A stretch of DNA of 64,000 nucleotides from an uncultured Gemmatimonadales bacterium. Lineage in GTDB: Bacteria > Gemmatimonadota > Gemmatimonadetes > Gemmatimonadales > GWC2-71-9. Positions within the stretch are counted from its first letter, which is position 1; each line of letters begins with the position of its first letter. The stretch covers positions 410,002 through 474,001 of the forward strand of contig CAWIXT010000006.1 of NCBI GenBank assembly GCA_963840165.1. The letters run 5' to 3'. Both the position numbers and the translations under genes were made by a program. The notes under the pieces are model-generated. The model saw only the letters and a list, made by a program, of their open reading frames with translations. It did not search any database and was not told where the DNA came from. This document shows positions 1 through 64,000 of this stretch, in pieces.

Positions 1-163
1 TCTGATCGGCCATCCGGCGACGATGACCCACGCATCGGTTCCGCCGGCTATGCGCCAGGCCATGGGCCTGACCGACAGCCTGATACGGCTGAGCTGCGGA
101 GTGGAAGACACCGAAGACCTGATCGGGGATCTGGATCGGGCGCTGCGGGAGAGCGGAAGGTGA
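1..163 (+). CDS. Cystathionine gamma-synthase/lyase family PLP enzyme, 3' end (partial)
   Basis: Manual translation from base 2: LIGHPATMTHASVPPAMRQAMGLTDSLIRLSCGVEDTEDLIGDLDRAL, the typical Cys/Met metabolism PLP enzyme C-terminus; TGA at 161-163. Confidence 0.9.
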   Translation, partial: LIGHPATMTHASVPPAMRQAMGLTDSLIRLSCGVEDTEDLIGDLDRALRESGR

Positions 164-179
164 GGGGTGGGAGGAAAAG

Positions 180-479
180 GGTGAACGGTAAACGGTAAAC
201 GGTGAACGGGGTCGCGGACTAGAGCAGCACGCTTTTCACCGTTCAACGTTGTTTTGATCCGCCCGTCCGTCCCCCCGTTCACCGTTCACCGTTCACCGTT
301 CACCGTTCACCGTTCACCTTTCACCGTTCACCTTTCACCGTTCACCGTTCACCGTTCACCGTTCACCTTTCACCGTTCACCGTTCGCCATTCACCGTTCA
401 CCATTCACCATTCACCATTCACCGTTCACCATTCACCGTTTACCGTTCACCGTTTACCGTTCACCGTTCACTCTTCACT
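180..479. repeat. Inverted heptamer tandem-repeat element: (GGTRAAC)x4 then about 28-29 GTTCACC-like units
   Basis: GGTGAAC/GGTAAAC at 180-207; short reverse patch at 235-247; long GTTCACC/ATTCACC/TTTCACC array at 277-479. Confidence 0.97.
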
Positions 480-490
480 TCGAGTCGTCC

Positions 491-1507
491 ATGAGCACCA
501 CGCTCCCCATCCCACGGCCCCGCACTTCCTTCCCTCAGATCGGAGCGGTGAGCTGGGAGCATCCGGCTGACCGGGCCGCGCTGCAGACCCTCCGTGCGGT
601 GCCCGGAGTGGACGACATGATCCGAAAGGTGCTCGCGATGCTGGGGGGCGAGCGCGGCATACGACTGCTGTTTCAGGGCAACGCGGTACGCGCGGGCGCC
701 TCCCAGTTTCCTCTGTTGTGGCAATTACACACCGAGGTCGCTGCCACCTTCGACTGGCCAGTGGTGCCCGAGCTGTACGTTTCGCAGACGCCGTTCTTCA
801 ACGCCGGCGCGTATGGCATCGACACCCCGTTCATCGTGGTGCATTCGGCCGCGCTCGAGCTGCTCGACGACGATGAGCGCCGGGTCCTGCTCGCGCACGA
901 GATGGGTCACGTGATGAGCGGTCACGCGCTGTATCACACCATCGCCGCCATTCTGGCGATGATGAGCCTCGGGGCTCTTCCCGCGCTGGCTGGGCTCGCG
1001 GTGCTTCCCATTCGTCTCGCCTTTCTCGAATGGTCCCGCAAGTCGGAGCTCTCGGCCGACCGGGCGGGGCTCCTGGGCGGGCAGGACATTGTGGTGGCCC
1101 AGCGGCTGGACATGAAGATGGCGGGCGGCGGACGGGGCAGCGGGTTCGAAGGTCAAATGGACGTCGACTCGTTCATGCGGCAGGCCCACGAGTACGCCGG
1201 AAGCTCGGAAGGGCTCGACGTGGTGTACAAGCTCCTGAGCACGCTGGCGCTGACCCACCCCATGCATACGGTCCGCGCCGCCGAGCTGCAGAAGTGGGTG
1301 GGAACGGGGGAGTACGAACGCATCCTGCGGGGGGAGTACACCCGGCGCGGCTCCGAAACCAAGGAACGGCCGCTGAAGGACGATATGGCCGCGGCGGGAT
1401 CGTACTACGCGGGGGAAGCTCGCGAGCTCGCCACCCAGGTGGCCGAGGTGGCGCGGCGTGCCGCGGCATCGGCGCGGGACGCATTCCGGAACGCCCAGAA
1501 GCCGTGA
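491..1507 (+). CDS. M48 family zinc metallopeptidase
   Basis: HEMGH zinc motif, ELSADR, THP motif, NAGAYG; ATG 491 lies just after the repeat array. Confidence 0.9.
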   Translation: MSTTLPIPRPRTSFPQIGAVSWEHPADRAALQTLRAVPGVDDMIRKVLAMLGGERGIRLLFQGNAVRAGASQFPLLWQLHTEVAATFDWPVVPELYVSQTPFFNAGAYGIDTPFIVVHSAALELLDDDERRVLLAHEMGHVMSGHALYHTIAAILAMMSLGALPALAGLAVLPIRLAFLEWSRKSELSADRAGLLGGQDIVVAQRLDMKMAGGGRGSGFEGQMDVDSFMRQAHEYAGSSEGLDVVYKLLSTLALTHPMHTVRAAELQKWVGTGEYERILRGEYTRRGSETKERPLKDDMAAAGSYYAGEARELATQVAEVARRAAASARDAFRNAQKP

Positions 1508-2817
1508 GGCTCCTAGTGGTCGGCGGCGGCGGACGAGAGCACGCCCTCTGCTGGGCGTTGCGGCGCGAGAATCCTGGAGCCCAACTCTACTGCGCGCCCG
1601 GTAACCCGGGTACCGAGGATCTCGCCACCAATCTCCCCATCGCGGCCGACGATCTGGACCGGATCGCCGATGTGGCCGACATGCATGGGATCGATCTCAC
1701 CATCATAGGCCCTGAGGTGCCCCTGGCTCGCGGGCTGGCAGACCGGCTTCGGGCCGAGGGCCGGCTGGTGTTCGGCCCCGGCGCCGCCGCGGCCCAGCTG
1801 GAGGCCTCAAAGGCGTTCGCCAAGGATGTCATGGAGGCGGCCCGGGTCCCCACCGCGAGCAGCCGGACCTTTACCGACCTGGCCTCCGCCCTGTCCCATG
1901 TGGACCGTCACGCCGAGCCTCTGGTCGTGAAAGCGTCGGGCCTGGCCGCCGGGAAGGGGGCTGTGGTCTGCGCCACTCGGGCGGAGGCCCGGCAGGCGGT
2001 TCGGTCGATGCTGGAAAGCGGCGACTTCGGCCCCGCCGGCCGGACGGTGGTGATCGAGAGCTTCCTCGAAGGAGAGGAGATCTCGGTGCTGGCGCTGACC
2101 GACGGAACCGATATCGAGCTCCTACCTGTCGCCCAGGATCACAAGCGCCTCCTGGAAGGGGACCGGGGCCCGAACACCGGAGGAATGGGTGCGTACAGTC
2201 CCGTCGCCCTGGCCACTCCGGAGCTGCTGGACCGGATCGCGCGCGAGGTGCTGGCGCCGACACTGGAACAGATGCGGCGGCTCAGGACCCCCTTCTCCGG
2301 CGTTCTCTACGCCGGGTTGATGATCGACCCGAGTGGAGAGCCCTGGGTGGTCGAGTTCAACTGCCGCCTGGGCGATCCCGAGGCCCAGGTGGTGTTGCCC
2401 TTGATCTCCGGAGGGCTCACCGACGCCCTTGTCCGGGTAGCGGAAGGAAAGCCACCATCACGTCTGGAAACCACCGGCGCCTCGGCAGTCACCACTGTCC
2501 TCGCGGCCCGGGGCTATCCTGATGCGCCGGAAAAGGGAGCCGAGATCGTGCTCCCGACGGAGCTGCCCGAGGGAGTGACCCTCTTCCATGCCGGCACCGT
2601 CCGCGAAAACGGCCGGCTCAGGGTAAGCGGAGGCAGAGTACTGACCGCCACGGCCCTGGCTCCGACCTTCCCCGAAGCGCAACGGCTGAGTCGGGAGGCG
2701 GCGGAAGCGGTACGATACCAGGGAAAGATCTTCCGGCGTGACATCGGCTGGCGGGAGGCGGCCCGGCTGGACCGGCGCGCCGCGGCGCCGATCCCCTTAG
2801 CCAGTTCTGATGCCTGA
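1504..2817 (+). CDS. purD: Phosphoribosylamine-glycine ligase
   Basis: VRLLVVGGGGREHAL, APGNPG, LEASKAFAK, KASGLAAGKG, QDHKR, GPNTGGMGAY, EFNCRLGDPE; GTG overlaps upstream TGA. Confidence 0.97.
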   Translation: MRLLVVGGGGREHALCWALRRENPGAQLYCAPGNPGTEDLATNLPIAADDLDRIADVADMHGIDLTIIGPEVPLARGLADRLRAEGRLVFGPGAAAAQLEASKAFAKDVMEAARVPTASSRTFTDLASALSHVDRHAEPLVVKASGLAAGKGAVVCATRAEARQAVRSMLESGDFGPAGRTVVIESFLEGEEISVLALTDGTDIELLPVAQDHKRLLEGDRGPNTGGMGAYSPVALATPELLDRIAREVLAPTLEQMRRLRTPFSGVLYAGLMIDPSGEPWVVEFNCRLGDPEAQVVLPLISGGLTDALVRVAEGKPPSRLETTGASAVTTVLAARGYPDAPEKGAEIVLPTELPEGVTLFHAGTVRENGRLRVSGGRVLTATALAPTFPEAQRLSREAAEAVRYQGKIFRRDIGWREAARLDRRAAAPIPLASSDA

Positions 2818-3635
2818 GCTTCCCGAAGTCGAAACCATCGTCCGCGATATCCGCCCTTCCCTTGTCGGCCGCCGCATCGAGCGCGTCAGGCTCAGCCATG
2901 ACGACGTGCTTCGAGGTGTGACTCGGCGCCGGCTGCTGCGCCGCCTGGCCGGCGCCACCATTCGGAGCGTGTCCCGGCGGGCCAAGCACGCCGTGCTCGA
3001 GCTCGACTCGGCGCGCCTGGTCATTCAGCCCGGGATGACGGGGTCGCTCATGGTGCACCACCAGCCGCTGGGTCCCGATGAGGCTAAGTACGCCGTCCTG
3101 CGGGCCGAGCTGGACCGGGGCGAGGAGCTGGTCTATCGCGACGTGCGCCGGCTGGGGACCCTGTTGTTGCTCGATCCCCGGCAGTGGGCCCGGTACGACC
3201 GCCGCGATCGGGCCCGAGCCGCTGGACGATGATTTCACCGCCGAGCAGCTGGGCGAGAGGCTTCGCCGCAGCCGCCAGGCGATCAAGAAAGTGATCATGG
3301 ACCAGCGGCATCTGGCGGGGGTCGGAAACATCTATGCCAATGAGGCCCTCTTCGCCGCGGGCATCGACCCTTCGAAGCCCGCTCACCGGCTCACTCCCGA
3401 GGACCACGTCAGGCTGCATGCGGAGATTCGCCGGATTCTGGCGGCGGCGATCGCCTCCTCCGGGACTACGTTCCGTGACTACCGGACCGGCACCGGGGAG
3501 ACGGGGAACTTCCAGCTGGAGCTTCAGGTCTACGGGCGGGAGGGCGAGCCCTGCCGCGTCTGCGGCACCCGGCTCGCGGGAACCCACACGATAGACGGGC
3601 GGACCACCGTCTTCTGCCATCGGTGTCAGCGATGA
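2810..3635 (+). CDS. mutM: Formamidopyrimidine-DNA glycosylase, one frameshift near 3200 (probable read error)
   Basis: MPELPEVET in one frame; GPEPL, GVGNIYANE and zinc finger CRVC...FCHRCQ in the other; extra base near 3200. Confidence 0.92.
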
Positions 3636-4735
3636 GGGGCCGCGGACGAGGCCAGCGGGTGGCGCCCCTTCCCTCGACTGACCTGGACCAGCTGCGCAAG
3701 CGGATCCGCGCATTGGCGGAGAACCGGCCGGCGGTGTATCAGATGTTCGATGCGTCGGGGCGGGTTCTCTACGTCGGCAAAGCCAAGCGTCTCCGAACCC
3801 GGCTGCTCAGCTATTTCAGGGCGACGTACCCCGACGACAAGGCGGCGCGGATCCTCTATGCGGCCGGCGAGATTCGCTGGGATTATGTGCCGAGTGAGTT
3901 TGCGGCCTACCTGGGAGAGCTGCGGCAGATCCGGAAATACCGTCCCTACTTCAACCACAAGGGCAACCGCACCCGGCGCTCGGTGCTGATCAAGGTTGCG
4001 GGTGGTCCGGCGCCCCGAGTGTACAGCGGCGGGACGGTGACCCGGGACGACGTCCGCTGCTATGGCCCCTTCCAGTCGATGGCCCGGACCCTGGAAGCGG
4101 TGCGCACGCTCAACGATCTGCTGGGCCTCAGGGACTGCCAGCCCACCATGCCGGTGGTGTTTGCCGGGCAAGGTGACCTCTTCGCGGAGCCGCGCCAGGC
4201 CGGCTGCATGCGGCACCAGTTCGGCTTCTGCAGCGGGCCCTGCGCGGGGTACGTCACCGAGTGGGAGTACCGCCGGAAGGTGGACACGGCGATGGCGTTT
4301 TTGGAGGGGCGGACGCTCCAGCCGATGGACCGGGTGGTGGCCTCGATGCAGTCGGCCGCGGAAAACGCGGAGTTCGAGCTGGCGGCGCGCTGGCGCTCCA
4401 AGTTCGAGCAGCTCGAATGGCTGCTGGCGGCCACCAGCCGGGCGCGAACCGCGATTGACCTGCTCACGTTCGTTTATCGTGACGTAGGGGATTTCGGCGA
4501 CGACCGGGTTTACCTGATGCGGCGGGGGGTGGTGCGGGCTTCGTATCCCTACCCTGCTACTCCGATCGAGCACGAGGCGTTCCGGGGGGTGGTGGCCGCA
4601 GAGATGAGCCAGCCTCCTGCGCCTGCCGGGCCGCTGCCGCTGGAGTCGATAGACGAGGTGTTGCTCATGATGTCGTGGTTTCGGGCCCATCCCGAGGCGC
4701 TGCGCCGGACGACGCCGTACGAACAGTGGATGTGA
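3632..4735 (+). CDS. GIY-YIG nuclease with UVR domain (UvrC N-terminal/Cho-like)
   Basis: PAVYQM...LYVGKAKRLRTRLLSYF, YGPF, Cys cluster C..CMRHQFGFCSGPC, AEFELAARWR; ATGA overlap with mutM. Confidence 0.85.
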   Translation: MRGRGRGQRVAPLPSTDLDQLRKRIRALAENRPAVYQMFDASGRVLYVGKAKRLRTRLLSYFRATYPDDKAARILYAAGEIRWDYVPSEFAAYLGELRQIRKYRPYFNHKGNRTRRSVLIKVAGGPAPRVYSGGTVTRDDVRCYGPFQSMARTLEAVRTLNDLLGLRDCQPTMPVVFAGQGDLFAEPRQAGCMRHQFGFCSGPCAGYVTEWEYRRKVDTAMAFLEGRTLQPMDRVVASMQSAAENAEFELAARWRSKFEQLEWLLAATSRARTAIDLLTFVYRDVGDFGDDRVYLMRRGVVRASYPYPATPIEHEAFRGVVAAEMSQPPAPAGPLPLESIDEVLLMMSWFRAHPEALRRTTPYEQWM

Positions 4736-4801
4736 GGAGCAGCACCCTACTTAAACTGCTGCTCCTCATCTGGTAGCGACCACCCTAAATCCTGACGTCC
4801 G

Positions 4802-5161
4802 ATGCCCCTCTCTGTTGGCCTGGCTACCGAATGGCGGCACAAGGTGTTTGTCGGCTATGTGCTGGTCATGATTCTTGTATTCCTGCTGCCGGTACCATCG
4901 ACCCCACTGGAGGGATTCGATTACTTCGACAAACTGGTCCATTTTGGAATTTTCCTGGGGTTTGCCCTCCTCTTCTATCTAGACCGGCATCGGGGGTCGT
5001 GGAGGACGTTCCTGATCGCGACCGCATTCGCGGGTGGCACTGAGCTGCTTCAGGGGATCCTGCCGTACCGCGAGGGTGACTGGCTGGATTTCGTTGCTGG
5101 AGCAGCAGGTGCCGGCTGCGGCGCCGCTCTCGCCCACGCAGCTAGAAGATCCTATAGATGA
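4802..5161 (+). CDS. VanZ family membrane protein
   Basis: DKLVHFGIF, TELLQGILPYREGDWLD motifs; hydrophobic. Confidence 0.85.
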   Translation: MPLSVGLATEWRHKVFVGYVLVMILVFLLPVPSTPLEGFDYFDKLVHFGIFLGFALLFYLDRHRGSWRTFLIATAFAGGTELLQGILPYREGDWLDFVAGAAGAGCGAALAHAARRSYR

Positions 5162-5270
5162 ACGGCGCCAGAACCGAGCCCTGCGCGGACACAAGGAGCG
5201 CTCCGAGTAGTAGCATCAACACGATGATGGGCAGGAGCCACCACTTCTTGCGGACCCGGACGGAATGCTC
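5142..5270 (-). pseudogene. DUF5989-like small membrane protein remnant
   Basis: RVRKKWWLLPIIVLMLLLGALLVSAQGSVLAPFIYRIF matches the family C-terminal pattern; no plausible in-frame N-terminus. Confidence 0.7.
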
Positions 5271-5537
5271 ACCGTTTCGGCCAAGCCTCACGGAGTGGGA
5301 GAATACTTGCAGTCGCAGACTGACATTTGCACTGCCAGATCTTGCCGACACCAAGGACCATCGTCGTGCGTTTTTGAGTCACTGCCAAAATGCTGACGAT
5401 TGCTTCCCTTCCGAGTAGCTATTAGCTAGCGAATAGCCTCAAGCTTCGCTCTCACACTGCTTCCTGTTTGTCTTACCCCAAGACCCGGCACCTCCGAAGT
5501 CACGGGGGTGACGGGCTCGCGTTCAAGGGGGTTACTT

Positions 5538-7283
5538 ATGAACTACACGTTTAAGCTATCCCGCCGTTTGTCCGTTCTTTGGCCGAGATGCGAGTACGCC
5601 ATGTCCGCAAGTCTGATATTTGGATTCATGCTTGCGTGTACACCCGCGGATAGCACGCTCGAGCCGGCCCCAACTGTTACACAGCTTATCATAAGTCCTG
5701 AGACAACCACCGTGGTGCCTGGAGTTCCGGAACAGTTCACAACTTCCGGGCTGCTGAGCGATGGGACCGCTACGCCAGTATCTGTTGACTTCACCGCCAC
5801 CGGTGGAACCATTACGGTCGATGGAACGTACACCGCAGACTCGATTCTAGGCGACTACCAAGTCACCGCACGGATGGCTAATGGGCTCAGGAGTACGGCG
5901 GCCGTGAAGGTCGACAAGATCAGGCCCACCCTTCCGGTCTCGGCCACCCCGCAGTGGACCGTACACGATGACGGCCTGTTCGTGACGGTTGAGGGGCCAG
6001 TGCTCCGAGTCAAATTCGCGTATGGAGGTACAGGAGCCGGCGGGTGGTTTAAGGGAGGTGGAGGCAGTGACGGTGGTATCGCGGAACTATACCACAAGCC
6101 GACTTCACCCACGCGGAACCTGATCTTCCGCAATGGGGTCTGGGGAGGAGGCCGGGATCAACTCGACTTTTTCCAGGCTGAGACGCTTTCCGTAGCGGTC
6201 GCGGACTACACCGTACCTGACTTCTTGTCAGGCATACATGCGGTCCTGAACAGTCACCGAACTTGGGAGAGCGGTGGTCGGCTCTTTGCCGAGTTTGACT
6301 TTCAGTTCCAAGCCTGGCGTATCGTTCGTACCTACATTCTGTATCCGTGGGGAGACCTGACTGTTCACGCCAGGGTAACACTCACGCACCCCGGCCGGTG
6401 GAACTATCTGGGGCACACATTTCAATTCGCCGCCAGCCCCTACACCGTCCTCAATGGACAGTCGTACGACTGGGGCAGTAATTACCAGAACGACGGAGAG
6501 TCCTTCCATGCCTGGTCGGACGGCTACGGTATCAATGGGGGCTCGACCGGCACCGGTCACTACGAGTACAAAAAGGTCATCACCCAGGGCCTGAACCTGA
6601 ACTCGGCAATAGCCGATTTTGGCCGCTCTGACCAGTACTCCGGCTTCATGATCGACGACGCGAATGGCAATGACCCTGACATCATCGTGATGAATGGTGA
6701 CTCGACTACCTGGCATTCTCCCTTCGATTTAATAGCCAGACAGGTCGGGGGAAGATCATACGTCGAAACTGGCATCTTCACTCCAGCGTATACCAGCCCT
6801 TTGCGCACCTTCGTCGGTACCAATTGGTTCTATGCGACCCTGCCCCCCTGCTGCCCGCCCAACTACAGCAGCCCGATGTATTGGCCAGCGTCAGTCGGTA
6901 CGTGGGAAGAGGTGTTTCATGTGCTGCTCAGACGCAATCTGCTGCCGTCCGACTATCTACGTCTGTGGGAGGCCCGTGCAAGAAAGCTTGGTCAAATTGT
7001 TCCAGTGCCAAAGATTGGGCTCTCCCAGGTTCGCCTCGATCCGCTTGACCGCGTGTACCATCTCACGGCAAATGCCGGTGCCCAAAGTGTTCAGTTCCAG
7101 TGGACAGGACCATCTTCCGGCACAGCCTTCGTGGTCGAGAACTTCGAGCCCTCATTAGTAGGAGTGACTGGAGGCAAGAATGCAACGGTTCAGGCCTACT
7201 TCACCGCAGCTGATCGCAGGACTCTGGTAGCACTATCCGGCGGTGACGCAGCGGGGACGTACACATTGACCCTGAATAGATAG
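5538..7283 (+). CDS. Secreted/lipoprotein with N-terminal Ig-like domain and uncharacterised beta-rich domain
   Basis: ATG 5538 after AAGGGGG; LIFGFMLAC lipobox-like; LIISPETTTVVPG...FTATGGTITVDGTYTA Ig-like pattern; W/Y/G-rich remainder. Confidence 0.7.
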   Translation: MNYTFKLSRRLSVLWPRCEYAMSASLIFGFMLACTPADSTLEPAPTVTQLIISPETTTVVPGVPEQFTTSGLLSDGTATPVSVDFTATGGTITVDGTYTADSILGDYQVTARMANGLRSTAAVKVDKIRPTLPVSATPQWTVHDDGLFVTVEGPVLRVKFAYGGTGAGGWFKGGGGSDGGIAELYHKPTSPTRNLIFRNGVWGGGRDQLDFFQAETLSVAVADYTVPDFLSGIHAVLNSHRTWESGGRLFAEFDFQFQAWRIVRTYILYPWGDLTVHARVTLTHPGRWNYLGHTFQFAASPYTVLNGQSYDWGSNYQNDGESFHAWSDGYGINGGSTGTGHYEYKKVITQGLNLNSAIADFGRSDQYSGFMIDDANGNDPDIIVMNGDSTTWHSPFDLIARQVGGRSYVETGIFTPAYTSPLRTFVGTNWFYATLPPCCPPNYSSPMYWPASVGTWEEVFHVLLRRNLLPSDYLRLWEARARKLGQIVPVPKIGLSQVRLDPLDRVYHLTANAGAQSVQFQWTGPSSGTAFVVENFEPSLVGVTGGKNATVQAYFTAADRRTLVALSGGDAAGTYTLTLNR

Positions 7284-7463
7284 GAATAGAGTGTCGCGGG
7301 ATCCGCGTAGCCGGCTGTGAAGGCCTATTCTTCTGGCCGGGCTCTGGAGGTCTATTCTTCTTGAGGCCTCTAGATCCATCCCGGCGGAGAGAAGCATTCG
7401 GTTGGATTGTTTCTCCAGGAACTTTTCTGCGTGCCCGTGCGACAGTGCGAGTCTTTGTGGCGA

Positions 7464-8370
7464 CTAGTACCTCAGTCCTATAACAGGCCCCGTGCGGAAA
7501 CTGTCACCGCAGGCCAGCCACCTGCCTTCTGCTATGGGGTGGGGATCGATATGATGAATCCGCTTCTGCCTGGTACGAGTAGATCGCTGAATCGGATCTT
7601 CCTCGGCCTCCACCTCGCCGTATGTCGAGGTGGTTAGTTCCACGATCTCGAACGCCCGGAGCCGCCCACCGTACTCTCGCCGGCAATCCTGCGCGTATCG
7701 AACAACGCGCCCATCAAATACAACAACCCTACCGCCAGGACGTGCGATACTCGGATCCCCGCTCACTATTGGACTGTGGGGATGCTCGACCCAGGGGCCC
7801 GTGATAAGCTCGGCGTAGAACAGGCGGAGGATGTCATTGGCCGTCGCCGACGTGTACATCCACCAGAGGTCCCTGAAGCGAAACACTGAGGAATCCACGT
7901 ACTGCTCTCCCGTCCGCAGCTCTTTCACAAATTCCCACTTTGTCGGGAAATCGAGAGCTCTGTAGAGCCGGATCGACTCCGCTTCAAAGCTTTCAGGAAT
8001 CATGTAACTCTCCATCCTGCCACTTAAATACGTACGGATACGACAGATGGAACGGCTCTGCCAGGACCACGCGTTGATACTTCCACTGGTATCCATTACT
8101 ACTTGTCGCCAGCGCAATCTCGCCGCGCTGGGAACCGCGGTTGAGGGCCTCGAAAAACATGAACCAGGTGCCTCCGGCCCGCAGCATAAACGGGTCGGCC
8201 ACGAAGTAGGCCCGAATATCAGTAACATCATTGGCAGTAATAACAGGATTGCGTACAGCGGGAGGCGTAGAAAACCTGAACGGTGTAGTCCCGACGTAAA
8301 TATCGATCTCCCAACTACCCTGCTTCTTTATAAACGGCACCCCGTGTGTCGCCCACCGGCGCCCTAGCAT
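7464..8370 (-). CDS. GINT1-N-like (GH43-like beta-propeller) protein, frameshift near 8008
   Basis: FVADPF, FFE, HLSYPYVF in ORF 7993-8475; YMIPES, ARPGG, HHID in ORF 7464-8231; frames join at DGE/YMIPE. Confidence 0.75.
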
Positions 8371-8446
8371 GATCTTGCCTGCTGACCAGATAGGTTGGCC
8401 TCCGCACCAGCACGCACCAACGCTGCGAGAGATGACAAGTTGTCTC

Positions 8447-9220
8447 TTAGCTTTCTCGGATGGCTCTAACCGCAATCAGAACCTCGTAGTCAGGATCACG
8501 CCTGGACAGTTCCTCGGCTCCCAGATCCTCAGCTGCCAATCCGTGGAGAAAAGCGGTGGCTGAACCAAGATTACCATATGCCTCCACGGTGATTTCAGAG
8601 GGCAGGAATGCCGTCATGAAGAGCCGCCTTGCCGCCAGGCTGGTAAACCGCCAGTAATCTCCCCATCGCTCCATATCATATCGGCTGATAGGGGCGAGAC
8701 CCGGCAGTGTCGCCAGCAGTACACCTCGTTTCTTCAGGATGCGTCGCAACGTCACTAGAGCGGCTTGGACATCGAAGATCATCTGCAGGGTTTGCGTCAA
8801 GAGGATACAGTCGAAGCTCTCAGATGGTACATGGCCTGCATTGGTCAGGTCTGCGACGATCGTGGCTTCAGGATTGCCGGCGATAGCGTTCAGGACATCA
8901 GAGCTCTTCACACGGCCTGACCCGAAACGTTCGGTGTACCGTGCGTCGCCGATTTCAAGTACCCTGCCCTGAATATCCGGTGCAAAGCTCTCAAGGAACT
9001 TCTCGATGTAGAAGCGATCTACTGGCCTGCCCTCCAGTCCGAGCAGTGGGCTTGACGGGGATACTCGATGGGTAGCACCGATGCCGAAGGGCCAGCCTAT
9101 CAAGCGCCGGCGCAGCGAGCGCCGTGCAGACTCCGGCAGAACCGCTCTGAGTCCGGCCGCAAACCAGGCCCGCGCACCGCCCGTTGTTGTTGATACACCA
9201 CCTGACGGGTCCGTTAACAC
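8447..9220 (-). CDS. Class I SAM-dependent methyltransferase
   Basis: PVDRFYIEKFL, GRVLEIGD, FDCILLTQTLQ, DYWRFT. Confidence 0.85.
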   Translation of the reverse strand: MLTDPSGGVSTTTGGARAWFAAGLRAVLPESARRSLRRRLIGWPFGIGATHRVSPSSPLLGLEGRPVDRFYIEKFLESFAPDIQGRVLEIGDARYTERFGSGRVKSSDVLNAIAGNPEATIVADLTNAGHVPSESFDCILLTQTLQMIFDVQAALVTLRRILKKRGVLLATLPGLAPISRYDMERWGDYWRFTSLAARRLFMTAFLPSEITVEAYGNLGSATAFLHGLAAEDLGAEELSRRDPDYEVLIAVRAIRES

Positions 9221-9225
9221 ACAAC

Positions 9226-10317
9226 CTAAGGCTGCACGGCAGCGTGAGAGGCGAACCGTCGGCGCAGAGCCTGGGGAAGACTACGCACTTTATCGGCGTT
9301 CAGGAGCAGCGCCAGACCGCCCTTTACCGGTAGAGTGGCCAGACTTAACCCCACTCCCAGGGCTGCTGGACGAACATCCGCGGCATGGTAGCCGTAACGT
9401 GCCATTCCCGCAGATGTGAGACGTTGGCAAATGTAGAGTTCAGTGGGGCTGAGCACGCCGGCTTGCCGCCATCTGCCGATTGGAGTCTTGGTGATTCCCC
9501 GCTCCTCCTCATTCGGCCTTTCATACGACGAATTCACATGCGGGACGTTCAGCATACCGCGCTCGAACGGTAAGCCAAGAAACTCGCAGAGTCTCCGTAT
9601 CTCCTGCGAAGGGTTCTCCAGAATATCCTCGAACCTGACCGTGCAGACTCTCTCGTCAGCCGCATGGCGATCACCAGCCCTGACAGCGGCATTCCACAAC
9701 AGGCTCGTGGTAACCGGGTGGTAATTTGCCTTCAGACGCACTGCCTCCAGGATCGGATCCCGGTTGAAGCCCAGAAAGCGCATCTTCCATTTGTGTTTCT
9801 GGGATGCCAGAACATCGCGGGGGTCCCGAACCATGATCACAATGCGAGCCGCAGGATAAAGCCGAAGAATGTCTCCTATGTAGTACACATTCCGAGGCGT
9901 TTGGTCGCAGGGGACCTCTTTGCCCATTTTCGCAGACTCATCACTCAGAAACACCCTGAATACCTGAGCAGCGCTCTGCGTTCCTGGATTCGTACGGATT
10001 ATGGACTCGGCCTCCGGCAGGAAGTGGCGCCAATCCGGTCGATTCAGAATACCACGCCGCTGGTGGCTTAATAGTCGCGCCATCAAGTGGGCTGACACCT
10101 TGGCACTGATGGACCGGTCGATCTCCGAGGCCGACCAGATCTGCTCAAAAAAATGCAGCTCCTCGAATGTGAACACATGAGAGTTAAGTCCCAGAACCCG
10201 CCCCAGCATGGTCGTACCACTTCGGCTGTTACCAACGACGAAAATCAAAAGTCCACTCCTTCTGTGCGGTGCAGACATGCGCCCCATTGTAGCGGAGGTG
10301 CCAAGCGACGTACGCAC
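9226..10317 (-). CDS. Sulfotransferase (PAPS-dependent)
   Basis: 5'-PSB loop VGNSRSGTT, 3'-PB motif MVRDPRDVLAS, RFEDIL; true start may be about 10278-10287. Confidence 0.9.
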   Translation of the reverse strand: MRTSLGTSATMGRMSAPHRRSGLLIFVVGNSRSGTTMLGRVLGLNSHVFTFEELHFFEQIWSASEIDRSISAKVSAHLMARLLSHQRRGILNRPDWRHFLPEAESIIRTNPGTQSAAQVFRVFLSDESAKMGKEVPCDQTPRNVYYIGDILRLYPAARIVIMVRDPRDVLASQKHKWKMRFLGFNRDPILEAVRLKANYHPVTTSLLWNAAVRAGDRHAADERVCTVRFEDILENPSQEIRRLCEFLGLPFERGMLNVPHVNSSYERPNEEERGITKTPIGRWRQAGVLSPTELYICQRLTSAGMARYGYHAADVRPAALGVGLSLATLPVKGGLALLLNADKVRSLPQALRRRFASHAAVQP

Positions 10318-10334
10318 TTTTAGTCATATCCGCC

Positions 10335-11501
10335 TCACCCCGAGACTTCGGACCTCTGATGGTGCGGGTTCAGCGACCGCATCGCGGCCCGGACATCGCT
10401 GCCATAATGCTCAGGTGCATACCTTTCTCGTACAGTGTTTAGGGCAGCCAAGGACTGCTCCCTCATCCACTCTTTGGATTGCCGAGATAGAGCATGAATC
10501 GTTTCACGTATGCAGTCGACACTGCACTGTTCAAAATGATGCACCTCCGAGGCGTTGAACCCGCATTCCCGGCTGACAACCGGCACGAGGCCAGCTGACA
10601 TCCCGGTAAGTACACTTCCCGACATTCCCTCGGCACAAGAGGGCATCACAACGTATCCGCACTCCGCCACCAAGTCCCGGAAACGTTCACCTCGGATATC
10701 GAGGAAGCCTACCGGGACGATGTTAGGTGTCTCAAAGAGCTCCTCCCTGTAGGCCTTACAAAAATCTCCCTCAGACTCTAAGTGCCCGCACACATACAGT
10801 GTAAGCTCCGGCATTTGAGCAAAAGCCTCAAGTAGCAGATCCAGCCCTTTATGTACATGGCCCCGACTCCCGATAAAAAGAAAGCGCTGTACTGACCTCC
10901 TCGAGGTGTCCGTTGAATAGAGAAACGGATACCCAGTGTTGCGCAGCAAAGCCACGGGCGGTAGCTGAAAATGCGAGTAGGTGCTCAAGGTTCGACTGTT
11001 ACCTACGAGCCAGAAAGCGCCGCACGACTCCAGAAGCTGAGGCTCAAGTGGCTCTAGATTCCAGCGAGCCTTGAGCCGCACTCCGCGTGTCTGGGCGATC
11101 CTCTCCAGCCTTGCTCTTTCCGCATTATTGCTCGTGACGGGGTTTGACGTGGTGAGGAGTGCGACGTGAGTTCCTGCTTCAGCAATGTGGTCTCTGACGA
11201 CATCGTTGTGGCCGGGGCTGGTATCGACAACGAGATCGTAGCGGCTGGTCAACCGTACGCGACGCTGATACCAGTCCACTACATCCACGTTGTATCCGAA
11301 GCCACCAATAACCCCTGCAAGCTCCCTGGCTTGCCACCGATTCTGATGGATCACCGATATGCTTGGATCCCGGAAGGGCTTGGTGATGTACGAGAGAAGG
11401 CAGTTCCTAGAATACGTCCCACGGTTCACGTTCCGGCAGACCGGCGGAACGAGGTGCCGGACGATCTGCTTGGCAGAGGACCATAGCCTTAAAGTCTCCA
11501 T
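10335..11501 (-). CDS. Glycosyltransferase family 4
   Basis: HKGLDLLLEAF, PSCAEG, GLVPVVS (GT-B C-terminal motifs); start chosen at ATG 11501. Confidence 0.85.
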   Translation of the reverse strand: METLRLWSSAKQIVRHLVPPVCRNVNRGTYSRNCLLSYITKPFRDPSISVIHQNRWQARELAGVIGGFGYNVDVVDWYQRRVRLTSRYDLVVDTSPGHNDVVRDHIAEAGTHVALLTTSNPVTSNNAERARLERIAQTRGVRLKARWNLEPLEPQLLESCGAFWLVGNSRTLSTYSHFQLPPVALLRNTGYPFLYSTDTSRRSVQRFLFIGSRGHVHKGLDLLLEAFAQMPELTLYVCGHLESEGDFCKAYREELFETPNIVPVGFLDIRGERFRDLVAECGYVVMPSCAEGMSGSVLTGMSAGLVPVVSRECGFNASEVHHFEQCSVDCIRETIHALSRQSKEWMREQSLAALNTVRERYAPEHYGSDVRAAMRSLNPHHQRSEVSG

Positions 11502-11589
11502 ATGCCGCGACCTGATGACAGCTCCCCTGCAACTACGGGATCTGAAGGCAACTGGCGATAACGCGAGGGTTCCCGCGGTCGGAAGGGGT

Positions 11590-12939
11590 TCATAGGGTAA
11601 CAGGAACTTCCAGGTTTGTTTCACGACGCATTGCTTTGGGTATCCATCGCCGCCACACGACAATTTCACAAAAGAACGCGTAAAACACTGCGTGTACAAT
11701 CAGATCCGTGGCCATTGCCCAGGCAAAATCGCTGACTGTTAGCCCATCGAGGGAAAGAATCCAGATCATCGCATAGATCAGAACGGGCTCCAATACTGCA
11801 GCCGCCGCATTCACAACCGGACGCCCCAGGCCGGCAACCACGTGATACATCGCTATTGTCACAACATTCACCGCGAAACCAATGCAGAAAATTTTCACGA
11901 GCCCGGCCACCTCAGCGCTAATCGGCGACCGCAACCACCAGCTAACCAGGTCAACGGCATTCATATAAAGCAATGACATTCCCCCGGCTGACACAGCCGC
12001 CGAGATCAGGATAGCTCTCAGGTAAATGCGGCGAAGTCGGCGAAGACTCGTCACGCCCCCTTCTTGGACGAGTTTAGCAGTCGCGGGCATCATGACCTCA
12101 AAGGCGGCTCTTAGTGCGGCAGCCAGCTTTGACGTCATGGTCAAGGCCGTTGCAAAGACCGTTACAGCCGCCGGCCCTAATAGCGAGCCGATTACCAGCC
12201 TAAGGGCCTGGTTCCCGAGAATGAGTGCCGTCTTCTCGATCGCCACAAACATCCCAAATCCAAACATCCGACGCGTGGTGGGCCCTATTGCACTTCGCCG
12301 TGTCTGTGGGAGTTGAGCCGCGCGGCGTAGCCGGTGGCCAAGAACAGCGGCTCCCCCGAGAACGATCAGATTTGCACTCAGGCTTATGAGAGTAACTCCG
12401 ACGAGGCCCACTCTCATGAAGCTGAGTCCGAGGATAGCACCTCCGTACGTCAAGATTGAGAGGCTTGCTAACGTTGCCGTCGAAAGGTCGAATCGCTGCA
12501 TCCCCTTGAAGAACGACAGGTAGACGGTTAGAACGAAAAACACAGCGAACTGAATTGCGGCGATCCGGAACACGACTATTGCATCAGCATGCATCGCGCT
12601 GGGCACTGACAACATGCTGGTCAGCCAGGGTGCAAGAGCGTAGATCAAAAGTGCCCCACCTATTCCTATGATTCCGTACAAGGCGAGCGAGGTAGTCACA
12701 ATCTCTGCCGCAGCCTGCTTGTCGCCTCGTGCCATGTCTCCTGCCACAAACTGGACCGTCGCCGCCGAGAAACCGAAGTCGAGAAATCCCAGCACACCAT
12801 TCATGGACGTAGCCAGCAGATAAATCCCGAACGCCTCGGCACCCAGGACTCGTACCAGGACGGGGTATGCCACCAGCACCACAGCAGTTGGGATGACGAA
12901 ACCCAGAAGGCCAAACAGTGAGTTGTGCCGCAGACGCAT
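11590..12939 (-). CDS. wzx: Polysaccharide flippase
   Basis: Multi-TM; LGAEAFGIY, LDFGFS pattern of PST flippases. Confidence 0.85.
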   Translation of the reverse strand: MRLRHNSLFGLLGFVIPTAVVLVAYPVLVRVLGAEAFGIYLLATSMNGVLGFLDFGFSAATVQFVAGDMARGDKQAAAEIVTTSLALYGIIGIGGALLIYALAPWLTSMLSVPSAMHADAIVVFRIAAIQFAVFFVLTVYLSFFKGMQRFDLSTATLASLSILTYGGAILGLSFMRVGLVGVTLISLSANLIVLGGAAVLGHRLRRAAQLPQTRRSAIGPTTRRMFGFGMFVAIEKTALILGNQALRLVIGSLLGPAAVTVFATALTMTSKLAAALRAAFEVMMPATAKLVQEGGVTSLRRLRRIYLRAILISAAVSAGGMSLLYMNAVDLVSWWLRSPISAEVAGLVKIFCIGFAVNVVTIAMYHVVAGLGRPVVNAAAAVLEPVLIYAMIWILSLDGLTVSDFAWAMATDLIVHAVFYAFFCEIVVWRRWIPKAMRRETNLEVPVTL

Positions 12940-13893
12940 TCAGTGACCGAATCTCTTCCGTAACCAGCCGAACGGAGGTAGTTGATGGATGATCATGGCT
13001 GGTCCGCTGGCCAGCTTGATATCAATCGCTCGCGTCTCACGTCTCACCTCCCCAATCCGCGCAATGGCGGCGACTCTGTACAGGCGCAGCATGACCTTGA
13101 CCGTCGCCCGGTAGAAACCTTCGCGGAGGCCGGCTTGGGAATATGACCGTCGGACCACAGCAGCCTCTCGCTTAAGCTCGCTGGGGGAGCGCAGGTTCTT
13201 TGCCGCGCCGTGATACCTCACCCCTGCGATGAAGCGGTTGATGTGATGAAACTCGCCCTTCTCGCGCAAGCGCAACCACAGGTCATAGTCCATTACATAG
13301 TCTAGCTCTTGATTCAGCGCTGCCCCGGTCACGGCGGTGCGGCGCCAGAATACCGCAGGTTGCGAGATGAAGTTGAAGGCCGCCAGGAGCCCTTTGTGCG
13401 CCCGCGGCAGATTCCGCCTCAGGCGCTGCACACGGTCTTGGTCGTCGATTTCAAGGACATTCCCATAAACAACGTTTGCCTCAGGGTGCGCCGCGAACGC
13501 GCCTACAACAGATGCAACAGCGTCCCTCGGTACGTACACGTCATCAGAGTTCAGCCAGCCAATCACCTCGCCTCGGCAGAGCGCCAGGCCCTTGTTCACG
13601 GCCTCCGACTGCCCACTGTCCAGCGCCGAGCTCCACTGCATTCTGTAGGTCTTTTCGTACCTGCGAAGCACGTCCGTAGTGTCGTCGCTAGAGTTCCCAT
13701 CGACGATAATGTGCTCGATGCTCGGGTAATCCTGGTTCTTCACGCTCAGAATGGTGCGCTCGATAAAGCGCCCCTGATTGTAAGACGGCGTGACAATCGA
13801 CACCAACGGCCCGGCGTACGCCTCGCTGTGGATCATCGGCGCTGCTCCCCAATACTCTGTGCCCTGGTGGGTCCTCTCATGACCCCGGTCCAC
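12940..13893 (-). CDS. Glycosyltransferase family 2
   Basis: VSIVTPSYNQ, VDGNSSD, GQSEAVNKG, WLNSDD, QPAVFW, MDYDLW; start may be 13836. Confidence 0.93.
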   Translation of the reverse strand: MDRGHERTHQGTEYWGAAPMIHSEAYAGPLVSIVTPSYNQGRFIERTILSVKNQDYPSIEHIIVDGNSSDDTTDVLRRYEKTYRMQWSSALDSGQSEAVNKGLALCRGEVIGWLNSDDVYVPRDAVASVVGAFAAHPEANVVYGNVLEIDDQDRVQRLRRNLPRAHKGLLAAFNFISQPAVFWRRTAVTGAALNQELDYVMDYDLWLRLREKGEFHHINRFIAGVRYHGAAKNLRSPSELKREAAVVRRSYSQAGLREGFYRATVKVMLRLYRVAAIARIGEVRRETRAIDIKLASGPAMIIHQLPPFGWLRKRFGH

Positions 13894-13923
13894 CCGATCT
13901 CTATGACGTTCGAGGCGAAACGC

Positions 13924-14910
13924 TTACAAGGCTAGTGCTTCGGCTGGGGCCGTACTCCGGGCGCGCAATTGCTGCTCCACCCAGCGATAGGTTGCGCTCA
14001 GGCCCTCCTCGAGCGGAGTGCCCGGCTCCCAGCCCAGAACCTGACGTATGCGGGTGTTGTCAGAATTGCGACCTCGGACACCCTGCGGCCGGGTCAAGTC
14101 ATAGCGGCAGCGAATGCTCTTCCCGGCAATGCTCGCCACGATGGCTATCATCTCGTTGACGGTGATGAGCCGGTCGGATCCAAGATTCAGGGGATCACGG
14201 TGTGAGGACTCCATGAGCCTGAGAATTCCCTCTATGCAGTCTTGAATGAAGCAGTAGGATCGGGTCTGCAGACCGTTGCCCCAAACCTCGATTTCGTCCA
14301 CGTCCTCCGCAGCGGCTATCTTGCGACAAATTGCCGCCGGAGACTTTTCCCTTCCGCCATCATACGTCCCCAGCGGTCCGTAGATGTTGTGGAACCTGAC
14401 TACCCTGGTCTCCAGCCCATAGTCTTCCCAGTAGTGCCGACACTGTCTCTCACTGAAGAGTTTTTCCCATCCATAGCCGTCTTCAGGGTCCGCAGGATAC
14501 GCGTCGTCCTCTTTGAGCGGTGCCACATCGGCGCTGCGCTGCAGATAGGCGGGATACACGCAGGCAGACGAGGTATACAGATAGCGTTCTACTTCCTGCG
14601 TGCGGGCGGCCTCGATCATGTGCGTGTTGATAAGGACATTGTCGTGCATGATTTCGGCCTTATGAGACTCAATGAAGCCGATGCCACCCATGTTCGCGGC
14701 CAGGTTGTAGACCTCGTTCACGCCAGCGGTCGCCTGAAGGCATTTATCCCACCGCCTGAGGTCGAGGAGCTCGAACTCGTGCGCTCGAGTTGGTTCATAC
14801 TCCGGCAACTTGATATCCACACCTCGCACCCAGTGCCCCCGCGCAACCAGGGCGTCGACCAGGTGATGTCCGATAAAGCCGCCAGCACCGGTAACCAGCA
14901 CCCGTTTCAT
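13924..14910 (-). CDS. GDP-mannose 3,5-epimerase-like NAD-dependent epimerase
   Basis: TGAGGFIG, LAANMGGIGFI, SSACVYP, YGWEK, GGREKSPAAICRK, GVRGRNSDN. Confidence 0.88.
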   Translation of the reverse strand: MKRVLVTGAGGFIGHHLVDALVARGHWVRGVDIKLPEYEPTRAHEFELLDLRRWDKCLQATAGVNEVYNLAANMGGIGFIESHKAEIMHDNVLINTHMIEAARTQEVERYLYTSSACVYPAYLQRSADVAPLKEDDAYPADPEDGYGWEKLFSERQCRHYWEDYGLETRVVRFHNIYGPLGTYDGGREKSPAAICRKIAAAEDVDEIEVWGNGLQTRSYCFIQDCIEGILRLMESSHRDPLNLGSDRLITVNEMIAIVASIAGKSIRCRYDLTRPQGVRGRNSDNTRIRQVLGWEPGTPLEEGLSATYRWVEQQLRARSTAPAEALAL

Positions 14911-14954
14911 ATAGACCGACCTCCTGACGTGAGCCTCATCCATGTTGTACGGAT

Positions 14955-16403
14955 CTAACTATGCTTGTGCAGCCCATTGACCTGCACCGGTGTTCGGAAG
15001 GCTTCGCGCGCTGCGAACGCCAGTCCGAACGCGAACCATATGTGGGCCTCTCGCCATCCAGACCAATTTGTGAGATGAAATGCCATCCCGATGATTCCCA
15101 GCCAAATTCCGATGAATAGAGCACCCTCACTGCGTGACGCTGAGCTTCGGAATCCCCGCCAGGCAGCCGTCAAGGCCCCTAACAGGACCGACAAGAATGC
15201 GGCCAAGCCCAAGCCACCCGTCTCCATTAGGGCATCGAGATAGGTGTTGTGCGTGGTGGAGAGGCGCGGTCCCTCCAAGTTCATGTCGTGATAAAACTTG
15301 AACCCCACATTATTGGTGCCGATGCCGATGATTGGGCTCGTACGCAAGGCCTCCGGCACCAGACCGACGAGCCGCACATGTGCGTCGAGATCACCCTCGC
15401 CGTGCTCCGGGCTGGCAAACGTCGCAAAGTTTGCGACGTATTCAGACATCTCGCGGACAGACCCGAACTCCCGGATCCAAAATGCGGACGCCGCGGTTAA
15501 ACTGAGGAGCAGTGCCGTTACTACCCAGCTGAGCCGCGCAATACGAACGAACGGATGCGCGACGGCAATAAAGAAAACTCCCATTACCAGCGTGCTGGCC
15601 CAACCTAAGCGGGATGTGGCGAGCAGAAGGCCAAGCCCGGATGCGGCGAGCGCCACGCCCGACAGACCGGTCCACCGAGGTACTCGCCAGCAGAACAGCG
15701 CAAGGGCGATTGGCAGAACCGTCAGGAGGTAATTAGAAAGCCACAATGGTTCGCGCATGAAGCTGTGCACGCGTGGCAACACGTACTGTGTTTCATAGAA
15801 CGGATTCATGTACGTGGGCCAGCCATTGAAGTGCGCGACCAGCTGATAAAACGCGAACAGGGATGTCACGGTAGCTGCCACGAGCATGATCTTGACAGCG
15901 CGCCAGACATCCTCCGGGCGCCGGAGCACGTCGGTGACTACGACGACGTATACCAGCAGGTAAGAGAGTAGGCGAGCAGTACTCGTGAGGGCGATTCCGG
16001 GCTCGGGGGCCCGGAAAGCCGACAGCCCAGCAGCCGTGGCCAGTACCAGGAAAGGGAGGAGGAGCCACTGCGGAAAGCGGGGTCTCCGGGCACCTACCGC
16101 AACGTGAATCAACCAGGCGCCTGCGAGCGCGGCCACAACAACGCGCTTGAAGCTCTGTATTACCTCTTGATAAGCATTGTAGTCGCCTTCGATGGCTGTA
16201 AACGGCAAAGAGGCGATCACCGCATACATCGCCCATTCGAGCCGGTACACAGCGAGAGCGCCGATTCCAGCAACGGCAAACACCGGGAGTGTCCAGACAC
16301 CGTAAATCACGATCGCGGCGGCAATCAGAGGCGCGCCAAGGAGCAGGATCGCCAGCACGGGCCATTCCGTTGCCGCCGCCTTGAATACAGGGCTCCCAAC
16401 CAT
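14955..16403 (-). CDS. Wzy polymerase / O-antigen ligase family protein
   Basis: Multi-TM; SRLGW, PIIGIG, THNTYL...ETG motif. Confidence 0.85.
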   Translation of the reverse strand: MVGSPVFKAAATEWPVLAILLLGAPLIAAAIVIYGVWTLPVFAVAGIGALAVYRLEWAMYAVIASLPFTAIEGDYNAYQEVIQSFKRVVVAALAGAWLIHVAVGARRPRFPQWLLLPFLVLATAAGLSAFRAPEPGIALTSTARLLSYLLVYVVVVTDVLRRPEDVWRAVKIMLVAATVTSLFAFYQLVAHFNGWPTYMNPFYETQYVLPRVHSFMREPLWLSNYLLTVLPIALALFCWRVPRWTGLSGVALAASGLGLLLATSRLGWASTLVMGVFFIAVAHPFVRIARLSWVVTALLLSLTAASAFWIREFGSVREMSEYVANFATFASPEHGEGDLDAHVRLVGLVPEALRTSPIIGIGTNNVGFKFYHDMNLEGPRLSTTHNTYLDALMETGGLGLAAFLSVLLGALTAAWRGFRSSASRSEGALFIGIWLGIIGMAFHLTNWSGWREAHIWFAFGLAFAAREAFRTPVQVNGLHKHS

Positions 16404-17621
16404 CTATACGACCCCAGCTGGCAGCGCTGCCAGTGAACGGCCTTCAAAGCAGGGGGCCAAGGGCAACCCCATGTTGTCGAACAAGGTTGGCAGGAAGTCC
16501 ACCAGTCTCGCCGAACCTGCCTGCTCCGCGATGAACGTACCGGCAAAGAACGCGTCCAGATCGGGGTGATCTGGCAGGTAGCCGTGGTCAGAAATGAACT
16601 TGTTGAATCTGGTCCACGAGGTCTTCAAGAAGCTGACGTGGTGATCAAGCACGCCGATCACGATGCCATTCCGTTGCCGGTCCAGCGGCAGTCGATGAAG
16701 ACGCAGGTCCTCGTCCGTAAGAATCCTGAGCCCGGGAACTGTATTTAGGCGCGCCGCCATCTGGTCAGTATCGGCAGGTCCGCTGGTCCAAACCCGCACG
16801 TACATGTCCTCCACCTGGTGCAGACGATCCAGCAGCTCGGGCACGTAGGTGTAGATATCAATCTTGCTATGAATGTTGAGGTGCCCGTGATCGGACAGAA
16901 CAATCAACTCGCGGTCTCCGCCGCTCTCGTCATGGATCTGCTTGATACTGTCATCTATGAGCCTGAGACGCGCTCGTGTTTGCGCCGAATCTGGACCGGT
17001 GTAATGGGCGAGGTAGTCGATGTCTCCGAAAAGCATGAATATGAGGTCGGGGTCCCGAAGATTGGGTTTGGCAGCGAGCTGAACCCGCAATGTCTCCAAT
17101 CCATGCTGCATACGCCGCAGCTCCCGGTGAACACCTAGCAGGTGGGTTGAGACACCAGCCTCCGCCAGGTATTCGAAGAGGTACTTCGCGGGATCGTAAA
17201 AGCCTGAATCGCCGAAAGTGCGATCCTCCACCACGTCGAACTGCCGCCAGTGGTGTGGATGCACAAAATGCATGAAGGGGTAGCCGAAGACCGACCGGTT
17301 ACGCCGACGAAGGCTGAGAAGCCGCTGCCAAGCCATCATTCCAAGGGGCGGCACTCTGCGATAAACGGCACTTGGGACCCAGGCTGCCGGCCCAAACGGG
17401 GAGCGCGCCGGCGCATGGACGATCTGGAACCAATGGTTGTGTTTGTCGGGATGCATGCCCGTCCAGAGGTTGCCCCAACACGTAGTCGAGAACCCAGCCT
17501 GGCTACGCACGCGCACACGCGGCAGACTGGCGACAAATGGCATTACCTCCTCATTGACACGGCTATACGCCAAGCCATCGATGAACGCCACCATCATACG
17601 GACGGACATGCTAGTCTCCAC
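16404..17621 (-). CDS. Alkaline phosphatase superfamily (nucleotide pyrophosphatase/phosphodiesterase-like)
   Basis: FIDGL, TG, DYLAH, LSDHGH, HGY metal-ligand pattern. Confidence 0.8.
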   Translation of the reverse strand: METSMSVRMMVAFIDGLAYSRVNEEVMPFVASLPRVRVRSQAGFSTTCWGNLWTGMHPDKHNHWFQIVHAPARSPFGPAAWVPSAVYRRVPPLGMMAWQRLLSLRRRNRSVFGYPFMHFVHPHHWRQFDVVEDRTFGDSGFYDPAKYLFEYLAEAGVSTHLLGVHRELRRMQHGLETLRVQLAAKPNLRDPDLIFMLFGDIDYLAHYTGPDSAQTRARLRLIDDSIKQIHDESGGDRELIVLSDHGHLNIHSKIDIYTYVPELLDRLHQVEDMYVRVWTSGPADTDQMAARLNTVPGLRILTDEDLRLHRLPLDRQRNGIVIGVLDHHVSFLKTSWTRFNKFISDHGYLPDHPDLDAFFAGTFIAEQAGSARLVDFLPTLFDNMGLPLAPCFEGRSLAALPAGVV

Positions 17622-17632
17622 CGCCTGAGAGG

Positions 17633-18748
17633 TTAGCCACCATTAAATGTCTCGCTGTATACACGAGCCGTCTCCTCCGCCGTACGTTTCCACGTGTAAG
17701 CCTCAGCAAGCGTCTTACCTCTGGCGGAAAGCCTGGTCCGTGTTTCTGGATTCTGGAGAAGGTGCTGAAGGCCTCCTTTGAGATCATCCACGTCGGTGGG
17801 TTCCACAAGCATTCCACCATCCTGGACGAGCTCGGGTAACGAGCCTGCGCGTCCCGCCAATACGCAGGTGCCACAGCGCATCGCCTCCACGGCGGGGAAT
17901 CCAAAACCTTCGGACAACGATGGAAAGACAAAAACCGTTGCGAGGTTCATCAGCTGCGGGAGGTCCTCGTCGCTGGCATATCCGAGGAAGCGGAGAGTTC
18001 CTTCACTGATGAGCGGCTCGGCTGCTCGCTCCAAGTCCTGGTACATCCAGGCCTTCTTCCCGGAGATGATGAGCGGGTAGGCATGTCGCAGATCTTTTGC
18101 GAGTCCGCGAAAGGCGAGCACGAGTCGAACAAGATTCTTGCGAGGCTGGAGGGCGCCGACATACAGAATGAACGATCCGGGCAGGCCGTACTTTGCTCGT
18201 ACCGGCGCCAGCGCAGATTCCGGAAGAGACTGGAACCGCGAAGAGACCCCGTGCGGGATGACCCTCAGCTTCCGCTCGTCGACCCTGTACAGTTCGATCA
18301 CGTCCTCCCGAGTGAAGACCGATGGCACGATGACGCGTATAGCCTGCTTGAGGGCACGCGGGACTCGAAAGCTGAGTTGAAGCCGCTGCAATCGCTCGTA
18401 GTGACGCGGTTGCCGAGCGTAGTACACATCATGGACCGTCACCACCGCCGGAATACGCGTGAAGGCCGGCAGGCTGTATTGGCTGTGGATCAGCCCAACA
18501 CCAGAGTGGCGTATAGCGAGTGGCAAGAGGACGGACGGACGAAGCCATTTCGATTCTGATGGTAATTTGCGGAAACACGCCTCTGAACCGAGCCGACTCA
18601 GGTGATCGCGGATTGTATTGCGGGTATAGAAAATCGTGTACCGGAGAGCGTCGCTCCGACCCAGAAGCGCACCGGCAAGCTCCAGCATGTAGCGCTCGCC
18701 ACCGGTGGTTGCTCCCCCATGCGATACAAGTCCGACCTGGTTCTTCAC
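17633..18748 (-). CDS. Glycosyltransferase family 4 (MtfB-like)
   Basis: VTVHD, PRKNL, PSLSEGFGFPAVEAM. Confidence 0.92.
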   Translation of the reverse strand: MKNQVGLVSHGGATTGGERYMLELAGALLGRSDALRYTIFYTRNTIRDHLSRLGSEACFRKLPSESKWLRPSVLLPLAIRHSGVGLIHSQYSLPAFTRIPAVVTVHDVYYARQPRHYERLQRLQLSFRVPRALKQAIRVIVPSVFTREDVIELYRVDERKLRVIPHGVSSRFQSLPESALAPVRAKYGLPGSFILYVGALQPRKNLVRLVLAFRGLAKDLRHAYPLIISGKKAWMYQDLERAAEPLISEGTLRFLGYASDEDLPQLMNLATVFVFPSLSEGFGFPAVEAMRCGTCVLAGRAGSLPELVQDGGMLVEPTDVDDLKGGLQHLLQNPETRTRLSARGKTLAEAYTWKRTAEETARVYSETFNGG

Positions 18749-19950
18749 ACGGCCATCTGCGGTACGGGAGGAGAGACATCGAGATCTGAAAGCAGTTGCT
18801 TGATGTGTCGTTCTAGCGAAAAGCGCTCTTGTAAGCGCGAGTAGCCATTCGCACCCAGACGGGTCGCCTCCTCATGGTCCGTCGAGAGCTTTGCAAGCGC
18901 CGCCGCAAGGTGATCGGCTCGCGGCTCGCGCACGAGGACACCCGTCACGCCATCCTCCAGCCAATCGGCTACACCACCGACGTCGAAGCCCACGACGGGA
19001 CGTGCGTGCGCCATGGCCTGTAGCCCCACCAGCCCGAAAGGCTCGTTCCATGTACTGGGCACCACTACAACCTTCGTTCCATCGATCAATGCTTCGAGGG
19101 ACTCTCTCTCTAGCCACCCGTGGAACGTCACTCGGCCTTCCAGGCCCAACTTTGCGCTCAAGGCCTCCAGGCGCGTGCGCCACGGACCATCGCCAGCTAC
19201 ATCAAGCCGGATTGAGTCTGGTAGATGCTGCATTGCCTCCAAGAGCACTGCCAATCCTTTGAAGCGCTGCAATTGACCCATGTATAGCAGTCGGCTTCCG
19301 AGCGGCAGGGGTGCCAGCGTGCGAGGGACGCCGGAGGTCGAAAAGAGAGGGTTAATCTTCAACCGCTCCGGGGCGAATCCATTCTGAACCAAAAGATTCC
19401 GCATGAAGTGGCTTGCCACGATGATGCGATCAAATCGCCGGGCGATCTCCCGCTCCGATAGCTTCGCCTTCAGCCGGTTGTATGACAGAGGCATACGGCC
19501 CCCATTCCGCGGCCCTATCGAGCAGCCGTGAAGCAGGCAGCCATATCCCAGAGTTCGGGCGCAGTTCCGACGCGATACCGGAAAGACTTTTGATATTCGC
19601 ATGCAGACCGGACGAAAATCGTGAACGAATCGCACCAGCGGCACCCTGCCTGAGACGACGGTGTGCATCTCCTCAGTGAAGGAAGCGCTGTGGACGAAGA
19701 GCACATCAGGCTGGTGGGTGGAAACATGAGCCCCAAGCGTCCGGGCTCGAGTCGGTCCGTCACCGGACAATTGAGTGATATGTATTCGGTCACACAGCTT
19801 TGACCAGGAAAGACTCTTGCTCTGGGCGACGTCCTCGTACAGCAGGCTCAGCTGATGTCCATGCTCCATAAGCGCTTCAGCTACATTCCGCACGTACTCC
19901 TCCGTGCCGCCATGCACGCCAAGGATCTTTACAACAAAGGTGACATGCAT
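18745..19950 (-). CDS. Glycosyltransferase family 4
   Basis: GGTEEY, KGLAVL, PSTWNEPFGLVGLQAM; start at ATG 19950. Confidence 0.9.
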   Translation of the reverse strand: MHVTFVVKILGVHGGTEEYVRNVAEALMEHGHQLSLLYEDVAQSKSLSWSKLCDRIHITQLSGDGPTRARTLGAHVSTHQPDVLFVHSASFTEEMHTVVSGRVPLVRFVHDFRPVCMRISKVFPVSRRNCARTLGYGCLLHGCSIGPRNGGRMPLSYNRLKAKLSEREIARRFDRIIVASHFMRNLLVQNGFAPERLKINPLFSTSGVPRTLAPLPLGSRLLYMGQLQRFKGLAVLLEAMQHLPDSIRLDVAGDGPWRTRLEALSAKLGLEGRVTFHGWLERESLEALIDGTKVVVVPSTWNEPFGLVGLQAMAHARPVVGFDVGGVADWLEDGVTGVLVREPRADHLAAALAKLSTDHEEATRLGANGYSRLQERFSLERHIKQLLSDLDVSPPVPQMAV

Positions 19951-19952
19951 GC

Positions 19953-21086
19953 TCAGCCCGCACGTTCCCAAGCACGCTGAAAGGCTTCGCACACAGTAAC
20001 GGGCGTAACCATTTCTGACGCTTGCCAGTTCAGTGCTCCCTCCAGCCACTTTGTTTCTACTTGCTCGTATGCGCACTTGGGAAAGGCACGCATGAGAACC
20101 TCCTCCGGAGCGCAGGACACGTGTTTTCGGTAGAACCGGCGGCCACGAGGTGGTCCAAAGGCAGCAATCAGATGGAGGAGACGCTTCAAACGGGAGCGGG
20201 TGAGATACTGCGGGTACTGGAGGTTAACCTCAGCGTATTCACTCCACGATGCGAACGAGCGGTTAAGTCGCCGCTCTTCCACAAAGCGCAGAACCGCGGC
20301 GTGCAGGGACAGCAAGTGGCCTACATCGTCCGACTCGTTCGAGCCGTGCCTGGTACCGGATATACGTGTTTCCAACTCAGCGGCATATCGCGCACGCAGG
20401 CCTCCATCAAAGCGCTGGAAGGATGTGCAATCCGCCAGGTTTCTGAGCCTGCCCCGATAGGACCAGTGGTAGGCGCCAGCCATGATCATCAGGGCATCAC
20501 CGATGGCTAGTAGAGCTTTGGCACGCCTCTCACCTACATACGGCACGGCGTTCGCTCCCGCGGGCGAGGTGCACCCCAGCCTCTCACCCCAGAGCAGGAC
20601 TCCCCGGTTCAACAACAGTCTTGTTGCCTCGATTAATGGCATCTGCTCGGCAGGGTAAGGCGGCATGCAGGTCGTCGGATCCATGCCAGACAGAAGCTGA
20701 CTTCCGTAACGCATCTCATAGTTGAAGAGTGTGAAAGGCCTATTTGGAAGATCGGACCAACGAAGTATCCCTACAGAGATCGGGACGCTGAACCGTGAGG
20801 CGCTGCTCTTCAGCCAGCTGTTGATACGCCGACGGGAGAGTAAACGCTCTGACTCCGTCAATCTCGGCGCAACGATGATGATGTCATAATCGTTGGCCGG
20901 CACTTGCTCGGAACTACCTGTTTCCCGGTAAGCCCGACCTACGGATCCTACCGCAAGGACGCTCGCTTTGCGGCCTCCCAAACACCTGGGCAGCTCTGTC
21001 GCCAGAGAGCTAAGCTCTTCCACCATTTTGACGTTGCAAGTGGATCGGACCAGGCACACAGGAGTATCGCGGTGCGCAGTGATCAC
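19953..21086 (-). CDS. Hypothetical protein with Pol-beta-type nucleotidyltransferase motif
   Basis: VGSVGR...NDYDIII (GS...DxD) followed by a helical domain. Confidence 0.6.
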   Translation of the reverse strand: MITAHRDTPVCLVRSTCNVKMVEELSSLATELPRCLGGRKASVLAVGSVGRAYRETGSSEQVPANDYDIIIVAPRLTESERLLSRRRINSWLKSSASRFSVPISVGILRWSDLPNRPFTLFNYEMRYGSQLLSGMDPTTCMPPYPAEQMPLIEATRLLLNRGVLLWGERLGCTSPAGANAVPYVGERRAKALLAIGDALMIMAGAYHWSYRGRLRNLADCTSFQRFDGGLRARYAAELETRISGTRHGSNESDDVGHLLSLHAAVLRFVEERRLNRSFASWSEYAEVNLQYPQYLTRSRLKRLLHLIAAFGPPRGRRFYRKHVSCAPEEVLMRAFPKCAYEQVETKWLEGALNWQASEMVTPVTVCEAFQRAWERAG

Positions 21087-21108
21087 GGCCTATCTCCGGT
21101 ATTCCCTC

Positions 21109-22137
21109 TCATCTCGCTCCTGCCATGTTAGCCGGGCAATCAGGCAGCAGCTTGCGAGACGCGAGAAAGTGTTCCAGCTCTGTGGCGACAATACGGAGTC
21201 CGCTTGGATTCGGATGCCGTGTCGGCTCATCCAGAAACAGGTTGTGGCCACGTCGTGCCGCAGCGCGGAAGGCAGGAAGGAGGTCGAGGACAGGGATCCC
21301 GTCCGTCATTTCCAGGCGGCGAAATATCGCGGGCGGCCAGTGCGCCGTTTCCGGGGCATCCACCTGAGTGGCGAACGGAAACAGCGCGACCGCGATCCGA
21401 AAGCCGTTCTCCTCGCCCAGCTCCGACAGGCTGTCGATCCCTCGCCGCACTCGTTCGCCCCGGTCCGACACCGAGGAATCGCCCGCGATGAACCTGGCAA
21501 TCGTTGAGTCGTATGCTTCACCTGCGCTCCGCATGACTACACTCTTGATCCGGGGCACCATGAACTGATACAGAGCACTGCGGCCGAGGACTTTCTTCAG
21601 GCCTGGGTGCCGCAGCATAGTTTTGCCCTCCGCAGCATCCATGATGTCATTGGGATTGAATCCGATGATCACCAGATCCGGCTGAAGCGACAATCCGATC
21701 AGCCGAACGAAGGCGACCTCCTGTTCCGTGTTGTAGCCGTTCACGCCGCCATTAACTATCTGCACCGACGCACACGGCAGTCCTCGAGCACTGATGAGGC
21801 GTTCTAGCTGGGCTCCATAGGTTGAATCTTCAGCCACCCCGTACCCGAAGGTGAAAGAATCTCCCACCAGGAGAACCCGGAACAATCCCGCAGGCTTTGG
21901 CGTCGGATACTCTGGACCGCGCAGGCCGACCGAGTTGATCCGCACGCTCCAACGCCCAACAGTCCGAGCATGTTGTCTCGGCTCGTTAACCCATCCCAGT
22001 TCAGGCTGATAGTCAAACTGGAGTGCATCCCCGTATCCAGCGATTCGCAGCATCCCCTCCGCCAGTCCCAATGCTACGACAACGGAAAAGGCGCAGAGAA
22101 CCAGCATCAGCAGGGAGAGTGAGACCTTCCCTGTCAT
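21109..22137 (-). CDS. SGNH/GDSL hydrolase, N-terminally anchored
   Basis: GDSFTFG, GVNGYN, NPND, HPN blocks. Confidence 0.88.
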   Translation of the reverse strand: MTGKVSLSLLMLVLCAFSVVVALGLAEGMLRIAGYGDALQFDYQPELGWVNEPRQHARTVGRWSVRINSVGLRGPEYPTPKPAGLFRVLLVGDSFTFGYGVAEDSTYGAQLERLISARGLPCASVQIVNGGVNGYNTEQEVAFVRLIGLSLQPDLVIIGFNPNDIMDAAEGKTMLRHPGLKKVLGRSALYQFMVPRIKSVVMRSAGEAYDSTIARFIAGDSSVSDRGERVRRGIDSLSELGEENGFRIAVALFPFATQVDAPETAHWPPAIFRRLEMTDGIPVLDLLPAFRAAARRGHNLFLDEPTRHPNPSGLRIVATELEHFLASRKLLPDCPANMAGAR

Positions 22138-23321
22138 GATCTCTGCCTTACTCTGCCGTTTTGCTGAAACAGAGAGTCATAAACGCGTTCCAGCTGGTCT
22201 ACCGTAGAAGCCCAGCTGAAGTGCTCGAGGGCACGTTGCCTGGCTTTCAAACCCATACTCCTTAGCAAGGACGGATCGACAAGGAGTTGCGACAGGCGCA
22301 GTTGTAGATCGGTTGAATCGCCCTCGCTAAACAGCCAGCCGGCGTCTCCAAGGGCCTCTGCGTTTGGTGCGATGTCGCTCGCCAGGATGGGGGCACCCTG
22401 ACTCATGGCCTCCAGGAGCGCGACGGACAGACCCTCGACACTTGAGGGCAGAACGAACAATCCGCAGTTCGCGTATAAGTCCGCGAGCCCGGCTTGATCC
22501 ACCCACCCGAGAAACAGGACGTCAGGTCCAGCGCTTTCGCGCAACCTTTCCATGTACGCGGAAGCGTGGGTTGCTCCCCCTGCGAAGACGAGCCGACACC
22601 CACTTATGCGAGCCTTTTGGAATGCCTCAAGCAGCTGGTGGCACCCTTTCTCCTCCGAGAGTCGGCCTACGAAAAGGACATATCGTAGGGGTTTGAGACC
22701 CGAGCGGCTGAGAATGTCCGTTTCACCTGCAGGATGCGGACACACCCCATTACGAACGACGTCCAGCGAAACTCGATAGCGCGTCGAAAGCTGGTCCGCC
22801 ACACTGTTGGAGACCGCGATGGTTCGGTGAGGTAGCCGCACACTGGCCCACTCGGCTAGGTGCAGGCATGCACGTGCGATCCTGTTCCACTTAGGGCGCT
22901 CCCAGTCTCGCGCGTGGACGGTAACAACTGTTCGACACCTCATCGCGCGGGGGATAGGCACAAAGATGGACGACCCAATCGCATGCACATGTACGATGTC
23001 GTATGATTCCCAGGCGGAGTGAATCGCGGCGAGGCCACTGTGGATAAGAGTCTCGAAATGCTTGGAGTCCGGTGCAGCCAGGCGCTTGACTCGCATTCCA
23101 CGGTATGTATCCCCGGAAGGAGCAAAATTAGGTCGGCAGTATACTGTGACCTCGTGTCCCCTCTCAGCCAGTCGGCTCCCAGCCTCCTCGTAGAACGTTT
23201 CTATGCCGCTATAGAGGTGACCAACACCACGGCCGCCGATGAAGGCCACCCGATAACGACGCAGGCGCGGACAGCGGCCCGCATCAGACGGAAGAACCGG
23301 CTGCTCAGGACTCCTTTGCAT
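22134..23321 (-). CDS. Glycosyltransferase family 4
   Basis: IGGRG..YSGIE, FVGRLSEEKG, PSSVEGLSVALLEAM; start at ATG 23321. Confidence 0.92.
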   Translation of the reverse strand: MQRSPEQPVLPSDAGRCPRLRRYRVAFIGGRGVGHLYSGIETFYEEAGSRLAERGHEVTVYCRPNFAPSGDTYRGMRVKRLAAPDSKHFETLIHSGLAAIHSAWESYDIVHVHAIGSSIFVPIPRAMRCRTVVTVHARDWERPKWNRIARACLHLAEWASVRLPHRTIAVSNSVADQLSTRYRVSLDVVRNGVCPHPAGETDILSRSGLKPLRYVLFVGRLSEEKGCHQLLEAFQKARISGCRLVFAGGATHASAYMERLRESAGPDVLFLGWVDQAGLADLYANCGLFVLPSSVEGLSVALLEAMSQGAPILASDIAPNAEALGDAGWLFSEGDSTDLQLRLSQLLVDPSLLRSMGLKARQRALEHFSWASTVDQLERVYDSLFQQNGRVRQRS

Positions 23322-25005
23322 CGGTAGCGTGAAGCGTCGCCCTGGTGAGTTGACGTGCTTCCGACACAGTCTGCTCACGTAGAGCGGCGCCAATACCGTC
23401 TGACTCATGTAAAGGCGGGCCAGAACGCCTCTGGTGAGTGTGACCCAGGCTCTGTACGACTAGCCCAGCGGTGAAGAGCACTGTCTCGATCAGAATCAGC
23501 AAATCAAGCAGGATGCTTTGGTGCTTGATGTAGTAAAGGTCGTATTCGATGTTCTCATGAATCTCCGAGTGCCGGTCGGCGCTGACCTGCCATAACCCCG
23601 TAATTCCAGGCTTCGCGTCAAGCCGGAGTCGTTGCTGTTCGGTATATCCTGCCACGAGGAAGGGCATCTCGGGTCGCGGACCGACCATGCTCATTTCCCC
23701 GCGCAGCACGTTAATCAGCTGAGGCAGCTCATCGAGACCGCCGACACGCAAGATTCGGCCGACACGCGTAATCCGCGGATCGATGTCGCCGACCGGGGAG
23801 TGTTCGTATGGATCTGCCTCGATTCGCATGGTGCGAAACTTTACGATTCGAAACCTCCGACCCCTAAGCCCAATTCTTTCCTGAACGAAGAACACAGGTC
23901 CAGGAGAGTCGAGTCGTATGGCAATCGCGGCCACTACCCACAGAGGAGCCGTCATCACGAGCAGAGCAAAGGCTACCACGATGTCGAGCGCGCGTTTGCT
24001 GACATGGTAGATGCCTGTAGTGCGTCGCGGACGGGGACGGAGCAACGGGATCGCGCTCAAATCTTCTACGACAAGATCGTCGGGTCGCGCGTCAACTAGG
24101 CGGGGTACCACCCCCACTTCTATGCCTCGATGCCGGCATAGGTCAAGCACCTCTCGTAACCGTGCAGACCCCAAGGTGGCAGCGACCAAGAGCTCGTTTG
24201 CACGATACTTGTCGATTACTTCGCTCAACTCCTCGAAGCGGCCGACAACACACGATCGGAAGACGTTTGCACCTGTTTGCGTGATACGACACATGACGGT
24301 GCTCCCTACAGGAATCATGTCGTCGATGAAACCAACTACTGTGCTGCCCAGATGAGAGGCATGGACAATCTTCTTCATCAACAGCTGACCGGTCGAACCG
24401 CAGCCGTAGATTAAGGTCTGCCGGCCTAGCTTTCCTCCCAGCTGCAACCGGCGCGCGATTGCGCAAAGAACTCGCCGCTCAATCACCACTAAAATCAGGG
24501 CCATCATGATTGAAGAGACGATTACGGCGCGGGAATAGCCCGTCAATTTCAAAAAGAACAACAGGCAGAAGAAGAACGCTCCGGCCAAGCCGACACCCTT
24601 CACAGCGGTCTGGAGCTCCCACAGATTCAGGACCGAAGCTCGAGCGCGATAGAGACCCAGATACCAGAACACAAGCAAAGACACGAGCCCGAATAACCCA
24701 CTCAGGGTGACGTAAGCCCCTGGCTCGGGGGGCGGGGCTCCCCATACCCAGAGATTGGCACCGATGGCGATCACGTATACCTGGTATACAAGCGCGAACG
24801 CAGCGAGAATCGCGGTTAGGTCCATCGTAGCGCGGATTGTACTCAAAGCACCCCGCCTGAACACCAGCGCACCCCATTGCTGCCGAAGAGGCGCCCCGAA
24901 CTGATCCGCCTTCGTCTTGCCGCGCGGATCGACAGCAGAGTTTGTGGGCTTCTCTTGTCGCCGAAAGAGCCTTACCGATCCGAACAAGCCCGAAGTCTTG
25001 CTCAT
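23305..25005 (-). CDS. Priming polyprenyl glycosylphosphotransferase (WcaJ/WbaP-like)
   Basis: N-terminal TMs, IYGCG CoA-binding-like region, KRALD, KFRTM, DPRITRVG, DELPQLINVLRGEMSMVGPRP, PGITGLWQV. Confidence 0.95.
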   Translation of the reverse strand: MSKTSGLFGSVRLFRRQEKPTNSAVDPRGKTKADQFGAPLRQQWGALVFRRGALSTIRATMDLTAILAAFALVYQVYVIAIGANLWVWGAPPPEPGAYVTLSGLFGLVSLLVFWYLGLYRARASVLNLWELQTAVKGVGLAGAFFFCLLFFLKLTGYSRAVIVSSIMMALILVVIERRVLCAIARRLQLGGKLGRQTLIYGCGSTGQLLMKKIVHASHLGSTVVGFIDDMIPVGSTVMCRITQTGANVFRSCVVGRFEELSEVIDKYRANELLVAATLGSARLREVLDLCRHRGIEVGVVPRLVDARPDDLVVEDLSAIPLLRPRPRRTTGIYHVSKRALDIVVAFALLVMTAPLWVVAAIAIRLDSPGPVFFVQERIGLRGRRFRIVKFRTMRIEADPYEHSPVGDIDPRITRVGRILRVGGLDELPQLINVLRGEMSMVGPRPEMPFLVAGYTEQQRLRLDAKPGITGLWQVSADRHSEIHENIEYDLYYIKHQSILLDLLILIETVLFTAGLVVQSLGHTHQRRSGPPLHESDGIGAALREQTVSEARQLTRATLHATDAKES

Positions 25006-26258
25006 TGATCAGCCAGGATCACGGGGCGGGCGCTGTTTTCCCGGGAGCCATCCCCTAGCTGACCAATCGAGTTCTGCCCCCAACAGTATGCAGAGCCGCT
25101 AGTGGTTACACCGCAAGTATACGAGAAGGCGGCACAAAGATTTGCAAAATGCAGGTCGCCGGATACCGCTGAGGGCTCACGTCCGACATTCGCGTCTTCA
25201 TTCCCCCCACCCAGCTTGCCATCTGTGTTAGAACCCCAACAATAGGCGGCACCATTGCCGGTGGTGATCCCACACGCGTGGGTGAAACCAGTGGTGATGG
25301 ACGTGAACTGATGCCCCCCGGCGACACTTGTTGGTGACGTGCGATCATTGAAAGTGCCATCACCTAATTGCGCCGCCGAGTTCCTCCCCCAACAATAGGC
25401 AGCACCGCCGGCGGCGACACCGCAGGTATAGTCGTCGTGAGTAGCTACCGACGTGAACGTGAAATCACCGGTCACAGGTACCGGTACATCACTGTCCTCT
25501 CTTCCCCCGGTTCCAAGCTGGCCTCGACTATTTTCCCCCCAGCAGTAGATAGAACCGGTGATCGACAGTGCGCAGGTGTGGAGCGCACCGGCTGTTACAG
25601 ACGTGAATTGAAGCTGCACGGTCACTGGAACGGGCACACGGCTGGAGAATGTCTGACTACCGAGCTGCCCGTTTTCGCCAGCACCCCAGCAATACGCTAG
25701 CCCACCCGTCGTGATGCCGCAGGTGTGCACCTCTCCAGCAGCAATGGATGCGAATGGAACGTCTGCGCTTACAGCTATAGGCGTCGAGCTCTCGGTGAGC
25801 GTTCCATCGCCTAGTTGCCCGGAGTTATTGGCCCCCCAGCAGAAAACGGTTCCTTCCGAGCTGAGGCCACAGCTATGACTCCTGCCAGTCGCAACAGCGG
25901 TGAAATGATTCTGGCCGAGCACGCGAGTTGGCCGATCACGCACGGTATGTGTACCATCACCGAGCTGGCCGGCGACATTGTTACCCCAACAGTAGATGTT
26001 TCCGTCCTTGGTCAGCGCACAGCTGTGGAGCGTGCCGGCGCTGACTGAGGTATAGGACCCAGCGACGGGCGGCGGTTCGGGCGTTGGCGGGTCGGAGGGC
26101 TCGCCCTGACACGCGATGGTCCCAGCGGCGATGAAAAGCGAGACCAGCCTTCTCAGTTCCGGCTTCCACTCAAGGCGTGTCTGCATGTAGGGACAAATCC
26201 ACATGGAGCGGCGTACGTTCGGGCGCAGCTTCCTAATTAGTAAGTGTCTGCGCCACAA
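25002..26258 (-). CDS. RCC1-repeat lipoprotein
   Basis: Seven repeats of HxCG(L/I)...G.AYCWG.N..GQLG; TIAC lipobox-like; true start probably near 26186. Confidence 0.9.
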   Translation of the reverse strand: MWRRHLLIRKLRPNVRRSMWICPYMQTRLEWKPELRRLVSLFIAAGTIACQGEPSDPPTPEPPPVAGSYTSVSAGTLHSCALTKDGNIYCWGNNVAGQLGDGTHTVRDRPTRVLGQNHFTAVATGRSHSCGLSSEGTVFCWGANNSGQLGDGTLTESSTPIAVSADVPFASIAAGEVHTCGITTGGLAYCWGAGENGQLGSQTFSSRVPVPVTVQLQFTSVTAGALHTCALSITGSIYCWGENSRGQLGTGGREDSDVPVPVTGDFTFTSVATHDDYTCGVAAGGAAYCWGRNSAAQLGDGTFNDRTSPTSVAGGHQFTSITTGFTHACGITTGNGAAYCWGSNTDGKLGGGNEDANVGREPSAVSGDLHFANLCAAFSYTCGVTTSGSAYCWGQNSIGQLGDGSRENSARPVILADQ

Positions 26259-26910
26259 TGATTGCCGTACCGGTTATCAATCCACCGATCACGTACGGGC
26301 TATTTCGAGCAAACCAGCTGCGCTCTGGGACGATGATCTGGTCGCCTGATCGCATTTCGTTCGCGACGGGAGCGTCGGTGTCAACATTCGCTCGCAATTC
26401 CTTTTCGCCGCGGAGAATCTTTACACCCTTCAGCTTCCCCTGCTGAGTGGCGCCCCCTGCCAGTGCGATTGCATCAGCCACAGTCATTGTAGGATCGACA
26501 TGATAGATGCCGGGGTTCTTCACCGCACCGAGGACACGAACCCGTCTCAACAGCGCGATCTGGACATCTTGGTTTCTGAGCTGCTGACGATAGGCTGTGA
26601 CCAACTGACGCTTTAACTCTGCCCCGGACACGTGGCTTACATCACGGGAGCCAAGCAAGGGAAGCACAACAGTTCCGCCTTCATCTACCGGGTATTCCCC
26701 GGGAATCTCGGCCTCCCGCGTACCCGCAAGACGGATTACATCCCCGGGCATGAGCGTTCCCGCAGCATCGTTCTCCTTCCCGGAGTGCGTAGTTGATGCG
26801 GGGACCTGCTGGCAGGCGGCAAAGTTGTGGGGGACGCTTGAGAGAAGAGCGGCGATCGTCAGTGCGACTCTCCCCATCAGCTTCGACGGCAGTTTGCAGT
26901 TAATCGTCAT
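26233..26910 (-). CDS. wza: Polysaccharide export protein (Poly_export + SLBB)
   Basis: LMPGDVI, GTVVLPLLG, VLGAVKNPG, ALAGG, GDQIIVP. Confidence 0.85.
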   Translation of the reverse strand: MTINCKLPSKLMGRVALTIAALLSSVPHNFAACQQVPASTTHSGKENDAAGTLMPGDVIRLAGTREAEIPGEYPVDEGGTVVLPLLGSRDVSHVSGAELKRQLVTAYRQQLRNQDVQIALLRRVRVLGAVKNPGIYHVDPTMTVADAIALAGGATQQGKLKGVKILRGEKELRANVDTDAPVANEMRSGDQIIVPERSWFARNSPYVIGGLITGTAIIVAQTLTN

Positions 26911-26918
26911 AGATCACG

Positions 26919-29405
26919 TTAGACACGCTGGTAACTGTAGCTTGCGTACTGAGAGGGCAGGTCAACGCCGTTGAGCACGACGCCAGCTACCGGCCCGTGC
27001 GTTCGTTCCAGACGCTCAAGGGTTAGGCGCAATGCCTCTTTGTCGGTGACGCCGCTGCGCACGACCAGTAGAGTCGCGTCCACTCTCGCCGCAATCGTTG
27101 CCGCGTCTGCTATGATGTTGAGAGGCGGCGTGTCGAGTATCACCAGATCAAATGCAGATCGTGCTTCTGCAAGCAGGGAGGTGAACTCTTCCTTTTCAAG
27201 CAGCGCCCCTGACTCATGCCTAACGGTTCCAGCCGGAATAACACAAAGTTCTCCGGCTCCGTTCACGTGAAATAGCTTCTCAACCTCCCGCAGGGTGGCT
27301 GTTCCCAGAAGTACATCCGTCAGCCCGGGTTCGGATCGCGAGAGCCGCAAAAAGTCCGATACACCCCGTGCTCGCATATCAGCATCGATCAGGAGAACGC
27401 GGGCACCTCGGCTCACTGATGCCACGGCAAGATTGCAGGCAGTGAAGGTCTTGCCCTCACCAGGACCGGCACTCGTGACCATGATGGATCTGACACCCGC
27501 CGCGCTGAGGTGCAGGTCAGTGCCCAGGCTGCGGAAGGCCTCGAATGCTGCCTGCTTCAGGGCCCCCTCATTGCCGGAACCCAAGCGGAACCTCGAGCGA
27601 TGCTTCCGGTGTCCACGAGATCGCTGGGTATCCACGACCAAACCGCCGCGGAATACCGAGGAGTCCAACGTACCCACACGAGCGGCGGAGGACACGCGGG
27701 CCAGTGGACCCCGTACATGGATGACAGGAAGAATGCTCACAACCGGGAGGGAGGTTGCAAGCTCAAGCTCTTCGCGATCATAGATGCGCGTGTTGCCGCG
27801 TTCTCTATACAACGCAAGCGCAACGCCAAAGAGAGACCCCATCATCACGCCTAAAGCGAGGTTCAAACGCACATTGGGGAGAATAGGCGCGGAGGCCAAT
27901 GATGCAGCATCGACGATGCTAACACTTGGGAGGCTCATACTACGCGCGATCTCCGCCTCGCGTAAACGAGTCTCTAGCAATCGATGCAGCTCCTGAACAA
28001 GCGAGACACGGCGCGCAAGCCGAGCCGTTTGGGCTTGCCAACCAGGAATGACGGCTATGCGGCGGCCGCTATTCTCAAGCACGCTATCAAGTGACCGGAC
28101 CTGTGCAGACAGACCCTGCTGATACGTGATGGCATACGACCTGAGTTGATTTTCGATGGCCGTGATTCTGCCGCTTAGAGCCGACAATTCTGGATCTTTA
28201 TCGGTCCGACGAACTGCCAGATCGCTGCGACGGTTCTCAAGCTGCACGAGGCTTTGCAAGAGGTCAGTAACCCCGGGGTTCCGAACAAACGTTGGAAAGC
28301 TCGCTATGTCGTGAGAGGAGGCACGGCCACCACTGCCTTCAACACCTTGAATCAACTCGGCAAGGGCGGCCCGCTCAGCCTCGAGCTGATCGCGCTGCGC
28401 TTTCACGGTAGCCAGCTGCCGCACCTCTTCGGAGGCCTGTTGGTCGAGGTTCGTAATTCGGTGTCTACGCCCAAAAGCCTCGGCGCTGTCCTCTGCCGCA
28501 GCGACCTGCTGCCCGAGCTGGGTCACTTGGCCGCGAAGGAAATGGGCGGTAGCGTCGGCCGCGGAGTGCTGAAGTTCGATGCGCAACCGGAGATAGCTCT
28601 CTGCGACGGCAGCACAAAGTTCCTGAGCAAAAGAGGCTGTTGACCCAGTGCATGCAAGCCGCACCAAATTTGCGTCACGATGAATCGGTTCAGCCTGGAT
28701 TTGTCCCTGCGCTGCGGTTACCGCATCGACGAACGCCACGACTTGCAGCTTGATTTCTCGACGCCTTCGGTCGTTAGGTAGGGAGAAGATCATGCCCGAG
28801 AACCGCAACTGCGACCCGTGAGGCCCTGCCGCAATCATTGTGTCGGCGGTCGTATCCCAAACGGAGTCGCCGGTGGTGTCGCCTACAACGCGGTAAATTC
28901 CAGGTCGCGCGTCAAGACCTGCGTCAAAGCCTGAGAAGAGCGCCCGCTTCCGATCTTCTCCGACTTTGTCTTCGGCAATCACGTGGAGATCCAAGCGGGC
29001 CACCACCGTGTCTAGAACTCGACGGCTCTGGATGAGCTCGATCTCGGTCTCGACGTCGTTCGTCCGGCCCGCGCGTTCCAGGGTCGCCAGGGGCGACGCG
29101 TCGGCCGAGCTGCTGGGCTTGTCCACGATGAATGTGACAGTCGACTCGTAAGTGCGGGGCCATACGCGAGTTAATACGGTCACTCCGGCCAGAACCGATA
29201 GCAATCCGGCCAGGATCAACCATCGCTGCCGCAAAAGTATGGATTTAAGTCGACGAGAACCGCGGCCCTGCCGGTCATAATTGCCCCCTACCGCACTGTT
29301 AGGAAATGCAACAGTACCGTTCGGCCGATTGAACGAGCTTTCCGGGTGCGAAGGTATCTCAGTGTACACGTAGGTATCCTGATAAGACACGAGCCTGTCT
29401 AGCAC
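26919..29405 (-). CDS. wzc: Polysaccharide co-polymerase / tyrosine autokinase
   Basis: Two TMs, coiled coil, EAFRSL, GPGEGKT, IDADMR, DTPP, C-terminal YASYSY; start uncertain. Confidence 0.92.
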   Translation of the reverse strand: MLDRLVSYQDTYVYTEIPSHPESSFNRPNGTVAFPNSAVGGNYDRQGRGSRRLKSILLRQRWLILAGLLSVLAGVTVLTRVWPRTYESTVTFIVDKPSSSADASPLATLERAGRTNDVETEIELIQSRRVLDTVVARLDLHVIAEDKVGEDRKRALFSGFDAGLDARPGIYRVVGDTTGDSVWDTTADTMIAAGPHGSQLRFSGMIFSLPNDRRRREIKLQVVAFVDAVTAAQGQIQAEPIHRDANLVRLACTGSTASFAQELCAAVAESYLRLRIELQHSAADATAHFLRGQVTQLGQQVAAAEDSAEAFGRRHRITNLDQQASEEVRQLATVKAQRDQLEAERAALAELIQGVEGSGGRASSHDIASFPTFVRNPGVTDLLQSLVQLENRRSDLAVRRTDKDPELSALSGRITAIENQLRSYAITYQQGLSAQVRSLDSVLENSGRRIAVIPGWQAQTARLARRVSLVQELHRLLETRLREAEIARSMSLPSVSIVDAASLASAPILPNVRLNLALGVMMGSLFGVALALYRERGNTRIYDREELELATSLPVVSILPVIHVRGPLARVSSAARVGTLDSSVFRGGLVVDTQRSRGHRKHRSRFRLGSGNEGALKQAAFEAFRSLGTDLHLSAAGVRSIMVTSAGPGEGKTFTACNLAVASVSRGARVLLIDADMRARGVSDFLRLSRSEPGLTDVLLGTATLREVEKLFHVNGAGELCVIPAGTVRHESGALLEKEEFTSLLAEARSAFDLVILDTPPLNIIADAATIAARVDATLLVVRSGVTDKEALRLTLERLERTHGPVAGVVLNGVDLPSQYASYSYQRV

Positions 29406-29453
29406 TCGGATAGGGTTTAACTGGTTACTGAACCTTGAAGGTTGATAGTCCCG

Positions 29454-30533
29454 TCAATTCGAGTGGAGGGGTTGTTGAACTGTGTTCTGTGGTTGACGCT
29501 TCTCAGCAGCCTCGGGCAGGGTAGCAAGCCCCGGCGTCGCGGAATTTTTCAGGGCGTGCCGTTGAGCCACTCGCCTCCGCGAATCTTGGCTGTCTGCCCG
29601 GAGTAGCCGGGTTTTGAAGTCTGCTATTGTACGCTCCAGGCCGTCACGCAAAGCCACCTGTGGTGTCCAGTTCAGGATCGTCTTTGCCTTCGCGATATCC
29701 GGGCACCGTTGAGTAGGATCATCCTCGGGTAATGCGCAATAGCGGACGCTGCTGGGGGCGTCGCACAGAGCCGCGATCGTTTCAGCAAGCTCCAGAATCG
29801 TAAACTCGCCGGGGTTGCCCAAATTCACCGGTTCGTGAACGCCTTCTACATTCATGAGGCGAATCAAACCCTCGACCAAATCATCAACGTAGCAGAACGA
29901 TCGTGTCTGCTCACCGCTACCGTAGATGGTTAGGGGTTCACCACGAAGCACCTGCACAACGAAGTTTGATACCACACGCCCGTCTGCCTCGTCCATACGG
30001 GGACCGTACGTATTAAAGATCCGAGCGATCCGGGTATCCACCCCCGTTTGGCGGTGATAGTCCATCATTAACGTTTCAGCCACCCGCTTTCCCTCGTCGT
30101 AGCATGCGCGCGGCCCGATGGAATTCACATTCCCTCGGTAGGACTCTCGTTGAGGATGAACGGTGGGGTCACCATAGACCTCTGAAGTCGAGGCCTGGAG
30201 AACTCGTGCTCCGATCTGTTGGGCCAGCCTCAATGCATTCAGCGTCCCTACAACATTGGCTTCAACTGTTTTTACAGGGTTGAACTGGTAGTGCATCGGG
30301 GACGCTGGGCAGGCCAGATTGTAGATCTGGTCCACCTCGAGCCGGATCGGCTCGACCACGTCGTGACGGATCAGCTCGAAGCGAGGATGATCGAGCAGGT
30401 GAGCAATGTTATCGCGGCTTCCCGTGAAGAAATTGTCGAGGCAGATCACTTCTTCACCGGCGCCGAGCAGACGCTCGCACAAGTGAGACCCTATGAAGCC
30501 GGCGCCGCCGGTAACGAGTATCTGCACGGGCAC
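29454..30533 (-). CDS. uxs: UDP-glucuronic acid decarboxylase (UDP-xylose synthase)
   Basis: [51 protein letters not shown]. Confidence 0.93.
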
Positions 30534-30787
30534 TAACCTCGGAGTTTTTGGATTTGGTCGGTAGTTCGGACAGGTGGATCGATGCTGTTACATCACTGTC
30601 CTTGCCCGGATACGATATGCAGCCAGGTACCAAGATGCGCAAGAGGCGGACCCCCCAAACGACGCGGTTACCGGCTGTCGGTCTGGCAGAAAGGATAGAT
30701 CCGGATCCAATCGGAGGCAGAATGCAAAAGTGTCTTGGTTGAGCGTTGACGCGTCTGGGCCAAATCCGATTAGGCAGTTTAGCCTGA

Positions 30788-31426
30788 CTATCTGCGGACG
30801 GGGATCCAGTCATCGGGGATCCGCTCTACCGCGGAAGCCTGAGGAATCTGCGGTGCACTCGGCCAGACGAAGAACCCCTGCGGATTGTCATCGAAGATTC
30901 GGAACGCGAGCCGGGGTAACCTTCCATCGGCCCCGATGAGCCAGACGGGGTCGAGCCGCAGCAGCAGCGTCCAACCCAGGCCGCCCGCTCTGGCGCTCAC
31001 CTCCCACCCACCACCCGACCGCTCGCCTTCCGAGCCGCCAATCGGGATCGCCCTGCGGCGGCTCCCAGCGTCCGTTTCTGCCCCCGATACACCACGCTGC
31101 TGTCCAGCACCCGGCGGAAGTACAGCTGGAAGTCGTCGTGCTGCGGGGCTCGCACCGCCATCGCCCCTGAGTGTCGAGGCTCAGCACGAAGTCATCGCCC
31201 CAGTAGGGGTGCGTGTCGGGTATGGTCGCCGCCACGAAGAACGGTGTCCGAGGCACGGAGCAGCCAGACCAGGGCGGTACCCTGGCGGGTAGGAATACGA
31301 ACCTGCGGGGGACCGTAGCGGGCGCTGTCGGCGGACGACTCCAGGAGGCGGCGGACGCTCGATGGCCCTGATCCGGAGCGTGTCGGGAGCCGCAACCTGG
31401 AGCGCGAAGATCAAGGCCGCGAGCAC
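30788..31426 (-). CDS. Secreted hypothetical protein (CBM9/DOMON-like), several frameshifts
   Basis: Signal MLAALIFALQ; pieces IPDTHPYWGDDFVLSLDT and WTLLLRLD...LAFRIFDD spread over ORFs 31181-31426, 30888-31613, 30788-31000. Confidence 0.55.
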
Positions 31427-31429
31427 CGG

Positions 31430-31927
31430 CTATTCCGGATCGAAATCGAGCAGCGGAAGCAGCCGGCCCCGCGGCGGAATGCCCGGCTTCCAGCTCCAGG
31501 ATCCCCACCGATGGCGGAAGGTTGAACCGGCGGGCACCAGCACCGCCGGGGTTCATCACCGTGACCACCACGTCCACCAGGGTCAGAAGCGGCCGGTGGG
31601 TGTGGCCGAACACGATGATCTGGGCCTCGGGAAACGCGGCGTTGAGCGACTGCCGGCGTGGGCGAGCCGAACTGGTCGCCGTGGGTGACCACGATATCGA
31701 ACCCGTCCAGCTGCAGCGTGGCTACCTGCGGAAGCGCTGCTGCCGCAGCTCGGCTCCATCGGTGTTGCCGTACACCGCGGTGACCGGAGCGAGGGCCTCC
31801 AGCTCGGTGAGCAGATCCCGGCCGTGCCCACGTCACCCGCGTGGAGGATGTGATCGACCCCGGCGAATGCATCGAAGACCTCCGGCCGGAGGAGCCCGTG
31901 AGTATCGGAGATGACGCCAAGGCGCAT
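31430..31927 (-). CDS. YfcE-family metallophosphoesterase, frameshifted
   Basis: SDTHG, HAGDVG, THGD, FGHTH, NPG motifs across three frames; TAG at 31430-31432. Confidence 0.85.
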
Positions 31928-33165
31928 CAGGTGCCGGTCAGCGGTGGGCGATCAGGGTGACCGGCTCCGGGATCTCCTTCCATCAGGCTGGAGAACGCGC
32001 TCAGCAGCTCGTGTGCCTCGAATGTGCAGTGGCCGTAGCGGTCGACCGGTACCTGCGTGAGCCGATCGGTGGCGCCCGACGCCGCGCACCTTGGCCGCAT
32101 AGAGGGCCTGCTGCTGGAACGGAACGATCGGGTCGCCCGTGGTGTGCAGGGTCACGAGCGGCACCGAAAGATTGCCGGAGGTCTCGAACTCGGTCATGGC
32201 GGCGAGCGCGGCTGGATCGGCCGTGTAGCGGGCCACGCCGGCATTCAATGCGGCGTCATCGCTGGACCCGGTGTAGACCTTGGAGGAATTGTCGAACGGC
32301 TGCCCCCCCAGCCGCTCGTGGGCATCGGCGGTGCCCACGATATTGTACCAAAGAATGCTGATGGCGGTGAACGCGATGGCAACGACGTCATCGCGCTCGA
32401 CCGGGGCCCCGGTGATGCGCACCAGCTCCCGGGCGGCCGATGGATTGGCGACCAGCGCCATCACGATGGCCGGGACATATCGCTGCTCCCAGTGGGCCAT
32501 CACGTCGACGGGACGTCCACGGCAGTTCCGGGAATCACACCGGGAAAGAGGTAGTCGAACACCACCCGGAAATCGCCGATGTAGTTCGAGCTGGGCCCGG
32601 AAACTCTCCGATCGGACCGCACGCCGCCAGCGCGCCGTCGAAGACGTCCGGGTGTCGCTCCACCGCCAGCGCGGCCGACCAAGCCTCCCTCGGAGAACCC
32701 GACGATGACCGTCCGTCCCGGATCGGGCCGATAGAGGCGCCGCACGGTGGCCTCGAGCTCGACCAGATCCTCGACGGCCTCGGGCGCCACCAGACCGTTG
32801 CGCCGGTAGCTGGTGGTGGCAAAGGCGTAGCCCAGTCCGGTCACCGTAGCCGCGAGACGGACTGGCCGCCGACCTGATCGTCCGGGAGCGCGAGCGCCTG
32901 GTGCGGCCGGCACGTAGCCGTGGGCATAGAGCACCAGATCTCCATTCCAGGTGGCGGGAAAGCAGATCCGGTACAGCGCCCCGTGCTCCAGCGCTCCGTC
33001 GGTGCAGCCCGCCGCGGGCGCGACCCCTCATCGGCCGGCGGCTCGGCTCGGGCGGCAGCTCCGGAGTGGTGAGATCGCCGTCACCGCCGCACCCAGCAGC
33101 AACGAGCACACGAAAGTGAGAAAGGCGCCCGAACCGAGGCGCCGAAAGTAGTATCGGAATCGCAT
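31927..33165 (-). CDS. Alpha/beta-hydrolase lipoprotein, frameshifted
   Basis: MRFRYYFRRL...LLLG signal, LYAHGY, GFSEGG nucleophile elbow, HTTGDPIVP; multiple indels. Confidence 0.75.
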
Positions 33166-33761
33166 CACTTCTCATCTCCTCCCCATCGACGTGCGATCTC
33201 GAATGTCGATCCCCAGCTGATCCAGGATCCGCTGCACGATGAAGTCTACCAGACTCGCTGACCCTGGTGGGACGATGATAGAAACCCGGGGCCGCCGGCA
33301 CCACCACGGCGCCGGCCTCGGTCACGGCGACGAGGTTTCTCAGATGCACCAGCGAAAGCGGGGTTTCCCGCGGCACCAGGATCAGCTTGCGCCGCTCCTT
33401 CAGGGTGACGTCGGCCGCGCGCTCCACCAGCGACCGGCTGGTGCCGCCCGCGATGGCCGCGACGGTGGCCATCGAACAGGGACAGATCGACCATGCCGCC
33501 GGTACGCTGGGAGCCGGAGGCCGGCTTGGCGCCCCGGTCGTCGTCGGGAAAGAGGTACACCGAGCCCAGTCTCCACCGGTGGCCTCCTTCAGCCCCTCCA
33601 GCGACTTGATGTTGCACTCTTCCCGCAGCAGCCGCATGCCATGCTCGGACGGCGATCAGCCAGACCGGCACCCGATCGCGGGCCAGCACCTCGAGCAAGC
33701 GAACGCCGTAGGGCGCGCCCGAGGCGCCGGTAAGCGCGAGGACGACGGGGAGGGAGGTCAT
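33165..33761 (-). CDS. ubiX: Flavin prenyltransferase UbiX/MqnM, frameshifted
   Basis: ALTGASGAPY, PASGS, CPCSM, RAADVTLKERRKLILVPRETP, PAAPGFY. Confidence 0.9.
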
Positions 33762-33804
33762 CGGCCGCGGCGGTTCGGGGTGGGGGAGCGGACGGGGTGC
33801 TTGG

Positions 33805-33961
33805 GGCGGTACGGCGGTACGGCGGTACGGCGGTATAGGCTTCGTCTTTTCCGGAGGCGCGTTTAGGCGTTTGCCATGAGGGGCAGGGCCTTCGGGATAG
33901 CCGGTCTTGGGCCTCCTGCCTCTTGCTCCTACCGCCGTACCGCCGTATCCGCCGTACCGCC
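33805..33961. repeat. Inverted octamer tandem-repeat element (GGCGGTAC)x4 / (GTACCGCC)x4
   Basis: 33805-33836 forward arm; 33929-33961 reverse arm with one 9-nt unit. Confidence 0.9.
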
Positions 33962-33962
33962 T

Positions 33963-34893
33963 TCATACCACCCGATCGACGAGCGCAAACCCAAACACCA
34001 GTCACCGACATCACCCCGTTCATGGTGAAGAACGCCGCGTCCAGCCGGCAGAGATCGCCGGGCCGCACCAGCTGGTGCTCGTAGACCAGAATACCGGCCG
34101 CGACGACGAGGCCGATATAGTACCACAGTCCGAAGCCGGCCGCGTAGCCGAAGAGCGCGAGCGCCGGAATGGTGACGGCCGTGGAGCAGCTTGGCCAGCA
34201 GGATCGCGCGCGACTCGCCCAGCCGGACCACGGCGCTCCGAAGTCCCTCGAGCCCGGTCGAAACCCGCATCGGGCAGCGCGTAGAAGATGTCGAACCCGG
34301 CGACCCAGGTGGCGACCCCCGCCGTGATGGCGAGCAGCATCCAGGCCGGGTCGCTCCAGTGGCCGGTGACCGCCAGGTACCCGCCGACCGGGGCGATCGC
34401 CAGGCTCACGCCGAGCCAGAGGTGCGGCCACCAGGTGAATCGCTTGGAGAGGCTGTAGAGCATGATCCAGCGCGAGCGCGACCGGGCTCAGCAGCAGGCA
34501 CAGCGGATTGAGCACCGCCGCCGCCACCACGAAGATGCCTGCCGCCAGCACGACCGACACCCAGGCCTGAGTGAGCGACAGGGTGCCCCGGGGAAGCTCC
34601 CGATTCTGGGTGCGGGGGTTGCGTGCGTCGAAGCTTCGGTCCGCGATCCGGTTGAACCCCATGGCGGCCCAGCGCGCGGCCGAAAAGGCAATAATGACGA
34701 GGGCGACGTCGCCCGCAGTGACCGGGGCCACCCTCGAGGCCGCCAGAACGCCGAGTAGCGCAAAGGGCAGAGCGAAGAGGGTGTGGGGAAGCTTGACGAA
34801 GTTGACGTAGCGGATCAGCAGGGATTCCCCGCCGAATGTCTGCGCTTCGCGGTCTAGAGTCGAGGGTCTAGGGTCTAGAGGCTGGCCCGTCAC
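33963..34893 (-). CDS. UbiA-family prenyltransferase (MqnP-like), frameshifted
   Basis: VKLPHTLFALPFA, NRIADRSFDARNPRT, WVAGFDIFYA, AFFTMNG; GTG overlaps ubiD TGA. Confidence 0.9.
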
Positions 34894-34935
34894 GCCGACC
34901 CTCGACCCTTGACCCTTGACCCTTGACCCTCTAGG
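34851..34935. repeat. Inverted heptamer element (GGTCTAG/AGTCGAG)x4 / (CTYGACC)x4-5 spanning a gene junction
   Basis: 34851-34878 and 34894-34928; both arms lie in coding sequence. Confidence 0.88.
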
Positions 34936-36408
34936 CGAATCCCCAGCTTCTCCCACATCTCATCCACGCTCTGTTTGGTCTTATCGTCCATCTTGATCAG
35001 CTCGGGCCACTCCCGGTCGAAGCCTTCTTCCTTCCATTTGCGGGTGGCATCGATGCCCATCTTGCTGCCGTAGGTGAAGGCGCGGCTGGAATGATCCAGC
35101 ACGTCCATCGGCCCCATGCTGAAGCGCACGTCCCGCTCGGGATCGATGTTGTTGAGCGCGACCCACCATGCCTCGTCCGGGTCCTGGACGTTGACTTCCT
35201 TGTCTACTACCACGAGCACCTTCGCGAGCGACATCAGGCCCTGGCCCCACAACGCATTCATCACCTTGTAGGCCTGGCCCGGGTACTGCTTGTCGATGGA
35301 GACGAAGACCAGGTTGTGGAAGATGCCAGGCGCGGGCATGTGGTAGTCCACGATCTCGGGAATGGTGAGCTTGAGCAGCGGCAGGAAGATCCGCTCGGTG
35401 GCGTGACCCAGGTAGAAGTCTTCCATCGGCGGCCGGCCCACCAGAGTGGCCGGATAGATCGGATCCCGCCGCGAGGTGACGGCAGTGATGTGGACCTTGG
35501 GATAGTAGTCGGCGAGAGAGTAGAACCCGGTGTGGTCGCCGAAGGGCCCCTCCAGCACCAGCTCCTCCGCCGGATCGATGTAGCCCTCCAGCACCATCTC
35601 GGCTTCGGCCGGCACATCGAGGTCGGAGGTGAGCGCCTTGGCGAGCTCGACCGGCTCGCGCCGGAGAAACCCGGCGAACAGGAACTCATCGATCGTCGGT
35701 GGCAGCGGCGCCGACCCGGCGTAGATGCTGGCGGGATCACCGCCGAGGGCAATGGCGACCGGCATGCGCTCGCCTTTGGCCGCCATCTCCCGCCAGTGAG
35801 CCGCGCCGACTTTATGCCGCTGCCAGTGCATGGCGAGCGTATTGGGGCCCAGCACCTGCACCCGATACATCCCGACGTTCCGTATGCCCCGGCTGGGATC
35901 GGTCGTGATCACCATCGGCAGCGTGATATAAGGGCCCCCATCGCCGGGCCAGGTGGTGAGAAAGGGGATGCGCTCGAGGTTGACGGCCTCGTCCCGCTGC
36001 ACCACCTCCTGGCACGCGGGACGGCCGCCCCTGACTCGGGGAGGGAACTTCCCGATCTCCGCCAGCCGGGGCAGCATGGCCAGCTTGCCGAAGAGTCCCT
36101 CCGGCACCTTCAGGTTGAGCATCTCGGATATGCGGCCGCCGATGTCGTCGAGGCGCTCAGTCCCGAGCGCCAGGCACATCCGGCGCATGGAGCCGAACAG
36201 ATTGATGGCGACCGGCTGCTCGCTCCGCTGGCCGTCTGTCGAGGAGCACGTGCTCGAACAGCAGCGCGGGCCCTCCTCCCGGACTCTTCATGACCCGGTC
36301 GGCGATCTCGGCGATCTCCAGCCGGGCTCGCACGGGATGGCTGACCCGGACCAGCTCGCCGATGCGGTCGATCGACTTGATGAAGTCGCGGAGGTTGTTA
36401 ATGGCCAT
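34890..36408 (-). CDS. ubiD: UbiD-family decarboxylase (MqnL-like), frameshift near 36235
   Basis: LEIAEIADRV, GGPALLFE, NVGMYRVQ, EGPFGDHTGFY, VGRPPMED, KMGIDAT. Confidence 0.93.
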
Positions 36409-36418
36409 ACTAGAAAAG

Positions 36419-36553
36419 CGTGAACGGTAAACGGTGAACGGTAAACAGGCGTTTACCCGGCCGAGTCTCGCCTCTCGTCCATCGATACCTCTTCACTCTC
36501 ACCCGTTCACTATTCACTATTCACCGTTCACCGTTCACCGTTCACCGTTCACC
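36419..36553. repeat. Inverted heptamer element (GGTRAAC)x4 / (RTTCACY)x7+
   Basis: 36419-36446 and about 36492-36553. Confidence 0.95.
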
Positions 36554-37276
36554 CTTTTCCCCCACGTGCATCGCACACACCCCGCCCAGGAACAGCTTGT
36601 ACGTAACCTCCTCGAACCCCTGCGCCTGCATGCGCCGGGCGAGCTCGGCCGGCCGGGGAAATACCCTCGCCGACTCTGGTAGCCAACTGTAGGCGGTCGT
36701 ATGTTTGGAGACCAGGCGCCCGATCCAGGGCATGATCCTCCGGAAGTACAGCTGAAACCCACTGCGCAGCAGGGGCTGTTCCGGCACCGCCATCTCCAGA
36801 ATCACCAGCCGCGCCCCCGGCTTGAGCACCCGCGCAGCTTCGGCCAGGCCGCTATCGAGATCAACCAGGTTCCGGACTCCCCACCCGATCATCGCGCCAT
36901 CGAACTGCTCGGCGGCAAACGGTAACTCGAGGGCGTCCGCGGCGACGGGGTCCACCCGGTCGGACTTGTCCCGCCCCTGTTCCAGCATGGGCCGGGCGAA
37001 GTCGGCCGCGGCAACCCGCCCCCGGAACCCGGGCCGCCCTGTCAGGGCCGCCGCGAAGTCGAGGGTGCCGGCGCACAGGTCGAGGTAGATTCCTTCCGGC
37101 TTGCGCTCCCATCCCAGGCGAGCGACGGCATACCGCCTCCAACCCTGATCGAAGCGGAAGCTGATGATGCGGTTCAGCCGGTCGTAGGTGGGGGCTATCG
37201 CACTGAAGATGTCGCGGACATAGGCCCGCTTCTCGGGACCGCCTGAAACGGGTAACTGACGATCCGAGGCTAACAT
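36542..37276 (-). CDS. menG: Demethylmenaquinone methyltransferase (UbiE/MenG)
   Basis: FSAIAPTYDRLN, LDLCAGTLD, DALELPF, GVRNL, YSWLPES; upstream of ubiD/ubiA/ubiX. Confidence 0.9.
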   Translation of the reverse strand: MLASDRQLPVSGGPEKRAYVRDIFSAIAPTYDRLNRIISFRFDQGWRRYAVARLGWERKPEGIYLDLCAGTLDFAAALTGRPGFRGRVAAADFARPMLEQGRDKSDRVDPVAADALELPFAAEQFDGAMIGWGVRNLVDLDSGLAEAARVLKPGARLVILEMAVPEQPLLRSGFQLYFRRIMPWIGRLVSKHTTAYSWLPESARVFPRPAELARRMQAQGFEEVTYKLFLGGVCAMHVGEKGER

Positions 37277-37326
37277 AGGCGCTGAATGTAGTCTTGCTGG
37301 AACCCCCTTGGCAAGCAGACCGGCCG

Positions 37327-37932
37327 GTGTCTAGCAGCCGCCCCGAATGGGCCGGCCTGACCGACCAGGAGGTCGTGCTGCTGGCCCGCTCCGGCCAGGA
37401 GGCCGCCTACCGCGAGCTGATCCGCCGCTACGAGCGGCCGGTCTTCGCCCTGTTGTTCCGCATGGTGCGGGACCGGGAGCTGGCGGAGGACCTGGCGCAG
37501 GAGACCTTCGTCAAAGCGCTCAACGCGATCGACTCCTACCGCCCGGAGTTCAAATTCTCGTCCTGGATCTTCAAGATCGGGAACAACGCGGCGATCGATC
37601 ACCTCCGCCGGCGGGAGCTGGACACGCTGTCGCTCGACGGCTCGCCTCATGCTGAAACGCCGGAGGCCATGCAGGCCACCGCGCTCCAGATCGGCGCCCG
37701 GCAGGAGTCGCCCCTCGACACCGTCGAGGCCAAGGAGTTGGGCGGCGCCATCGAAGCGGCCATCGGCGCGCTGCGGCCCGAGTACCGCTCCTGCATTCTG
37801 CTCCGCCATGTCGAGGGGCGGCCCTACGAGGAAATCGCCGAAATTCTGAATCTGCCGCTCGGCACGGTAAAGACCTACATCCATCGCGCCCGCAACGAGC
37901 TGCGTGAGTCGCTGGCCCATCTCAAAGAATGA
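37327..37932 (+). CDS. ECF RNA polymerase sigma factor (SigW-like)
   Basis: AEDLAQETF, KFSSWIFKI..NAAIDHLR, YEEIAEILNLPLGTVKTYIHRAR; start 37294 (TTG) or 37327 (GTG). Confidence 0.93.
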   Translation: MSSSRPEWAGLTDQEVVLLARSGQEAAYRELIRRYERPVFALLFRMVRDRELAEDLAQETFVKALNAIDSYRPEFKFSSWIFKIGNNAAIDHLRRRELDTLSLDGSPHAETPEAMQATALQIGARQESPLDTVEAKELGGAIEAAIGALRPEYRSCILLRHVEGRPYEEIAEILNLPLGTVKTYIHRARNELRESLAHLKE

Positions 37933-37956
37933 AACCTTCACTTACGCCTCAACGTA
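37930..37956 (+). promoter_or_regulatory. SigW-type ECF promoter TGAAAC-N17-CGTA
   Basis: TGAAAC 37930-37935 (overlapping the sigma TGA), CGTA 37953-37956, 13 nt before anti-sigma ATG. Confidence 0.6.
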
Positions 37957-37969
37957 GAGGGCAGCACTT

Positions 37970-38578
37970 ATGACCCGACCACCGGGAACCCACCTGACGG
38001 CGGACGAGATCGATTCCTGGCTCTCCGGAAACCTCTCCCAGGAATGGCAGCAGCACCTGGATCACTGCCAGGCCTGCCTCGAGCGGGTTCGGGTGGAGCG
38101 TGAGATCGTAGACCAGATCGCCGCGCTGCCTCTGATGAGCCCAGCCGCCGGATTTTCCGAGCGGGTCATGGCCTCGGTCTCCATTCCCGACCCATTTGCC
38201 ATCCGGTCACTCCAGGCCACTCAGCGTCGCCTCTTCGCCACCAGGAAATCCGTGGCGCTGGCGGCCAGCCTGACGATTCTCCTGCTCGGCTCCATGGCCG
38301 GCAGCATCGCCTGGAGTCTGAGCCACCAGGATACGCTCGCCTCGCTCGGCAACTGGCTCCTGGCCCAGGGCGGGCAGATGGCGTGGCTCAGCCTGCGAGG
38401 CGTCGCTTCGAACCTGATCGAGCAGCCCTGGTACGGCACGGCCAGATCGCTGCTCGGGAATCCCATTCATCTCGCGGCGGGATCCGCCCTGGCCACCACG
38501 GTGTACCTGGTAGGGGTCCTGGCGTTGCGCCGCCTTCTGGCTCTGCCGAACCAGCAGGTGGCCCATGCGGCCATTTAG
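37970..38578 (+). CDS. Zinc-binding (ZAS) membrane anti-sigma factor
   Basis: HL...HLDHCQAC (Hx3Cx2C), two TMs, directly downstream of the ECF sigma. Confidence 0.8.
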   Translation: MTRPPGTHLTADEIDSWLSGNLSQEWQQHLDHCQACLERVRVEREIVDQIAALPLMSPAAGFSERVMASVSIPDPFAIRSLQATQRRLFATRKSVALAASLTILLLGSMAGSIAWSLSHQDTLASLGNWLLAQGGQMAWLSLRGVASNLIEQPWYGTARSLLGNPIHLAAGSALATTVYLVGVLALRRLLALPNQQVAHAAI

Positions 38579-39848
38579 CTATTGCGGCGGCGCAGCCGCT
38601 CTGGTCGCCCTGTGCCTGGCGAGCCCCCTCGCCGCAGAGACTCGTCTGGAAATATCTCCCTCCGCAGGCCGGGACCTGATGAAGGATTTCTGGGGCCTGG
38701 TCTCTGATGTCTCCACCCGGGTCGGCCTCCAGAGCCGGGGTCCCGCCGCAGCGAGAGCCCCCCAGGCAATCCCTCAGGGCGGGGCTACTGTAGACCTGAG
38801 TGACCTCACCCAGCCCACCGCCATCGAAGACCGGCTCCACGACGCTCTCTCCACCAAGGGCGAGCTCAGGCTCACCATACCCGGCGGCACCGCCCGGCGG
38901 GGACACTACAGCGTGGGCTCGGCGGAAAACCTGAGCGGGCACCTGCTGGTGGTGGATGGCAACGCCGATGTTTACGGGAGCGTCCGTGGCAATCTGGTGA
39001 CTCTGCGGGGAGACGTTGTGGTCCACCAGGGCGGGATCGTCTCGGGAGACATCCTCACGCTCGGAGGTGAGGTGCGGGACCAGGGTGGTGAGATTGGAGG
39101 TGAGGTCAGGACCCTTACCTCGGCGCAAGCGGCCTCGCTCGCTCCGGCCGCGCAGGCGGAGGCCCCCGGGCTGGTGCAGAGTACCATCGCCCGGATCGCC
39201 GGAGTGCTGGGAGTGTTTCTCACCATGCTGGTGCTCGGTTTCGGTGTGGTGATCTTCGGACGGCAGAACCTGGAAGTGGTGTCGGATACCGTCTCTCACT
39301 CGTTCGGAAGGGCCTTTGTCACCGGCCTCCTGGGCCAGATCCTGCTGCTCCCCACATTCGGTATGCTGGTTGTGGGACTGATACTCAGCGTCGCCGGTAT
39401 ACTGCTGCTGCCGTTCGCGGTTGCCGTTTTCGCCATGCTGACCGTCGTCGGAGTCGTCGGCGGGTATCTCGCCGTCGCCCACGCCCTGGGCGAGACGTAC
39501 ACCCGCCGGCGAATGGCCCAGGGCATAGTGGTCCGGTCTCCCAACAGCTATCGGTATCTCCTCATCGGGTTGCTGGCGCTGGCCAGCCTGTGGTCCGCCT
39601 GGGCTCTGTTTGGCTGGGTGCCGGTGGCCGGCAGCATCATGTGGGGCGCGGCGTTCTTCGTTAGCTGGCTGCTCGGAACCGCGGGGTTCGGAGCGGCGCT
39701 GCTCAGCCGGGCCGGCATCCGGGAAAACTTCTCCGGGCGTCTCTTCCCGGCCGAGGCGATGACCGACGAATACCTGTGGGCCACGCCGCAGTTCGGGGTC
39801 CCGGCCGGACGGCGGCCTGGCACCCGCACTCCGACACGCGGGTTGTAG
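38565..39848 (+). CDS. Bactofilin-like beta-helix plus multi-TM protein
   Basis: VDGNADVYGSVRGNLVTLRGDVVV..GIVSGDILTLGG repeats then about 5 TMs. Confidence 0.7.
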   Translation: MRPFSYCGGAAALVALCLASPLAAETRLEISPSAGRDLMKDFWGLVSDVSTRVGLQSRGPAAARAPQAIPQGGATVDLSDLTQPTAIEDRLHDALSTKGELRLTIPGGTARRGHYSVGSAENLSGHLLVVDGNADVYGSVRGNLVTLRGDVVVHQGGIVSGDILTLGGEVRDQGGEIGGEVRTLTSAQAASLAPAAQAEAPGLVQSTIARIAGVLGVFLTMLVLGFGVVIFGRQNLEVVSDTVSHSFGRAFVTGLLGQILLLPTFGMLVVGLILSVAGILLLPFAVAVFAMLTVVGVVGGYLAVAHALGETYTRRRMAQGIVVRSPNSYRYLLIGLLALASLWSAWALFGWVPVAGSIMWGAAFFVSWLLGTAGFGAALLSRAGIRENFSGRLFPAEAMTDEYLWATPQFGVPAGRRPGTRTPTRGL

Positions 39849-39850
39849 CC

Positions 39851-40693
39851 GTGCATCGTCTGGGGGCCGTTGTGATCCTGACGCTCTGTGCCGCCACGGC
39901 GCAGGCGCAGAGCATGCGTCCCTTCAGCACCTTCCGGCAGCTGCACGGACAGACCCGGCTCGCCGCCCGGCTGGAGTACGGCGCCGGCAGCCTTCGGATA
40001 CAGCCGGGAACGCCGCGCGAGCTGTACCGCATGAACCTGTCCTACGACGAAGAGCGGTTCCTGCCGATCAGCGACTTCGATGCATCGAGATCGGCGGTCA
40101 CCCTGGGCCTCAAGGCACGGGGAGAAGGCGGCGTTCGCGTCGTTTCCCGGAAGCAGCTGAGCCAGACCGCCGTAGTCTCCATCTCCCCCCGGGTAGACCT
40201 CGACCTGGAGCTGAGCCTCGGCGCCGTGGACGCGGACCTCGAGCTGGGTGGACTGCGAATCTCCGAGCTGGACCTGAATACCGGTGCCAGCGAGGCGACG
40301 GTTCGTTTTTCCCGCCCCAATGGGATGCGCTGCCGCCGCGCCGCCTTCAGCGCCGGCGCTGCCGAAGTCACGCTGATCGGCCTGGGCAACAGCCGCTGCC
40401 AGGAGATCAGCTTCGACGGGGGAGTGGGCAAGGTCGTGCTGGACTTCGGCGGGTCGGCCGGCACCAGTGCCCGGGTAGCTGTCACCATGGCAGTCGGCGG
40501 AATCACCCTTCGGCTTCCCCGCAGCGCCGGCGTTCGCATTACCATGGACAAGTTCCTGTCGAGCTTCGAGCCCGCCGGGTTGTCTCGCCAGGGAAACGCG
40601 TACCTGTCCTCCAACTACGAGAAGGCGGAGCGCCGCCTGGACTTCGATTTGACGACGGCGGTGGGGGACGTGGATGTCGAGTGGGCGGACTGA
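39851..40693 (+). CDS. Secreted LiaF/DUF2154-like (toast-rack) protein
   Basis: Signal peptide to AQA; GAGSL, LSLGAVDADLELGGL, GGVGKV, AVGDVDV beta repeats. Confidence 0.65.
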   Translation: MHRLGAVVILTLCAATAQAQSMRPFSTFRQLHGQTRLAARLEYGAGSLRIQPGTPRELYRMNLSYDEERFLPISDFDASRSAVTLGLKARGEGGVRVVSRKQLSQTAVVSISPRVDLDLELSLGAVDADLELGGLRISELDLNTGASEATVRFSRPNGMRCRRAAFSAGAAEVTLIGLGNSRCQEISFDGGVGKVVLDFGGSAGTSARVAVTMAVGGITLRLPRSAGVRITMDKFLSSFEPAGLSRQGNAYLSSNYEKAERRLDFDLTTAVGDVDVEWAD

Positions 40694-40699
40694 TAAAGG

Positions 40700-40812
40700 C
40701 GTAAGCGGGAACTGCGAGAACGTGAGCGGTAAGCGGGAGACAGTACTGACTCCGGGCGCAGGACCCCCCGCTCACCGCTTACGCCGTTTGCTTTTCCCGC
40801 TTACGTCTTACT
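40700..40812. repeat. Degenerate inverted heptamer element (SGTRAGC / GCTYACS)
   Basis: CGTAAGC, CGTGAGC, GGTAAGC at 40700-40734; GCTCACC, GCTTACG, GCTTACG at 40770-40805. Confidence 0.75.
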
Positions 40813-40820
40813 ATTGAAGC

Positions 40821-41465
40821 ATGTCCCCCCTCGAGACCCTCGGGTTCGCGCTCGGCACCTCGTTCGCTTCGGGGCTCAACGTCTACGCCACTGTGGCGGC
40901 CGCCGGCATCATGCAGCGGCTCGGCCTGGTTACCCTTCCGGAATCGCTCCAGGTCCTCACCCACCCGATCGTCCTCGGGCTGGCAATCACGCTCTTCGTC
41001 ATCGAGTTCATCGCCGACAAGATCCCCTACGTCGACAGCGCCTGGGACGCGGTCCACACCTTCATCCGTCCTCCCGCTGCTGCAGTTCTGTCGTATAGCG
41101 CCTTTGGGAATGTGTCGGAGGAATGGAAACTGGGCGCCGCGCTGCTGGCGGGAAGCGTGGCGCTCACGTCGCACGGCGCCAAGGCGAGCACCCGCGCGGC
41201 GGCCAACACCAGCCCGGAGCCGGTCAGCAACTGGGTGCTCAGTTTATTCGAGGATGGACTGGTAGTGTTTCTGGTGTGGATGGCGGCCGAGCACCCGTAC
41301 TGGACCGCCGGCATCGTCCTGGTTCTCGTGGTCCTGGCCGTGCTCTTGATCAGGAAGCTGTGGAGATTTACCCGGCAGGTGATCGACCGGCTGCGCCGCG
41401 GCAGGTTAACCGAGCCTGGCCCGAACCCGCCCGCCCACACCCACGCCGAGCCGCCGGGCGGCTGA
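40821..41465 (+). CDS. DUF4126 membrane protein
   Basis: ASGLNVYA, EFIADKIPYVDSAWD..HTFIRP, SPEPVSNW..S.FED. Confidence 0.88.
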   Translation: MSPLETLGFALGTSFASGLNVYATVAAAGIMQRLGLVTLPESLQVLTHPIVLGLAITLFVIEFIADKIPYVDSAWDAVHTFIRPPAAAVLSYSAFGNVSEEWKLGAALLAGSVALTSHGAKASTRAAANTSPEPVSNWVLSLFEDGLVVFLVWMAAEHPYWTAGIVLVLVVLAVLLIRKLWRFTRQVIDRLRRGRLTEPGPNPPAHTHAEPPGG

Positions 41466-42164
41466 CCCGTTGCGGACCGCGATCTCGATGGCTCCGCCGG
41501 AACCGATGTAGGCCAGCAGTCCTCCGGCGGTCACGTCGGCAAAGGTGCGGCGGAGGGGGCCAAGATCGAGGTCCTCCACCTCGAGCGTGGCGTAAACCGG
41601 CACCAGCTCCGTGGTCAGATTGGTAACCAGGCTGCCGAAGCGATCGATATACACCACTTCGCCTACCACCGTCTTTCCCTCATAATGCGGTTCGGTAAAT
41701 GCCAGCCGTTCCGGCATGCCGGCAAACGGCTCACCCAGGGTGTCAAGCGGTACGCCACGAGAGAGGGCAGCCGCGGCGGGGGCGAAGAGGTCGCGCCCGT
41801 GGAAGGTGGGCGACGCGTTCTCCGGGGTGGGCAGGGCCACCGCTTCGACCACGGTTCCGTGCAGTACTGGCGTAAACACACCATTGTCCGGCCCTACGAA
41901 CCAGTGGTTGCTGGTGGAGACGGCGAGTGCCGCCCGGCTGGTTCCGACACCGGGGTCCACCACCGCCAGGTGAACGGTGCCCGCGGGAAACCGGTGCCAG
42001 GTACGGCCCAGGACGTATGCCGCGGAGCGAACGTCGCCGGGTGTTATGCCGTGGGTGACATCCACCAGGGTGGCATCAGGTGCACGGCTCAGGAGCACCC
42101 CCTTCACTTCGGCCACATAGTGGTCGGCGCTTCCGAAGTCGGTGAGGAGGGTGATGATCGGCAT
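41406..42164 (-). CDS. DUF62 SAM hydroxide adenosyltransferase / chlorinase family
   Basis: ITLLTDFG, VVDPGVG, GPDNG, TFHGRDLFAP, IDRFG. Confidence 0.92.
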   Translation of the reverse strand: MPIITLLTDFGSADHYVAEVKGVLLSRAPDATLVDVTHGITPGDVRSAAYVLGRTWHRFPAGTVHLAVVDPGVGTSRAALAVSTSNHWFVGPDNGVFTPVLHGTVVEAVALPTPENASPTFHGRDLFAPAAAALSRGVPLDTLGEPFAGMPERLAFTEPHYEGKTVVGEVVYIDRFGSLVTNLTTELVPVYATLEVEDLDLGPLRRTFADVTAGGLLAYIGSGGAIEIAVRNGSAARRLGVGVGGRVRARLG

Positions 42165-42177
42165 GCGGGAAACGTAA

Positions 42178-42267
42178 GGTGGAGCGGCGGTAGGTGAAGC
42201 GGCGGTAGGTAGAGCGGCGGTAGGTGAAGCGGCGGTAGGTAGAGTCGTGGCCCTTCCGCCTAGCCGC
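42178..42267. repeat. 15-mer tandem repeat (GGTRRAGCGGCGGTA)x4.5 with weak inverted partner
   Basis: Units at 42178, 42193, 42208, 42223, partial 42238; CTTCCGCCTAGCCGC at 42253-42267. Confidence 0.9.
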
Positions 42268-43375
42268 GCAGAATCGGCAACGACGCACTACGCCCGGCCG
42301 TCTTCTGCTGCAGGCTCTCGGCGATGTCCCGCAGGCTTGTCGCCGCCGGGCTATCCGGCTGCGCGATCAGGATGGGTGCGCCGGCATCGGCGAGCGCGGC
42401 GAGCTGTGGCTGGAGTGGCACCGTGCCGAGCAGCGGTACGCCGATCTCATCAGCGAGGCGTTGCCCGCCACCGGTCGAGAAAAGATCGAAGCGGCGCCCG
42501 GTCTCGGGGTCGGTGAAGCCGCTCATGTTCTCCACCACGCCGAGGACCGGCACGCCGACCCGCTCGAACATCTTGGCTCCACGCAGCGCGTCGCCCACAG
42601 CCACCTCTTGGGGCGTCGTCACGATGACCGCGCCCGAGACGTGGGTGCCCTGTACCAGCGACAGCTGGGCGTCGCCGGTCCCGGGTGGCAGATCCACGAT
42701 GAAATAGTCGAGCTGGCCCCACTCCACGTCTCGGAGGAACTGGTTCATGATCTTCATGATGATCGGCCCCCGCCAGATTGCGGGGGCGTCCCGCTCGATC
42801 AGGAGTCCCAGCGACATCAGCTTGACCCCGTGGCCAACGAGCGGCTGGATCTTGCCGCCTATAACGGCGGGACGCTCGTTGACCCCGAACATCCGCGGAA
42901 TGTTGGGTCCGTACACGTCGGCGTCCATCACCCCGACCTGGAAGCCCGCCTGCACCAGGGCCACGGCCAGGTTCGCCGCGACAGTGGATTTCCCGACCCC
43001 ACCCTTGCCGGAGGAGATCGCCAGGATCTTCCCGAGGTTAGGCTGGTCTACCGGTTGAGGGGCTGGAGGGACCTGGGGGCCGGGCCCGGAATCCGGGGGC
43101 GGCCCGTGCGTCGCCTTGGCGGGGCCGGCCGGATTGGTGACGTTGATCTTGATATCGTCTCGACGGATCCCCTCCACCGCCGCCACCGCCGCGCGGGCCG
43201 ACCGCACCAGCGTAGCGGGATCCTCGGGAGCGAGCAGGAAGGTAAAGCTGACTTTGCCTTCCTCACTGACGCTCAGGTCCCGGATCATGCCGGCGGAAAG
43301 AAGGTCATTTTCCAGTCGGGGATTCTGGATGGCGGCCAGTGCGGCCGTCACGCGCGCCTCGAGCGATTCGGCCAA
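42260..43375 (-). CDS. mrp: Mrp/NBP35 (ApbC) Fe-S carrier ATPase
   Basis: SGKGGVGKST, DADVYGP, WRGP, DLPPGTGD, VENMS; start TTG 43375. Confidence 0.93.
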   Translation of the reverse strand: MAESLEARVTAALAAIQNPRLENDLLSAGMIRDLSVSEEGKVSFTFLLAPEDPATLVRSARAAVAAVEGIRRDDIKINVTNPAGPAKATHGPPPDSGPGPQVPPAPQPVDQPNLGKILAISSGKGGVGKSTVAANLAVALVQAGFQVGVMDADVYGPNIPRMFGVNERPAVIGGKIQPLVGHGVKLMSLGLLIERDAPAIWRGPIIMKIMNQFLRDVEWGQLDYFIVDLPPGTGDAQLSLVQGTHVSGAVIVTTPQEVAVGDALRGAKMFERVGVPVLGVVENMSGFTDPETGRRFDLFSTGGGQRLADEIGVPLLGTVPLQPQLAALADAGAPILIAQPDSPAATSLRDIAESLQQKTAGRSASLPILRG

Positions 43376-43377
43376 GG

Positions 43378-43608
43378 CTAGACCGCTTCCACGTGCTTCA
43401 CTTCGGGAACCATCTGGCGGAGCCGGGACTCGATTCCCTGCTTCAGGGTGATCGCAGAGGCCGCGCAGCCGTGACACGTCCCGCCCAGGCGCAGGAGGAG
43501 AGTTCCGTCCTGCGCGTCAAAATCCACGACCTCTACGTGCCCGCGGTGGGAGGCGATGTAGGGGCGCAGGGTGTCGAGGGTGCGTTCGATTCGATCGAAA
43601 ATGTCCAT
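43378..43608 (-). CDS. NifU/Nfu-domain protein
   Basis: LRPYIASHRG, GTCHGC, TLKQGIE. Confidence 0.9.
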   Translation of the reverse strand: MDIFDRIERTLDTLRPYIASHRGHVEVVDFDAQDGTLLLRLGGTCHGCAASAITLKQGIESRLRQMVPEVKHVEAV

Positions 43609-43619
43609 GGTGGGAATAT

Positions 43620-43742
43620 AGTCGCGCGTGACGAGCCACGAATTACGGAAACAGTGTAGTTCAGCGTGCGCCGGCGTTCCCGTCGGACTCCCCGCGGTCA
43701 GGCTGAAGTTCTTGCGCGCCTCGCGACTCGCGACTCGCGACT
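43620..43742. repeat. Inverted heptamer element (AGTCGCG-like x4 degenerate / CGCGACT x3-4)
   Basis: AGTCGCG CGTGACG AGCCACG AATTACG at 43620-43647; CGCGCCT then CGCGACT x3 at 43715-43742, inside the nrnA 3' end. Confidence 0.75.
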
Positions 43743-44755
43743 CCATTCGTCCCCAAATACTCCCGCGCCGCTTGCAGTACCACCCGCTGCACCTCCGCCA
43801 TCGACCCAACCAGACTCAGACCCGCTGCCTTGGTGTGTCCGCCTCCCCCGTAGGGCTTGGCGAACGCCGCCACGTCCACATTACCAACCGACCGCAGCGA
43901 CACCTTCACCCGCCCCTGGGAGATCTCCCGGAACAGCAGCGCCATGCGAACGCCCTCGATGGACCGGGGAAACTCCACCACCCCGTCGAGGTCGTCGGAG
44001 GACACCTTGAGCCGCTCGATAGCGCCCGGAGGGACCGTGACCCAGGCCAGGCCGTACTCCTGCTCCACCACCAGCGTCTGCAGCGCTTCGGCGAACAGCC
44101 GGGGGCGGCCCTCGGGTGCCTTGGCATACACCTCCAGATAGATCTCCTCGGCGTCCACCCCGGCCTCGAGCAGGTCGGCGGCCACGCGGAGCGTGCGGGG
44201 CCGGGTGTTGCTGAAGCGAAAGCCGCCGGTATCGGTGAGAAGGGCGACGTACAGCCCGCGGGCGGCCGCCTGGCTCATGGGCCACTCATTGGCCCGGGCC
44301 ACCTCGAAGACGAGCTCGCCGGTGGCCGCGGCGCCGGGATCGACGTAGCGGGGACCGGCCGGGAGCACGCCGGCGCTCACATGATGATCGATGCACGCGA
44401 CCGGCACGCCGGAATCCCGCACGGTCTCGATCAGCATACCGAGACGGTTGAGGTCCGAGATGTCGAGGACGATGATAAGGTCCGCCCGGCGCAGCTCCTT
44501 CACGGCTTCCGGGGAGCGGTCTACTCCGGGCAGGTCATCGAACAGGAAGCTGAACCGCGGGGGAGTGGGGCTTGGATTGGTGATGACGGCATCGATTCCC
44601 TGGGTGCGAAGCAGGTGCACCAGCCCTACCTCACTGCCCAGGCCATCGCCGTCCGGATTCACATGCGTCGTGATGCAGACCCGTTGCCCGGGCTTGAGTG
44701 CGGCGGCGAATTCCCGGGCCCGGGCAATCTGATCTGGTGACAGTGCGTACGGCAT
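43661..44755 (-). CDS. nrnA: DHH/DHHA1 oligoribonuclease / pAp phosphatase
   Basis: HVNPDGDGLGS, IDHH, TDTGGF, GGGHTKAAG. Confidence 0.93.
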   Translation of the reverse strand: MPYALSPDQIARAREFAAALKPGQRVCITTHVNPDGDGLGSEVGLVHLLRTQGIDAVITNPSPTPPRFSFLFDDLPGVDRSPEAVKELRRADLIIVLDISDLNRLGMLIETVRDSGVPVACIDHHVSAGVLPAGPRYVDPGAAATGELVFEVARANEWPMSQAAARGLYVALLTDTGGFRFSNTRPRTLRVAADLLEAGVDAEEIYLEVYAKAPEGRPRLFAEALQTLVVEQEYGLAWVTVPPGAIERLKVSSDDLDGVVEFPRSIEGVRMALLFREISQGRVKVSLRSVGNVDVAAFAKPYGGGGHTKAAGLSLVGSMAEVQRVVLQAAREYLGTNGVASRESRGAQELQPDRGESDGNAGAR

Positions 44756-44797
44756 TTCCGTATACTAACCGACTCCGCCCCCAGTCGTGAGAACCCC

Positions 44798-46243
44798 TTA
44801 TTCCGGTCCCGGCCGAGCCAGCTTGGAATGGCGCCGGCTGTAGAGGAAGTAGATGGCGAAGCCGATCAGGAGCCATGCCAGCAGGCGCAGCCAGGTCTGC
44901 GCGTCGAGATAGAACATCAGATATGCGGCGGAGAGCGCCCCGGCAGGGGCGACGAACCAGACCAGTGGCGTCTTGAAGGGCCGGTGCAGGTTAGGCTCGC
45001 GGATTCTCAGCACCAGCACCCCCAGGCACACGATCACGAACGCGAGCAGGGTACCGATGGACACGAGCTTGGCTGCGTCGCGCACCGGCAGAATCGCCGC
45101 GGGAATGGCGACCGCGATCCCGGTGACGATCGAGGTGATGTACGGCGTACGGAACCGCGGGTGGATCTTCTGCACGAACGGCGGCAGCAGGCCGTCCCGG
45201 GACATGCTGTAGAACACGCGCGACTGGCCCAGCAGCTGCACCAGGATCACCGACGTCAGGCCGGCTATCGCGCCCATCTTGATCAGGCTGGCGAATACCC
45301 CGAGACCGGCATGGTCGGCCACCTTGGCGATCGGGTCGGGGACATCCAGCTGAGTGTAGTGCAGCACACCCGTGGCGATAGCCGCCACGATAACATAGAG
45401 CACGGTGCAGATCGCCAGCGAGCCGAGGATGCCGATCGGCATGTCTCGCTGCGGGTTCTTGGCCTCCTGCGCCGCCGTGCTCACCGCATCGAAACCGATG
45501 TATGCAAAGAAGACGATCGCCGCGCCGGCCACGACGCCGCTGAAGCCGAAGTGCTCCCGGTCTCCCGTGTTGGCGGGGATGAATGGCTTCCAGTTGTCCG
45601 GGTCTACGTGCTGGGCGGCCAGCGCGATGAACAGGATCACCACGGCCAGCTTGATGACCACGATGACGTTGTTGACCGATGCCGATTCCTTGATGCCGAC
45701 GACCAGGAGCGTCGTCACGACGGCGATGATGAGAACGGCCGGGATGTTGAAGAGCGCAGTCACCGTGCTGCCGTCGGCCATGGTCACCACTGTGCCCCGA
45801 GCGGCCTGGAACTGGGCCGGCACATAGATACCGATGTCCTCGAGGAACGACACCACGTAGCCGGACCAGCCGATGGCGACCGTCGTGGCGCTGAGAGCGT
45901 ACTCGAGCACTAGATCCCACCCGATGATCCAGGCAATGAACTCGCCGAGCGTAGCATAGCTGTAGGTGTACGCGCTGCCGGCCATCGGCACCAGCGACGC
46001 GAACTCGCTGTAGCAGAGGGCGGCGAACACCGAGGCGACGCCGGCTAACACAAACGAGAGGATCACGGCGGGGCCCGCGTTCTGGGCGGCCACCGTACCG
46101 GTCAACACGAAGATGCCGGTGCCGATGATGGCGCCGATGCCGAGCGCCGTGAGGTTCCACGGTCCCAGAGCACGCTTCAGGCTGTTGTCGCCCAGAGCCT
46201 CGGCCTGGAGCGCGGTGACGCTTTTACGTCGGAACAGATCCAT
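44798..46243 (-). CDS. APC amino acid permease (CAT/YfnA-like), copy 2
   Basis: GIGAIIGTGIF, CYSEFAS, GSAY, FFAYIGFD, EAKNPQRD. Confidence 0.95.
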   Translation of the reverse strand: MDLFRRKSVTALQAEALGDNSLKRALGPWNLTALGIGAIIGTGIFVLTGTVAAQNAGPAVILSFVLAGVASVFAALCYSEFASLVPMAGSAYTYSYATLGEFIAWIIGWDLVLEYALSATTVAIGWSGYVVSFLEDIGIYVPAQFQAARGTVVTMADGSTVTALFNIPAVLIIAVVTTLLVVGIKESASVNNVIVVIKLAVVILFIALAAQHVDPDNWKPFIPANTGDREHFGFSGVVAGAAIVFFAYIGFDAVSTAAQEAKNPQRDMPIGILGSLAICTVLYVIVAAIATGVLHYTQLDVPDPIAKVADHAGLGVFASLIKMGAIAGLTSVILVQLLGQSRVFYSMSRDGLLPPFVQKIHPRFRTPYITSIVTGIAVAIPAAILPVRDAAKLVSIGTLLAFVIVCLGVLVLRIREPNLHRPFKTPLVWFVAPAGALSAAYLMFYLDAQTWLRLLAWLLIGFAIYFLYSRRHSKLARPGPE

Positions 46244-46290
46244 CTGCGGCCCTCACACGGTAGGGGTCAGAGGCGAACGTTTCCACACCA

Positions 46291-47808
46291 CTATTTCACG
46301 GGCCTCCCTCGGAAGGAGACCCCTTCGCGCTCCCGCTGGAGCCGGCTGTGGTGGCGTCCGTAGCCGAAGTAGATCGCGAAGCCGATGGCCAGCCAGATCA
46401 GGAGCCGAAGCCAGGTATCGCCCGGAAGCGTCGCCATCAGCCCCAGGCAGGCAAGGACGCCGAGTATCGGAACCAGCGGCACCAGCGGGGTCTTGAATGG
46501 CCGATCGAGGTCGGGACGCTTGCGCCGAAGCACCCAGACGCCGAGGCAGACCAGTACGAACGCCAGCAGCGTACCGATGTTGACCAGCTCGCCCAGAATC
46601 TGGATCGGAAAGGTCGCGGTAATGACCGCGACAACCACCCCCACCCAGATGGTCGAGAGATAGGGCGTGCGGTATCGGGGGTGAACCTTGCCGGCCCAGG
46701 GACCGATCAGGCCGTCACGCGACATGGCATAGAACACCCGGGACTGCCCCAGGAGCATCACCAGCACCACCGACCCCAGCCCCAGCACCGCGCCCAGCGT
46801 GATCAGCGGCCGGAGCCAGGAAAGCTGGCTGACACGCTCTACCGCATAGGCCACGGGATGAGCCACGTTCAGCTCGGAGTAGTGAACCAGGCCCGTTAGC
46901 GTAAGCGCCACCAGCACGTAGAGGATCGTGCATACGCCGAGCGATCCCAGGATGCCGATCGGCATGTCCCGCTGCGGATTCCTGGCCTCCTGCGCCGCGG
47001 TGCTCACCGCATCGAAGCCGATATAGGCGAAGAAGATCAGACCGGCGCCGCGAAACACACCGCTCCAGCCGAAGTCGCCGAAGGCGCCGGTGTTGGGCGG
47101 GATGAACGGCTTCCAGTTTTCCGGGGTGACGTACTGCAGGCCGAACAGGATGAACAGGAGGACCACCGCGATCTTCAGCACCACGATGAGATTGTTGACC
47201 TTGGCGGACTCTCTGATGCCGACCACCAGAATCCAGGTGGCCACCAGGACGATGAACGCGGCCGGCAGGTTGAAGAGCGAGCCGGTCCGGTTCCAGCCTT
47301 CCTGCACGCATGTCGCAACGGCGTTGGTAACATCGGCCCCGCTGCACCAACGGAGCGGCGCCGACGTGACCGCCGTGGGCAGGTGAACCCCGAAATAGTC
47401 GAGCAGGCTTACGAGGTAGCCGGACCAGCCCACCCCCACCGTGGCTGCTCCCATGGCGTATTCCAGAACCAGGTCCCACCCGATGATCCAGGCGATGAAC
47501 TCCCCCATGGTGGCGTAGGAGTAGGTGTAGGCGCTTCCCGCCACCGGCACCGTGCTGGCCATCTCGGCATAGCAGAGTCCGGCCAGGCCGCAGGCCACCG
47601 CGGCGACCACGAACGACAGCACCACCCCGGGACCTGCGTGCAACGCGGCGGCTATGCCGGTCAGCACGAAGATTCCCGCCCCGATGATGGCGCCGATGCC
47701 CAGCATGGTGAGGTTGAGCGCGCCGAGTGCGCGATGCAGCGAGCCCTCCCCGGTGGCTTCGGCTTCGGCACGGAGTTCAGCTATGGACTTGGTGGCCCAG
47801 AGGTTCAT
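46291..47808 (-). CDS. APC amino acid permease (CAT/YfnA-like), copy 1
   Basis: GIGAIIGAGIF, CYAEMAS, GSAY, FFAYIGFD, EARNPQRD. Confidence 0.95.
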   Translation of the reverse strand: MNLWATKSIAELRAEAEATGEGSLHRALGALNLTMLGIGAIIGAGIFVLTGIAAALHAGPGVVLSFVVAAVACGLAGLCYAEMASTVPVAGSAYTYSYATMGEFIAWIIGWDLVLEYAMGAATVGVGWSGYLVSLLDYFGVHLPTAVTSAPLRWCSGADVTNAVATCVQEGWNRTGSLFNLPAAFIVLVATWILVVGIRESAKVNNLIVVLKIAVVLLFILFGLQYVTPENWKPFIPPNTGAFGDFGWSGVFRGAGLIFFAYIGFDAVSTAAQEARNPQRDMPIGILGSLGVCTILYVLVALTLTGLVHYSELNVAHPVAYAVERVSQLSWLRPLITLGAVLGLGSVVLVMLLGQSRVFYAMSRDGLIGPWAGKVHPRYRTPYLSTIWVGVVVAVITATFPIQILGELVNIGTLLAFVLVCLGVWVLRRKRPDLDRPFKTPLVPLVPILGVLACLGLMATLPGDTWLRLLIWLAIGFAIYFGYGRHHSRLQREREGVSFRGRPVK

Positions 47809-47827
47809 CGGAGTCCTTCGTTGATTA

Positions 47828-47939
47828 CGTGAAGGGTGAACGGTGAACGGTGAACGGTGAAGTAGTGAACGGAGATTCGATGCTGAGCGGGACGGGCGCC
47901 CCGTTTACCGTTCACTGTTTACCGTTTACTGCATTCACG
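47828..47939. repeat. Inverted heptamer element (GGTGAAC-like x6 / GTTYACY x4-5)
   Basis: 47828-47870 and 47903-47939. Confidence 0.93.
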
Positions 47940-49392
47940 CGCTGTAGTTCGGAGCTTCTCGTGTGATCGTTACGTCGTGCGGGTGTGACTCCCGCAAACC
48001 AGCGGTGGTAATCTGAATCATCTCGACGTCGCACTGGAGTTGGGGTATAGTGGCCACTCCGCAGTAGCCCATGCCACTGCGCAGCCCGCCCACCATCTGA
48101 TAGAGCACATCGGTGACAGGGCCTCGGTATGGTACCCGCCCTTCTATCCCTTCGGGCACCATCTTGGACGCCGCCATCTCGCCTTCCTGGAAGTAGCGGT
48201 CGGCGGATCCGTCCTGCATGGCGGAGAGGCTTCCCATACCGCGGATCATCTTGAACCGGCGTCCTTCGGCCAGCACCGATTCGCCGGGGCTCTCTTCGGT
48301 CCCGGCCAGCATGGAGCCCATCATCACCGACGAGGCCCCCGCCGCCAGGGCTTTGACCACGTCGCCCGAGTACTTCACACCGCCGTCGGCGATGATGGGC
48401 ACATCGTCGGCGCCTCGCAGCGAGTCGAGAATTGCGGTGACCTGGGGGACCCCGACGCCGGTGACAACCCGGGTGGTGCATATGCTGCCGGGGCCGATCC
48501 CTACCTTGATCGCATCGGCCCCGCGGCGCACCAGTTCCCGGGCGCCGGCTTCGGTCGCGACGTTGCCCGCTACCAGCTGGACATCAGGGTATGCCTCGCG
48601 GAGCTGGTCCACCGTGGCCAGGACCCCTTCGCTGTGGCCATGGGCGGAGTCAACCACGATGACGTCCACTCCGGCGCCGACGAGCGAACGCGCCCGGGCG
48701 ACCGCATCGGCTCCGCCCCCCACCGCTGCCGCTACCCGCAGGCGGCCGTGTTGATCCTTGTTCGCCAGCGGGTGCTCGCGCCGCTTGAAGATGTCCTTCA
48801 CCGTGATCAGCCCCTTGAGCACCCCCTGGTTATCCACCACCGGCAGCTTCTCGATGCGATGCCGGGCCAGGATGCGCTCGGCTTCGTCCAGACCGGTACC
48901 CACCGGCGCCGTCACCAGCTTCTCCTTGGTCATGGCATCGCGAATCGGCTGGTCCAGATTGCGCTCGAACTGGAGATCGCGGTTGGTAATGATCCCCACC
49001 AGGCGGCCCTGCCCGTCGACGATCGGTACGCCGGAGATCTTGAAGCGCCGCATGAGGGCGTAGGCTTCGCGCAGCGGTCGGTCGGGACCCAGCGTGATCG
49101 GGTTGAGGATCATCCCGCTTTCGCTGCGCTTGACCCGATCCACCTCCGCTGCCTGGCGCTCTACGGTCATGTTCTTATGGAGCACCCCGATGCCACCGGC
49201 TCGCGCCATGGCGATCGCCATGTCGGCCTCGGTGACCGTGTCCATGGCGGCGGAGATCAATGGAATGTTGAGGGGTATCGTGCGGGTGAAGCGGGTGACG
49301 GTGGAGACCTCACGCGGATGGACGGCGGAGTGCCGGGGCACGAGAAGCACGTCGTCAAAGGTGAGGCCGAGCTTGGGACGGATCATGCTCAC
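47935..49392 (-). CDS. guaB: IMP dehydrogenase
   Basis: [21 protein letters not shown] pair, [27 protein letters not shown]. Confidence 0.98.
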
Positions 49393-49469
49393 GGGCTACT
49401 CTGCCTACACAAGAAGACCCACCGGCGTCCACGATGGACGGTCGGCGGGCCTGAGTTTGATCGGTCCAT
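49389..49469 (-). CDS. Candidate 26-aa leaderless leader peptide coupled to guaB
   Basis: [29 protein letters not shown] 5 nt below a -10 box; TGA overlaps guaB GTG (GTGA). Confidence 0.4.
49407..49451 (-). terminator. Intrinsic terminator/attenuator hairpin in the guaB leader
   Basis: GGCCCGCCG-AC-CGTCCA-TCG-TGGACG-C-CGGTGGGTC followed by TTCTTGTGT. Confidence 0.7.
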
Positions 49470-49474
49470 CTCCA

Positions 49475-49503
49475 ACAGTAGTGGCCGCTTGCGGCGAAAT
49501 CAA
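49475..49503 (-). promoter_or_regulatory. Sigma70-type promoter for guaB, TTGATT-N17-TACTGT
   Basis: -35 at 49503-49498, -10 at 49480-49475, 17-nt spacer. Confidence 0.65.
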
Positions 49504-51500
49504 GCGGAAGAAGGAGCGGCGCGGTCCTGGTTGAGAAGCCCGCGGACCGCGCTGGCCAGGCCGCTGGCCGTGAACGGTTTTTCGATGAATGGGGCGTCGT
49601 GCGCTATGAGACCCCGCTCGACCACCTCGAGGCCGGGATAGCCGGACATGTAAAGGATAGGGATGTCGGGTCGCACGGCTGCGACCCTCCGGCCGAGCTC
49701 GTGCCCGCTCATCTCCGGCAGAATGACGTCGCACAGGATAAGCTGGATCTCGGCGCTGAGGATCAGCTCCAGGCCGGCCCGCCCCGTGGCAGCCTCCAGC
49801 ACCCGGTAGCCCGCCTCCTCGAGAGTACGCCGCGTGAGGGTGCGCACCGCCTCCTCATCCTCCACGACCAGCAGGACCTCTCCCTCGCCCCGAGGCGCCA
49901 TGACCGGCCGGGAGGGCCGGCTGATGGGATCCGAGACTTTCGGAAGGTACAACTTGACGCTGGTACCCTGGCCGGGCTCACTGTAGAGCCAGATGTACCC
50001 GCCCGACTGCTTCACGATTCCGTAGGCGGTGGAGAGTCCGAGACCGGTTCCCTGCCCCACCGGCTTGGTGGTGAAGAAGGGCTCGAAGGCTCGGGCCCTG
50101 GTGGCGGCGTCCATTCCATCGCCGGTATCGGTCACGCAGAGGGAGACGTAATCGCCCGATTCGATCGAGGTGCCCACGTGCCGGCGGGCATAGCCTTCGT
50201 CCAGAGATACGCGGCTGGTCTCGAGCGTCAGGCGCCCACCCGATCTCATGGCGTGCCTGGCATTGAGCGCCAGGTTGATGATCACCTGCTCCAGCTGCCC
50301 CCGGTCGGCGCGAACCCGCCCCGTCTGCGGGTCCAGACGTATGCCGAGCTCGATGTCGGCGCCCAGGAATCCGGTGAGCATGCGCCCCAGATCGGAGATC
50401 ACCGCGTTGAAATCGAGCACCGAGGGCTGGAGCACCTGCTGCCGGGTAAATGCCAGGAGCTGGCGGGTGATCCCGGCCGCGCGGGTCGCCGCCTTTACCA
50501 TTTCGGACACGTCAGAACGCTGGGGATGATTGTCCGGCATGCCTTTGAGCACGAACCCGCCGAACCCGATAACGGCGGTCATCATGTTGTTGACCTCGTG
50601 GGCCACGCCGCCCGCCAGGTTGCCTACCGCCTCGATCCGTTGGGTCTGCCGCAGGTGGTCCGCCGCCCGGCGCTCATCCTCCACATCGGTGCATGCACCC
50701 ACCCACTCCACATTGCCTTCCGAATCCGTCACCGGAACTGCCCGCGCCATCACTCGCCGATAGGAGCCGTCCCGGGTCCTCAGGCGGTACTCGGCGTAGT
50801 ACATCTCGTTTCGCTCCACTGCTCGGCGCCAGGCTGCAGTAGTGGCCTCGCGGTCCTGGGGATGAATCGCGTTGAGCCATCCCCAACCGGCGAACTCCTC
50901 TTCGGTCTGGCCGGTGTACTGCTGCCAGGTCGTGCCATCTCCCCGGAAGCGCCCGTCCGGATCGCTGATCCACACGACGGCGGAAGAGGCGAGGGCCAGC
51001 GACCGATAGCGCGCCTCACTGCGTTCGAGCGCCGCCTGGACCGCGGCCCGCTCGCTCAGATGGTCCCGGACTTCGTACTGCCGGTAACGGGCTCGAAGGG
51101 CGGCCTGCACCGTGCTCGTCAAGGCCACGGTGCGGACCGGTCGCTCCAGCAGGGTCACGTTTCCGTGGCGCGCGAATCGGGAGAGCAGCGCTCGGCTGGA
51201 TGCCAGGGTGGCGCCGCTGCTGAGGAGGACGATGACGGGTAGGTCGGACCAGGAGGGTTGTGCGGCCAGGCTCGCGTCGAGCTGATCGGACCCGGGTCCG
51301 TGCAGAGCTTCTTCTGCAATGATCGCCACCGCCCCGCCGGCTACGAGCGACTCGGTCAGCGAGCCCATGTCCGGACAGATGCCAGGCTGGAAGTCGTTTT
51401 GGGAAAGGGTGGATGCAAGCAACTCGGCATCGCGGCCGGTGGGCGCGAGAAGCAGAATCCTTTCGCCGGACGCGACCTGCTCTTCCTGCTTATCTGTCAC
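49500..51500 (-). CDS. Hybrid histidine kinase (degenerate REC-PAS-HisKA-HATPase-REC)
   Basis: LLLAPTGRDA pseudo-receiver, PAS IHPQDR, AHEVNN, DTGDG, GTGLGL, C-terminal REC LCDVILP. Confidence 0.93.
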   Translation of the reverse strand: MTDKQEEQVASGERILLLAPTGRDAELLASTLSQNDFQPGICPDMGSLTESLVAGGAVAIIAEEALHGPGSDQLDASLAAQPSWSDLPVIVLLSSGATLASSRALLSRFARHGNVTLLERPVRTVALTSTVQAALRARYRQYEVRDHLSERAAVQAALERSEARYRSLALASSAVVWISDPDGRFRGDGTTWQQYTGQTEEEFAGWGWLNAIHPQDREATTAAWRRAVERNEMYYAEYRLRTRDGSYRRVMARAVPVTDSEGNVEWVGACTDVEDERRAADHLRQTQRIEAVGNLAGGVAHEVNNMMTAVIGFGGFVLKGMPDNHPQRSDVSEMVKAATRAAGITRQLLAFTRQQVLQPSVLDFNAVISDLGRMLTGFLGADIELGIRLDPQTGRVRADRGQLEQVIINLALNARHAMRSGGRLTLETSRVSLDEGYARRHVGTSIESGDYVSLCVTDTGDGMDAATRARAFEPFFTTKPVGQGTGLGLSTAYGIVKQSGGYIWLYSEPGQGTSVKLYLPKVSDPISRPSRPVMAPRGEGEVLLVVEDEEAVRTLTRRTLEEAGYRVLEAATGRAGLELILSAEIQLILCDVILPEMSGHELGRRVAAVRPDIPILYMSGYPGLEVVERGLIAHDAPFIEKPFTASGLASAVRGLLNQDRAAPSSA

Positions 51501-53025
51501 TGGCGCCGGGGCCCTCCACAGCCAGCAGCGGCTGCCGCTGCCCCACGTAGTCCGGCACCCCGGTGAGCACCCCCTGGAACTCCCGGAGCGGCTCCCCCAC
51601 CCTCACCCCCCGGTTGGTGACCTGGAACTCCCGGATGGTCAGCTCATGCGGACCGCTACGCTTCTTCAACACCGAGATCGCCTTCCGAACCTCGCCCATC
51701 GATTCAAAGAATCTGAGCACCAGGAGGCTGTCGGCCAGGTAGCTCACCTCGGCCTGACTCCCGGCCGTCGAGGCAAACATGCCATGCTGCGCCAGCGTGA
51801 GCAGCGTGGTCGCTCCCCGTTGCGCCAGGTAGCTCAGGAGCTCGTGCAGCCGGATGTCCAACAGCCGCTCCTCCGGCATCGCGTTCAGATAGCCGTTCAG
51901 ACTATCGATCACGATAAACTGGCTGCCGTGGCGCTTGGTAGCATCAACGATGGCGTGGGCAAACTCGCCCGGAGATACCTCCGCAGGATCGATCTGGCGG
52001 ATCAGGATCCGCTCCTGCTCCACGTGCCGGGCCAACGGCATGCCGAGGCGTTCGGCGCGATCCATGAAGGTGTTGAGCCGCTCGTCGAAAAGGTACAGGG
52101 CGACGTGATCGCCCCGGTCGGCCGCGGCGCAGGCATATTGGGTGGCCAGGACGGTCTTCCCGCATCCGGCGGGCCCCATGATCATGGAGCTGGTACCTCG
52201 ATCGAGTCCTCCGCCCAGCAGCGTATCCAGCTCCTTCACACCACTCAGCACAGCGGCAGGTTTGAACGGCGTGTGATGTTCAGCCGCTATAAGCCGGGGG
52301 AACACCTCGATCCCGCCGGTCCGGATGGTGTAGTCGTGGTATCCTCCGCGGTACAGCACTCCCCGCATCTTCACCACGCGCAGCTTCCGTCGCTCGGCTC
52401 CATAGTCGAGCGCCAGCTGCTCTAGAAGCAGTACTCCGTGTGCCAGACTTCGTAGCTGCTGATCGCTATCCTCCCCGGTGCGGTCATCGAGCAGCAGCAC
52501 CGTGGAGCGATGGTGAGTGAAGAAGTGCTTGAAGCCGAGAATCTGGCGGCGGTAGCGCAGGGAATCGCGAGCCAGGAGGCGCAGCTCGGAGAGCGAGTCG
52601 AATACCACCCGCGTCGGCTTCACCCGCTCTACGATCTCGAAGATAGTGCGCGTGGTGTTGGTCAGCTCCACTTCAGACGGGTGGAACACGGTATACTGTG
52701 CGTCGGGACTCAGCGACTCCTCATCCGGCATCAGCTCGAACAGCTCGATGCCATCGAGTGACCAGCCATGGGACTTTGCCACCAGCCTGAGCTCTTCGGC
52801 GCTTTCGGAGAGTGTCACATACAGGCCCCGTTCTCCCCGGCGCGCGCCCTCGAGAAGAAACTGGAGCGCGAGGGTGGTTTTACCGGTTCCCGGATCCCCC
52901 TCGATGAGAAACAGGTGTTCGCTGGGGTAGCCACCGTCCATGACGCTGTCCAGGCCGAGTACTCCGGTCTGACTCTTCCCGGCGGCGGCGGTAGGCTTCT
53001 CCTGGTGGCGTAGGACCTCGGTCAT
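51490..53025 (-). CDS. KaiC-like double RecA-domain ATPase
   Basis: Two Walker A motifs (GDPGTGKT, GPAGCGKT), VFDSL/VIDSL, KMRG, SYLAD, KKR. Confidence 0.92.
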   Translation of the reverse strand: MTEVLRHQEKPTAAAGKSQTGVLGLDSVMDGGYPSEHLFLIEGDPGTGKTTLALQFLLEGARRGERGLYVTLSESAEELRLVAKSHGWSLDGIELFELMPDEESLSPDAQYTVFHPSEVELTNTTRTIFEIVERVKPTRVVFDSLSELRLLARDSLRYRRQILGFKHFFTHHRSTVLLLDDRTGEDSDQQLRSLAHGVLLLEQLALDYGAERRKLRVVKMRGVLYRGGYHDYTIRTGGIEVFPRLIAAEHHTPFKPAAVLSGVKELDTLLGGGLDRGTSSMIMGPAGCGKTVLATQYACAAADRGDHVALYLFDERLNTFMDRAERLGMPLARHVEQERILIRQIDPAEVSPGEFAHAIVDATKRHGSQFIVIDSLNGYLNAMPEERLLDIRLHELLSYLAQRGATTLLTLAQHGMFASTAGSQAEVSYLADSLLVLRFFESMGEVRKAISVLKKRSGPHELTIREFQVTNRGVRVGEPLREFQGVLTGVPDYVGQRQPLLAVEGPGASDR

Positions 53026-53128
53026 GGGCTTCCTATTGAAATCGTCGTCAAGGGTGCGATCGTGACGCTACGGCTTTCAGGGTGAGCCCGAATTTTATCG
53101 GTCTCCTGCAGCCTGGCAGCGATGGAGG

Positions 53129-54613
53129 TCACACCGGGCGGGCTCGGCGCCACACGGCATACACCGGGATACCCAGAGCTACAATGAGAAGGCCGAGCGC
53201 GGAGAACTTCCGTTGCTGCGGGTCCGCCAGCAGCACCACCAGCAGAAATCCAATCGCCACGATATAGAGCGCGGGGAGAACCGGATATCCGAAGGCCTTC
53301 ACCGGGCGGGGAAGGTCGGGCCGGAGCCGCCGCAGCCGGAAGAGCGAGACCGTGGTCAGCAGGTAGAAGATCAGGGCCGCGAAGACGACATAGTTGAGGA
53401 GCTCGCTGTAGGTACCGCTCAGGCACAGGACCATGGTCCAGAGCGCCTGCGCCACCAGCCCGAAGACCGGCGTGCGATAAATCGGATGCAGTGTGCCCGC
53501 CCGCGCGAAGAACAGATTGTCGCGTGCCATCGCGTAGTACACCCGGGGACCCGCCAGGATCAAGCCGTTGTTGCAGCCGAAGGTCGAGAGAAGAATTGCC
53601 ACCGCCATGATGGCGGCGGCGCCGCTGCCGAGCGCCACCTCGATGGCCGCAGTGCCCACCCGATCCTGGGCCGCGTACTGCAGTCCCCGCGACATCACGT
53701 CGGTGCCATTGGGGTCCCCCCAGAATGGCAGGATGTTCAGATAGGCCACGTTCGCCAGGATATAGAGGGCGCTCACCAGACCGGTACCGATGGCAAGCGC
53801 GCGCGGAAGATTTCGGGTGGGGTCTCGCACTTCGGCAGCTGCGAAGGTGACGTTATTCCACGCGTCGCTGGAGAACAGCGATCCGACCATGGCCGCGCCC
53901 AGCACCGGCATGACCGCCAGGCTCCAGTCGCCCGTCCCCCAGAAATTCGAGAAATTGGCGGCGGCCACGTCGGGCCGGCGGAACAGCGTGAGACCCAGCA
54001 CCACCAGCACTGCCAGGGCGCCGATCTTGGCGACGCTGAACCCGGTCTGAATGGCGGCGCCCAGGCGCACGCCCCGTACGTTGATGGCGGTCAGGGCCGC
54101 GATCATCAGGACGGCCACGACTCTCTGAGGAGAAAGACCCAGCTGGATCGGATCGGCGGCGCCGGGAAGCTGAAGGCTCCCCAGCGGGAGGAAGATCTCC
54201 GGCGTGATGCTCGGCACCAGCACGCCGAGAAACCGGGCGAACGCCACCGCGACGGCGGCGATGGTTCCGGTCTGAATCACGGTAAACAGGGTCCAGCCGT
54301 AGAGGAACCCCGCGGCGGGGGAGAGTCCCTCCCGTAGAAAAACGTACTGACCGCCGGCCCTGGGCATCATGGCGGCGAGCTCGGCGTAGGCCAGCGCCCC
54401 GGTCACCGTCATGGCCCCGGTGATAAGCCAGACCGCCAGCAACGCACCGGGCCCCCAGTCGGAAACCTGCCGTCCGATGTCGGCCGAGACGATGAAGATG
54501 CCCGAGCCGATCATCGAGCCGACCACCAGCGAGATGGCTGCGATCGGACCGATGCCGCGTATGAACTCGGAAGGTGCGGAGGTGACGGGAGGAGGAGTCT
54601 GGGTCGTCGCCAT
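53129..54613 (-). CDS. APC amino acid permease (LAT-like)
   Basis: GSMIGSGIF, YAELAAMMPRAGGQY, DAWNNVTF..AEVRDP. Confidence 0.93.
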   Translation of the reverse strand: MATTQTPPPVTSAPSEFIRGIGPIAAISLVVGSMIGSGIFIVSADIGRQVSDWGPGALLAVWLITGAMTVTGALAYAELAAMMPRAGGQYVFLREGLSPAAGFLYGWTLFTVIQTGTIAAVAVAFARFLGVLVPSITPEIFLPLGSLQLPGAADPIQLGLSPQRVVAVLMIAALTAINVRGVRLGAAIQTGFSVAKIGALAVLVVLGLTLFRRPDVAAANFSNFWGTGDWSLAVMPVLGAAMVGSLFSSDAWNNVTFAAAEVRDPTRNLPRALAIGTGLVSALYILANVAYLNILPFWGDPNGTDVMSRGLQYAAQDRVGTAAIEVALGSGAAAIMAVAILLSTFGCNNGLILAGPRVYYAMARDNLFFARAGTLHPIYRTPVFGLVAQALWTMVLCLSGTYSELLNYVVFAALIFYLLTTVSLFRLRRLRPDLPRPVKAFGYPVLPALYIVAIGFLLVVLLADPQQRKFSALGLLIVALGIPVYAVWRRARPV

Positions 54614-54627
54614 CAGTACCTATATGG

Positions 54628-54966
54628 TCAGGGGATCTGGCGCGGCTTCTCTCCGCCCTGGTCCGGCGACTCGACCGCCTTGACGGCCTCTTCGACCACG
54701 GCCTGGCCGGCGGCCGCCAGGCCTTTCATGACCTTGGCGGCGCTATCCATCAGCCCCATCGTTCCGGTGATGGCCTGGATCGGCAACTGGCCGGCGCGCA
54801 TCGTATTCTCGACCGTGGCCGTGATTCGGGACAGCAGCCCATCCGGCTGGGAGCGCTCGGCGTACTTGCTGTCGAGAAACTCGACGAAGTCGAGGATCTG
54901 ATAGCCGCGCTCGTCGCTGGCGGCGTCGAGCAGACGAATGATGCGTTGCTTGAGAAGGTCGTTCAT
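54628..54966 (-). CDS. Conserved hypothetical protein
   Basis: 112-aa ORF with YQILDFVEFLDSKY, co-oriented with neighbours. Confidence 0.75.
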   Translation of the reverse strand: MNDLLKQRIIRLLDAASDERGYQILDFVEFLDSKYAERSQPDGLLSRITATVENTMRAGQLPIQAITGTMGLMDSAAKVMKGLAAAGQAVVEEAVKAVESPDQGGEKPRQIP

Positions 54967-54970
54967 AAAT

Positions 54971-55077
54971 AGTCGCCAGTCGCCAGTCGCCAGTGTGAAC
55001 CGCAGGTGAGGTCTAGGCTTAATTCATAATCTGGCGACTGGCGACTGGCGACTGGCGACTGGCAACTGGCGACTGGC
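54971..55077. repeat. Inverted heptamer element (AGTCGCC)x3 / (GGCGACT)x6
   Basis: 54971-54994 and 55033-55077. Confidence 0.95.
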
Positions 55078-56154
55078 CTACTCCACCCGCGACACCATCT
55101 CCACTACCGGCGTCGCCAGAAAGCGGGTACGCGGCGCCTTGATGATCACGCGCAGGGTAACCTCCTGGAGCGCCTGGAGCGCCCGGAACTCCTCGGCCTG
55201 CCTGGGAGTAACCGTCACATAGACGAAGCCCGGCTCCGGCAGGGGTCCGCGAGTAAGCAGGTAGAGCTGACCCTTCGGCATCTCCACCCGCAGATCGTCC
55301 GCGGTCTGCACCGCGATAAGCTCGAGCCGCCAGTCTACCGGCCGCCCAATGTAGCGGGCCGGGTCCGCCCGGACCTCGGCAGCGGTTACCCCTCCCAGCG
55401 ACGTGCCGGTTCCGCCGCCCAGATCGACCTGGCGGACCCAGCCCTCCAACTGAACCCGGGTCCAATCGCCGGAGCGAGCTATCACCCGGGTGGGAGCGCC
55501 GGGTTGCAGGGTCCCGAACTGTCCTCCTTGCGGTGCCGCGTAAATGACGGTCTCGCGAGATACTCGCACCGCCTCGGAGTCGGCCGCCGCTTCATCGGGA
55601 GCGGCAGCGCTCTGCGGGGTCAGCGCGCCCGATTCCTCGGGCTCGGTGAGCGGGACTGGCGCCACCGGCCGCTCCACCGGCGGAGAAGGCGCGGACGCGC
55701 GCTCCGCAGCCGGAGTCCTCACGGCATGACGGGGAACCCAGCCGGCGCGGCGGACCCGGGTCCAACCACCCCGCACCTCCTGCTTATGAAACAAGGCGCC
55801 GCTCCGCACTCGCGCGACCACCGCACCGTTGGGGGCGTCGCGGAGGTTTTCCCCGGCAGCCGTTGTCACCACCACATCAAAACCGTCCCGGGTGGTTTTT
55901 TCGGTGGATTGGCTGAAGATCCATCCCTCGATCACCACCTCGCGCCAGTCGCCCCGGGTTCGTCCCGACTCCACCGAAGTGCCCGCCGGCAGAGACACCA
56001 GCGGGATCCCGCTCGGCTCCTTCCTGAGCCGGGTGGCGACCGAAATTTCCTGAAGCTCCTGGGCATGGACGACAGGCACAACGAGCAGGAACGCGGCCGC
56101 CACGCAGGCTGGTAGCCGGCCTAGGCCGGGACTAGATTGCGGCGCGTAAATCAC
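55078..56154 (-). CDS. Secreted protein with repeated SH3b-like domains
   Basis: Signal peptide; three G(D/G)W..V..(E/A)GW repeats; Pro/Ala linker. Confidence 0.7.
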   Translation of the reverse strand: MIYAPQSSPGLGRLPACVAAAFLLVVPVVHAQELQEISVATRLRKEPSGIPLVSLPAGTSVESGRTRGDWREVVIEGWIFSQSTEKTTRDGFDVVVTTAAGENLRDAPNGAVVARVRSGALFHKQEVRGGWTRVRRAGWVPRHAVRTPAAERASAPSPPVERPVAPVPLTEPEESGALTPQSAAAPDEAAADSEAVRVSRETVIYAAPQGGQFGTLQPGAPTRVIARSGDWTRVQLEGWVRQVDLGGGTGTSLGGVTAAEVRADPARYIGRPVDWRLELIAVQTADDLRVEMPKGQLYLLTRGPLPEPGFVYVTVTPRQAEEFRALQALQEVTLRVIIKAPRTRFLATPVVEMVSRVE

Positions 56155-56184
56155 AGTGGCGCATTGTAGAACACGCGGAGACCC

Positions 56185-57735
56185 ATGTCAAACGGAAGCA
56201 CCCCCGGGGTGGTCCTGGTGGTCCTGGACGGCTGGGGTTATCGGCAGGAGCGTGATGGCAATGCGATCGAGCTGGCTTCCACCCCCAACTGGCAGCGGCT
56301 CTGGAAATCGTACCCCAGAACACTGTTGGATGCCAGCGGACTGGCCGTGGGGCTTCCCGAAGGCCAGATGGGCAACAGCGAGGTGGGGCACCTGAACCTT
56401 GGGGCCGGCCGGGTGGTTCCGCAGGATCTGGTCCGCATCTCCCAGAGCATCCAGAACGGCAGCTTCTACCAGATCGAGCCCTTGGTCCAGCTCTGCGCCG
56501 GGCTGCGACAGACCGGCGGCACCCTCCACCTGGTGGGCCTGCTCGGCCCCGGCGGGGTTCACGCGCTCGACCGGCACTTGCTCGCCTGTGTCGAGCTGGG
56601 CATCCGGCAGAAGGTCCAATCCATCGCCATTCACGGGTTTCTGGACGGCCGCGACTCGGCACCCACGTTGGGCGCGGAGGTGGTCCGGACACTGCTCATG
56701 GACATGCGCCGGATCGCCGGAAGCCGGGTGGATATCGCGACCCTCACCGGCCGGTACTACGGCATGGATCGAGACCGCCGCTGGGAGCGGACCCGTCTGG
56801 CGTACGAGGCCATGGTGCACGGCCGCGGAATCCCGGTCGAGCATCCGGTGCTGGCGGTGCAGGCGGCCTACCAGCGGGGCGAGACTGACGAGTTCATCCT
56901 GCCGCTGGTGCATATCCGCCACGGAGTGCCAGTGGGCACCATGCGGGATGGGGACGGAGTCTTCTTCTTCAATTATCGCAGCGACCGCATGCGGCAGATT
57001 GTCGCGGCACTTGCGGTGCCCGGATTCGAAAGCTTCGATGTCAGCGACCGTCCCAGGATCTCCAGCGTCACCATGACGCAGTACGACCAGACGTTCGCGA
57101 TTCCCCAGGCATTTCCCCCCTTCAGCCTGGCCCGGATACTGGCAGAAGTGCTGGCCGACCGGGGCCGGGCCCAGTTCCGGACCGCCGAAACGGAGAAGTA
57201 TCCGCACGTCACCTATTTCTTCAATGGCGGGTACGAACCGCCCTACAAGGGGGAGGAGCGGTGCCTCATTCCTTCACAGCGGGTGGCGACCTACGACCTC
57301 GCGCCTGAGATGAGCGCCGCCGGCGTGACCGATGCGCTCTGCCGGGCCATCGAGGCTCGGAACCACGACTTCCTGCTGTGCAACTACGCCAACGCCGATA
57401 TGGTGGGCCACACCGGCGTGCTCCCCGCGGTCATCCAGGCAGTGGAGACGGTGGACCAGTGCCTTGGCCGAGTCCTCCGGAGTGCGGAGAACGCCGGATC
57501 CAGCGTCCTGATTACCGCTGATCATGGCAACTGCGAGATGATGATCGATCCCGCCACCGGGGGGGTCCACACCGCGCACACCATGAACCCCGTCCCGCTG
57601 GTGGCCGTGCGGTCGCACGCGGCATCACTGCGGGCCGGGGGCGCGCTGCGCGATGTGGCGCCCACCATCCTGGGCCTTCTTGACATCGAGCGGCCAGTGG
57701 AAATGACGGGACACGATCTGAGGGAGTGCGATTGA
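56185..57735 (+). CDS. gpmI: 2,3-bisphosphoglycerate-independent phosphoglycerate mutase
   Basis: LDGWG, GQMGNSEVGH, DGRD, AETEKYPHVT, DMVGHTG, ADHGN, TAHT. Confidence 0.97.
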   Translation: MSNGSTPGVVLVVLDGWGYRQERDGNAIELASTPNWQRLWKSYPRTLLDASGLAVGLPEGQMGNSEVGHLNLGAGRVVPQDLVRISQSIQNGSFYQIEPLVQLCAGLRQTGGTLHLVGLLGPGGVHALDRHLLACVELGIRQKVQSIAIHGFLDGRDSAPTLGAEVVRTLLMDMRRIAGSRVDIATLTGRYYGMDRDRRWERTRLAYEAMVHGRGIPVEHPVLAVQAAYQRGETDEFILPLVHIRHGVPVGTMRDGDGVFFFNYRSDRMRQIVAALAVPGFESFDVSDRPRISSVTMTQYDQTFAIPQAFPPFSLARILAEVLADRGRAQFRTAETEKYPHVTYFFNGGYEPPYKGEERCLIPSQRVATYDLAPEMSAAGVTDALCRAIEARNHDFLLCNYANADMVGHTGVLPAVIQAVETVDQCLGRVLRSAENAGSSVLITADHGNCEMMIDPATGGVHTAHTMNPVPLVAVRSHAASLRAGGALRDVAPTILGLLDIERPVEMTGHDLRECD

Positions 57736-58493
57736 TGCGAGTTGCGGCCACGATTCTCCGGAACCAGCGAGCCAGGTCCCTCGCTGCGCTCGGCATGAGG
57801 ATCGCTGTCTTGTGCGGTCTAGCCGGTCAGCCCGCCCTTGCCCAGGTGGGCCATCCGCCAGGAGCCTCGCCGTTCAGAGACATCCGTAAGGGACACACAC
57901 TGACGGCGCTGGGAGGATATTTCGGCGGCAGCGGGGGGGATTTCAACATGGGCCCTCACAACGGCAGGGTCCTGGGCGGGCGATACGACATCCGGACCGG
58001 CAGCACGATCCAGCTCGGCCTGGGCGTCAGCTACGGTACCCTGGAGCGCTTCATCGTGAATCCATACGTGCGCCTGGCGAACCGGCGCAGCGGCCCGGTG
58101 TCCCAGGCCGTCACTTTCGCCGATCTCACGGTCCAGTTCAACATGACAGGCGGCAAGAGCTGGAACCGGCTGGCGCCATTTATCGCCTCCGGGGTGGGGC
58201 TGGCATTCGCGGAGGATACCCCGGCCGACACCAGTGGCTACGACTTCGGTAACGAGTTCTACCTGGCGCCGAGCGCAGGGGTTCGGATTTTCCTCAGCGA
58301 TCGGTTCCACTTCAAGGGCGAGGTCAAGGCAATCTTCTGGAAGCTGGACTATCCCACCACATTCCAGCAGGAGCCGGTGGAGGAGCCGGGGACGATCGAC
58401 GACCGCAACGCGGTGATTACCGACAACGACCTCTCAGAATGGACCACGAGCCCCTGGTTTCAGCTGGGCTTCGGCTACTCGTTCTCGCCCTGA
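57735..58493 (+). CDS. Putative outer-membrane beta-barrel protein
   Basis: Signal peptide to ALA-Q; alternating strands PFIASGVG, AGVRIF; C-terminal LGFGYSF; start 57735 or 57796. Confidence 0.65.
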   Translation: MRVAATILRNQRARSLAALGMRIAVLCGLAGQPALAQVGHPPGASPFRDIRKGHTLTALGGYFGGSGGDFNMGPHNGRVLGGRYDIRTGSTIQLGLGVSYGTLERFIVNPYVRLANRRSGPVSQAVTFADLTVQFNMTGGKSWNRLAPFIASGVGLAFAEDTPADTSGYDFGNEFYLAPSAGVRIFLSDRFHFKGEVKAIFWKLDYPTTFQQEPVEEPGTIDDRNAVITDNDLSEWTTSPWFQLGFGYSFSP

Positions 58494-58583
58494 CAATGGC
58501 GGCGTCCCTCTGTACCGTTCCTTTCCGCGGAAGACACCTGAATCTCGACCTGCCGGTCATGTTCATGGAGGATCCCAAGCTGT

Positions 58584-59378
58584 ATGCCGACTGTACCGGG
58601 CGTGACTGACCGGACCCAGCCTTCCAAGCGGGGCGGCCGCATGTCGGAGGACGCGGTGGTAGAAGAGGTGCCGGTGTGGCTGGAGGTAAACAGCCGTCCT
58701 GCCGTGACATGGATGTGCACCCCCGACCTGCTGGAAGAGCTGGCCCTCGGGTGGCTGCACGGAGAAGGCTATATCGACAGCATCGAGCAGGTGCGCCTCC
58801 GCCCCTGCGCCACCGATCTCGGCTTCTGGGCCGAGATACCGCCGGAGCGGGTGGCCGCCGTCGCAGCGGAGGCACGCAAGCCTGTGTTGGCATCGGGCTG
58901 CGGGGCCGTCTCCACTTTTCTCGCCGATCCTGCCACCGTAGACGGCCAGCCCTCGAGAGGCACGGCGCCGGGCCCGGAAGAGCTGCGCGGCTGGTTCAAG
59001 GCACTGTTCGCGAAAGGGGAGCGCTACAAGGACACCGGTGGAATCCATGCCGCGGCGTTGATCGATCCCGCCGGCGTGCCGTCGCCGCTCATCGCCCACG
59101 CGGAAGACATCGGCCGGCATAACGCCGTGGACAAAGTGCTGGGAAGCGCCCTTCTGGCCGGCCGGGCGGTGCAGGGCCTGGGGCTGCTGGTGACAGGAAG
59201 AATCTCAGCCGAGCTTGCGTTCAAGGCCGCCAGGGCGGGGCTGGCGTATGTCGCCACACCTTCGGTTCCATCTACCCTGGCGGTGGAGATTGCCCGCCGC
59301 AGCGGCATGATCCTGATCGGACGGGCGGTGAGCGCACACCCACAGCATCATGGTGCAGCGGGCCCCGGTGCCTCCTGA
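58584..59378 (+). CDS. fdhD: Formate dehydrogenase accessory sulfurtransferase
   Basis: EE.PV, TPDLLEELALG, SGCG, TGGIHAA, EDIGRHNAVDK, TGRIS; start uncertain. Confidence 0.93.
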   Translation: MPTVPGVTDRTQPSKRGGRMSEDAVVEEVPVWLEVNSRPAVTWMCTPDLLEELALGWLHGEGYIDSIEQVRLRPCATDLGFWAEIPPERVAAVAAEARKPVLASGCGAVSTFLADPATVDGQPSRGTAPGPEELRGWFKALFAKGERYKDTGGIHAAALIDPAGVPSPLIAHAEDIGRHNAVDKVLGSALLAGRAVQGLGLLVTGRISAELAFKAARAGLAYVATPSVPSTLAVEIARRSGMILIGRAVSAHPQHHGAAGPGAS

Positions 59379-59781
59379 CCGGAAACGGCTTCGGGAAATC
59401 CTCCGGACCGCCCGTCGCATCGCCGTCGTGGGCCTCAGCCGGAAACCGGAACGCCCCAGCCACGGAGTGGCGGCATACCTCCAGTCGGCTGGGTATACCA
59501 TCATCCCGGTTCATCCCGTCGGGGGGGTGACCCTCGGCGAGCCGGTGCATCCGGATCTCCGGTCTGCTGCTGCCGCGGGGCCTATCGACGTAGTGAACAT
59601 TTTCCGGCGATCGGAGCACGTGCCCGCGCTGCTCGAGGCGATGCTCGAGGTGCGGCCGGCGTTGGTCTGGATGCAGCAGGGGATTCGGCACGACGGCGTG
59701 GCACGGGAGCTGGAAGCAGCCGGTATCGATGTCGTCATGGACCGGTGTCTCGCGGTGGACCACCAATTTCTGGGGGCCTGA
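59368..59781 (+). CDS. CoA-binding protein (YccU-like)
   Basis: IAVVGLS.KPERPS, IPVHP, DVVNIFR, WMQQG, VMDRC. Confidence 0.9.
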   Translation: MPPDRKRLREILRTARRIAVVGLSRKPERPSHGVAAYLQSAGYTIIPVHPVGGVTLGEPVHPDLRSAAAAGPIDVVNIFRRSEHVPALLEAMLEVRPALVWMQQGIRHDGVARELEAAGIDVVMDRCLAVDHQFLGA

Positions 59782-60578
59782 TGCGGATTCGAAGGCTGGT
59801 CTGTGCCGTCCTCCTCGGGACCGGTGTCGCGCCCCTGAGCGCCGGCGCGCAGGCCACTCGGGACGAGGCGCGCCTGGTTCTCGGTGTTTCGCTTGGATGG
59901 GTGGACGGCGCGGACCTGTGGTCGGTCAGTCCGCAAGCAGTGCAGTTCACCACTCCCACGGACAGCTTCGGCGTCAGCCGGCGGATCCGGTCGAATCTCG
60001 TGGTCGGCTTCGGGGGCACGTACTTCCCGAGCGCGAAGCTGGGGATCGCCGTGGAGGGCTTCCTCATCGGACTCGGCTTCGAGGACAACTGCCGCCACGT
60101 CTTCACCTCGGGCTCGGGCGAGGTCGCGGCAGTCTGCCAGTCGCTTCAGGGGCGCGTGAAGCCGGCAAGCGCCGTTACCCTGTCCGCGGGTCCGGTGTTT
60201 CGATTCAGCAGCCGGAAACGGTTATCTCCCTACGCCCGTATCAACCTGGGCCTTACCCTCAGCAACCAGAGCGCGATCAGAACCCAGGGAGAGTTCCCGA
60301 CCGATTCCGGACCATCAACCCTTGTGATTTACAATGATGACAAGACCTCGAGGGTCGATCCTTCGCTCGCCCTGGGGCTCGGAGTCACCGCGGCCCTCGG
60401 GAAGGGATCTCAGCTTCGTTGGGAGATCCGCGACAACATCCAGGGGATCCACCAGGTTACCGGATCCATTCCCATTGCCGGGTTCGTTCCGCCCCACGAG
60501 CTCGTATTCAAGCATCTTTTCAGCATGACGTTCGGCTTCGACATAATCCTGGAGCGGCGGAGGGGGCGTCGATATTGA
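59781..60578 (+). CDS. Putative outer-membrane beta-barrel protein
   Basis: Signal peptide to AGA-Q; strands SPYARINLG, ALGLGV, LRWEIRD, MTFGFDI; TGATG coupling. Confidence 0.6.
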   Translation: MRIRRLVCAVLLGTGVAPLSAGAQATRDEARLVLGVSLGWVDGADLWSVSPQAVQFTTPTDSFGVSRRIRSNLVVGFGGTYFPSAKLGIAVEGFLIGLGFEDNCRHVFTSGSGEVAAVCQSLQGRVKPASAVTLSAGPVFRFSSRKRLSPYARINLGLTLSNQSAIRTQGEFPTDSGPSTLVIYNDDKTSRVDPSLALGLGVTAALGKGSQLRWEIRDNIQGIHQVTGSIPIAGFVPPHELVFKHLFSMTFGFDIILERRRGRRY

Positions 60579-60579
60579 A

Positions 60580-60638
60580 GCGGGACAGCGGGACAGCGGA
60601 GCCTGCCCTGAGCGGAGCGAAGGGACCGAGGGACAGCG
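60580..60638. repeat. Octamer repeat (GCGGGACA) enclosing a small REP-like hairpin
   Basis: GCGGGACA x2 at 60580-60595, CCCTGAGCGGAGCGAAGGG at 60606-60624, GAGGGACA at 60628. Confidence 0.65.
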
Positions 60639-61246
60639 TGCGTGGAGCTATCCTGGCTGGTGGTGAGGCCAGCCGGTTCGGCGGCAAGCCCAAGGGCCTG
60701 GAGGTCGTAGGGGGAGAGCGGATCCTCGACCGGCTGGTCGAGGTGATGACAGCCGCGCTGGAAGAGCCGCCGCTCCTGGTCGCCAACGCGCCTGACGCTT
60801 CCAGCTGGCGGCCCGACCTGCGCACGGTGGCGGATGTGCGGCCCGGCCTCGGGGCCCTGGGCGGGATCTACACCGCGGTGGTCGAAGCACCCGCGCCGGT
60901 GGTGTGCGTCGCCTGGGACATGCCGTTCGTCTCGGAAGGTCTGATTCGCGCCCTGGCCGCGCAGCTCGCACGGCACGATGCCGTACTTCCGGAAAGCGGC
61001 GGGCGCCGAGGGGTCGAACCGCTGTGTGCCGCGTATGGCCCCGCCTGCCGGGATGCGATCGCCGCCAGTCTCACGGCCGGCGATCTGCGGGCCATCGGCT
61101 TCCACGACCGCGTCAGAGTCGGTATCCTCCCCCTGGCCGAGGTGCGCTCACTCGCGGACCCGGACCTCCTCTTCTTCAACGTGAACACCGCGGACGACCT
61201 CGCGAAAGCCGACCAGCTGTGGCGTCAACACGCATCATCTCGGTAA
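60638..61246 (+). CDS. mobA: Molybdenum cofactor guanylyltransferase
   Basis: AILAGGEASRFGG.PKG, GALGGIYTA, AWDMPF, EPLCAAY, FNVNT. Confidence 0.93.
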   Translation: MRGAILAGGEASRFGGKPKGLEVVGGERILDRLVEVMTAALEEPPLLVANAPDASSWRPDLRTVADVRPGLGALGGIYTAVVEAPAPVVCVAWDMPFVSEGLIRALAAQLARHDAVLPESGGRRGVEPLCAAYGPACRDAIAASLTAGDLRAIGFHDRVRVGILPLAEVRSLADPDLLFFNVNTADDLAKADQLWRQHASSR

Positions 61247-61752
61247 TTGGGCGGAAGAACGCCGGCAAGACGACGCTGGCGGTGGCCCTGACCAGCGAAC
61301 TGGTGCGCCGCCGGCACCGGGTCATGACGATCAAACATGGTCACCATCCCGCCACGGTGGACCAGCCCGGAACGGACACCTGGCGCCACTTCAACGAGGG
61401 CCGAGCCGAGCGAACTCTGATCGCCTCGCCGGAGCTGCGGGTGCTGTTCGAGCGCAGCGCTGATGACTACGACCCCGTAGGCCTGGCACGACGCTACATG
61501 GAGGGGGCGGATATCGTGGTGACGGAGGGGTTCAAGGCGGCCCCGCTGCCCAAGATCGAGGTCTTTCGGCGGGCCGTCGGCAACCAGCCCATCTATTCGT
61601 CGTCGGCCGCCAATGCGTCGGAATGGGTGGCAATCGTCACCGACGATCCTGACTTCGAAGCCGACTGTCCGGTGCTCCGCTTCCACGACACCATCTGGCT
61701 GCAACTACTGGCCAACCTCGCCTGGGACCGGGCCCTGGTCCTCGAGTCGTGA
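61219..61752 (+). CDS. mobB: Molybdopterin-guanine dinucleotide biosynthesis protein B
   Basis: GRKNAGKTT, IKH, DQPGTDTWR, EGFK, PKIEV. Confidence 0.93.
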   Translation: MASTRIISVIGRKNAGKTTLAVALTSELVRRRHRVMTIKHGHHPATVDQPGTDTWRHFNEGRAERTLIASPELRVLFERSADDYDPVGLARRYMEGADIVVTEGFKAAPLPKIEVFRRAVGNQPIYSSSAANASEWVAIVTDDPDFEADCPVLRFHDTIWLQLLANLAWDRALVLES

Positions 61753-63002
61753 GCCCCCCTCTCAGTGCCGCCGAAGCCGCGGAGAGGATCCTGCTCGACG
61801 TGCGGCGGCAACCCGAGCTGCGCATCCCACTCGACGACGCGCTTGGGAGCGTGCTGGCTGAAGATGTCGTCAGCCCGCTCGACATTCCGGCCTGGACCAA
61901 CTCCGCCATGGACGGCTACGCCGCCCGCGGTGCGGACGTCCGGGGCGCCAGCGAGTCCCAGCCGATCCGGCTTACCGTCGTTGAACATCTTCCGGCCGGC
62001 CGCTTCCCTACCCGCGCCATCGGTCCCGGTGAGTGCGCCCGGATCTTCACCGGCGCCCCGCTCCCGGAGGGCGCCGACAGCGTCATCCGCCAGGAGGACA
62101 CAGACGAGGGACCGAGAACCGTCACCATCATCAAGGACCGTGACGTTGGGGTGAATACCCGCCGGGCCGGCGAGGACATCCGGAAAGGAGCCACCGTGCT
62201 CACGGCGGGCACCGAGCTGGGAGCGGCGCAGCTGGGCGTGCTGGCCTCGCTCGCCGTCGCTCACCCCCTGGTGTACCGACGGCCCCGTATCGGAATCCTC
62301 GGTAGTGGCGACGAGATCGTGGATGTAGACCGGCCCGAGGAAATTCTGAGCGGCAGGAAGATCGCCAGCAGCAACTCCCATACGCTGAAAGCGCTGGTGC
62401 GTCAGACGGGAGGAGAGCCGGTGAACCTCGGTATTGCGGCCGACACGCCGGAAAGCCTGAAGGAACACCTGGCGCGGGCTACCGACTGCGATTTGCTGGT
62501 GACCAGCGCCGGGATCAGCGTGGGGGAGCACGACTACCTGCGTTCCGTGCTGGACGAGCTTGGTGCTACGCTGCGCTTCTGGAAGCTTCGTATGCGGCCC
62601 GGTGCGCCGGTGGGCTTCGGCTTGCTGGGCGCGCTGCCGTGGATCGGTCTGCCGGGCAATCCGGTCAGCACCATGGTCACCTACGAACTGTTCGTGCGGC
62701 CGGCGGTGAGAAAGATGATGGGGCACGGCCTCCCCTTTCGTCGCAGCGTGCCGGTGCGTCTCGGCGAGCCGATTTCCCTGAAGCCCAAACTCCAGCACTT
62801 TCTGCGCGCGGTGGTGACGGAGACCGATCAGGGTCCAGAGGCCCGACTCACCGGGCCACAGGGGTCAGGGATTCTGACCTCCATGGCCCGGGCCAACGCA
62901 TTGCTGGTGATCCCCGAGGGCCAGCATGAGACGCCGGCCGGGGGCCGAGTACAGGCTCTGCTTCTCAATGACCCGGTACATCAGGGGGACCCGGGGTTCT
63001 AG
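61749..63002 (+). CDS. moeA: Molybdopterin molybdotransferase
   Basis: SAMDGYA, IFTGAP, GDEI, SAGISVG..D, MRPG.P, LPGNPVS, QGSG. Confidence 0.97.
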   Translation: MSPPLSAAEAAERILLDVRRQPELRIPLDDALGSVLAEDVVSPLDIPAWTNSAMDGYAARGADVRGASESQPIRLTVVEHLPAGRFPTRAIGPGECARIFTGAPLPEGADSVIRQEDTDEGPRTVTIIKDRDVGVNTRRAGEDIRKGATVLTAGTELGAAQLGVLASLAVAHPLVYRRPRIGILGSGDEIVDVDRPEEILSGRKIASSNSHTLKALVRQTGGEPVNLGIAADTPESLKEHLARATDCDLLVTSAGISVGEHDYLRSVLDELGATLRFWKLRMRPGAPVGFGLLGALPWIGLPGNPVSTMVTYELFVRPAVRKMMGHGLPFRRSVPVRLGEPISLKPKLQHFLRAVVTETDQGPEARLTGPQGSGILTSMARANALLVIPEGQHETPAGGRVQALLLNDPVHQGDPGF

Positions 63003-63008
63003 AAAGAC

Positions 63009-63205
63009 GGTGAAGAGTGAAGGTGAACGGTGAACGGTGAACGGTGAACGGTGAACGGTGAGCGGTAAGCGGTAAGCGGTAAACGGTAAGCGGTAAACGG
63101 TAAACGGTAAGCGGTAAGCGGTAAACGGTAAGCGGTAAGCGGTGAACAGGGCCCCCACCACCCGTTCACCGTTCACCGTTCACCGTTTACCCTTCACTGT
63201 TCCCA
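63009..63205. repeat. Inverted heptamer element (GGTRARC)x~20 / (GTTYACC-like)x6 between convergent genes
   Basis: 63009-63147 (18 clean units from 63022); 63164-63205. Confidence 0.97.
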
Positions 63206-63206
63206 C

Positions 63207-64000
63207 TCAGAGCCCTACCGTCACCCTGCCATAGTAGAACGCGCCGTTAAACCCGAAGGGCGAGATCTGGTTGTACGGAAAGATTCCGAAGTTGTTGTTC
63301 CCCGCCGTCGTAGCATCTCCCTGATTGTTCTCGTCGGGATAGACGTCGAACACGTTGTCCACCCCGGCCGAGAGAGTGAAGCGCCCGTTGAACGTGTAGG
63401 AGACATTCACGTCGGTGATCCACTTGGCGCTGAAGGTCTGGTCCAGCGAGCCGTTAGTCGGCGTACCGAAGCTGGTCACCTCCCCGAATCGCTGGGTCCT
63501 GAGCGTCAAACCCAGGTCGTTGTGGTTGAAGACTCCGCTGAGGTAGATATTGTCCTTGGGTTGACCGACCTCGATGCGGGCCCGCTCGACCCGGTCGAAG
63601 AGCGTCTCCTGGAAGGCGCTCAACGCCGGCGGGGTGGGCGCAACCCGGAGCACCCGGTTGACGTTGTAGTTGAAGCCACCTGTCAGCCTCAGTGTGCTGG
63701 TCGCGCCGACCGGGAAGCCGTAGTTCGCCACGATGTCCACGCCCAGGGTTCGGGTGTCGATGGCGTTGGTGAAGTAGCGCGCGCCGGCGATGTTGGGAAA
63801 GCCTGCGTTGGTCAGGAAGGTGACGACCGCGGGCTGGTTGAAGTTGCCGGAAAAGACGATGCGGTCATCGATCAGGATCTGATAGTAGTCGGCAGTGATG
63901 GCGAGGTTTTTCACCGGATTGAGGGCAACGCCGAAGCTGTAGTTCTGCGATTTCTCGGCGGTGAGCGGCTGCGCGCCGAGCGCCTGCGCGACATCGCTGC
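63207..64000 (-). CDS. TonB-dependent receptor, C-terminal part (partial)
   Basis: Frame open to window edge (LTAEKSQNYSFG); DYYQI.IDDRI, GVDNVFDVYPD, SPFGFNGAFYYGRV. Confidence 0.9.
   Translation of the reverse strand, partial: SDVAQALGAQPLTAEKSQNYSFGVALNPVKNLAITADYYQILIDDRIVFSGNFNQPAVVTFLTNAGFPNIAGARYFTNAIDTRTLGVDIVANYGFPVGATSTLRLTGGFNYNVNRVLRVAPTPPALSAFQETLFDRVERARIEVGQPKDNIYLSGVFNHNDLGLTLRTQRFGEVTSFGTPTNGSLDQTFSAKWITDVNVSYTFNGRFTLSAGVDNVFDVYPDENNQGDATTAGNNNFGIFPYNQISPFGFNGAFYYGRVTVGL

Follow-up and report, generated by a model that had tools for sequence, protein, structure and literature searches.

Polar inverted tandem-repeat elements between genes of an uncultured Gemmatimonadales bacterium: a genome-wide family with a likely connection to four-helix-bundle gene cassettes

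Introduction

A 64,000-nt stretch of DNA from an uncultured Gemmatimonadales bacterium (contig CAWIXT010000006.1, positions 410,002 to 474,001; here called the window) contains short tandem repeats at gene junctions, most of which face a reverse-complement partner across a spacer. The question that they raise is what such elements are, and whether one common process makes or maintains them. The source organism is a soil bacterium, and its genome (designated G000) is 77% complete. Loci of this kind had been listed in an original prediction made from the window alone, whose interpretation is partly supported by the present analysis.

Results

Arrays and inverted pairs

TRF identified 16 arrays of period 7, 8, 9 or 15 with at least 2.8 copies in the 64-kb window. 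Thirty simulated sequences (order-2 Markov) averaged 0.77 such arrays and never had more than 5, and the array family is confirmed as real and far above chance. The original prediction listed about 11 loci, mostly with paired arms. Arrays were found at every one of these and both arms at nine, together with all the units named (GGTGAAC, GGTAAGC, AGTCGCC, AGTCGCG, GGTCTAG, GGCGGTAC and a 15-mer). A strict inverted pair was defined as two arms of at least 2.8 copies each, not more than 500 nt apart, with units that are reverse complements to within one mismatch; there are such pairs at seven of the 11 loci (Table 1). The locus near 60580 is a single arm, as predicted, while the weak partner proposed near 42178 was not found, either as an arm with TRF or as a hairpin by folding. 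There is no ORF inside any of the 11 loci.

Table 1. Repeat elements of the window (positions in the 64,000-nt stretch; x, copies of the unit; z, folding z-score)
Position	Type	5' arm	Spacer	3' arm	z	Setting
176-471	strict pair	GGTAAAC/GGTGAAC x4.9 (176-209)	65 nt	CCGTTCA x28.1 (275-471)		between stop of upstream gene (163) and start of M48 peptidase gene (491)
33805-33961	strict pair, octamer	GGCGGTAC x3.9 (33805-33835)	94 nt	TACCGCCG x3.9 (33930-33961)	-8.1 (RNA fold -96 kcal/mol)	
34851-34931	strict pair	GGTCTAG x4.0 (34851-34878)	17 nt	CGACCCT x5.1 (34896-34931)	-6.35	adjoins end of UbiD gene
36420-36553	strict pair	GGTGAAC/GGTAAAC (36420-36446)		CCGTTCA (36492-36553)	-7.87	UbiD start / UbiE stop junction
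40697-40809	imperfect inverted repeat, ~13-15-nt GCGTAAGCGGGAA-like units	40697-40739		40766-40809	-7.27	between LiaF-like gene and DUF4126
42177-42244	single 5'-type arm	15-mer AGGTGAAGCGGCGGT x4.3			0.03	between SAM_HAT and Mrp/ParA-type gene
43620-43743	weak 5' arm, clear 3' arm	AGTCGCGCGTGACGAG (43620-43636)		CGCGACT x4.1 (43715-43743)		3' arm inside last ~30 codons of DHH-family ORF (stop at 43661)
47829-47931	strict pair	GGTGAAC (47829-47861)	39 nt	GTTTACC/GTTCACT (47901-47931)	-7.85	between amino-acid permease start (47808) and IMPDH stop (47935)
54971-55077	strict pair	AGTCGCC x3.4 (54971-54994)	36 nt	CTGGCGA x6.7 (55031-55077)	-6.26	
60579-60599	single 5'-type arm, without partner	AGCGGGAC x2.6				abuts stop of upstream gene
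63009-63202	strict pair	GGTGAAC/GGTAAGC/GGTAAAC with higher-order 21-mer (63009-63147)	14 nt	CCGTTCA x5.9 (63162-63202)	-5.79	between convergent MoeA and TonB-receptor genes

The genome-wide census that had been proposed as a check (3.38 Mb) gave 193 inverted pairs against 14 direct pairs. At 2.8 copies or more there are 450 arrays of period 7 and 298 of period 8, of which 352 and 160 respectively are intergenic by our own gene calls; these calls, and the gene contexts given below, come from a crude self-trained gene caller. The arms consist of units of 7-9 nt, rarely 15 nt, the shorter arm has a median length of 27 nt, and nested and compound arrays are present. About 180 well-formed loci make up the gene-less population. 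Among 279 intergenic arrays classed as single, a weak partner was detected on the expected side for 76, on the wrong side for one and on both sides for two, and the partnerless ones are placed like half-elements, 5'-type arrays abutting the left gene and 3'-type arrays the right gene. The same architecture occurs in independently assembled relatives, and it is therefore unlikely that the elements come from an assembly artefact.

Polarity, vocabulary and phase

Of the two conceivable polarities for such a palindrome, only one occurs. G exceeds C in the left (5') arm of 165 of the 193 pairs, with equality in 15 and the reverse in 13, and the left-arm orientation of each unit family is nearly exceptionless (ATTGGCT 17:0, AGTCGCG 17:1, ACAGCGGG 17:0). 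The G-rich strand of either arm points 5' to 3' to the element centre. It had been claimed that, except at 60580, the RGT-containing arm is always the 5' one. The polarity is indeed essentially fixed throughout the genome, but RGT is a tendency and not a rule, being the core of 26 of 51 distinct units (RGY, 38 of 51). In each of three data sets, RGY/RGT cores are more numerous in the 5'-arm orientation than in any of 60 shuffles, with RGT and its reverse complement at 26:3, 18:1 and 12:5. That polarity holds whatever the gene orientation, which had also been noted, is a geometric necessity and carries no weight as evidence, since X...rc(X) reads identically on both strands. The outer ends are phased, AGTC... 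opening 22 of 39 left arms and GGCT... 15 of 24.

These observations bear on the proposal that the arrays are ordinary long simple-sequence repeats, arising by independent polymerase slippage at pre-existing stems with no common system. Among long simple repeats, those with heptanucleotide units are described as the most common type in many genomes, with slippage as the proposed origin (Mrazek 2007, as cited in an extract of PMC4679880), and the copy numbers do differ between arms and between relatives. The original prediction had preferred a shared generating or maintaining mechanism, without choosing among the candidates that it named, and this preference holds: slippage does not account for the fixed polarity, the limited vocabulary with its shared RGY core or the phased ends, nor for three results given below, namely the placement of whole elements into junctions of 4-28 nt, the coupling to cassettes, and the lack of any pair in 400 kb of the same-genus genome G004. 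Slippage was already disfavoured, and we give it the lowest probability of the explanations considered here.

Folding, placement and turnover

Eight window loci were folded, and seven of them form a strong fold (z -5.8 to -8.1), with none of 200 shuffles as stable. Elements are placed flush with stop codons and about 17-19 nt ahead of start codons. They occur in each of the four gene-orientation contexts, at a frequency of about 5-7% apiece. A T-tract follows the 3' arm at 20 of 180 loci (11%), compared to 2.7% of random intergenic 12-mers.

Strong hairpins located precisely at gene junctions, with a constant offset ahead of start codons and some enrichment of T-tracts, could be host regulatory structures under selection at each junction: terminators, mRNA stabilisers, translational couplers, or sites for nucleoid or RNA-binding proteins. 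A role in transcript stability or translational coupling is suggested for the hupS/hupL STRR hairpins in the relevant section of PMC2670836. We consider such an origin distinctly improbable, given that the T-tract accompanies only 11% of the loci, that every gene-orientation context is used, that close relatives have no element, or different units, at these junctions, and that structure alone leaves the 192:1 polarity unexplained.

Comparison of orthologous junctions, also among the proposed checks, did reveal empty sites. Junctions that are filled in G000 have only 4-28 nt in relatives, or are occupied by different units, showing that elements are gained and lost fast. The UbiD/UbiE junction is empty in G002 and G023 (7 and 12 nt) and has a GGTAAGC element in G016. 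Between SAM_HAT and the Mrp/ParA-type gene, G024 and G002 have a junction of 18-23 nt, and G016 and G023 carry different units there. Only 4 nt separate MoeA from the TonB receptor in G016, and 28 nt do so in G002. A related element is present in G002 between the LiaF-like gene and DUF4126. The element next to IMPDH is missing from G002, G024, G023 and G008, which have an intergenic stretch of about 60-66 nt instead, and metagenome contigs of 92-96% identity bridge this junction with 66 other letters and no element.

No target-site duplication was recognised at the junctions compared. This argues against movement by a transposase in the manner of classical MITEs or REPINs, for which one candidate would be the genome's single Y1 (IS200/RAYT-type) gene (PF01797, G000:C6:527110-527448). 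The repeats resemble such elements in being intergenic and palindromic and in forming nested and compound arrays. However, this gene does not have arms on both of its sides, one Y1 gene stands against dozens of unit families, and internal sequence differs within families, making transposase-driven movement very unlikely.

Four-helix-bundle cassettes

The original prediction had suggested TIGR02436 genes as possible cargo between arms. G000 has eight PF05635 loci (nine hits), and all eight are enclosed by arrays, G-rich on the 5' side and C-rich on the 3' side (six with strict arms, two with degenerate arms judged by eye). The encoded four-helix-bundle proteins match PDB 2gsc (E 7e-34) and belong to TIGR02436, with scores of 59-119 bits in the five that were scanned, against a cut-off of 24. 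They are not known to have catalytic activity. Strict matched arms surround 54 of 88 loci of the order. Across many phyla, 32 of 68 non-edge loci have strict arms, and a further 13 show plain inverted repeats; at our thresholds no inverted repeat was found at the other 23. G031 has eight gene hits, but the six genes examined lack tandem arms and a 400-kb sample of the genome contained no arrays, which indicates that the gene can do without tandem arms.

Sequence comparison shows that repeat period and unit follow the protein phylogeny. Units agree to within one mismatch in 4/4 pairs of proteins at least 80% identical, 13/58 at 60-80%, 6/324 at 45-60% and 5/678 at 30-45%, and this trend survives removal of syntenic pairs. 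Unit length changes four times on the protein tree, compared to 14-24 times in 500 shuffles, and a single 23-member clade (support 95) contains all the units of 8 nt or longer but one. Orthologous cassettes can have different units in different genomes, yet the two arms match within each cassette; this concerted change fits arm-to-arm copying or selection for pairing. The cassettes appear old and syntenic across genomes, with no sign of recent mobility.

The dispersed units likewise track the cassettes resident in the same genome. The units of its own cassettes, in a hand-picked list that includes two from degenerate arms, match 121 of the 180 gene-less loci of G000. Random 8-unit sets from relatives' cassettes match 27% on average and 59% at most, and none of 1000 reached the observed value. 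Own sets exceed foreign ones in three genomes: 121/180 versus 7-14/180 in G000, 13/17 versus 0-3/17 in G026, and 4/5 versus 0-2/5 in G034. The arms of one orthologous cassette read AGTCGCC in G000 and G015 and AGTCGCG in G023; in these three genomes, the only ones in this contrast, (AGTCGCC)x3 occurs 28, 24 and 0 times respectively, and (AGTCGCG)x3 30, 3 and 11 times. Within the window, the 15-mer AGGTGAAGCGGCGGT also forms the arms of the cassette G000:C6:970021-970748, and the units of element 54971-55077 are the arm units of G000:C8:108190-108694. The density of inverted pairs per 400 kb is 18-24 in G000, 8 (all octamers) in G020, which has one octamer-armed cassette, 0 in G004, which has just a broken gene, and 0 in G031. 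No cassette in the G020 assembly corresponds to the main dispersed unit of that genome, AGCGGGGC (5/8 pairs), and its own cassette matches only 2/8; for the GGCTGTT cassettes of G008 and G024, dispersed arrays are nearly absent when counted as the exact x3 pattern. Related genomes share such labels by descent, and co-inheritance alone could therefore produce both the tree and the matrix results.

The suggestion that the elements are literally scars of a mobile cassette is not supported: no gene remnant was found in the gene-less spacers, and the spacers of same-unit elements are no more similar than those of other elements. Deletion derivatives and whole-element copying therefore do not explain the gene-less elements.

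The unique spacers, not inherited along with the arms, and the absence of whole-element copies would also be expected if a directional process acting on DNA built the arms, with the four-helix-bundle gene a frequent passenger. Candidates for such a process are the healing of breaks, with a G-rich unit added repeatedly at each 3' end, and fold-back template switching. The inward 5' to 3' direction of the G-rich strand in both arms is as if two broken 3' ends had been extended and rejoined, and arm copy numbers can be as unequal as 4.9 and 28.1 (element 176-471). We nevertheless regard it as unlikely. A reverse transcriptase (PF00078) was not found in the 77%-complete genome, fold-back copying predicts palindromic spacers, which are absent from the folds, and the outer ends are in fixed phase. 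A passenger gene would predict neither that unit and period follow the protein lineage nor that dispersed units follow resident cassettes.

Discussion

The window loci belong to a family of hairpin-forming elements that lie between genes throughout the genome. The explanation that we favour, with moderate confidence, is that they are the gene-less partners of TIGR02436/PF05635 cassettes, whose arms are of the same kind and whose protein belongs to the 23S-rRNA intervening-sequence family, and thus relatives of the cassettes of rRNA intervening sequences. By analogy, the elements would be to the four-helix-bundle gene roughly what REPINs are to RAYT. No published account of a link between repeat elements and four-helix-bundle cassettes was found in the literature searched.

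REP/REPIN families are reportedly tied to a RAYT gene that is usually single-copy, vertically inherited and flanked by its own inverted repeats (Nunvar 2010; Bertels and Rainey 2011). The likeness lies in the dispersed intergenic palindromes, the syntenic cassettes and the dispersed units that track them. Here, though, the arms are tandem arrays, the loops are not conserved within a family, and the gene product is not a Y1 HuH transposase but a four-helix bundle of about 115 aa without a nuclease fold.

The 23S helix-45 intervening sequence of Coxiella burnetii is described, in the portion of PMC4990558 drawn on here, as a selfish element with a terminal stem of 28 bp that RNase III cleaves, two to three tandem heptamers of strain-variable number, and an S23p ORF of a family said to be a homopentamer of four-helix bundles; ORF-bearing intervening sequences are also noted in Leptospira. 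As far as that description goes, the cassettes share with it a PF05635/TIGR02436 protein in the loop and terminal inverted repeats forming a long stem, and the arms share its variable-copy tandem heptamers, which lie in its 5' part. The G000 elements differ in lying between protein-coding genes and not in rRNA, in stems made wholly of tandem units, in a gene-less population of about 180 loci that includes the 11 ORF-free window loci, and in that RNase III cutting of their stems is putative.

The cyanobacterial STRR units, reportedly described by Mazel in 1990, are one mismatch away from units of G000. Other points of likeness are the intergenic position, the tandem heptamers and the capacity to form hairpins, as for hupS/hupL (PMC2670836, in part). 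G000 belongs to another phylum, has octamers, nonamers and a 15-mer besides heptamers, and shows a fixed polarity and a four-helix-bundle gene link that do not figure in the relevant section of that paper. TAACTGA heptamers of Beggiatoaceae, Cyanobacteria and Bacteroidetes are likewise abundant intergenic arrays just ahead of start codons. According to the extract of PMC4679880, a single unit is repeated directly, with inversion in just one case, and the arrays point the same way as the gene downstream; a role in translation was proposed, and the patchy distribution over phyla raised suspicion of horizontal spread. By that account they differ from the G000 arrays, which are inverted pairs of many units, regardless of gene direction.

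A passage of a review (PMC10053308) notes the resemblance of PF05635 to Avd of diversity-generating retroelements. The G000 proteins are distant matches to NF033474, at 20-25 bits against a cut-off of 80, and so are not Avd; no reverse transcriptase was found in the 77%-complete genome.

Under the cassette-partner explanation, the arms would be inward-facing arrays of putative recognition sites for a probably pentameric protein, comparable to the multiple binding sites at the ends of transposons, and this would account for the single polarity. Together with host enzymes, the protein would act in trans to maintain arrays of its unit or to seed new ones, in the manner of RAYT and REPINs. Once transcribed, the stems of about 24-31 bp would be RNase III substrates, as in the Coxiella intervening sequence, and such cutting would allow the cell to tolerate insertions in rRNA or between genes. 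If the kinship with the cassettes holds, the origin of many bacterial 'heptamer repeats' would be explained.

Inverted tandem arrays in the window

TRF run on the window confirmed the arrays at all 11 loci listed in the original prediction, with matching sequences. The window holds 16 arrays of period 7, 8, 9 or 15, compared with a mean of 0.77 in 30 order-2 Markov simulations. An element was taken to be two inverted arrays (5' and 3' arms) of one short unit around a spacer, and pairs were called strict when each arm contained 2.8 copies or more, the two units were reverse complements with one mismatch allowed, and the arms were no more than 500 nt apart. The two-armed architecture proposed for nearly all of the loci was recovered as a strict inverted pair at seven of the 11, but two are single arms and the other two are imperfect or weak-armed (see table). 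Eight loci were folded, and seven gave hairpins with z scores of −5.8 to −8.1, none of 200 shuffles being equally stable; the 15-mer array gave no hairpin beyond the shuffles. The observation of inverted tandem arrays is real and far beyond chance. Every locus is situated at the end of a protein-coding gene or in the gap between two, and a PF05635/S23p ORF was found in none of the 11.

In the DHH/DHHA1 gene, the ~30 codons at the 3' end fall outside the Pfam domains and consist of the 3' arm and spacer of an element, an insertion that apparently supplied the protein with a new tail. A coding-like segment conserved in four relatives, where the gene caller finds no clean gene, is flanked by two elements, both of which are traversed by a 455-aa ORF on the minus strand; here the elements may have interrupted or lengthened a gene. 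UbiD reads as two overlapping ORFs; the gene may be split or frameshifted, or the sequence may be in error.

The polysaccharide-synthesis cluster has a G+C content of 56–61% compared with about 66%, and may be recently acquired DNA. It contains glycosyltransferases, a Wzy-like ligase, a flippase, a sugar transferase, a sulfotransferase, a chain-length tyrosine-kinase-type protein and an RCC1-repeat protein. No 7- or 8-nt arrays of at least three copies occur in it; with about 20 junctions, a rough estimate puts this absence not clearly beyond chance.

Positions and contents of the loci and junctions discussed. G000 is the genome holding the window, C6, C7, C8 and C9 are among its contigs, and other G numbers are genomes of relatives; positions without a contig are those of the window.
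Feature	Position	In G000	In relatives
Inverted repeat	40697-40809	imperfect, units longer	
Element at ORF end	43620-43743	left arm weak; right arm within tail of ORF	
Array	42177-42244	single arm	
Array	60579-60599	single arm	
15-mer array	42170-42262	hairpin z 0.03	
DHH/DHHA1 tail	43661-43750	3' arm and spacer	
Coding-like segment	33962-34850	between two elements	conserved in four
455-aa ORF	33589-34956	minus strand	
UbiD	34890-36408	minus strand; 36157-36408 UbiD_N, 34890-36188 main and C-terminal domains	
Polysaccharide cluster	4700-33800	low G+C	
UbiD/UbiE junction		GGTGAAC element	G002 7 nt; G023 12 nt; G016 GGTAAGC element; G024 (locus L038) and G008 (locus L043) other kind of palindromic repeat
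MoeA/TonB junction		204 nt	G016 4 nt; G002 28 nt
SAM_HAT/Mrp junction		15-mer array	G024, G002 18-23 nt; G016, G023 other units
IMPDH/permease junction		GGTGAAC-type element	four with a common conserved ~60-nt empty site
Compound arrays	C6:408799-408960, C6:12973-13150	two to three unit families	
Small ORFs	C6:642635-643295, C6:202161-202576, C6:877931-878496	172, 77 and 145 aa, within matched arms	
Nested ~105-nt repeat	C6:400293, C6:908496, C9:506564	in loops of three elements	
Split four-helix-bundle gene	C7:46039-46352	GGGCTAT arms	
Y1 transposase gene	C6:527092-527544	only one in genome	

Genome-wide distribution

The assembly (3.38 Mb in nine contigs, 65% G+C, 77% complete) contains 1045 arrays of at least 2.8 copies as found by TRF, with a sharp excess at periods 7 (450 arrays) and 8 (298 arrays). 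Using intergenic calls from a crude self-trained gene caller, 352 of the 450 heptamer arrays and 160 of the 298 octamer arrays are intergenic, as against only 6 of the 89 hexamer arrays. Inverted pairs outnumber direct pairs by 193 to 14, with a median spacer of 51 nt. After overlaps and gene-bearing loci were dropped, there remained 180 distinct gene-less elements, with a median length of 117.5 nt and a median shorter arm of 27 nt. They occupy all four gene-orientation contexts, at about 5–7% of junctions each, starting 0–4 nt past stop codons and ending about 17–19 nt before start codons.

A reading of the elements as intrinsic terminators was rejected, since a T-tract lies 3' of the 3' arm in only 20 of the 180 (11%); an A-tract lies 5' of the 5' arm in 12. 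Array pairs 2–4 kb apart were considered as elements with large cargo, but they enclose housekeeping genes and their arms are often in 3'–5' order, so they were read as neighbouring elements.

At two sites outside the window, unit families (AGTCGCG, AGTCGCC, GGCTATT) form compound arrays, side by side or nested, as expected if one element had inserted into another. The three small ORFs found within matched arms are not four-helix-bundle genes by tblastn; they may represent a different cargo, or be native genes that became enclosed by arms.

Polarity and core

The fixed polarity proposed for the window holds genome-wide: a given unit family occupies the 5' arm in essentially a single orientation (17:0, 17:1, 17:0, 10:0 and so on), and among the 193 inverted pairs the 5' arm has more G than C in 165, equal numbers in 15 and fewer in 13. 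The original prediction also drew attention to this polarity being independent of gene orientation. That part is uninformative, because a sequence X followed by its reverse complement reads identically on both strands and the independence is a geometric necessity. The information lies instead in the use of just one of the two possible palindromes.

Intergenic arrays classed as single (n = 279) follow the same rule: a two-copy partner is present on the expected side in 76, on the wrong side in one and on both sides in two. The partnerless ones resemble half-elements, in that 5'-type arrays abut the left gene and 3'-type arrays the right gene, with about 60–135 nt on the free side, roughly a spacer plus a decayed arm. 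They show no link to the direction of transcription (51 vs 43).

When units are rotated into register, an RGT/RGY core emerges in the 5'-arm orientation, with an information content greater than in all 60 shuffles for each of three sets (units of G000, cassettes of relatives, and cassettes from other phyla, a cassette being arms that enclose a four-helix-bundle gene). Counts of RGT in the 5' orientation against its reverse complement were 26:3, 18:1 and 12:5 in the three sets, and the outer ends of the arms are in phase with the core. Since either polarity would serve a purely structural function equally well, the one seen suggests that the sequence is recognised in an orientation-specific manner, or that the arms are made by a directional process.

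Turnover at orthologous junctions

Five genomes of the same GTDB genus were compared, in which the IMPDH protein is 93–95% identical and the DNA about 75–87%. The suggestion that relatives might have empty sites was borne out: junctions filled here are empty, or occupied by other units, in relatives (see table). Metagenome contigs 92–96% identical to the window also span the IMPDH junction, with 66 other letters replacing the element. Because orthologous junctions are empty or differently filled, the elements are insertions that are gained and lost quickly. No target-site duplication was recognised at the few filled and empty junctions compared.

No sequencing run, of RNA or otherwise, was found to contain this strain, the best share of words being 0.10. 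Read joints inside the arms of the IMPDH element (47850/47861 to 47908), which have only 22–24 nt on one side, derive from other copies of the repeats and are uninformative. The second kind of palindromic repeat, seen at the UbiD/UbiE junction of two relatives, is about 100–200 nt long and non-tandem. A repeat of about 105 nt lies inside the loops of three elements in G000.

Four-helix-bundle cassettes

The original prediction named TIGR02436 genes as candidate cargo, and all eight PF05635 loci of G000 (nine hits, one gene being split) do lie between arms. In every case a G-rich array is 5' and its complement 3', with the gene in either direction. The arms pass the strict rule at six loci, and at the other two are degenerate repeats on both sides, as judged by eye. 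The units are AGTCGCC, AGTCGYG, GGGCTAT, AGCGGGAC, GGTGAAC, GGGAATGA/GAAGGAGG, a AGCGTAAGCGGGAAC-like unit, and the 15-mer of window locus 42177. Of the genes, the one with AGTCGCC arms is at C8:108322-108636, that with GGTGAAC arms at C7:433804-434112 and that with AGCGGGAC arms at C6:748636-748941. Their products belong to TIGR02436 ('four helix bundle protein') and match PDB entries 2gsc (E 7e-34) and 2rld, both of which were deposited as five chains. The gene with GGGCTAT arms is split into two frames and is probably a pseudogene; GGCTATT/GGCTATG is among the largest dispersed families (23–24 loci) despite this.

The family is present in 34 of 41 genomes of the order. Ninety loci were examined (8 from G000 and 82 from relatives), 88 with a protein hit, and of these 54 have strict matched arms; many of those without are at contig ends or have degenerate arms. 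A cross-phylum sample of 80 loci, taken from public genomes using an alignment of six proteins and representing mainly one subfamily, gave 68 loci away from contig edges; matched tandem arms were present at 32 of these and a plain inverted repeat at another 13, which leaves 23 with neither.

Origin of the gene-less elements

Gene-less elements might be decayed cassettes, but tblastn of 84 four-helix-bundle proteins against spacers of at least 20 nt matched only five cassettes themselves, and against the whole genome the same proteins found no locus beyond the eight already known. Copying of whole elements was rejected likewise: when 164 spacers were compared all against all by blastn, the few hits were mostly loci counted twice and the one nested ~105-nt repeat, and spacers of elements with the same unit are no more alike than those with different units (Mann–Whitney p 0.34). 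With no gene remnant and no common spacers, the gene-less elements are neither simple deletion derivatives nor whole-element copies.

A derivation of the spacers from the former intergenic sequence gained no consistent support when spacers at the IMPDH junction, and the right-hand gaps by the start codon, were compared with the empty sites of relatives (shuffle p 0.015–0.86). At MoeA/TonB it is the outer gaps, and not the spacer, that by eye resemble the empty site. The single Y1 transposase gene (IS200/RAYT-type, PF01797) was rejected as the mover, as it has a 15-mer element directly downstream only and no arms upstream.

Co-variation of protein, arms and dispersed units

Sharing of units between cassettes follows protein identity: 4 of 4 pairs at 80% or above, 13 of 58 at 60–80%, 6 of 324 at 45–60%, 5 of 678 at 30–45% and 1 of 211 below 30%. 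Unit length shows the same trend. Many cassettes are syntenic between genomes, and the identity trend persists when syntenic pairs are removed. Syntenic orthologues can differ in unit (AGCGGGAC vs GGCGGGTA, GGGTGTA vs TAGGGGC, or a 7-mer vs an 8-mer) and the arms still match within each, so the two arms change in concert. The tree of 51 proteins requires four changes of unit length, compared with 14–24 in 500 label shuffles, and one clade of 23 proteins (SH-aLRT 95) has all units of at least 8 nt except one. Because related proteins share labels by descent, this co-variation shows long co-inheritance with a conserved period rather than recognition.

Cassettes are also coupled to the gene-less elements of the same genome. 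The units of the resident cassettes, a hand-picked list, match 121 of the 180 gene-less elements within one mismatch, whereas random sets of eight cassette units from relatives match 27% on average and 59% at most, with 0 of 1000 sets reaching the observed value. In relatives, whose dispersed populations were counted in 400-kb samples, own cassettes match 13 of 17 dispersed pairs in G026 and 4 of 5 in G034, and foreign sets match 0–3. One orthologous cassette has AGTCGCC arms in G000 and G015 and AGTCGCG arms in G023. Triple copies of AGTCGCC number 28 in G000, 24 in G015 and none in G023, with at most two in the other 38 genomes, and those of AGTCGCG number 30, 3 and 11 respectively, G000 also having an AGTCGYG cassette.

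Inverted pairs per 400 kb number 18–24 in G000; none in G004, of the same genus, which has only a broken gene; eight in G020, all octamers, with one octamer-armed cassette; and none in G031, which has eight gene hits, six of them examined and without tandem arms. Against strict dependence, however, the main unit of G020 has no cognate cassette in the assembly, where the resident cassette matches two of the eight pairs, and GGCTGTT cassettes are accompanied by almost no dispersed copies of the exact pattern.

The proposal of a common mechanism rather than independent slippage holds.

Comparison with known systems

Cyanobacterial STRRs have reportedly been known since 1990, with no function assigned. 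The elements resemble them in being mostly intergenic tandem arrays of a ~7-nt unit, but the host here belongs to the Gemmatimonadales and STRRs are typical of (filamentous) cyanobacteria; none of the top 50 of 122 distinct units equals the canonical STRR1–3 units. The nearest described repeats are the hupS-hupL STRR hairpins, whose function is given as unknown in PMC2670836. PMC4679880 describes heptamer arrays that are patchily shared among Beggiatoaceae, Cyanobacteria and Bacteroidetes, in the form of direct repeats, and cites a report that in many bacterial genomes heptamer tandem repeats are the most frequent of the long simple repeats.

The nearest described counterpart is the ORF-bearing intervening sequence of 23S rRNA. 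According to PMC4990558, that of Coxiella is a selfish element whose 28-bp terminal stem is cut by RNase III; it carries two to three strain-variable tandem heptamers and contains an S23p ORF of a family described as a homopentamer of four-helix bundles. The likeness extends to terminal inverted repeats that form a long stem, in seven window elements, and to a PF05635 ORF in the loop, at the eight other G000 loci and not at the window loci. The intervening sequences, however, lie in helix 25 or 45 of 23S rRNA, whereas the window loci are at protein-coding genes.

Of the traits of MITEs, inverted ends are present, a common internal sequence is not, and no target-site duplication was recognised at the few junctions compared. 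A diversity-generating retroelement is a poor match: there is no PF00078 (reverse transcriptase) match in the 77%-complete genome, and the Avd model scores below cut-off, which is a resemblance only. REPINs and RAYT form a resident gene–repeat partnership in which RAYT is a nuclease. The logic of a gene with dispersed repeats is similar, but here there is no recognisable nuclease, the arm-flanked gene encodes a four-helix bundle and not a Y1 HuH transposase-like protein, and spacers are not shared, whereas members of a REPIN family share the whole element including the loop. No paper linking the TIGR02436/S23p family to dispersed tandem-repeat hairpins was found in the literature searched, subscription journals and supplements lying outside it, and the term 'TIGR02436' is absent from all the texts searched.

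Interpretation and significance

A family of hairpin elements akin to intervening sequences and tied to a four-helix-bundle gene is the reading with the best support; on this view the arms would be inward-facing arrays of recognition sites and would be cut by RNase III. It is possible, rather than probable, that TIGR02436/S23p pentamers maintain dispersed tandem-repeat hairpins in a sequence- and register-specific way, in the manner of REPIN–RAYT. Each protein lineage would then read its own 7- or 8-nt word and sit between two inward-facing arrays of it, and a non-enzymatic protein would maintain a genome-wide population of gene-less arrays. If true, such a role would explain cyanobacterial STRRs, the bacterial heptamer excess and ORF-bearing rRNA intervening sequences at once.

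There are also practical consequences. The elements break short-read assemblies, and many gene hits are at contig ends; they can lengthen ORFs, as in the DHH tail; and because they vary between near-identical strains, they could be used as typing markers.

The widespread S23p, or 'four helix bundle protein', family is as yet unexplained. Should its coupling to the repeats be causal, one mechanism would unite heptamer repeats, STRRs and the S23p family, and would constitute a second long-term resident gene–repeat partnership beside RAYT/REPIN, in this case without a recognisable nuclease.

Follow-up and report, generated by a model that had tools for sequence, protein, structure and literature searches.

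In uncultured soil bacteria of the order Gemmatimonadales, a large group, guaB is preceded by an ATG that keeps an exact distance of 5 nt from the -10 box. This fixed ATG is, on balance, likely to act as a GTP sensor, in which a GTP-dependent choice of the transcription start site would keep or destroy a leaderless AUG. The spacing was found in 244 of 249 distinct leaders of the order with a search that allowed 3–9 nt from the -10 box to the ATG. A first-pass annotation had proposed a switch between A and G starts at this promoter, together with an antiterminator formed by the longer A-start transcript. The switch is favoured because the spacer is invariant at guaB while control genes vary, which it explains best; the antiterminator part of the proposal fails. 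The window referred to below is the whole stretch of 64,000 nucleotides, from an uncultured Gemmatimonadales bacterium, in which the leader was analysed.

The guaB Leader in the Window

In the window, guaB (47935..49392, minus strand) encodes an IMP dehydrogenase of 485 amino acids that passes TIGR01302. Comparison with relatives, which carry an ATG at this place, identifies the GTG at 49392 as the homologous start. The sequence at 49386-49392 reads GTG-AGC-ATG, and a relative with 99% identity has ATG-AGC-GTG; either codon of GTG-AGC-ATG could be usable for reinitiation on guaB. The close relatives of this locus carry Gemmatimonadales names.

The promoter elements, their 17-nt spacing, and the ATG all lie on the minus strand where the first-pass annotation had placed them. 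The -35 element TTGATT (49498..49503) contains the TGA stop (49502-49500) of the upstream kinase. The -10 element TACTGT (49475..49480), of the form TAnnnT, is followed by a purine-rich discriminator of fixed length, the 5-nt TGGAG (49470..49474), and by ATGG (49466..49469). The latter holds the putative leaderless start codon; its A (A6, 49469) and its G (G8, 49467, with G9 next) are predicted to serve as alternative starts. This promoter falls below the threshold of a simple consensus promoter scanner and is unlisted there; it is supported by conservation instead. The ATG opens a short upstream open reading frame (uORF) of 26 codons (49389..49469, minus strand), and its stop, TGA at 49391-49389, was confirmed to overlap the guaB start as GTGA. 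Within the uORF lies a conserved hairpin (49416..49451, minus strand) that begins 18 nt past the A of the AUG and is followed by the tail TTCTTGTGT (49407..49415, minus strand).

The hybrid sensor kinase upstream (49500..51500, minus strand), which follows a KaiC-like gene, lies outside the element. The KaiC-like ATPase and the hybrid histidine kinase occupy 49503-53025 and separate guaB from an amino-acid permease. This permease directly precedes guaB in many relatives, so the pair is a variable insert, and the upstream gene differs among relatives.

Conservation of the Start-Site Geometry

Comparison of the guaB upstream regions, a check suggested by the first-pass annotation, supports the promoter with its -10 spacing, the AUG, the uORF frame, the stop/start overlap, and a covarying hairpin. 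The 5-nt spacer is present in 92 of 93 leaders of the window's genus, in 44/44 from other genera of its family (f1), and in 49/51 and 10/10 from two other Gemmatimonadales families (f2 and f3, respectively). Among the unhandled guaB loci, it occurs in 49 of the 51 with a candidate, and two more loci are without any candidate. The layout is convincing in 8 of 12 loci from other orders of the class and was found in none of 6 loci from other classes. Cultured Gemmatimonadaceae share the same guaB geometry.

The surrounding bases are conserved as well. In the genus, the T, A, and last T of the -10 box are invariant in 92/92 leaders with the 5-nt spacer, and TTG(A/C) stands 17 nt away as the -35 box in 89 of these 92. 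The base immediately before the ATG, the last of the discriminator, is G in 93/93 genus leaders, and a G follows the ATG in 88/93. Across all guaB leaders, G at +4 occurs in 221/249 and is missing from 28, compared with 23/96 leaders of control genes; it is kept though codon 2 alternates among Asp/Glu, Ala, Gly, and Val. A6 and G8 flank T7 in 244/249 leaders, which places two candidate starts with different NTPs at conserved positions inside the start window of the polymerase. Bases +5 to +18 contain 11% G in a genome with a GC content of 65%.

A metagenome scan with a pattern that contained no -10 box returned 84 stretches, and in 83 of them TAnnnT was found, always with a spacer of exactly 5 nt. 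Seventy-nine lie before a recognised guaB start, with one further variant; three are too short, and one is unrelated. A coupled uORF is present in 74 of the 79. On a GuaB tree, the spacer is retained in several separate clades where the uORF and hairpin have been lost. This tree, computed quickly with IQ-TREE from 88 of the 93 long GuaB sequences and marred by one bad long branch, served solely to reveal scattered losses. Contigs labelled Methylomirabilota and Chloroflexia carry a Gemmatimonadales-type guaB with its leader and are nested among Gemmatimonadales on the tree; these contigs are probably misbinned. Other lineages carry the leader as an in-frame fusion, or have dropped the uORF and the hairpin, yet keep the 5-nt ATG. 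As judged from these comparisons, it is therefore the geometry of the start site (A6-T7-G8, mostly with G9) that forms the conserved core, rather than the uORF or the hairpin.

Control Genes and the Genome Background

Among the 1805 ATG genes that our own simple gene caller predicted in this genome, 51, 65, and 31 have spacers of 5, 6, and 7 nt, respectively, from a -10 box to the ATG, with a background of about 8. The leaderless starts span positions 6–8, and C mostly precedes the ATG. Approximately 8% of the predicted ATG genes look leaderless, and the Shine-Dalgarno (SD) signal is weak overall. The first-purine profile of 130 predicted promoters revealed no sharp start position. The earlier statement that transcription starts 7 nt below the -10 box is only roughly right, as position 7 is the mode, with position 6 also common.

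In one panel, guaB had the 5-nt spacer in 30/30 genomes, against a total of 7/96 for nine control leaderless genes in the same panel or subsets of it; such counts across kin genomes are not independent. The controls comprised polA (3/14), ychF (0/2), lepA (1/18), miaB (1/8), and rpiB (0/10), together with four genes bearing a -35 box, tyrS (1/18), trpS (1/10), dusB (0/10), and uvrA (0/6), which were chosen to exclude the effect of a good -35 box. Among these, ychF is a poor control, being leaderless in 2 of 23 loci, and control loci without an anchor were dropped (9 for tyrS, 7 for rpiB, and a few others). Each control gene uses two to five spacer lengths, the whole set ranges from 4 to 9 nt, and many copies are not leaderless. 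Against the sensor reading, most f1 genomes hold one spacer at tyrS (8 nt) and at dusB (6 nt), genes with no nucleotide link. By these counts, a 5-nt spacer is ordinary within one genome, and what is unusual is the absence of drift at guaB.

Leaderless coupled uORFs were considered as a genome-wide habit, and this was rejected: only 8 candidates were found at spacers 5–7, near the background. An HU/IHF-like gene on the minus strand of this genome has the guaB layout, with a strong promoter, the 5-nt spacer, ATGG, and a 16-codon ORF in ATGA overlap with the gene.

The uORF, the Hairpin, and Its Tail

In the genus, the uORF stop overlaps the guaB start (NTGA) in 82 of 93 leaders; in the remainder, the frame continues into guaB in 3 and stops elsewhere in 8, mostly within a few codons. 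The reading frame of the uORF is, on this evidence, under selection because the coupled class spans 18 leader lengths, all 2 mod 3, compared with 7 lengths in the other two frames. A conserved leader peptide was rejected, since both the peptide and its length (5 to more than 40 codons) vary and f2 reads the same nucleotides in another frame. No conserved regulatory codons or arrest peptide were found across the compared leaders. There is no excess of SD signal at the guaB start either (18% of 141 below -6 kcal, compared with 15% for coding interiors).

The layouts past the ATG are diverse. In f1, a coupled uORF occurs with or without the hairpin, and guaB starts directly in 17/44 leaders from genera other than that of the window. 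In f2, the leader forms an in-frame N-terminal extension of GuaB (49/51 in frame), with the same hairpin in another frame, whereas in f3 guaB itself starts directly at the spacer-5 ATG. The f2 extension is variable, mostly 25–60 residues long, and its apparent purpose is to keep the RNA hairpin within the reading frame; the annotated guaB start may be wrong in genomes of this type.

The hairpin described by the first-pass annotation is present at 49451-49416, with a folding energy of -26.6 kcal/mol and a z-score of -3.89; none of 200 shuffles was equally stable. Across the order, it was found in 156 of 171 leaders of at least 55 nt and in none of 78 shorter ones, and its onset is 18 nt past the A of the AUG in 76/78 genus leaders. 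In an alignment of 47 sequences, in which two pairs adjoining a bulge align poorly, 12 of 15 pairs are changed on both sides. The covariation score is 0.285, compared with 0.162 for shuffles (0/500) and at most 0.130 for slid partners. The upper stem varies freely among relatives. The only other match to the hairpin and tail motif in this genome lies antisense inside a gene and is due to chance. An Rfam covariance-model search of the guaB leader, which had been suggested for known purine leaders, gave no match even at E 10.

The tail had been called U-rich. It is present, though only moderately U-rich (5 T in 8 nt), and it is weaker in most relatives, where it is conserved as nucleotides with the consensus (G)UYGYGYAU. 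At least 4 T in the 8 nt past the hairpin were counted in 36/81 genus leaders and 4/37 from f2, compared with 67/252 gene-end hairpins and 5/192 coding interiors. The hairpin and tail are, by this measure, a putative weak terminator or pause signal, because the tail has more U than coding interiors but less than strong terminators, and little in f2. Neither the uORF nor the hairpin seems essential: on the comparative evidence, both are dispensable add-ons because 78 short leaders are without the hairpin and many lineages start guaB at the ATG itself.

The Start Codon as a Putative GTP Sensor

The rules of start-site choice derive from the E. coli polymerase and are applied here to Gemmatimonadales. 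According to one study, position 7 past the -10 box is the modal start and NTP levels matter; pyrimidine starts are disfavoured, a pyrimidine-purine step is favoured, and purine-rich discriminators move starts upstream (PMC5730371). Leaderless mRNAs mostly start at the A of the AUG (PMC4448216).

With T at position 7 of the guaB promoter, A6 and T7-G8 would compete as starts. A6 would be helped by the purine-rich discriminator in the genus and by a preceding pyrimidine elsewhere, and a start at G8-G9 would consume two GTP in succession. Just before the ATG, position 5 varies among G, C, and T, and because of this variation the predicted balance between A6 and G8 cannot be equal everywhere. The candidate unproductive start at G8 (usually G8-G9) removes the AUG and uses the end product of the pathway, and the gene encodes IMP dehydrogenase.

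At low GTP, transcription would start at A6, the leaderless AUG would be kept, and guaB would be translated. We infer that the ribosome loads the A6 transcript at its G-poor, open 5′ end. In the genus, it would then read the uORF, melt the hairpin, stop at the NTGA overlap, and reinitiate on the SD-less guaB, and in f2 it would cross this hairpin and run straight into guaB. The AUG at the 5-nt spacer would be that of guaB itself in f3 and in parts of f1. At high GTP, transcription would start at G8, which would yield a transcript without the start codon and leave guaB untranslated; the unprotected hairpin and its weak U tail would likely pause or terminate this transcript and sharpen the response. 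An antiterminator helix would be unnecessary for such a switch.

Alternative Explanations

Four other explanations of the leader were weighed, and the order in which they survive is pyrBI-like pausing, a constitutive delivery device, an antiterminator, and an upstream terminator. The first assumes a single start at A6: low GTP would slow the polymerase in the leader, and the ribosome, drawing level with it, would keep the terminator from acting. A uORF that runs through a hairpin with a terminator-like tail fits this explanation, as does the fixed distance of 18 nt from the AUG to the stem. The 3′ arm and tail also contain pause-like G-10/Y-1/G+1 steps, which correspond to the pause consensus. 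It does not predict the invariant 5-nt spacer, however, nor its retention in the 78 short leaders without the hairpin, and the G-poor stretch before the stem offers approximately one Y-G step per leader. Attenuation of this type is unlikely as the sole mechanism; such pausing may be an addition to the start-site switch rather than its replacement.

Next comes a promoter with no start switch, either constitutive or merely sensitive to the ATP concentration. Here the uORF would deliver ribosomes to the SD-less guaB, and the hairpin would stabilise or dampen the mRNA. The 51 genes with the same spacer show that such starts are common in this genome, coupled leaderless uORFs also precede kdsB (in f2 and f3) and the HU-like gene, and the control of promoter strength by the initiating NTP is known (PMC3113569). 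Nevertheless, in the same genomes the nine control genes shift their spacer and often lack a leaderless start, which is never the case for guaB, and the G at +4 is kept across differing second amino acids. We regard this explanation as improbable too.

In the antiterminator version proposed originally, the bases that an A start adds at the 5′ end would pair with GTCCATC of the hairpin. GATGGAC (49470-49464) is indeed the exact complement of GTCCATC (49439-49433), with a chance in shuffles of 0.5% for this heptamer itself and of 2.8% when every 7-mer within the initial 12 nt is allowed. This exact in-stem complement is private to this genome, and the sole other exact 6-mer match among the 93 leaders is at the guaB start. 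The pairing is otherwise no better than with shuffled 5′ ends (1/78 genus leaders in the top 5%), and it would contest the upper stem alone. The A6 and G8 transcripts are predicted to fold into the same hairpin, with no conserved alternative helix, and the antiterminator is rejected as very improbable.

The least credible explanation, that the hairpin merely terminates the kaiC-kinase transcript and guaB starts below it, draws on the position of the hairpin 49 nt past the kinase stop and on a scanner that calls it terminator-like (2 found, 1.6 expected). It is contradicted by the link of the hairpin to the promoter: the distance of 18 nt to the AUG is kept whatever the upstream gene (at least three different ones, with gene-to-(-35) distances of -26 to +217 nt in 83/91 genus loci). 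Moreover, below the hairpin there is neither space for a promoter nor a promoter motif, and in f2 the hairpin sits within the reading frame of guaB itself. A side role in stopping upstream read-through may still be played by the hairpin.

The kdsB-pyrG and purA Leaders

The only other tested gene with a fixed 5-nt spacer is kdsB, on the minus strand in this genome, the first gene of an operon with the CTP synthase gene pyrG. In f1, the spacer is 5 nt in 18/18 genomes, and a C follows the ATG or GTG start codon (RTG-C) in all 18. In f2, GGC-GTG at 7–8 nt is the start of a short ORF that ends in overlap with, or directly at, the start of kdsB, and coupled leaderless uORFs precede kdsB in f2 and f3. 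It is possible that kdsB-pyrG is a CTP/UTP mirror of the putative guaB switch; in both the f1 and the f2 layout of kdsB, the leaderless codon would be lost at high CTP. The invariant spacer of kdsB could mark a second sensor, or it could be a counter-example in which strong -35 promoters simply hold a spacer of 5 nt.

On the minus strand of this genome, purA is served by a promoter of its own, and a GC hairpin with a long U tract follows at a distance of no more than about 10 nt. This layout occurs in most f1 and f2 loci, with the 5′ end (A)GAGGAU in f1 and AACGCCCC in f2. The purA leader has the look of an AMP-branch attenuator not described before.

Comparison with Known Systems

The proposed guaB switch has the same enzyme, signal, and logic as IMD2 of Saccharomyces cerevisiae, an IMP dehydrogenase gene at which transcripts begun at G under high GTP are unproductive and end early, while the A start at low GTP is productive (PMC11323793). 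The same source describes Pol II scanning over approximately 100 nt, termination by Nrd1-Nab3-Sen1, and G starts that lie upstream. At guaB, in contrast, the predicted starts are 2 nt apart within one start codon, the G lies downstream, and the output would be leaderless translation. The two switches would be convergent, not homologous. In pyrC and pyrD of E. coli and Salmonella, the polymerase picks starts 2 nt apart by the NTP ratio, and the output is translation initiation, as proposed for guaB (PMC6524683). There, the CTP:GTP ratio is sensed, and a hairpin hides the SD sequence in a leadered mRNA (same source). At guaB, a purine ratio would be sensed, and the AUG itself would be present or absent. 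No SD-hiding 5′ hairpin was found at guaB, which has no conserved 5′ pairing and no SD sequence.

In E. coli pyrBI and pyrE, a translated leader runs through a terminator, and UTP is sensed during elongation via U-rich pauses; the leader is SD-led and has a strong U tract. The guaB leader is likewise translated across a hairpin before a nucleotide-synthesis gene. It differs in having no G-rich pause stretch before the stem, as runs of the sensed nucleotide are absent between the AUG and the hairpin, and its hairpin is dispensable in many lineages. In mycobacteria, polycysteine attenuators are leaderless short ORFs that act in cis on the downstream gene, as the guaB uORF is proposed to do, through ribosome stalling on conserved codons (bioRxiv 10.1101/834739). 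The guaB uORF, by comparison, has neither a conserved codon nor a conserved peptide. Purine, ZTP, and ppGpp/PRPP riboswitches also place leader hairpins before purine genes; the guaB element is a single hairpin inside a reading frame, with no Rfam counterpart.

A search of the open literature found no account of bacterial guaB being controlled by a leaderless switch or by a choice of start site. An "IMPDH RNA motif" was reportedly described by Weinberg et al. in 2017 and may bear on novelty; the main text of that paper contains no mention of it. The guaB layout is rather probably a variant of NTP-sensitive start-site selection with a new output.

Significance for Gemmatimonadota

A wider generalisation is offered tentatively, at somewhat lower confidence than the guaB switch itself. 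Gemmatimonadota may use the leaderless start codon as a sensor of nucleotide pools, for GTP at guaB and for CTP at kdsB-pyrG, with the codon retained or removed as the transcription start moves by 2 nt. Such control would be free of repressors and riboswitches, would be convergent with that of IMD2 in yeast, and may be a general feature of bacteria with many leaderless mRNAs. If the guaB switch is true, it would be a bacterial counterpart of IMD2 control in its simplest form, a promoter of approximately 40 bp in which the start codon is the switch, and leaderless translation would acquire a function in sensing. It would also provide a compact, genetically encoded sensor of the GTP ratio and would explain how ATP and GTP are balanced in a phylum with almost no regulatory data.
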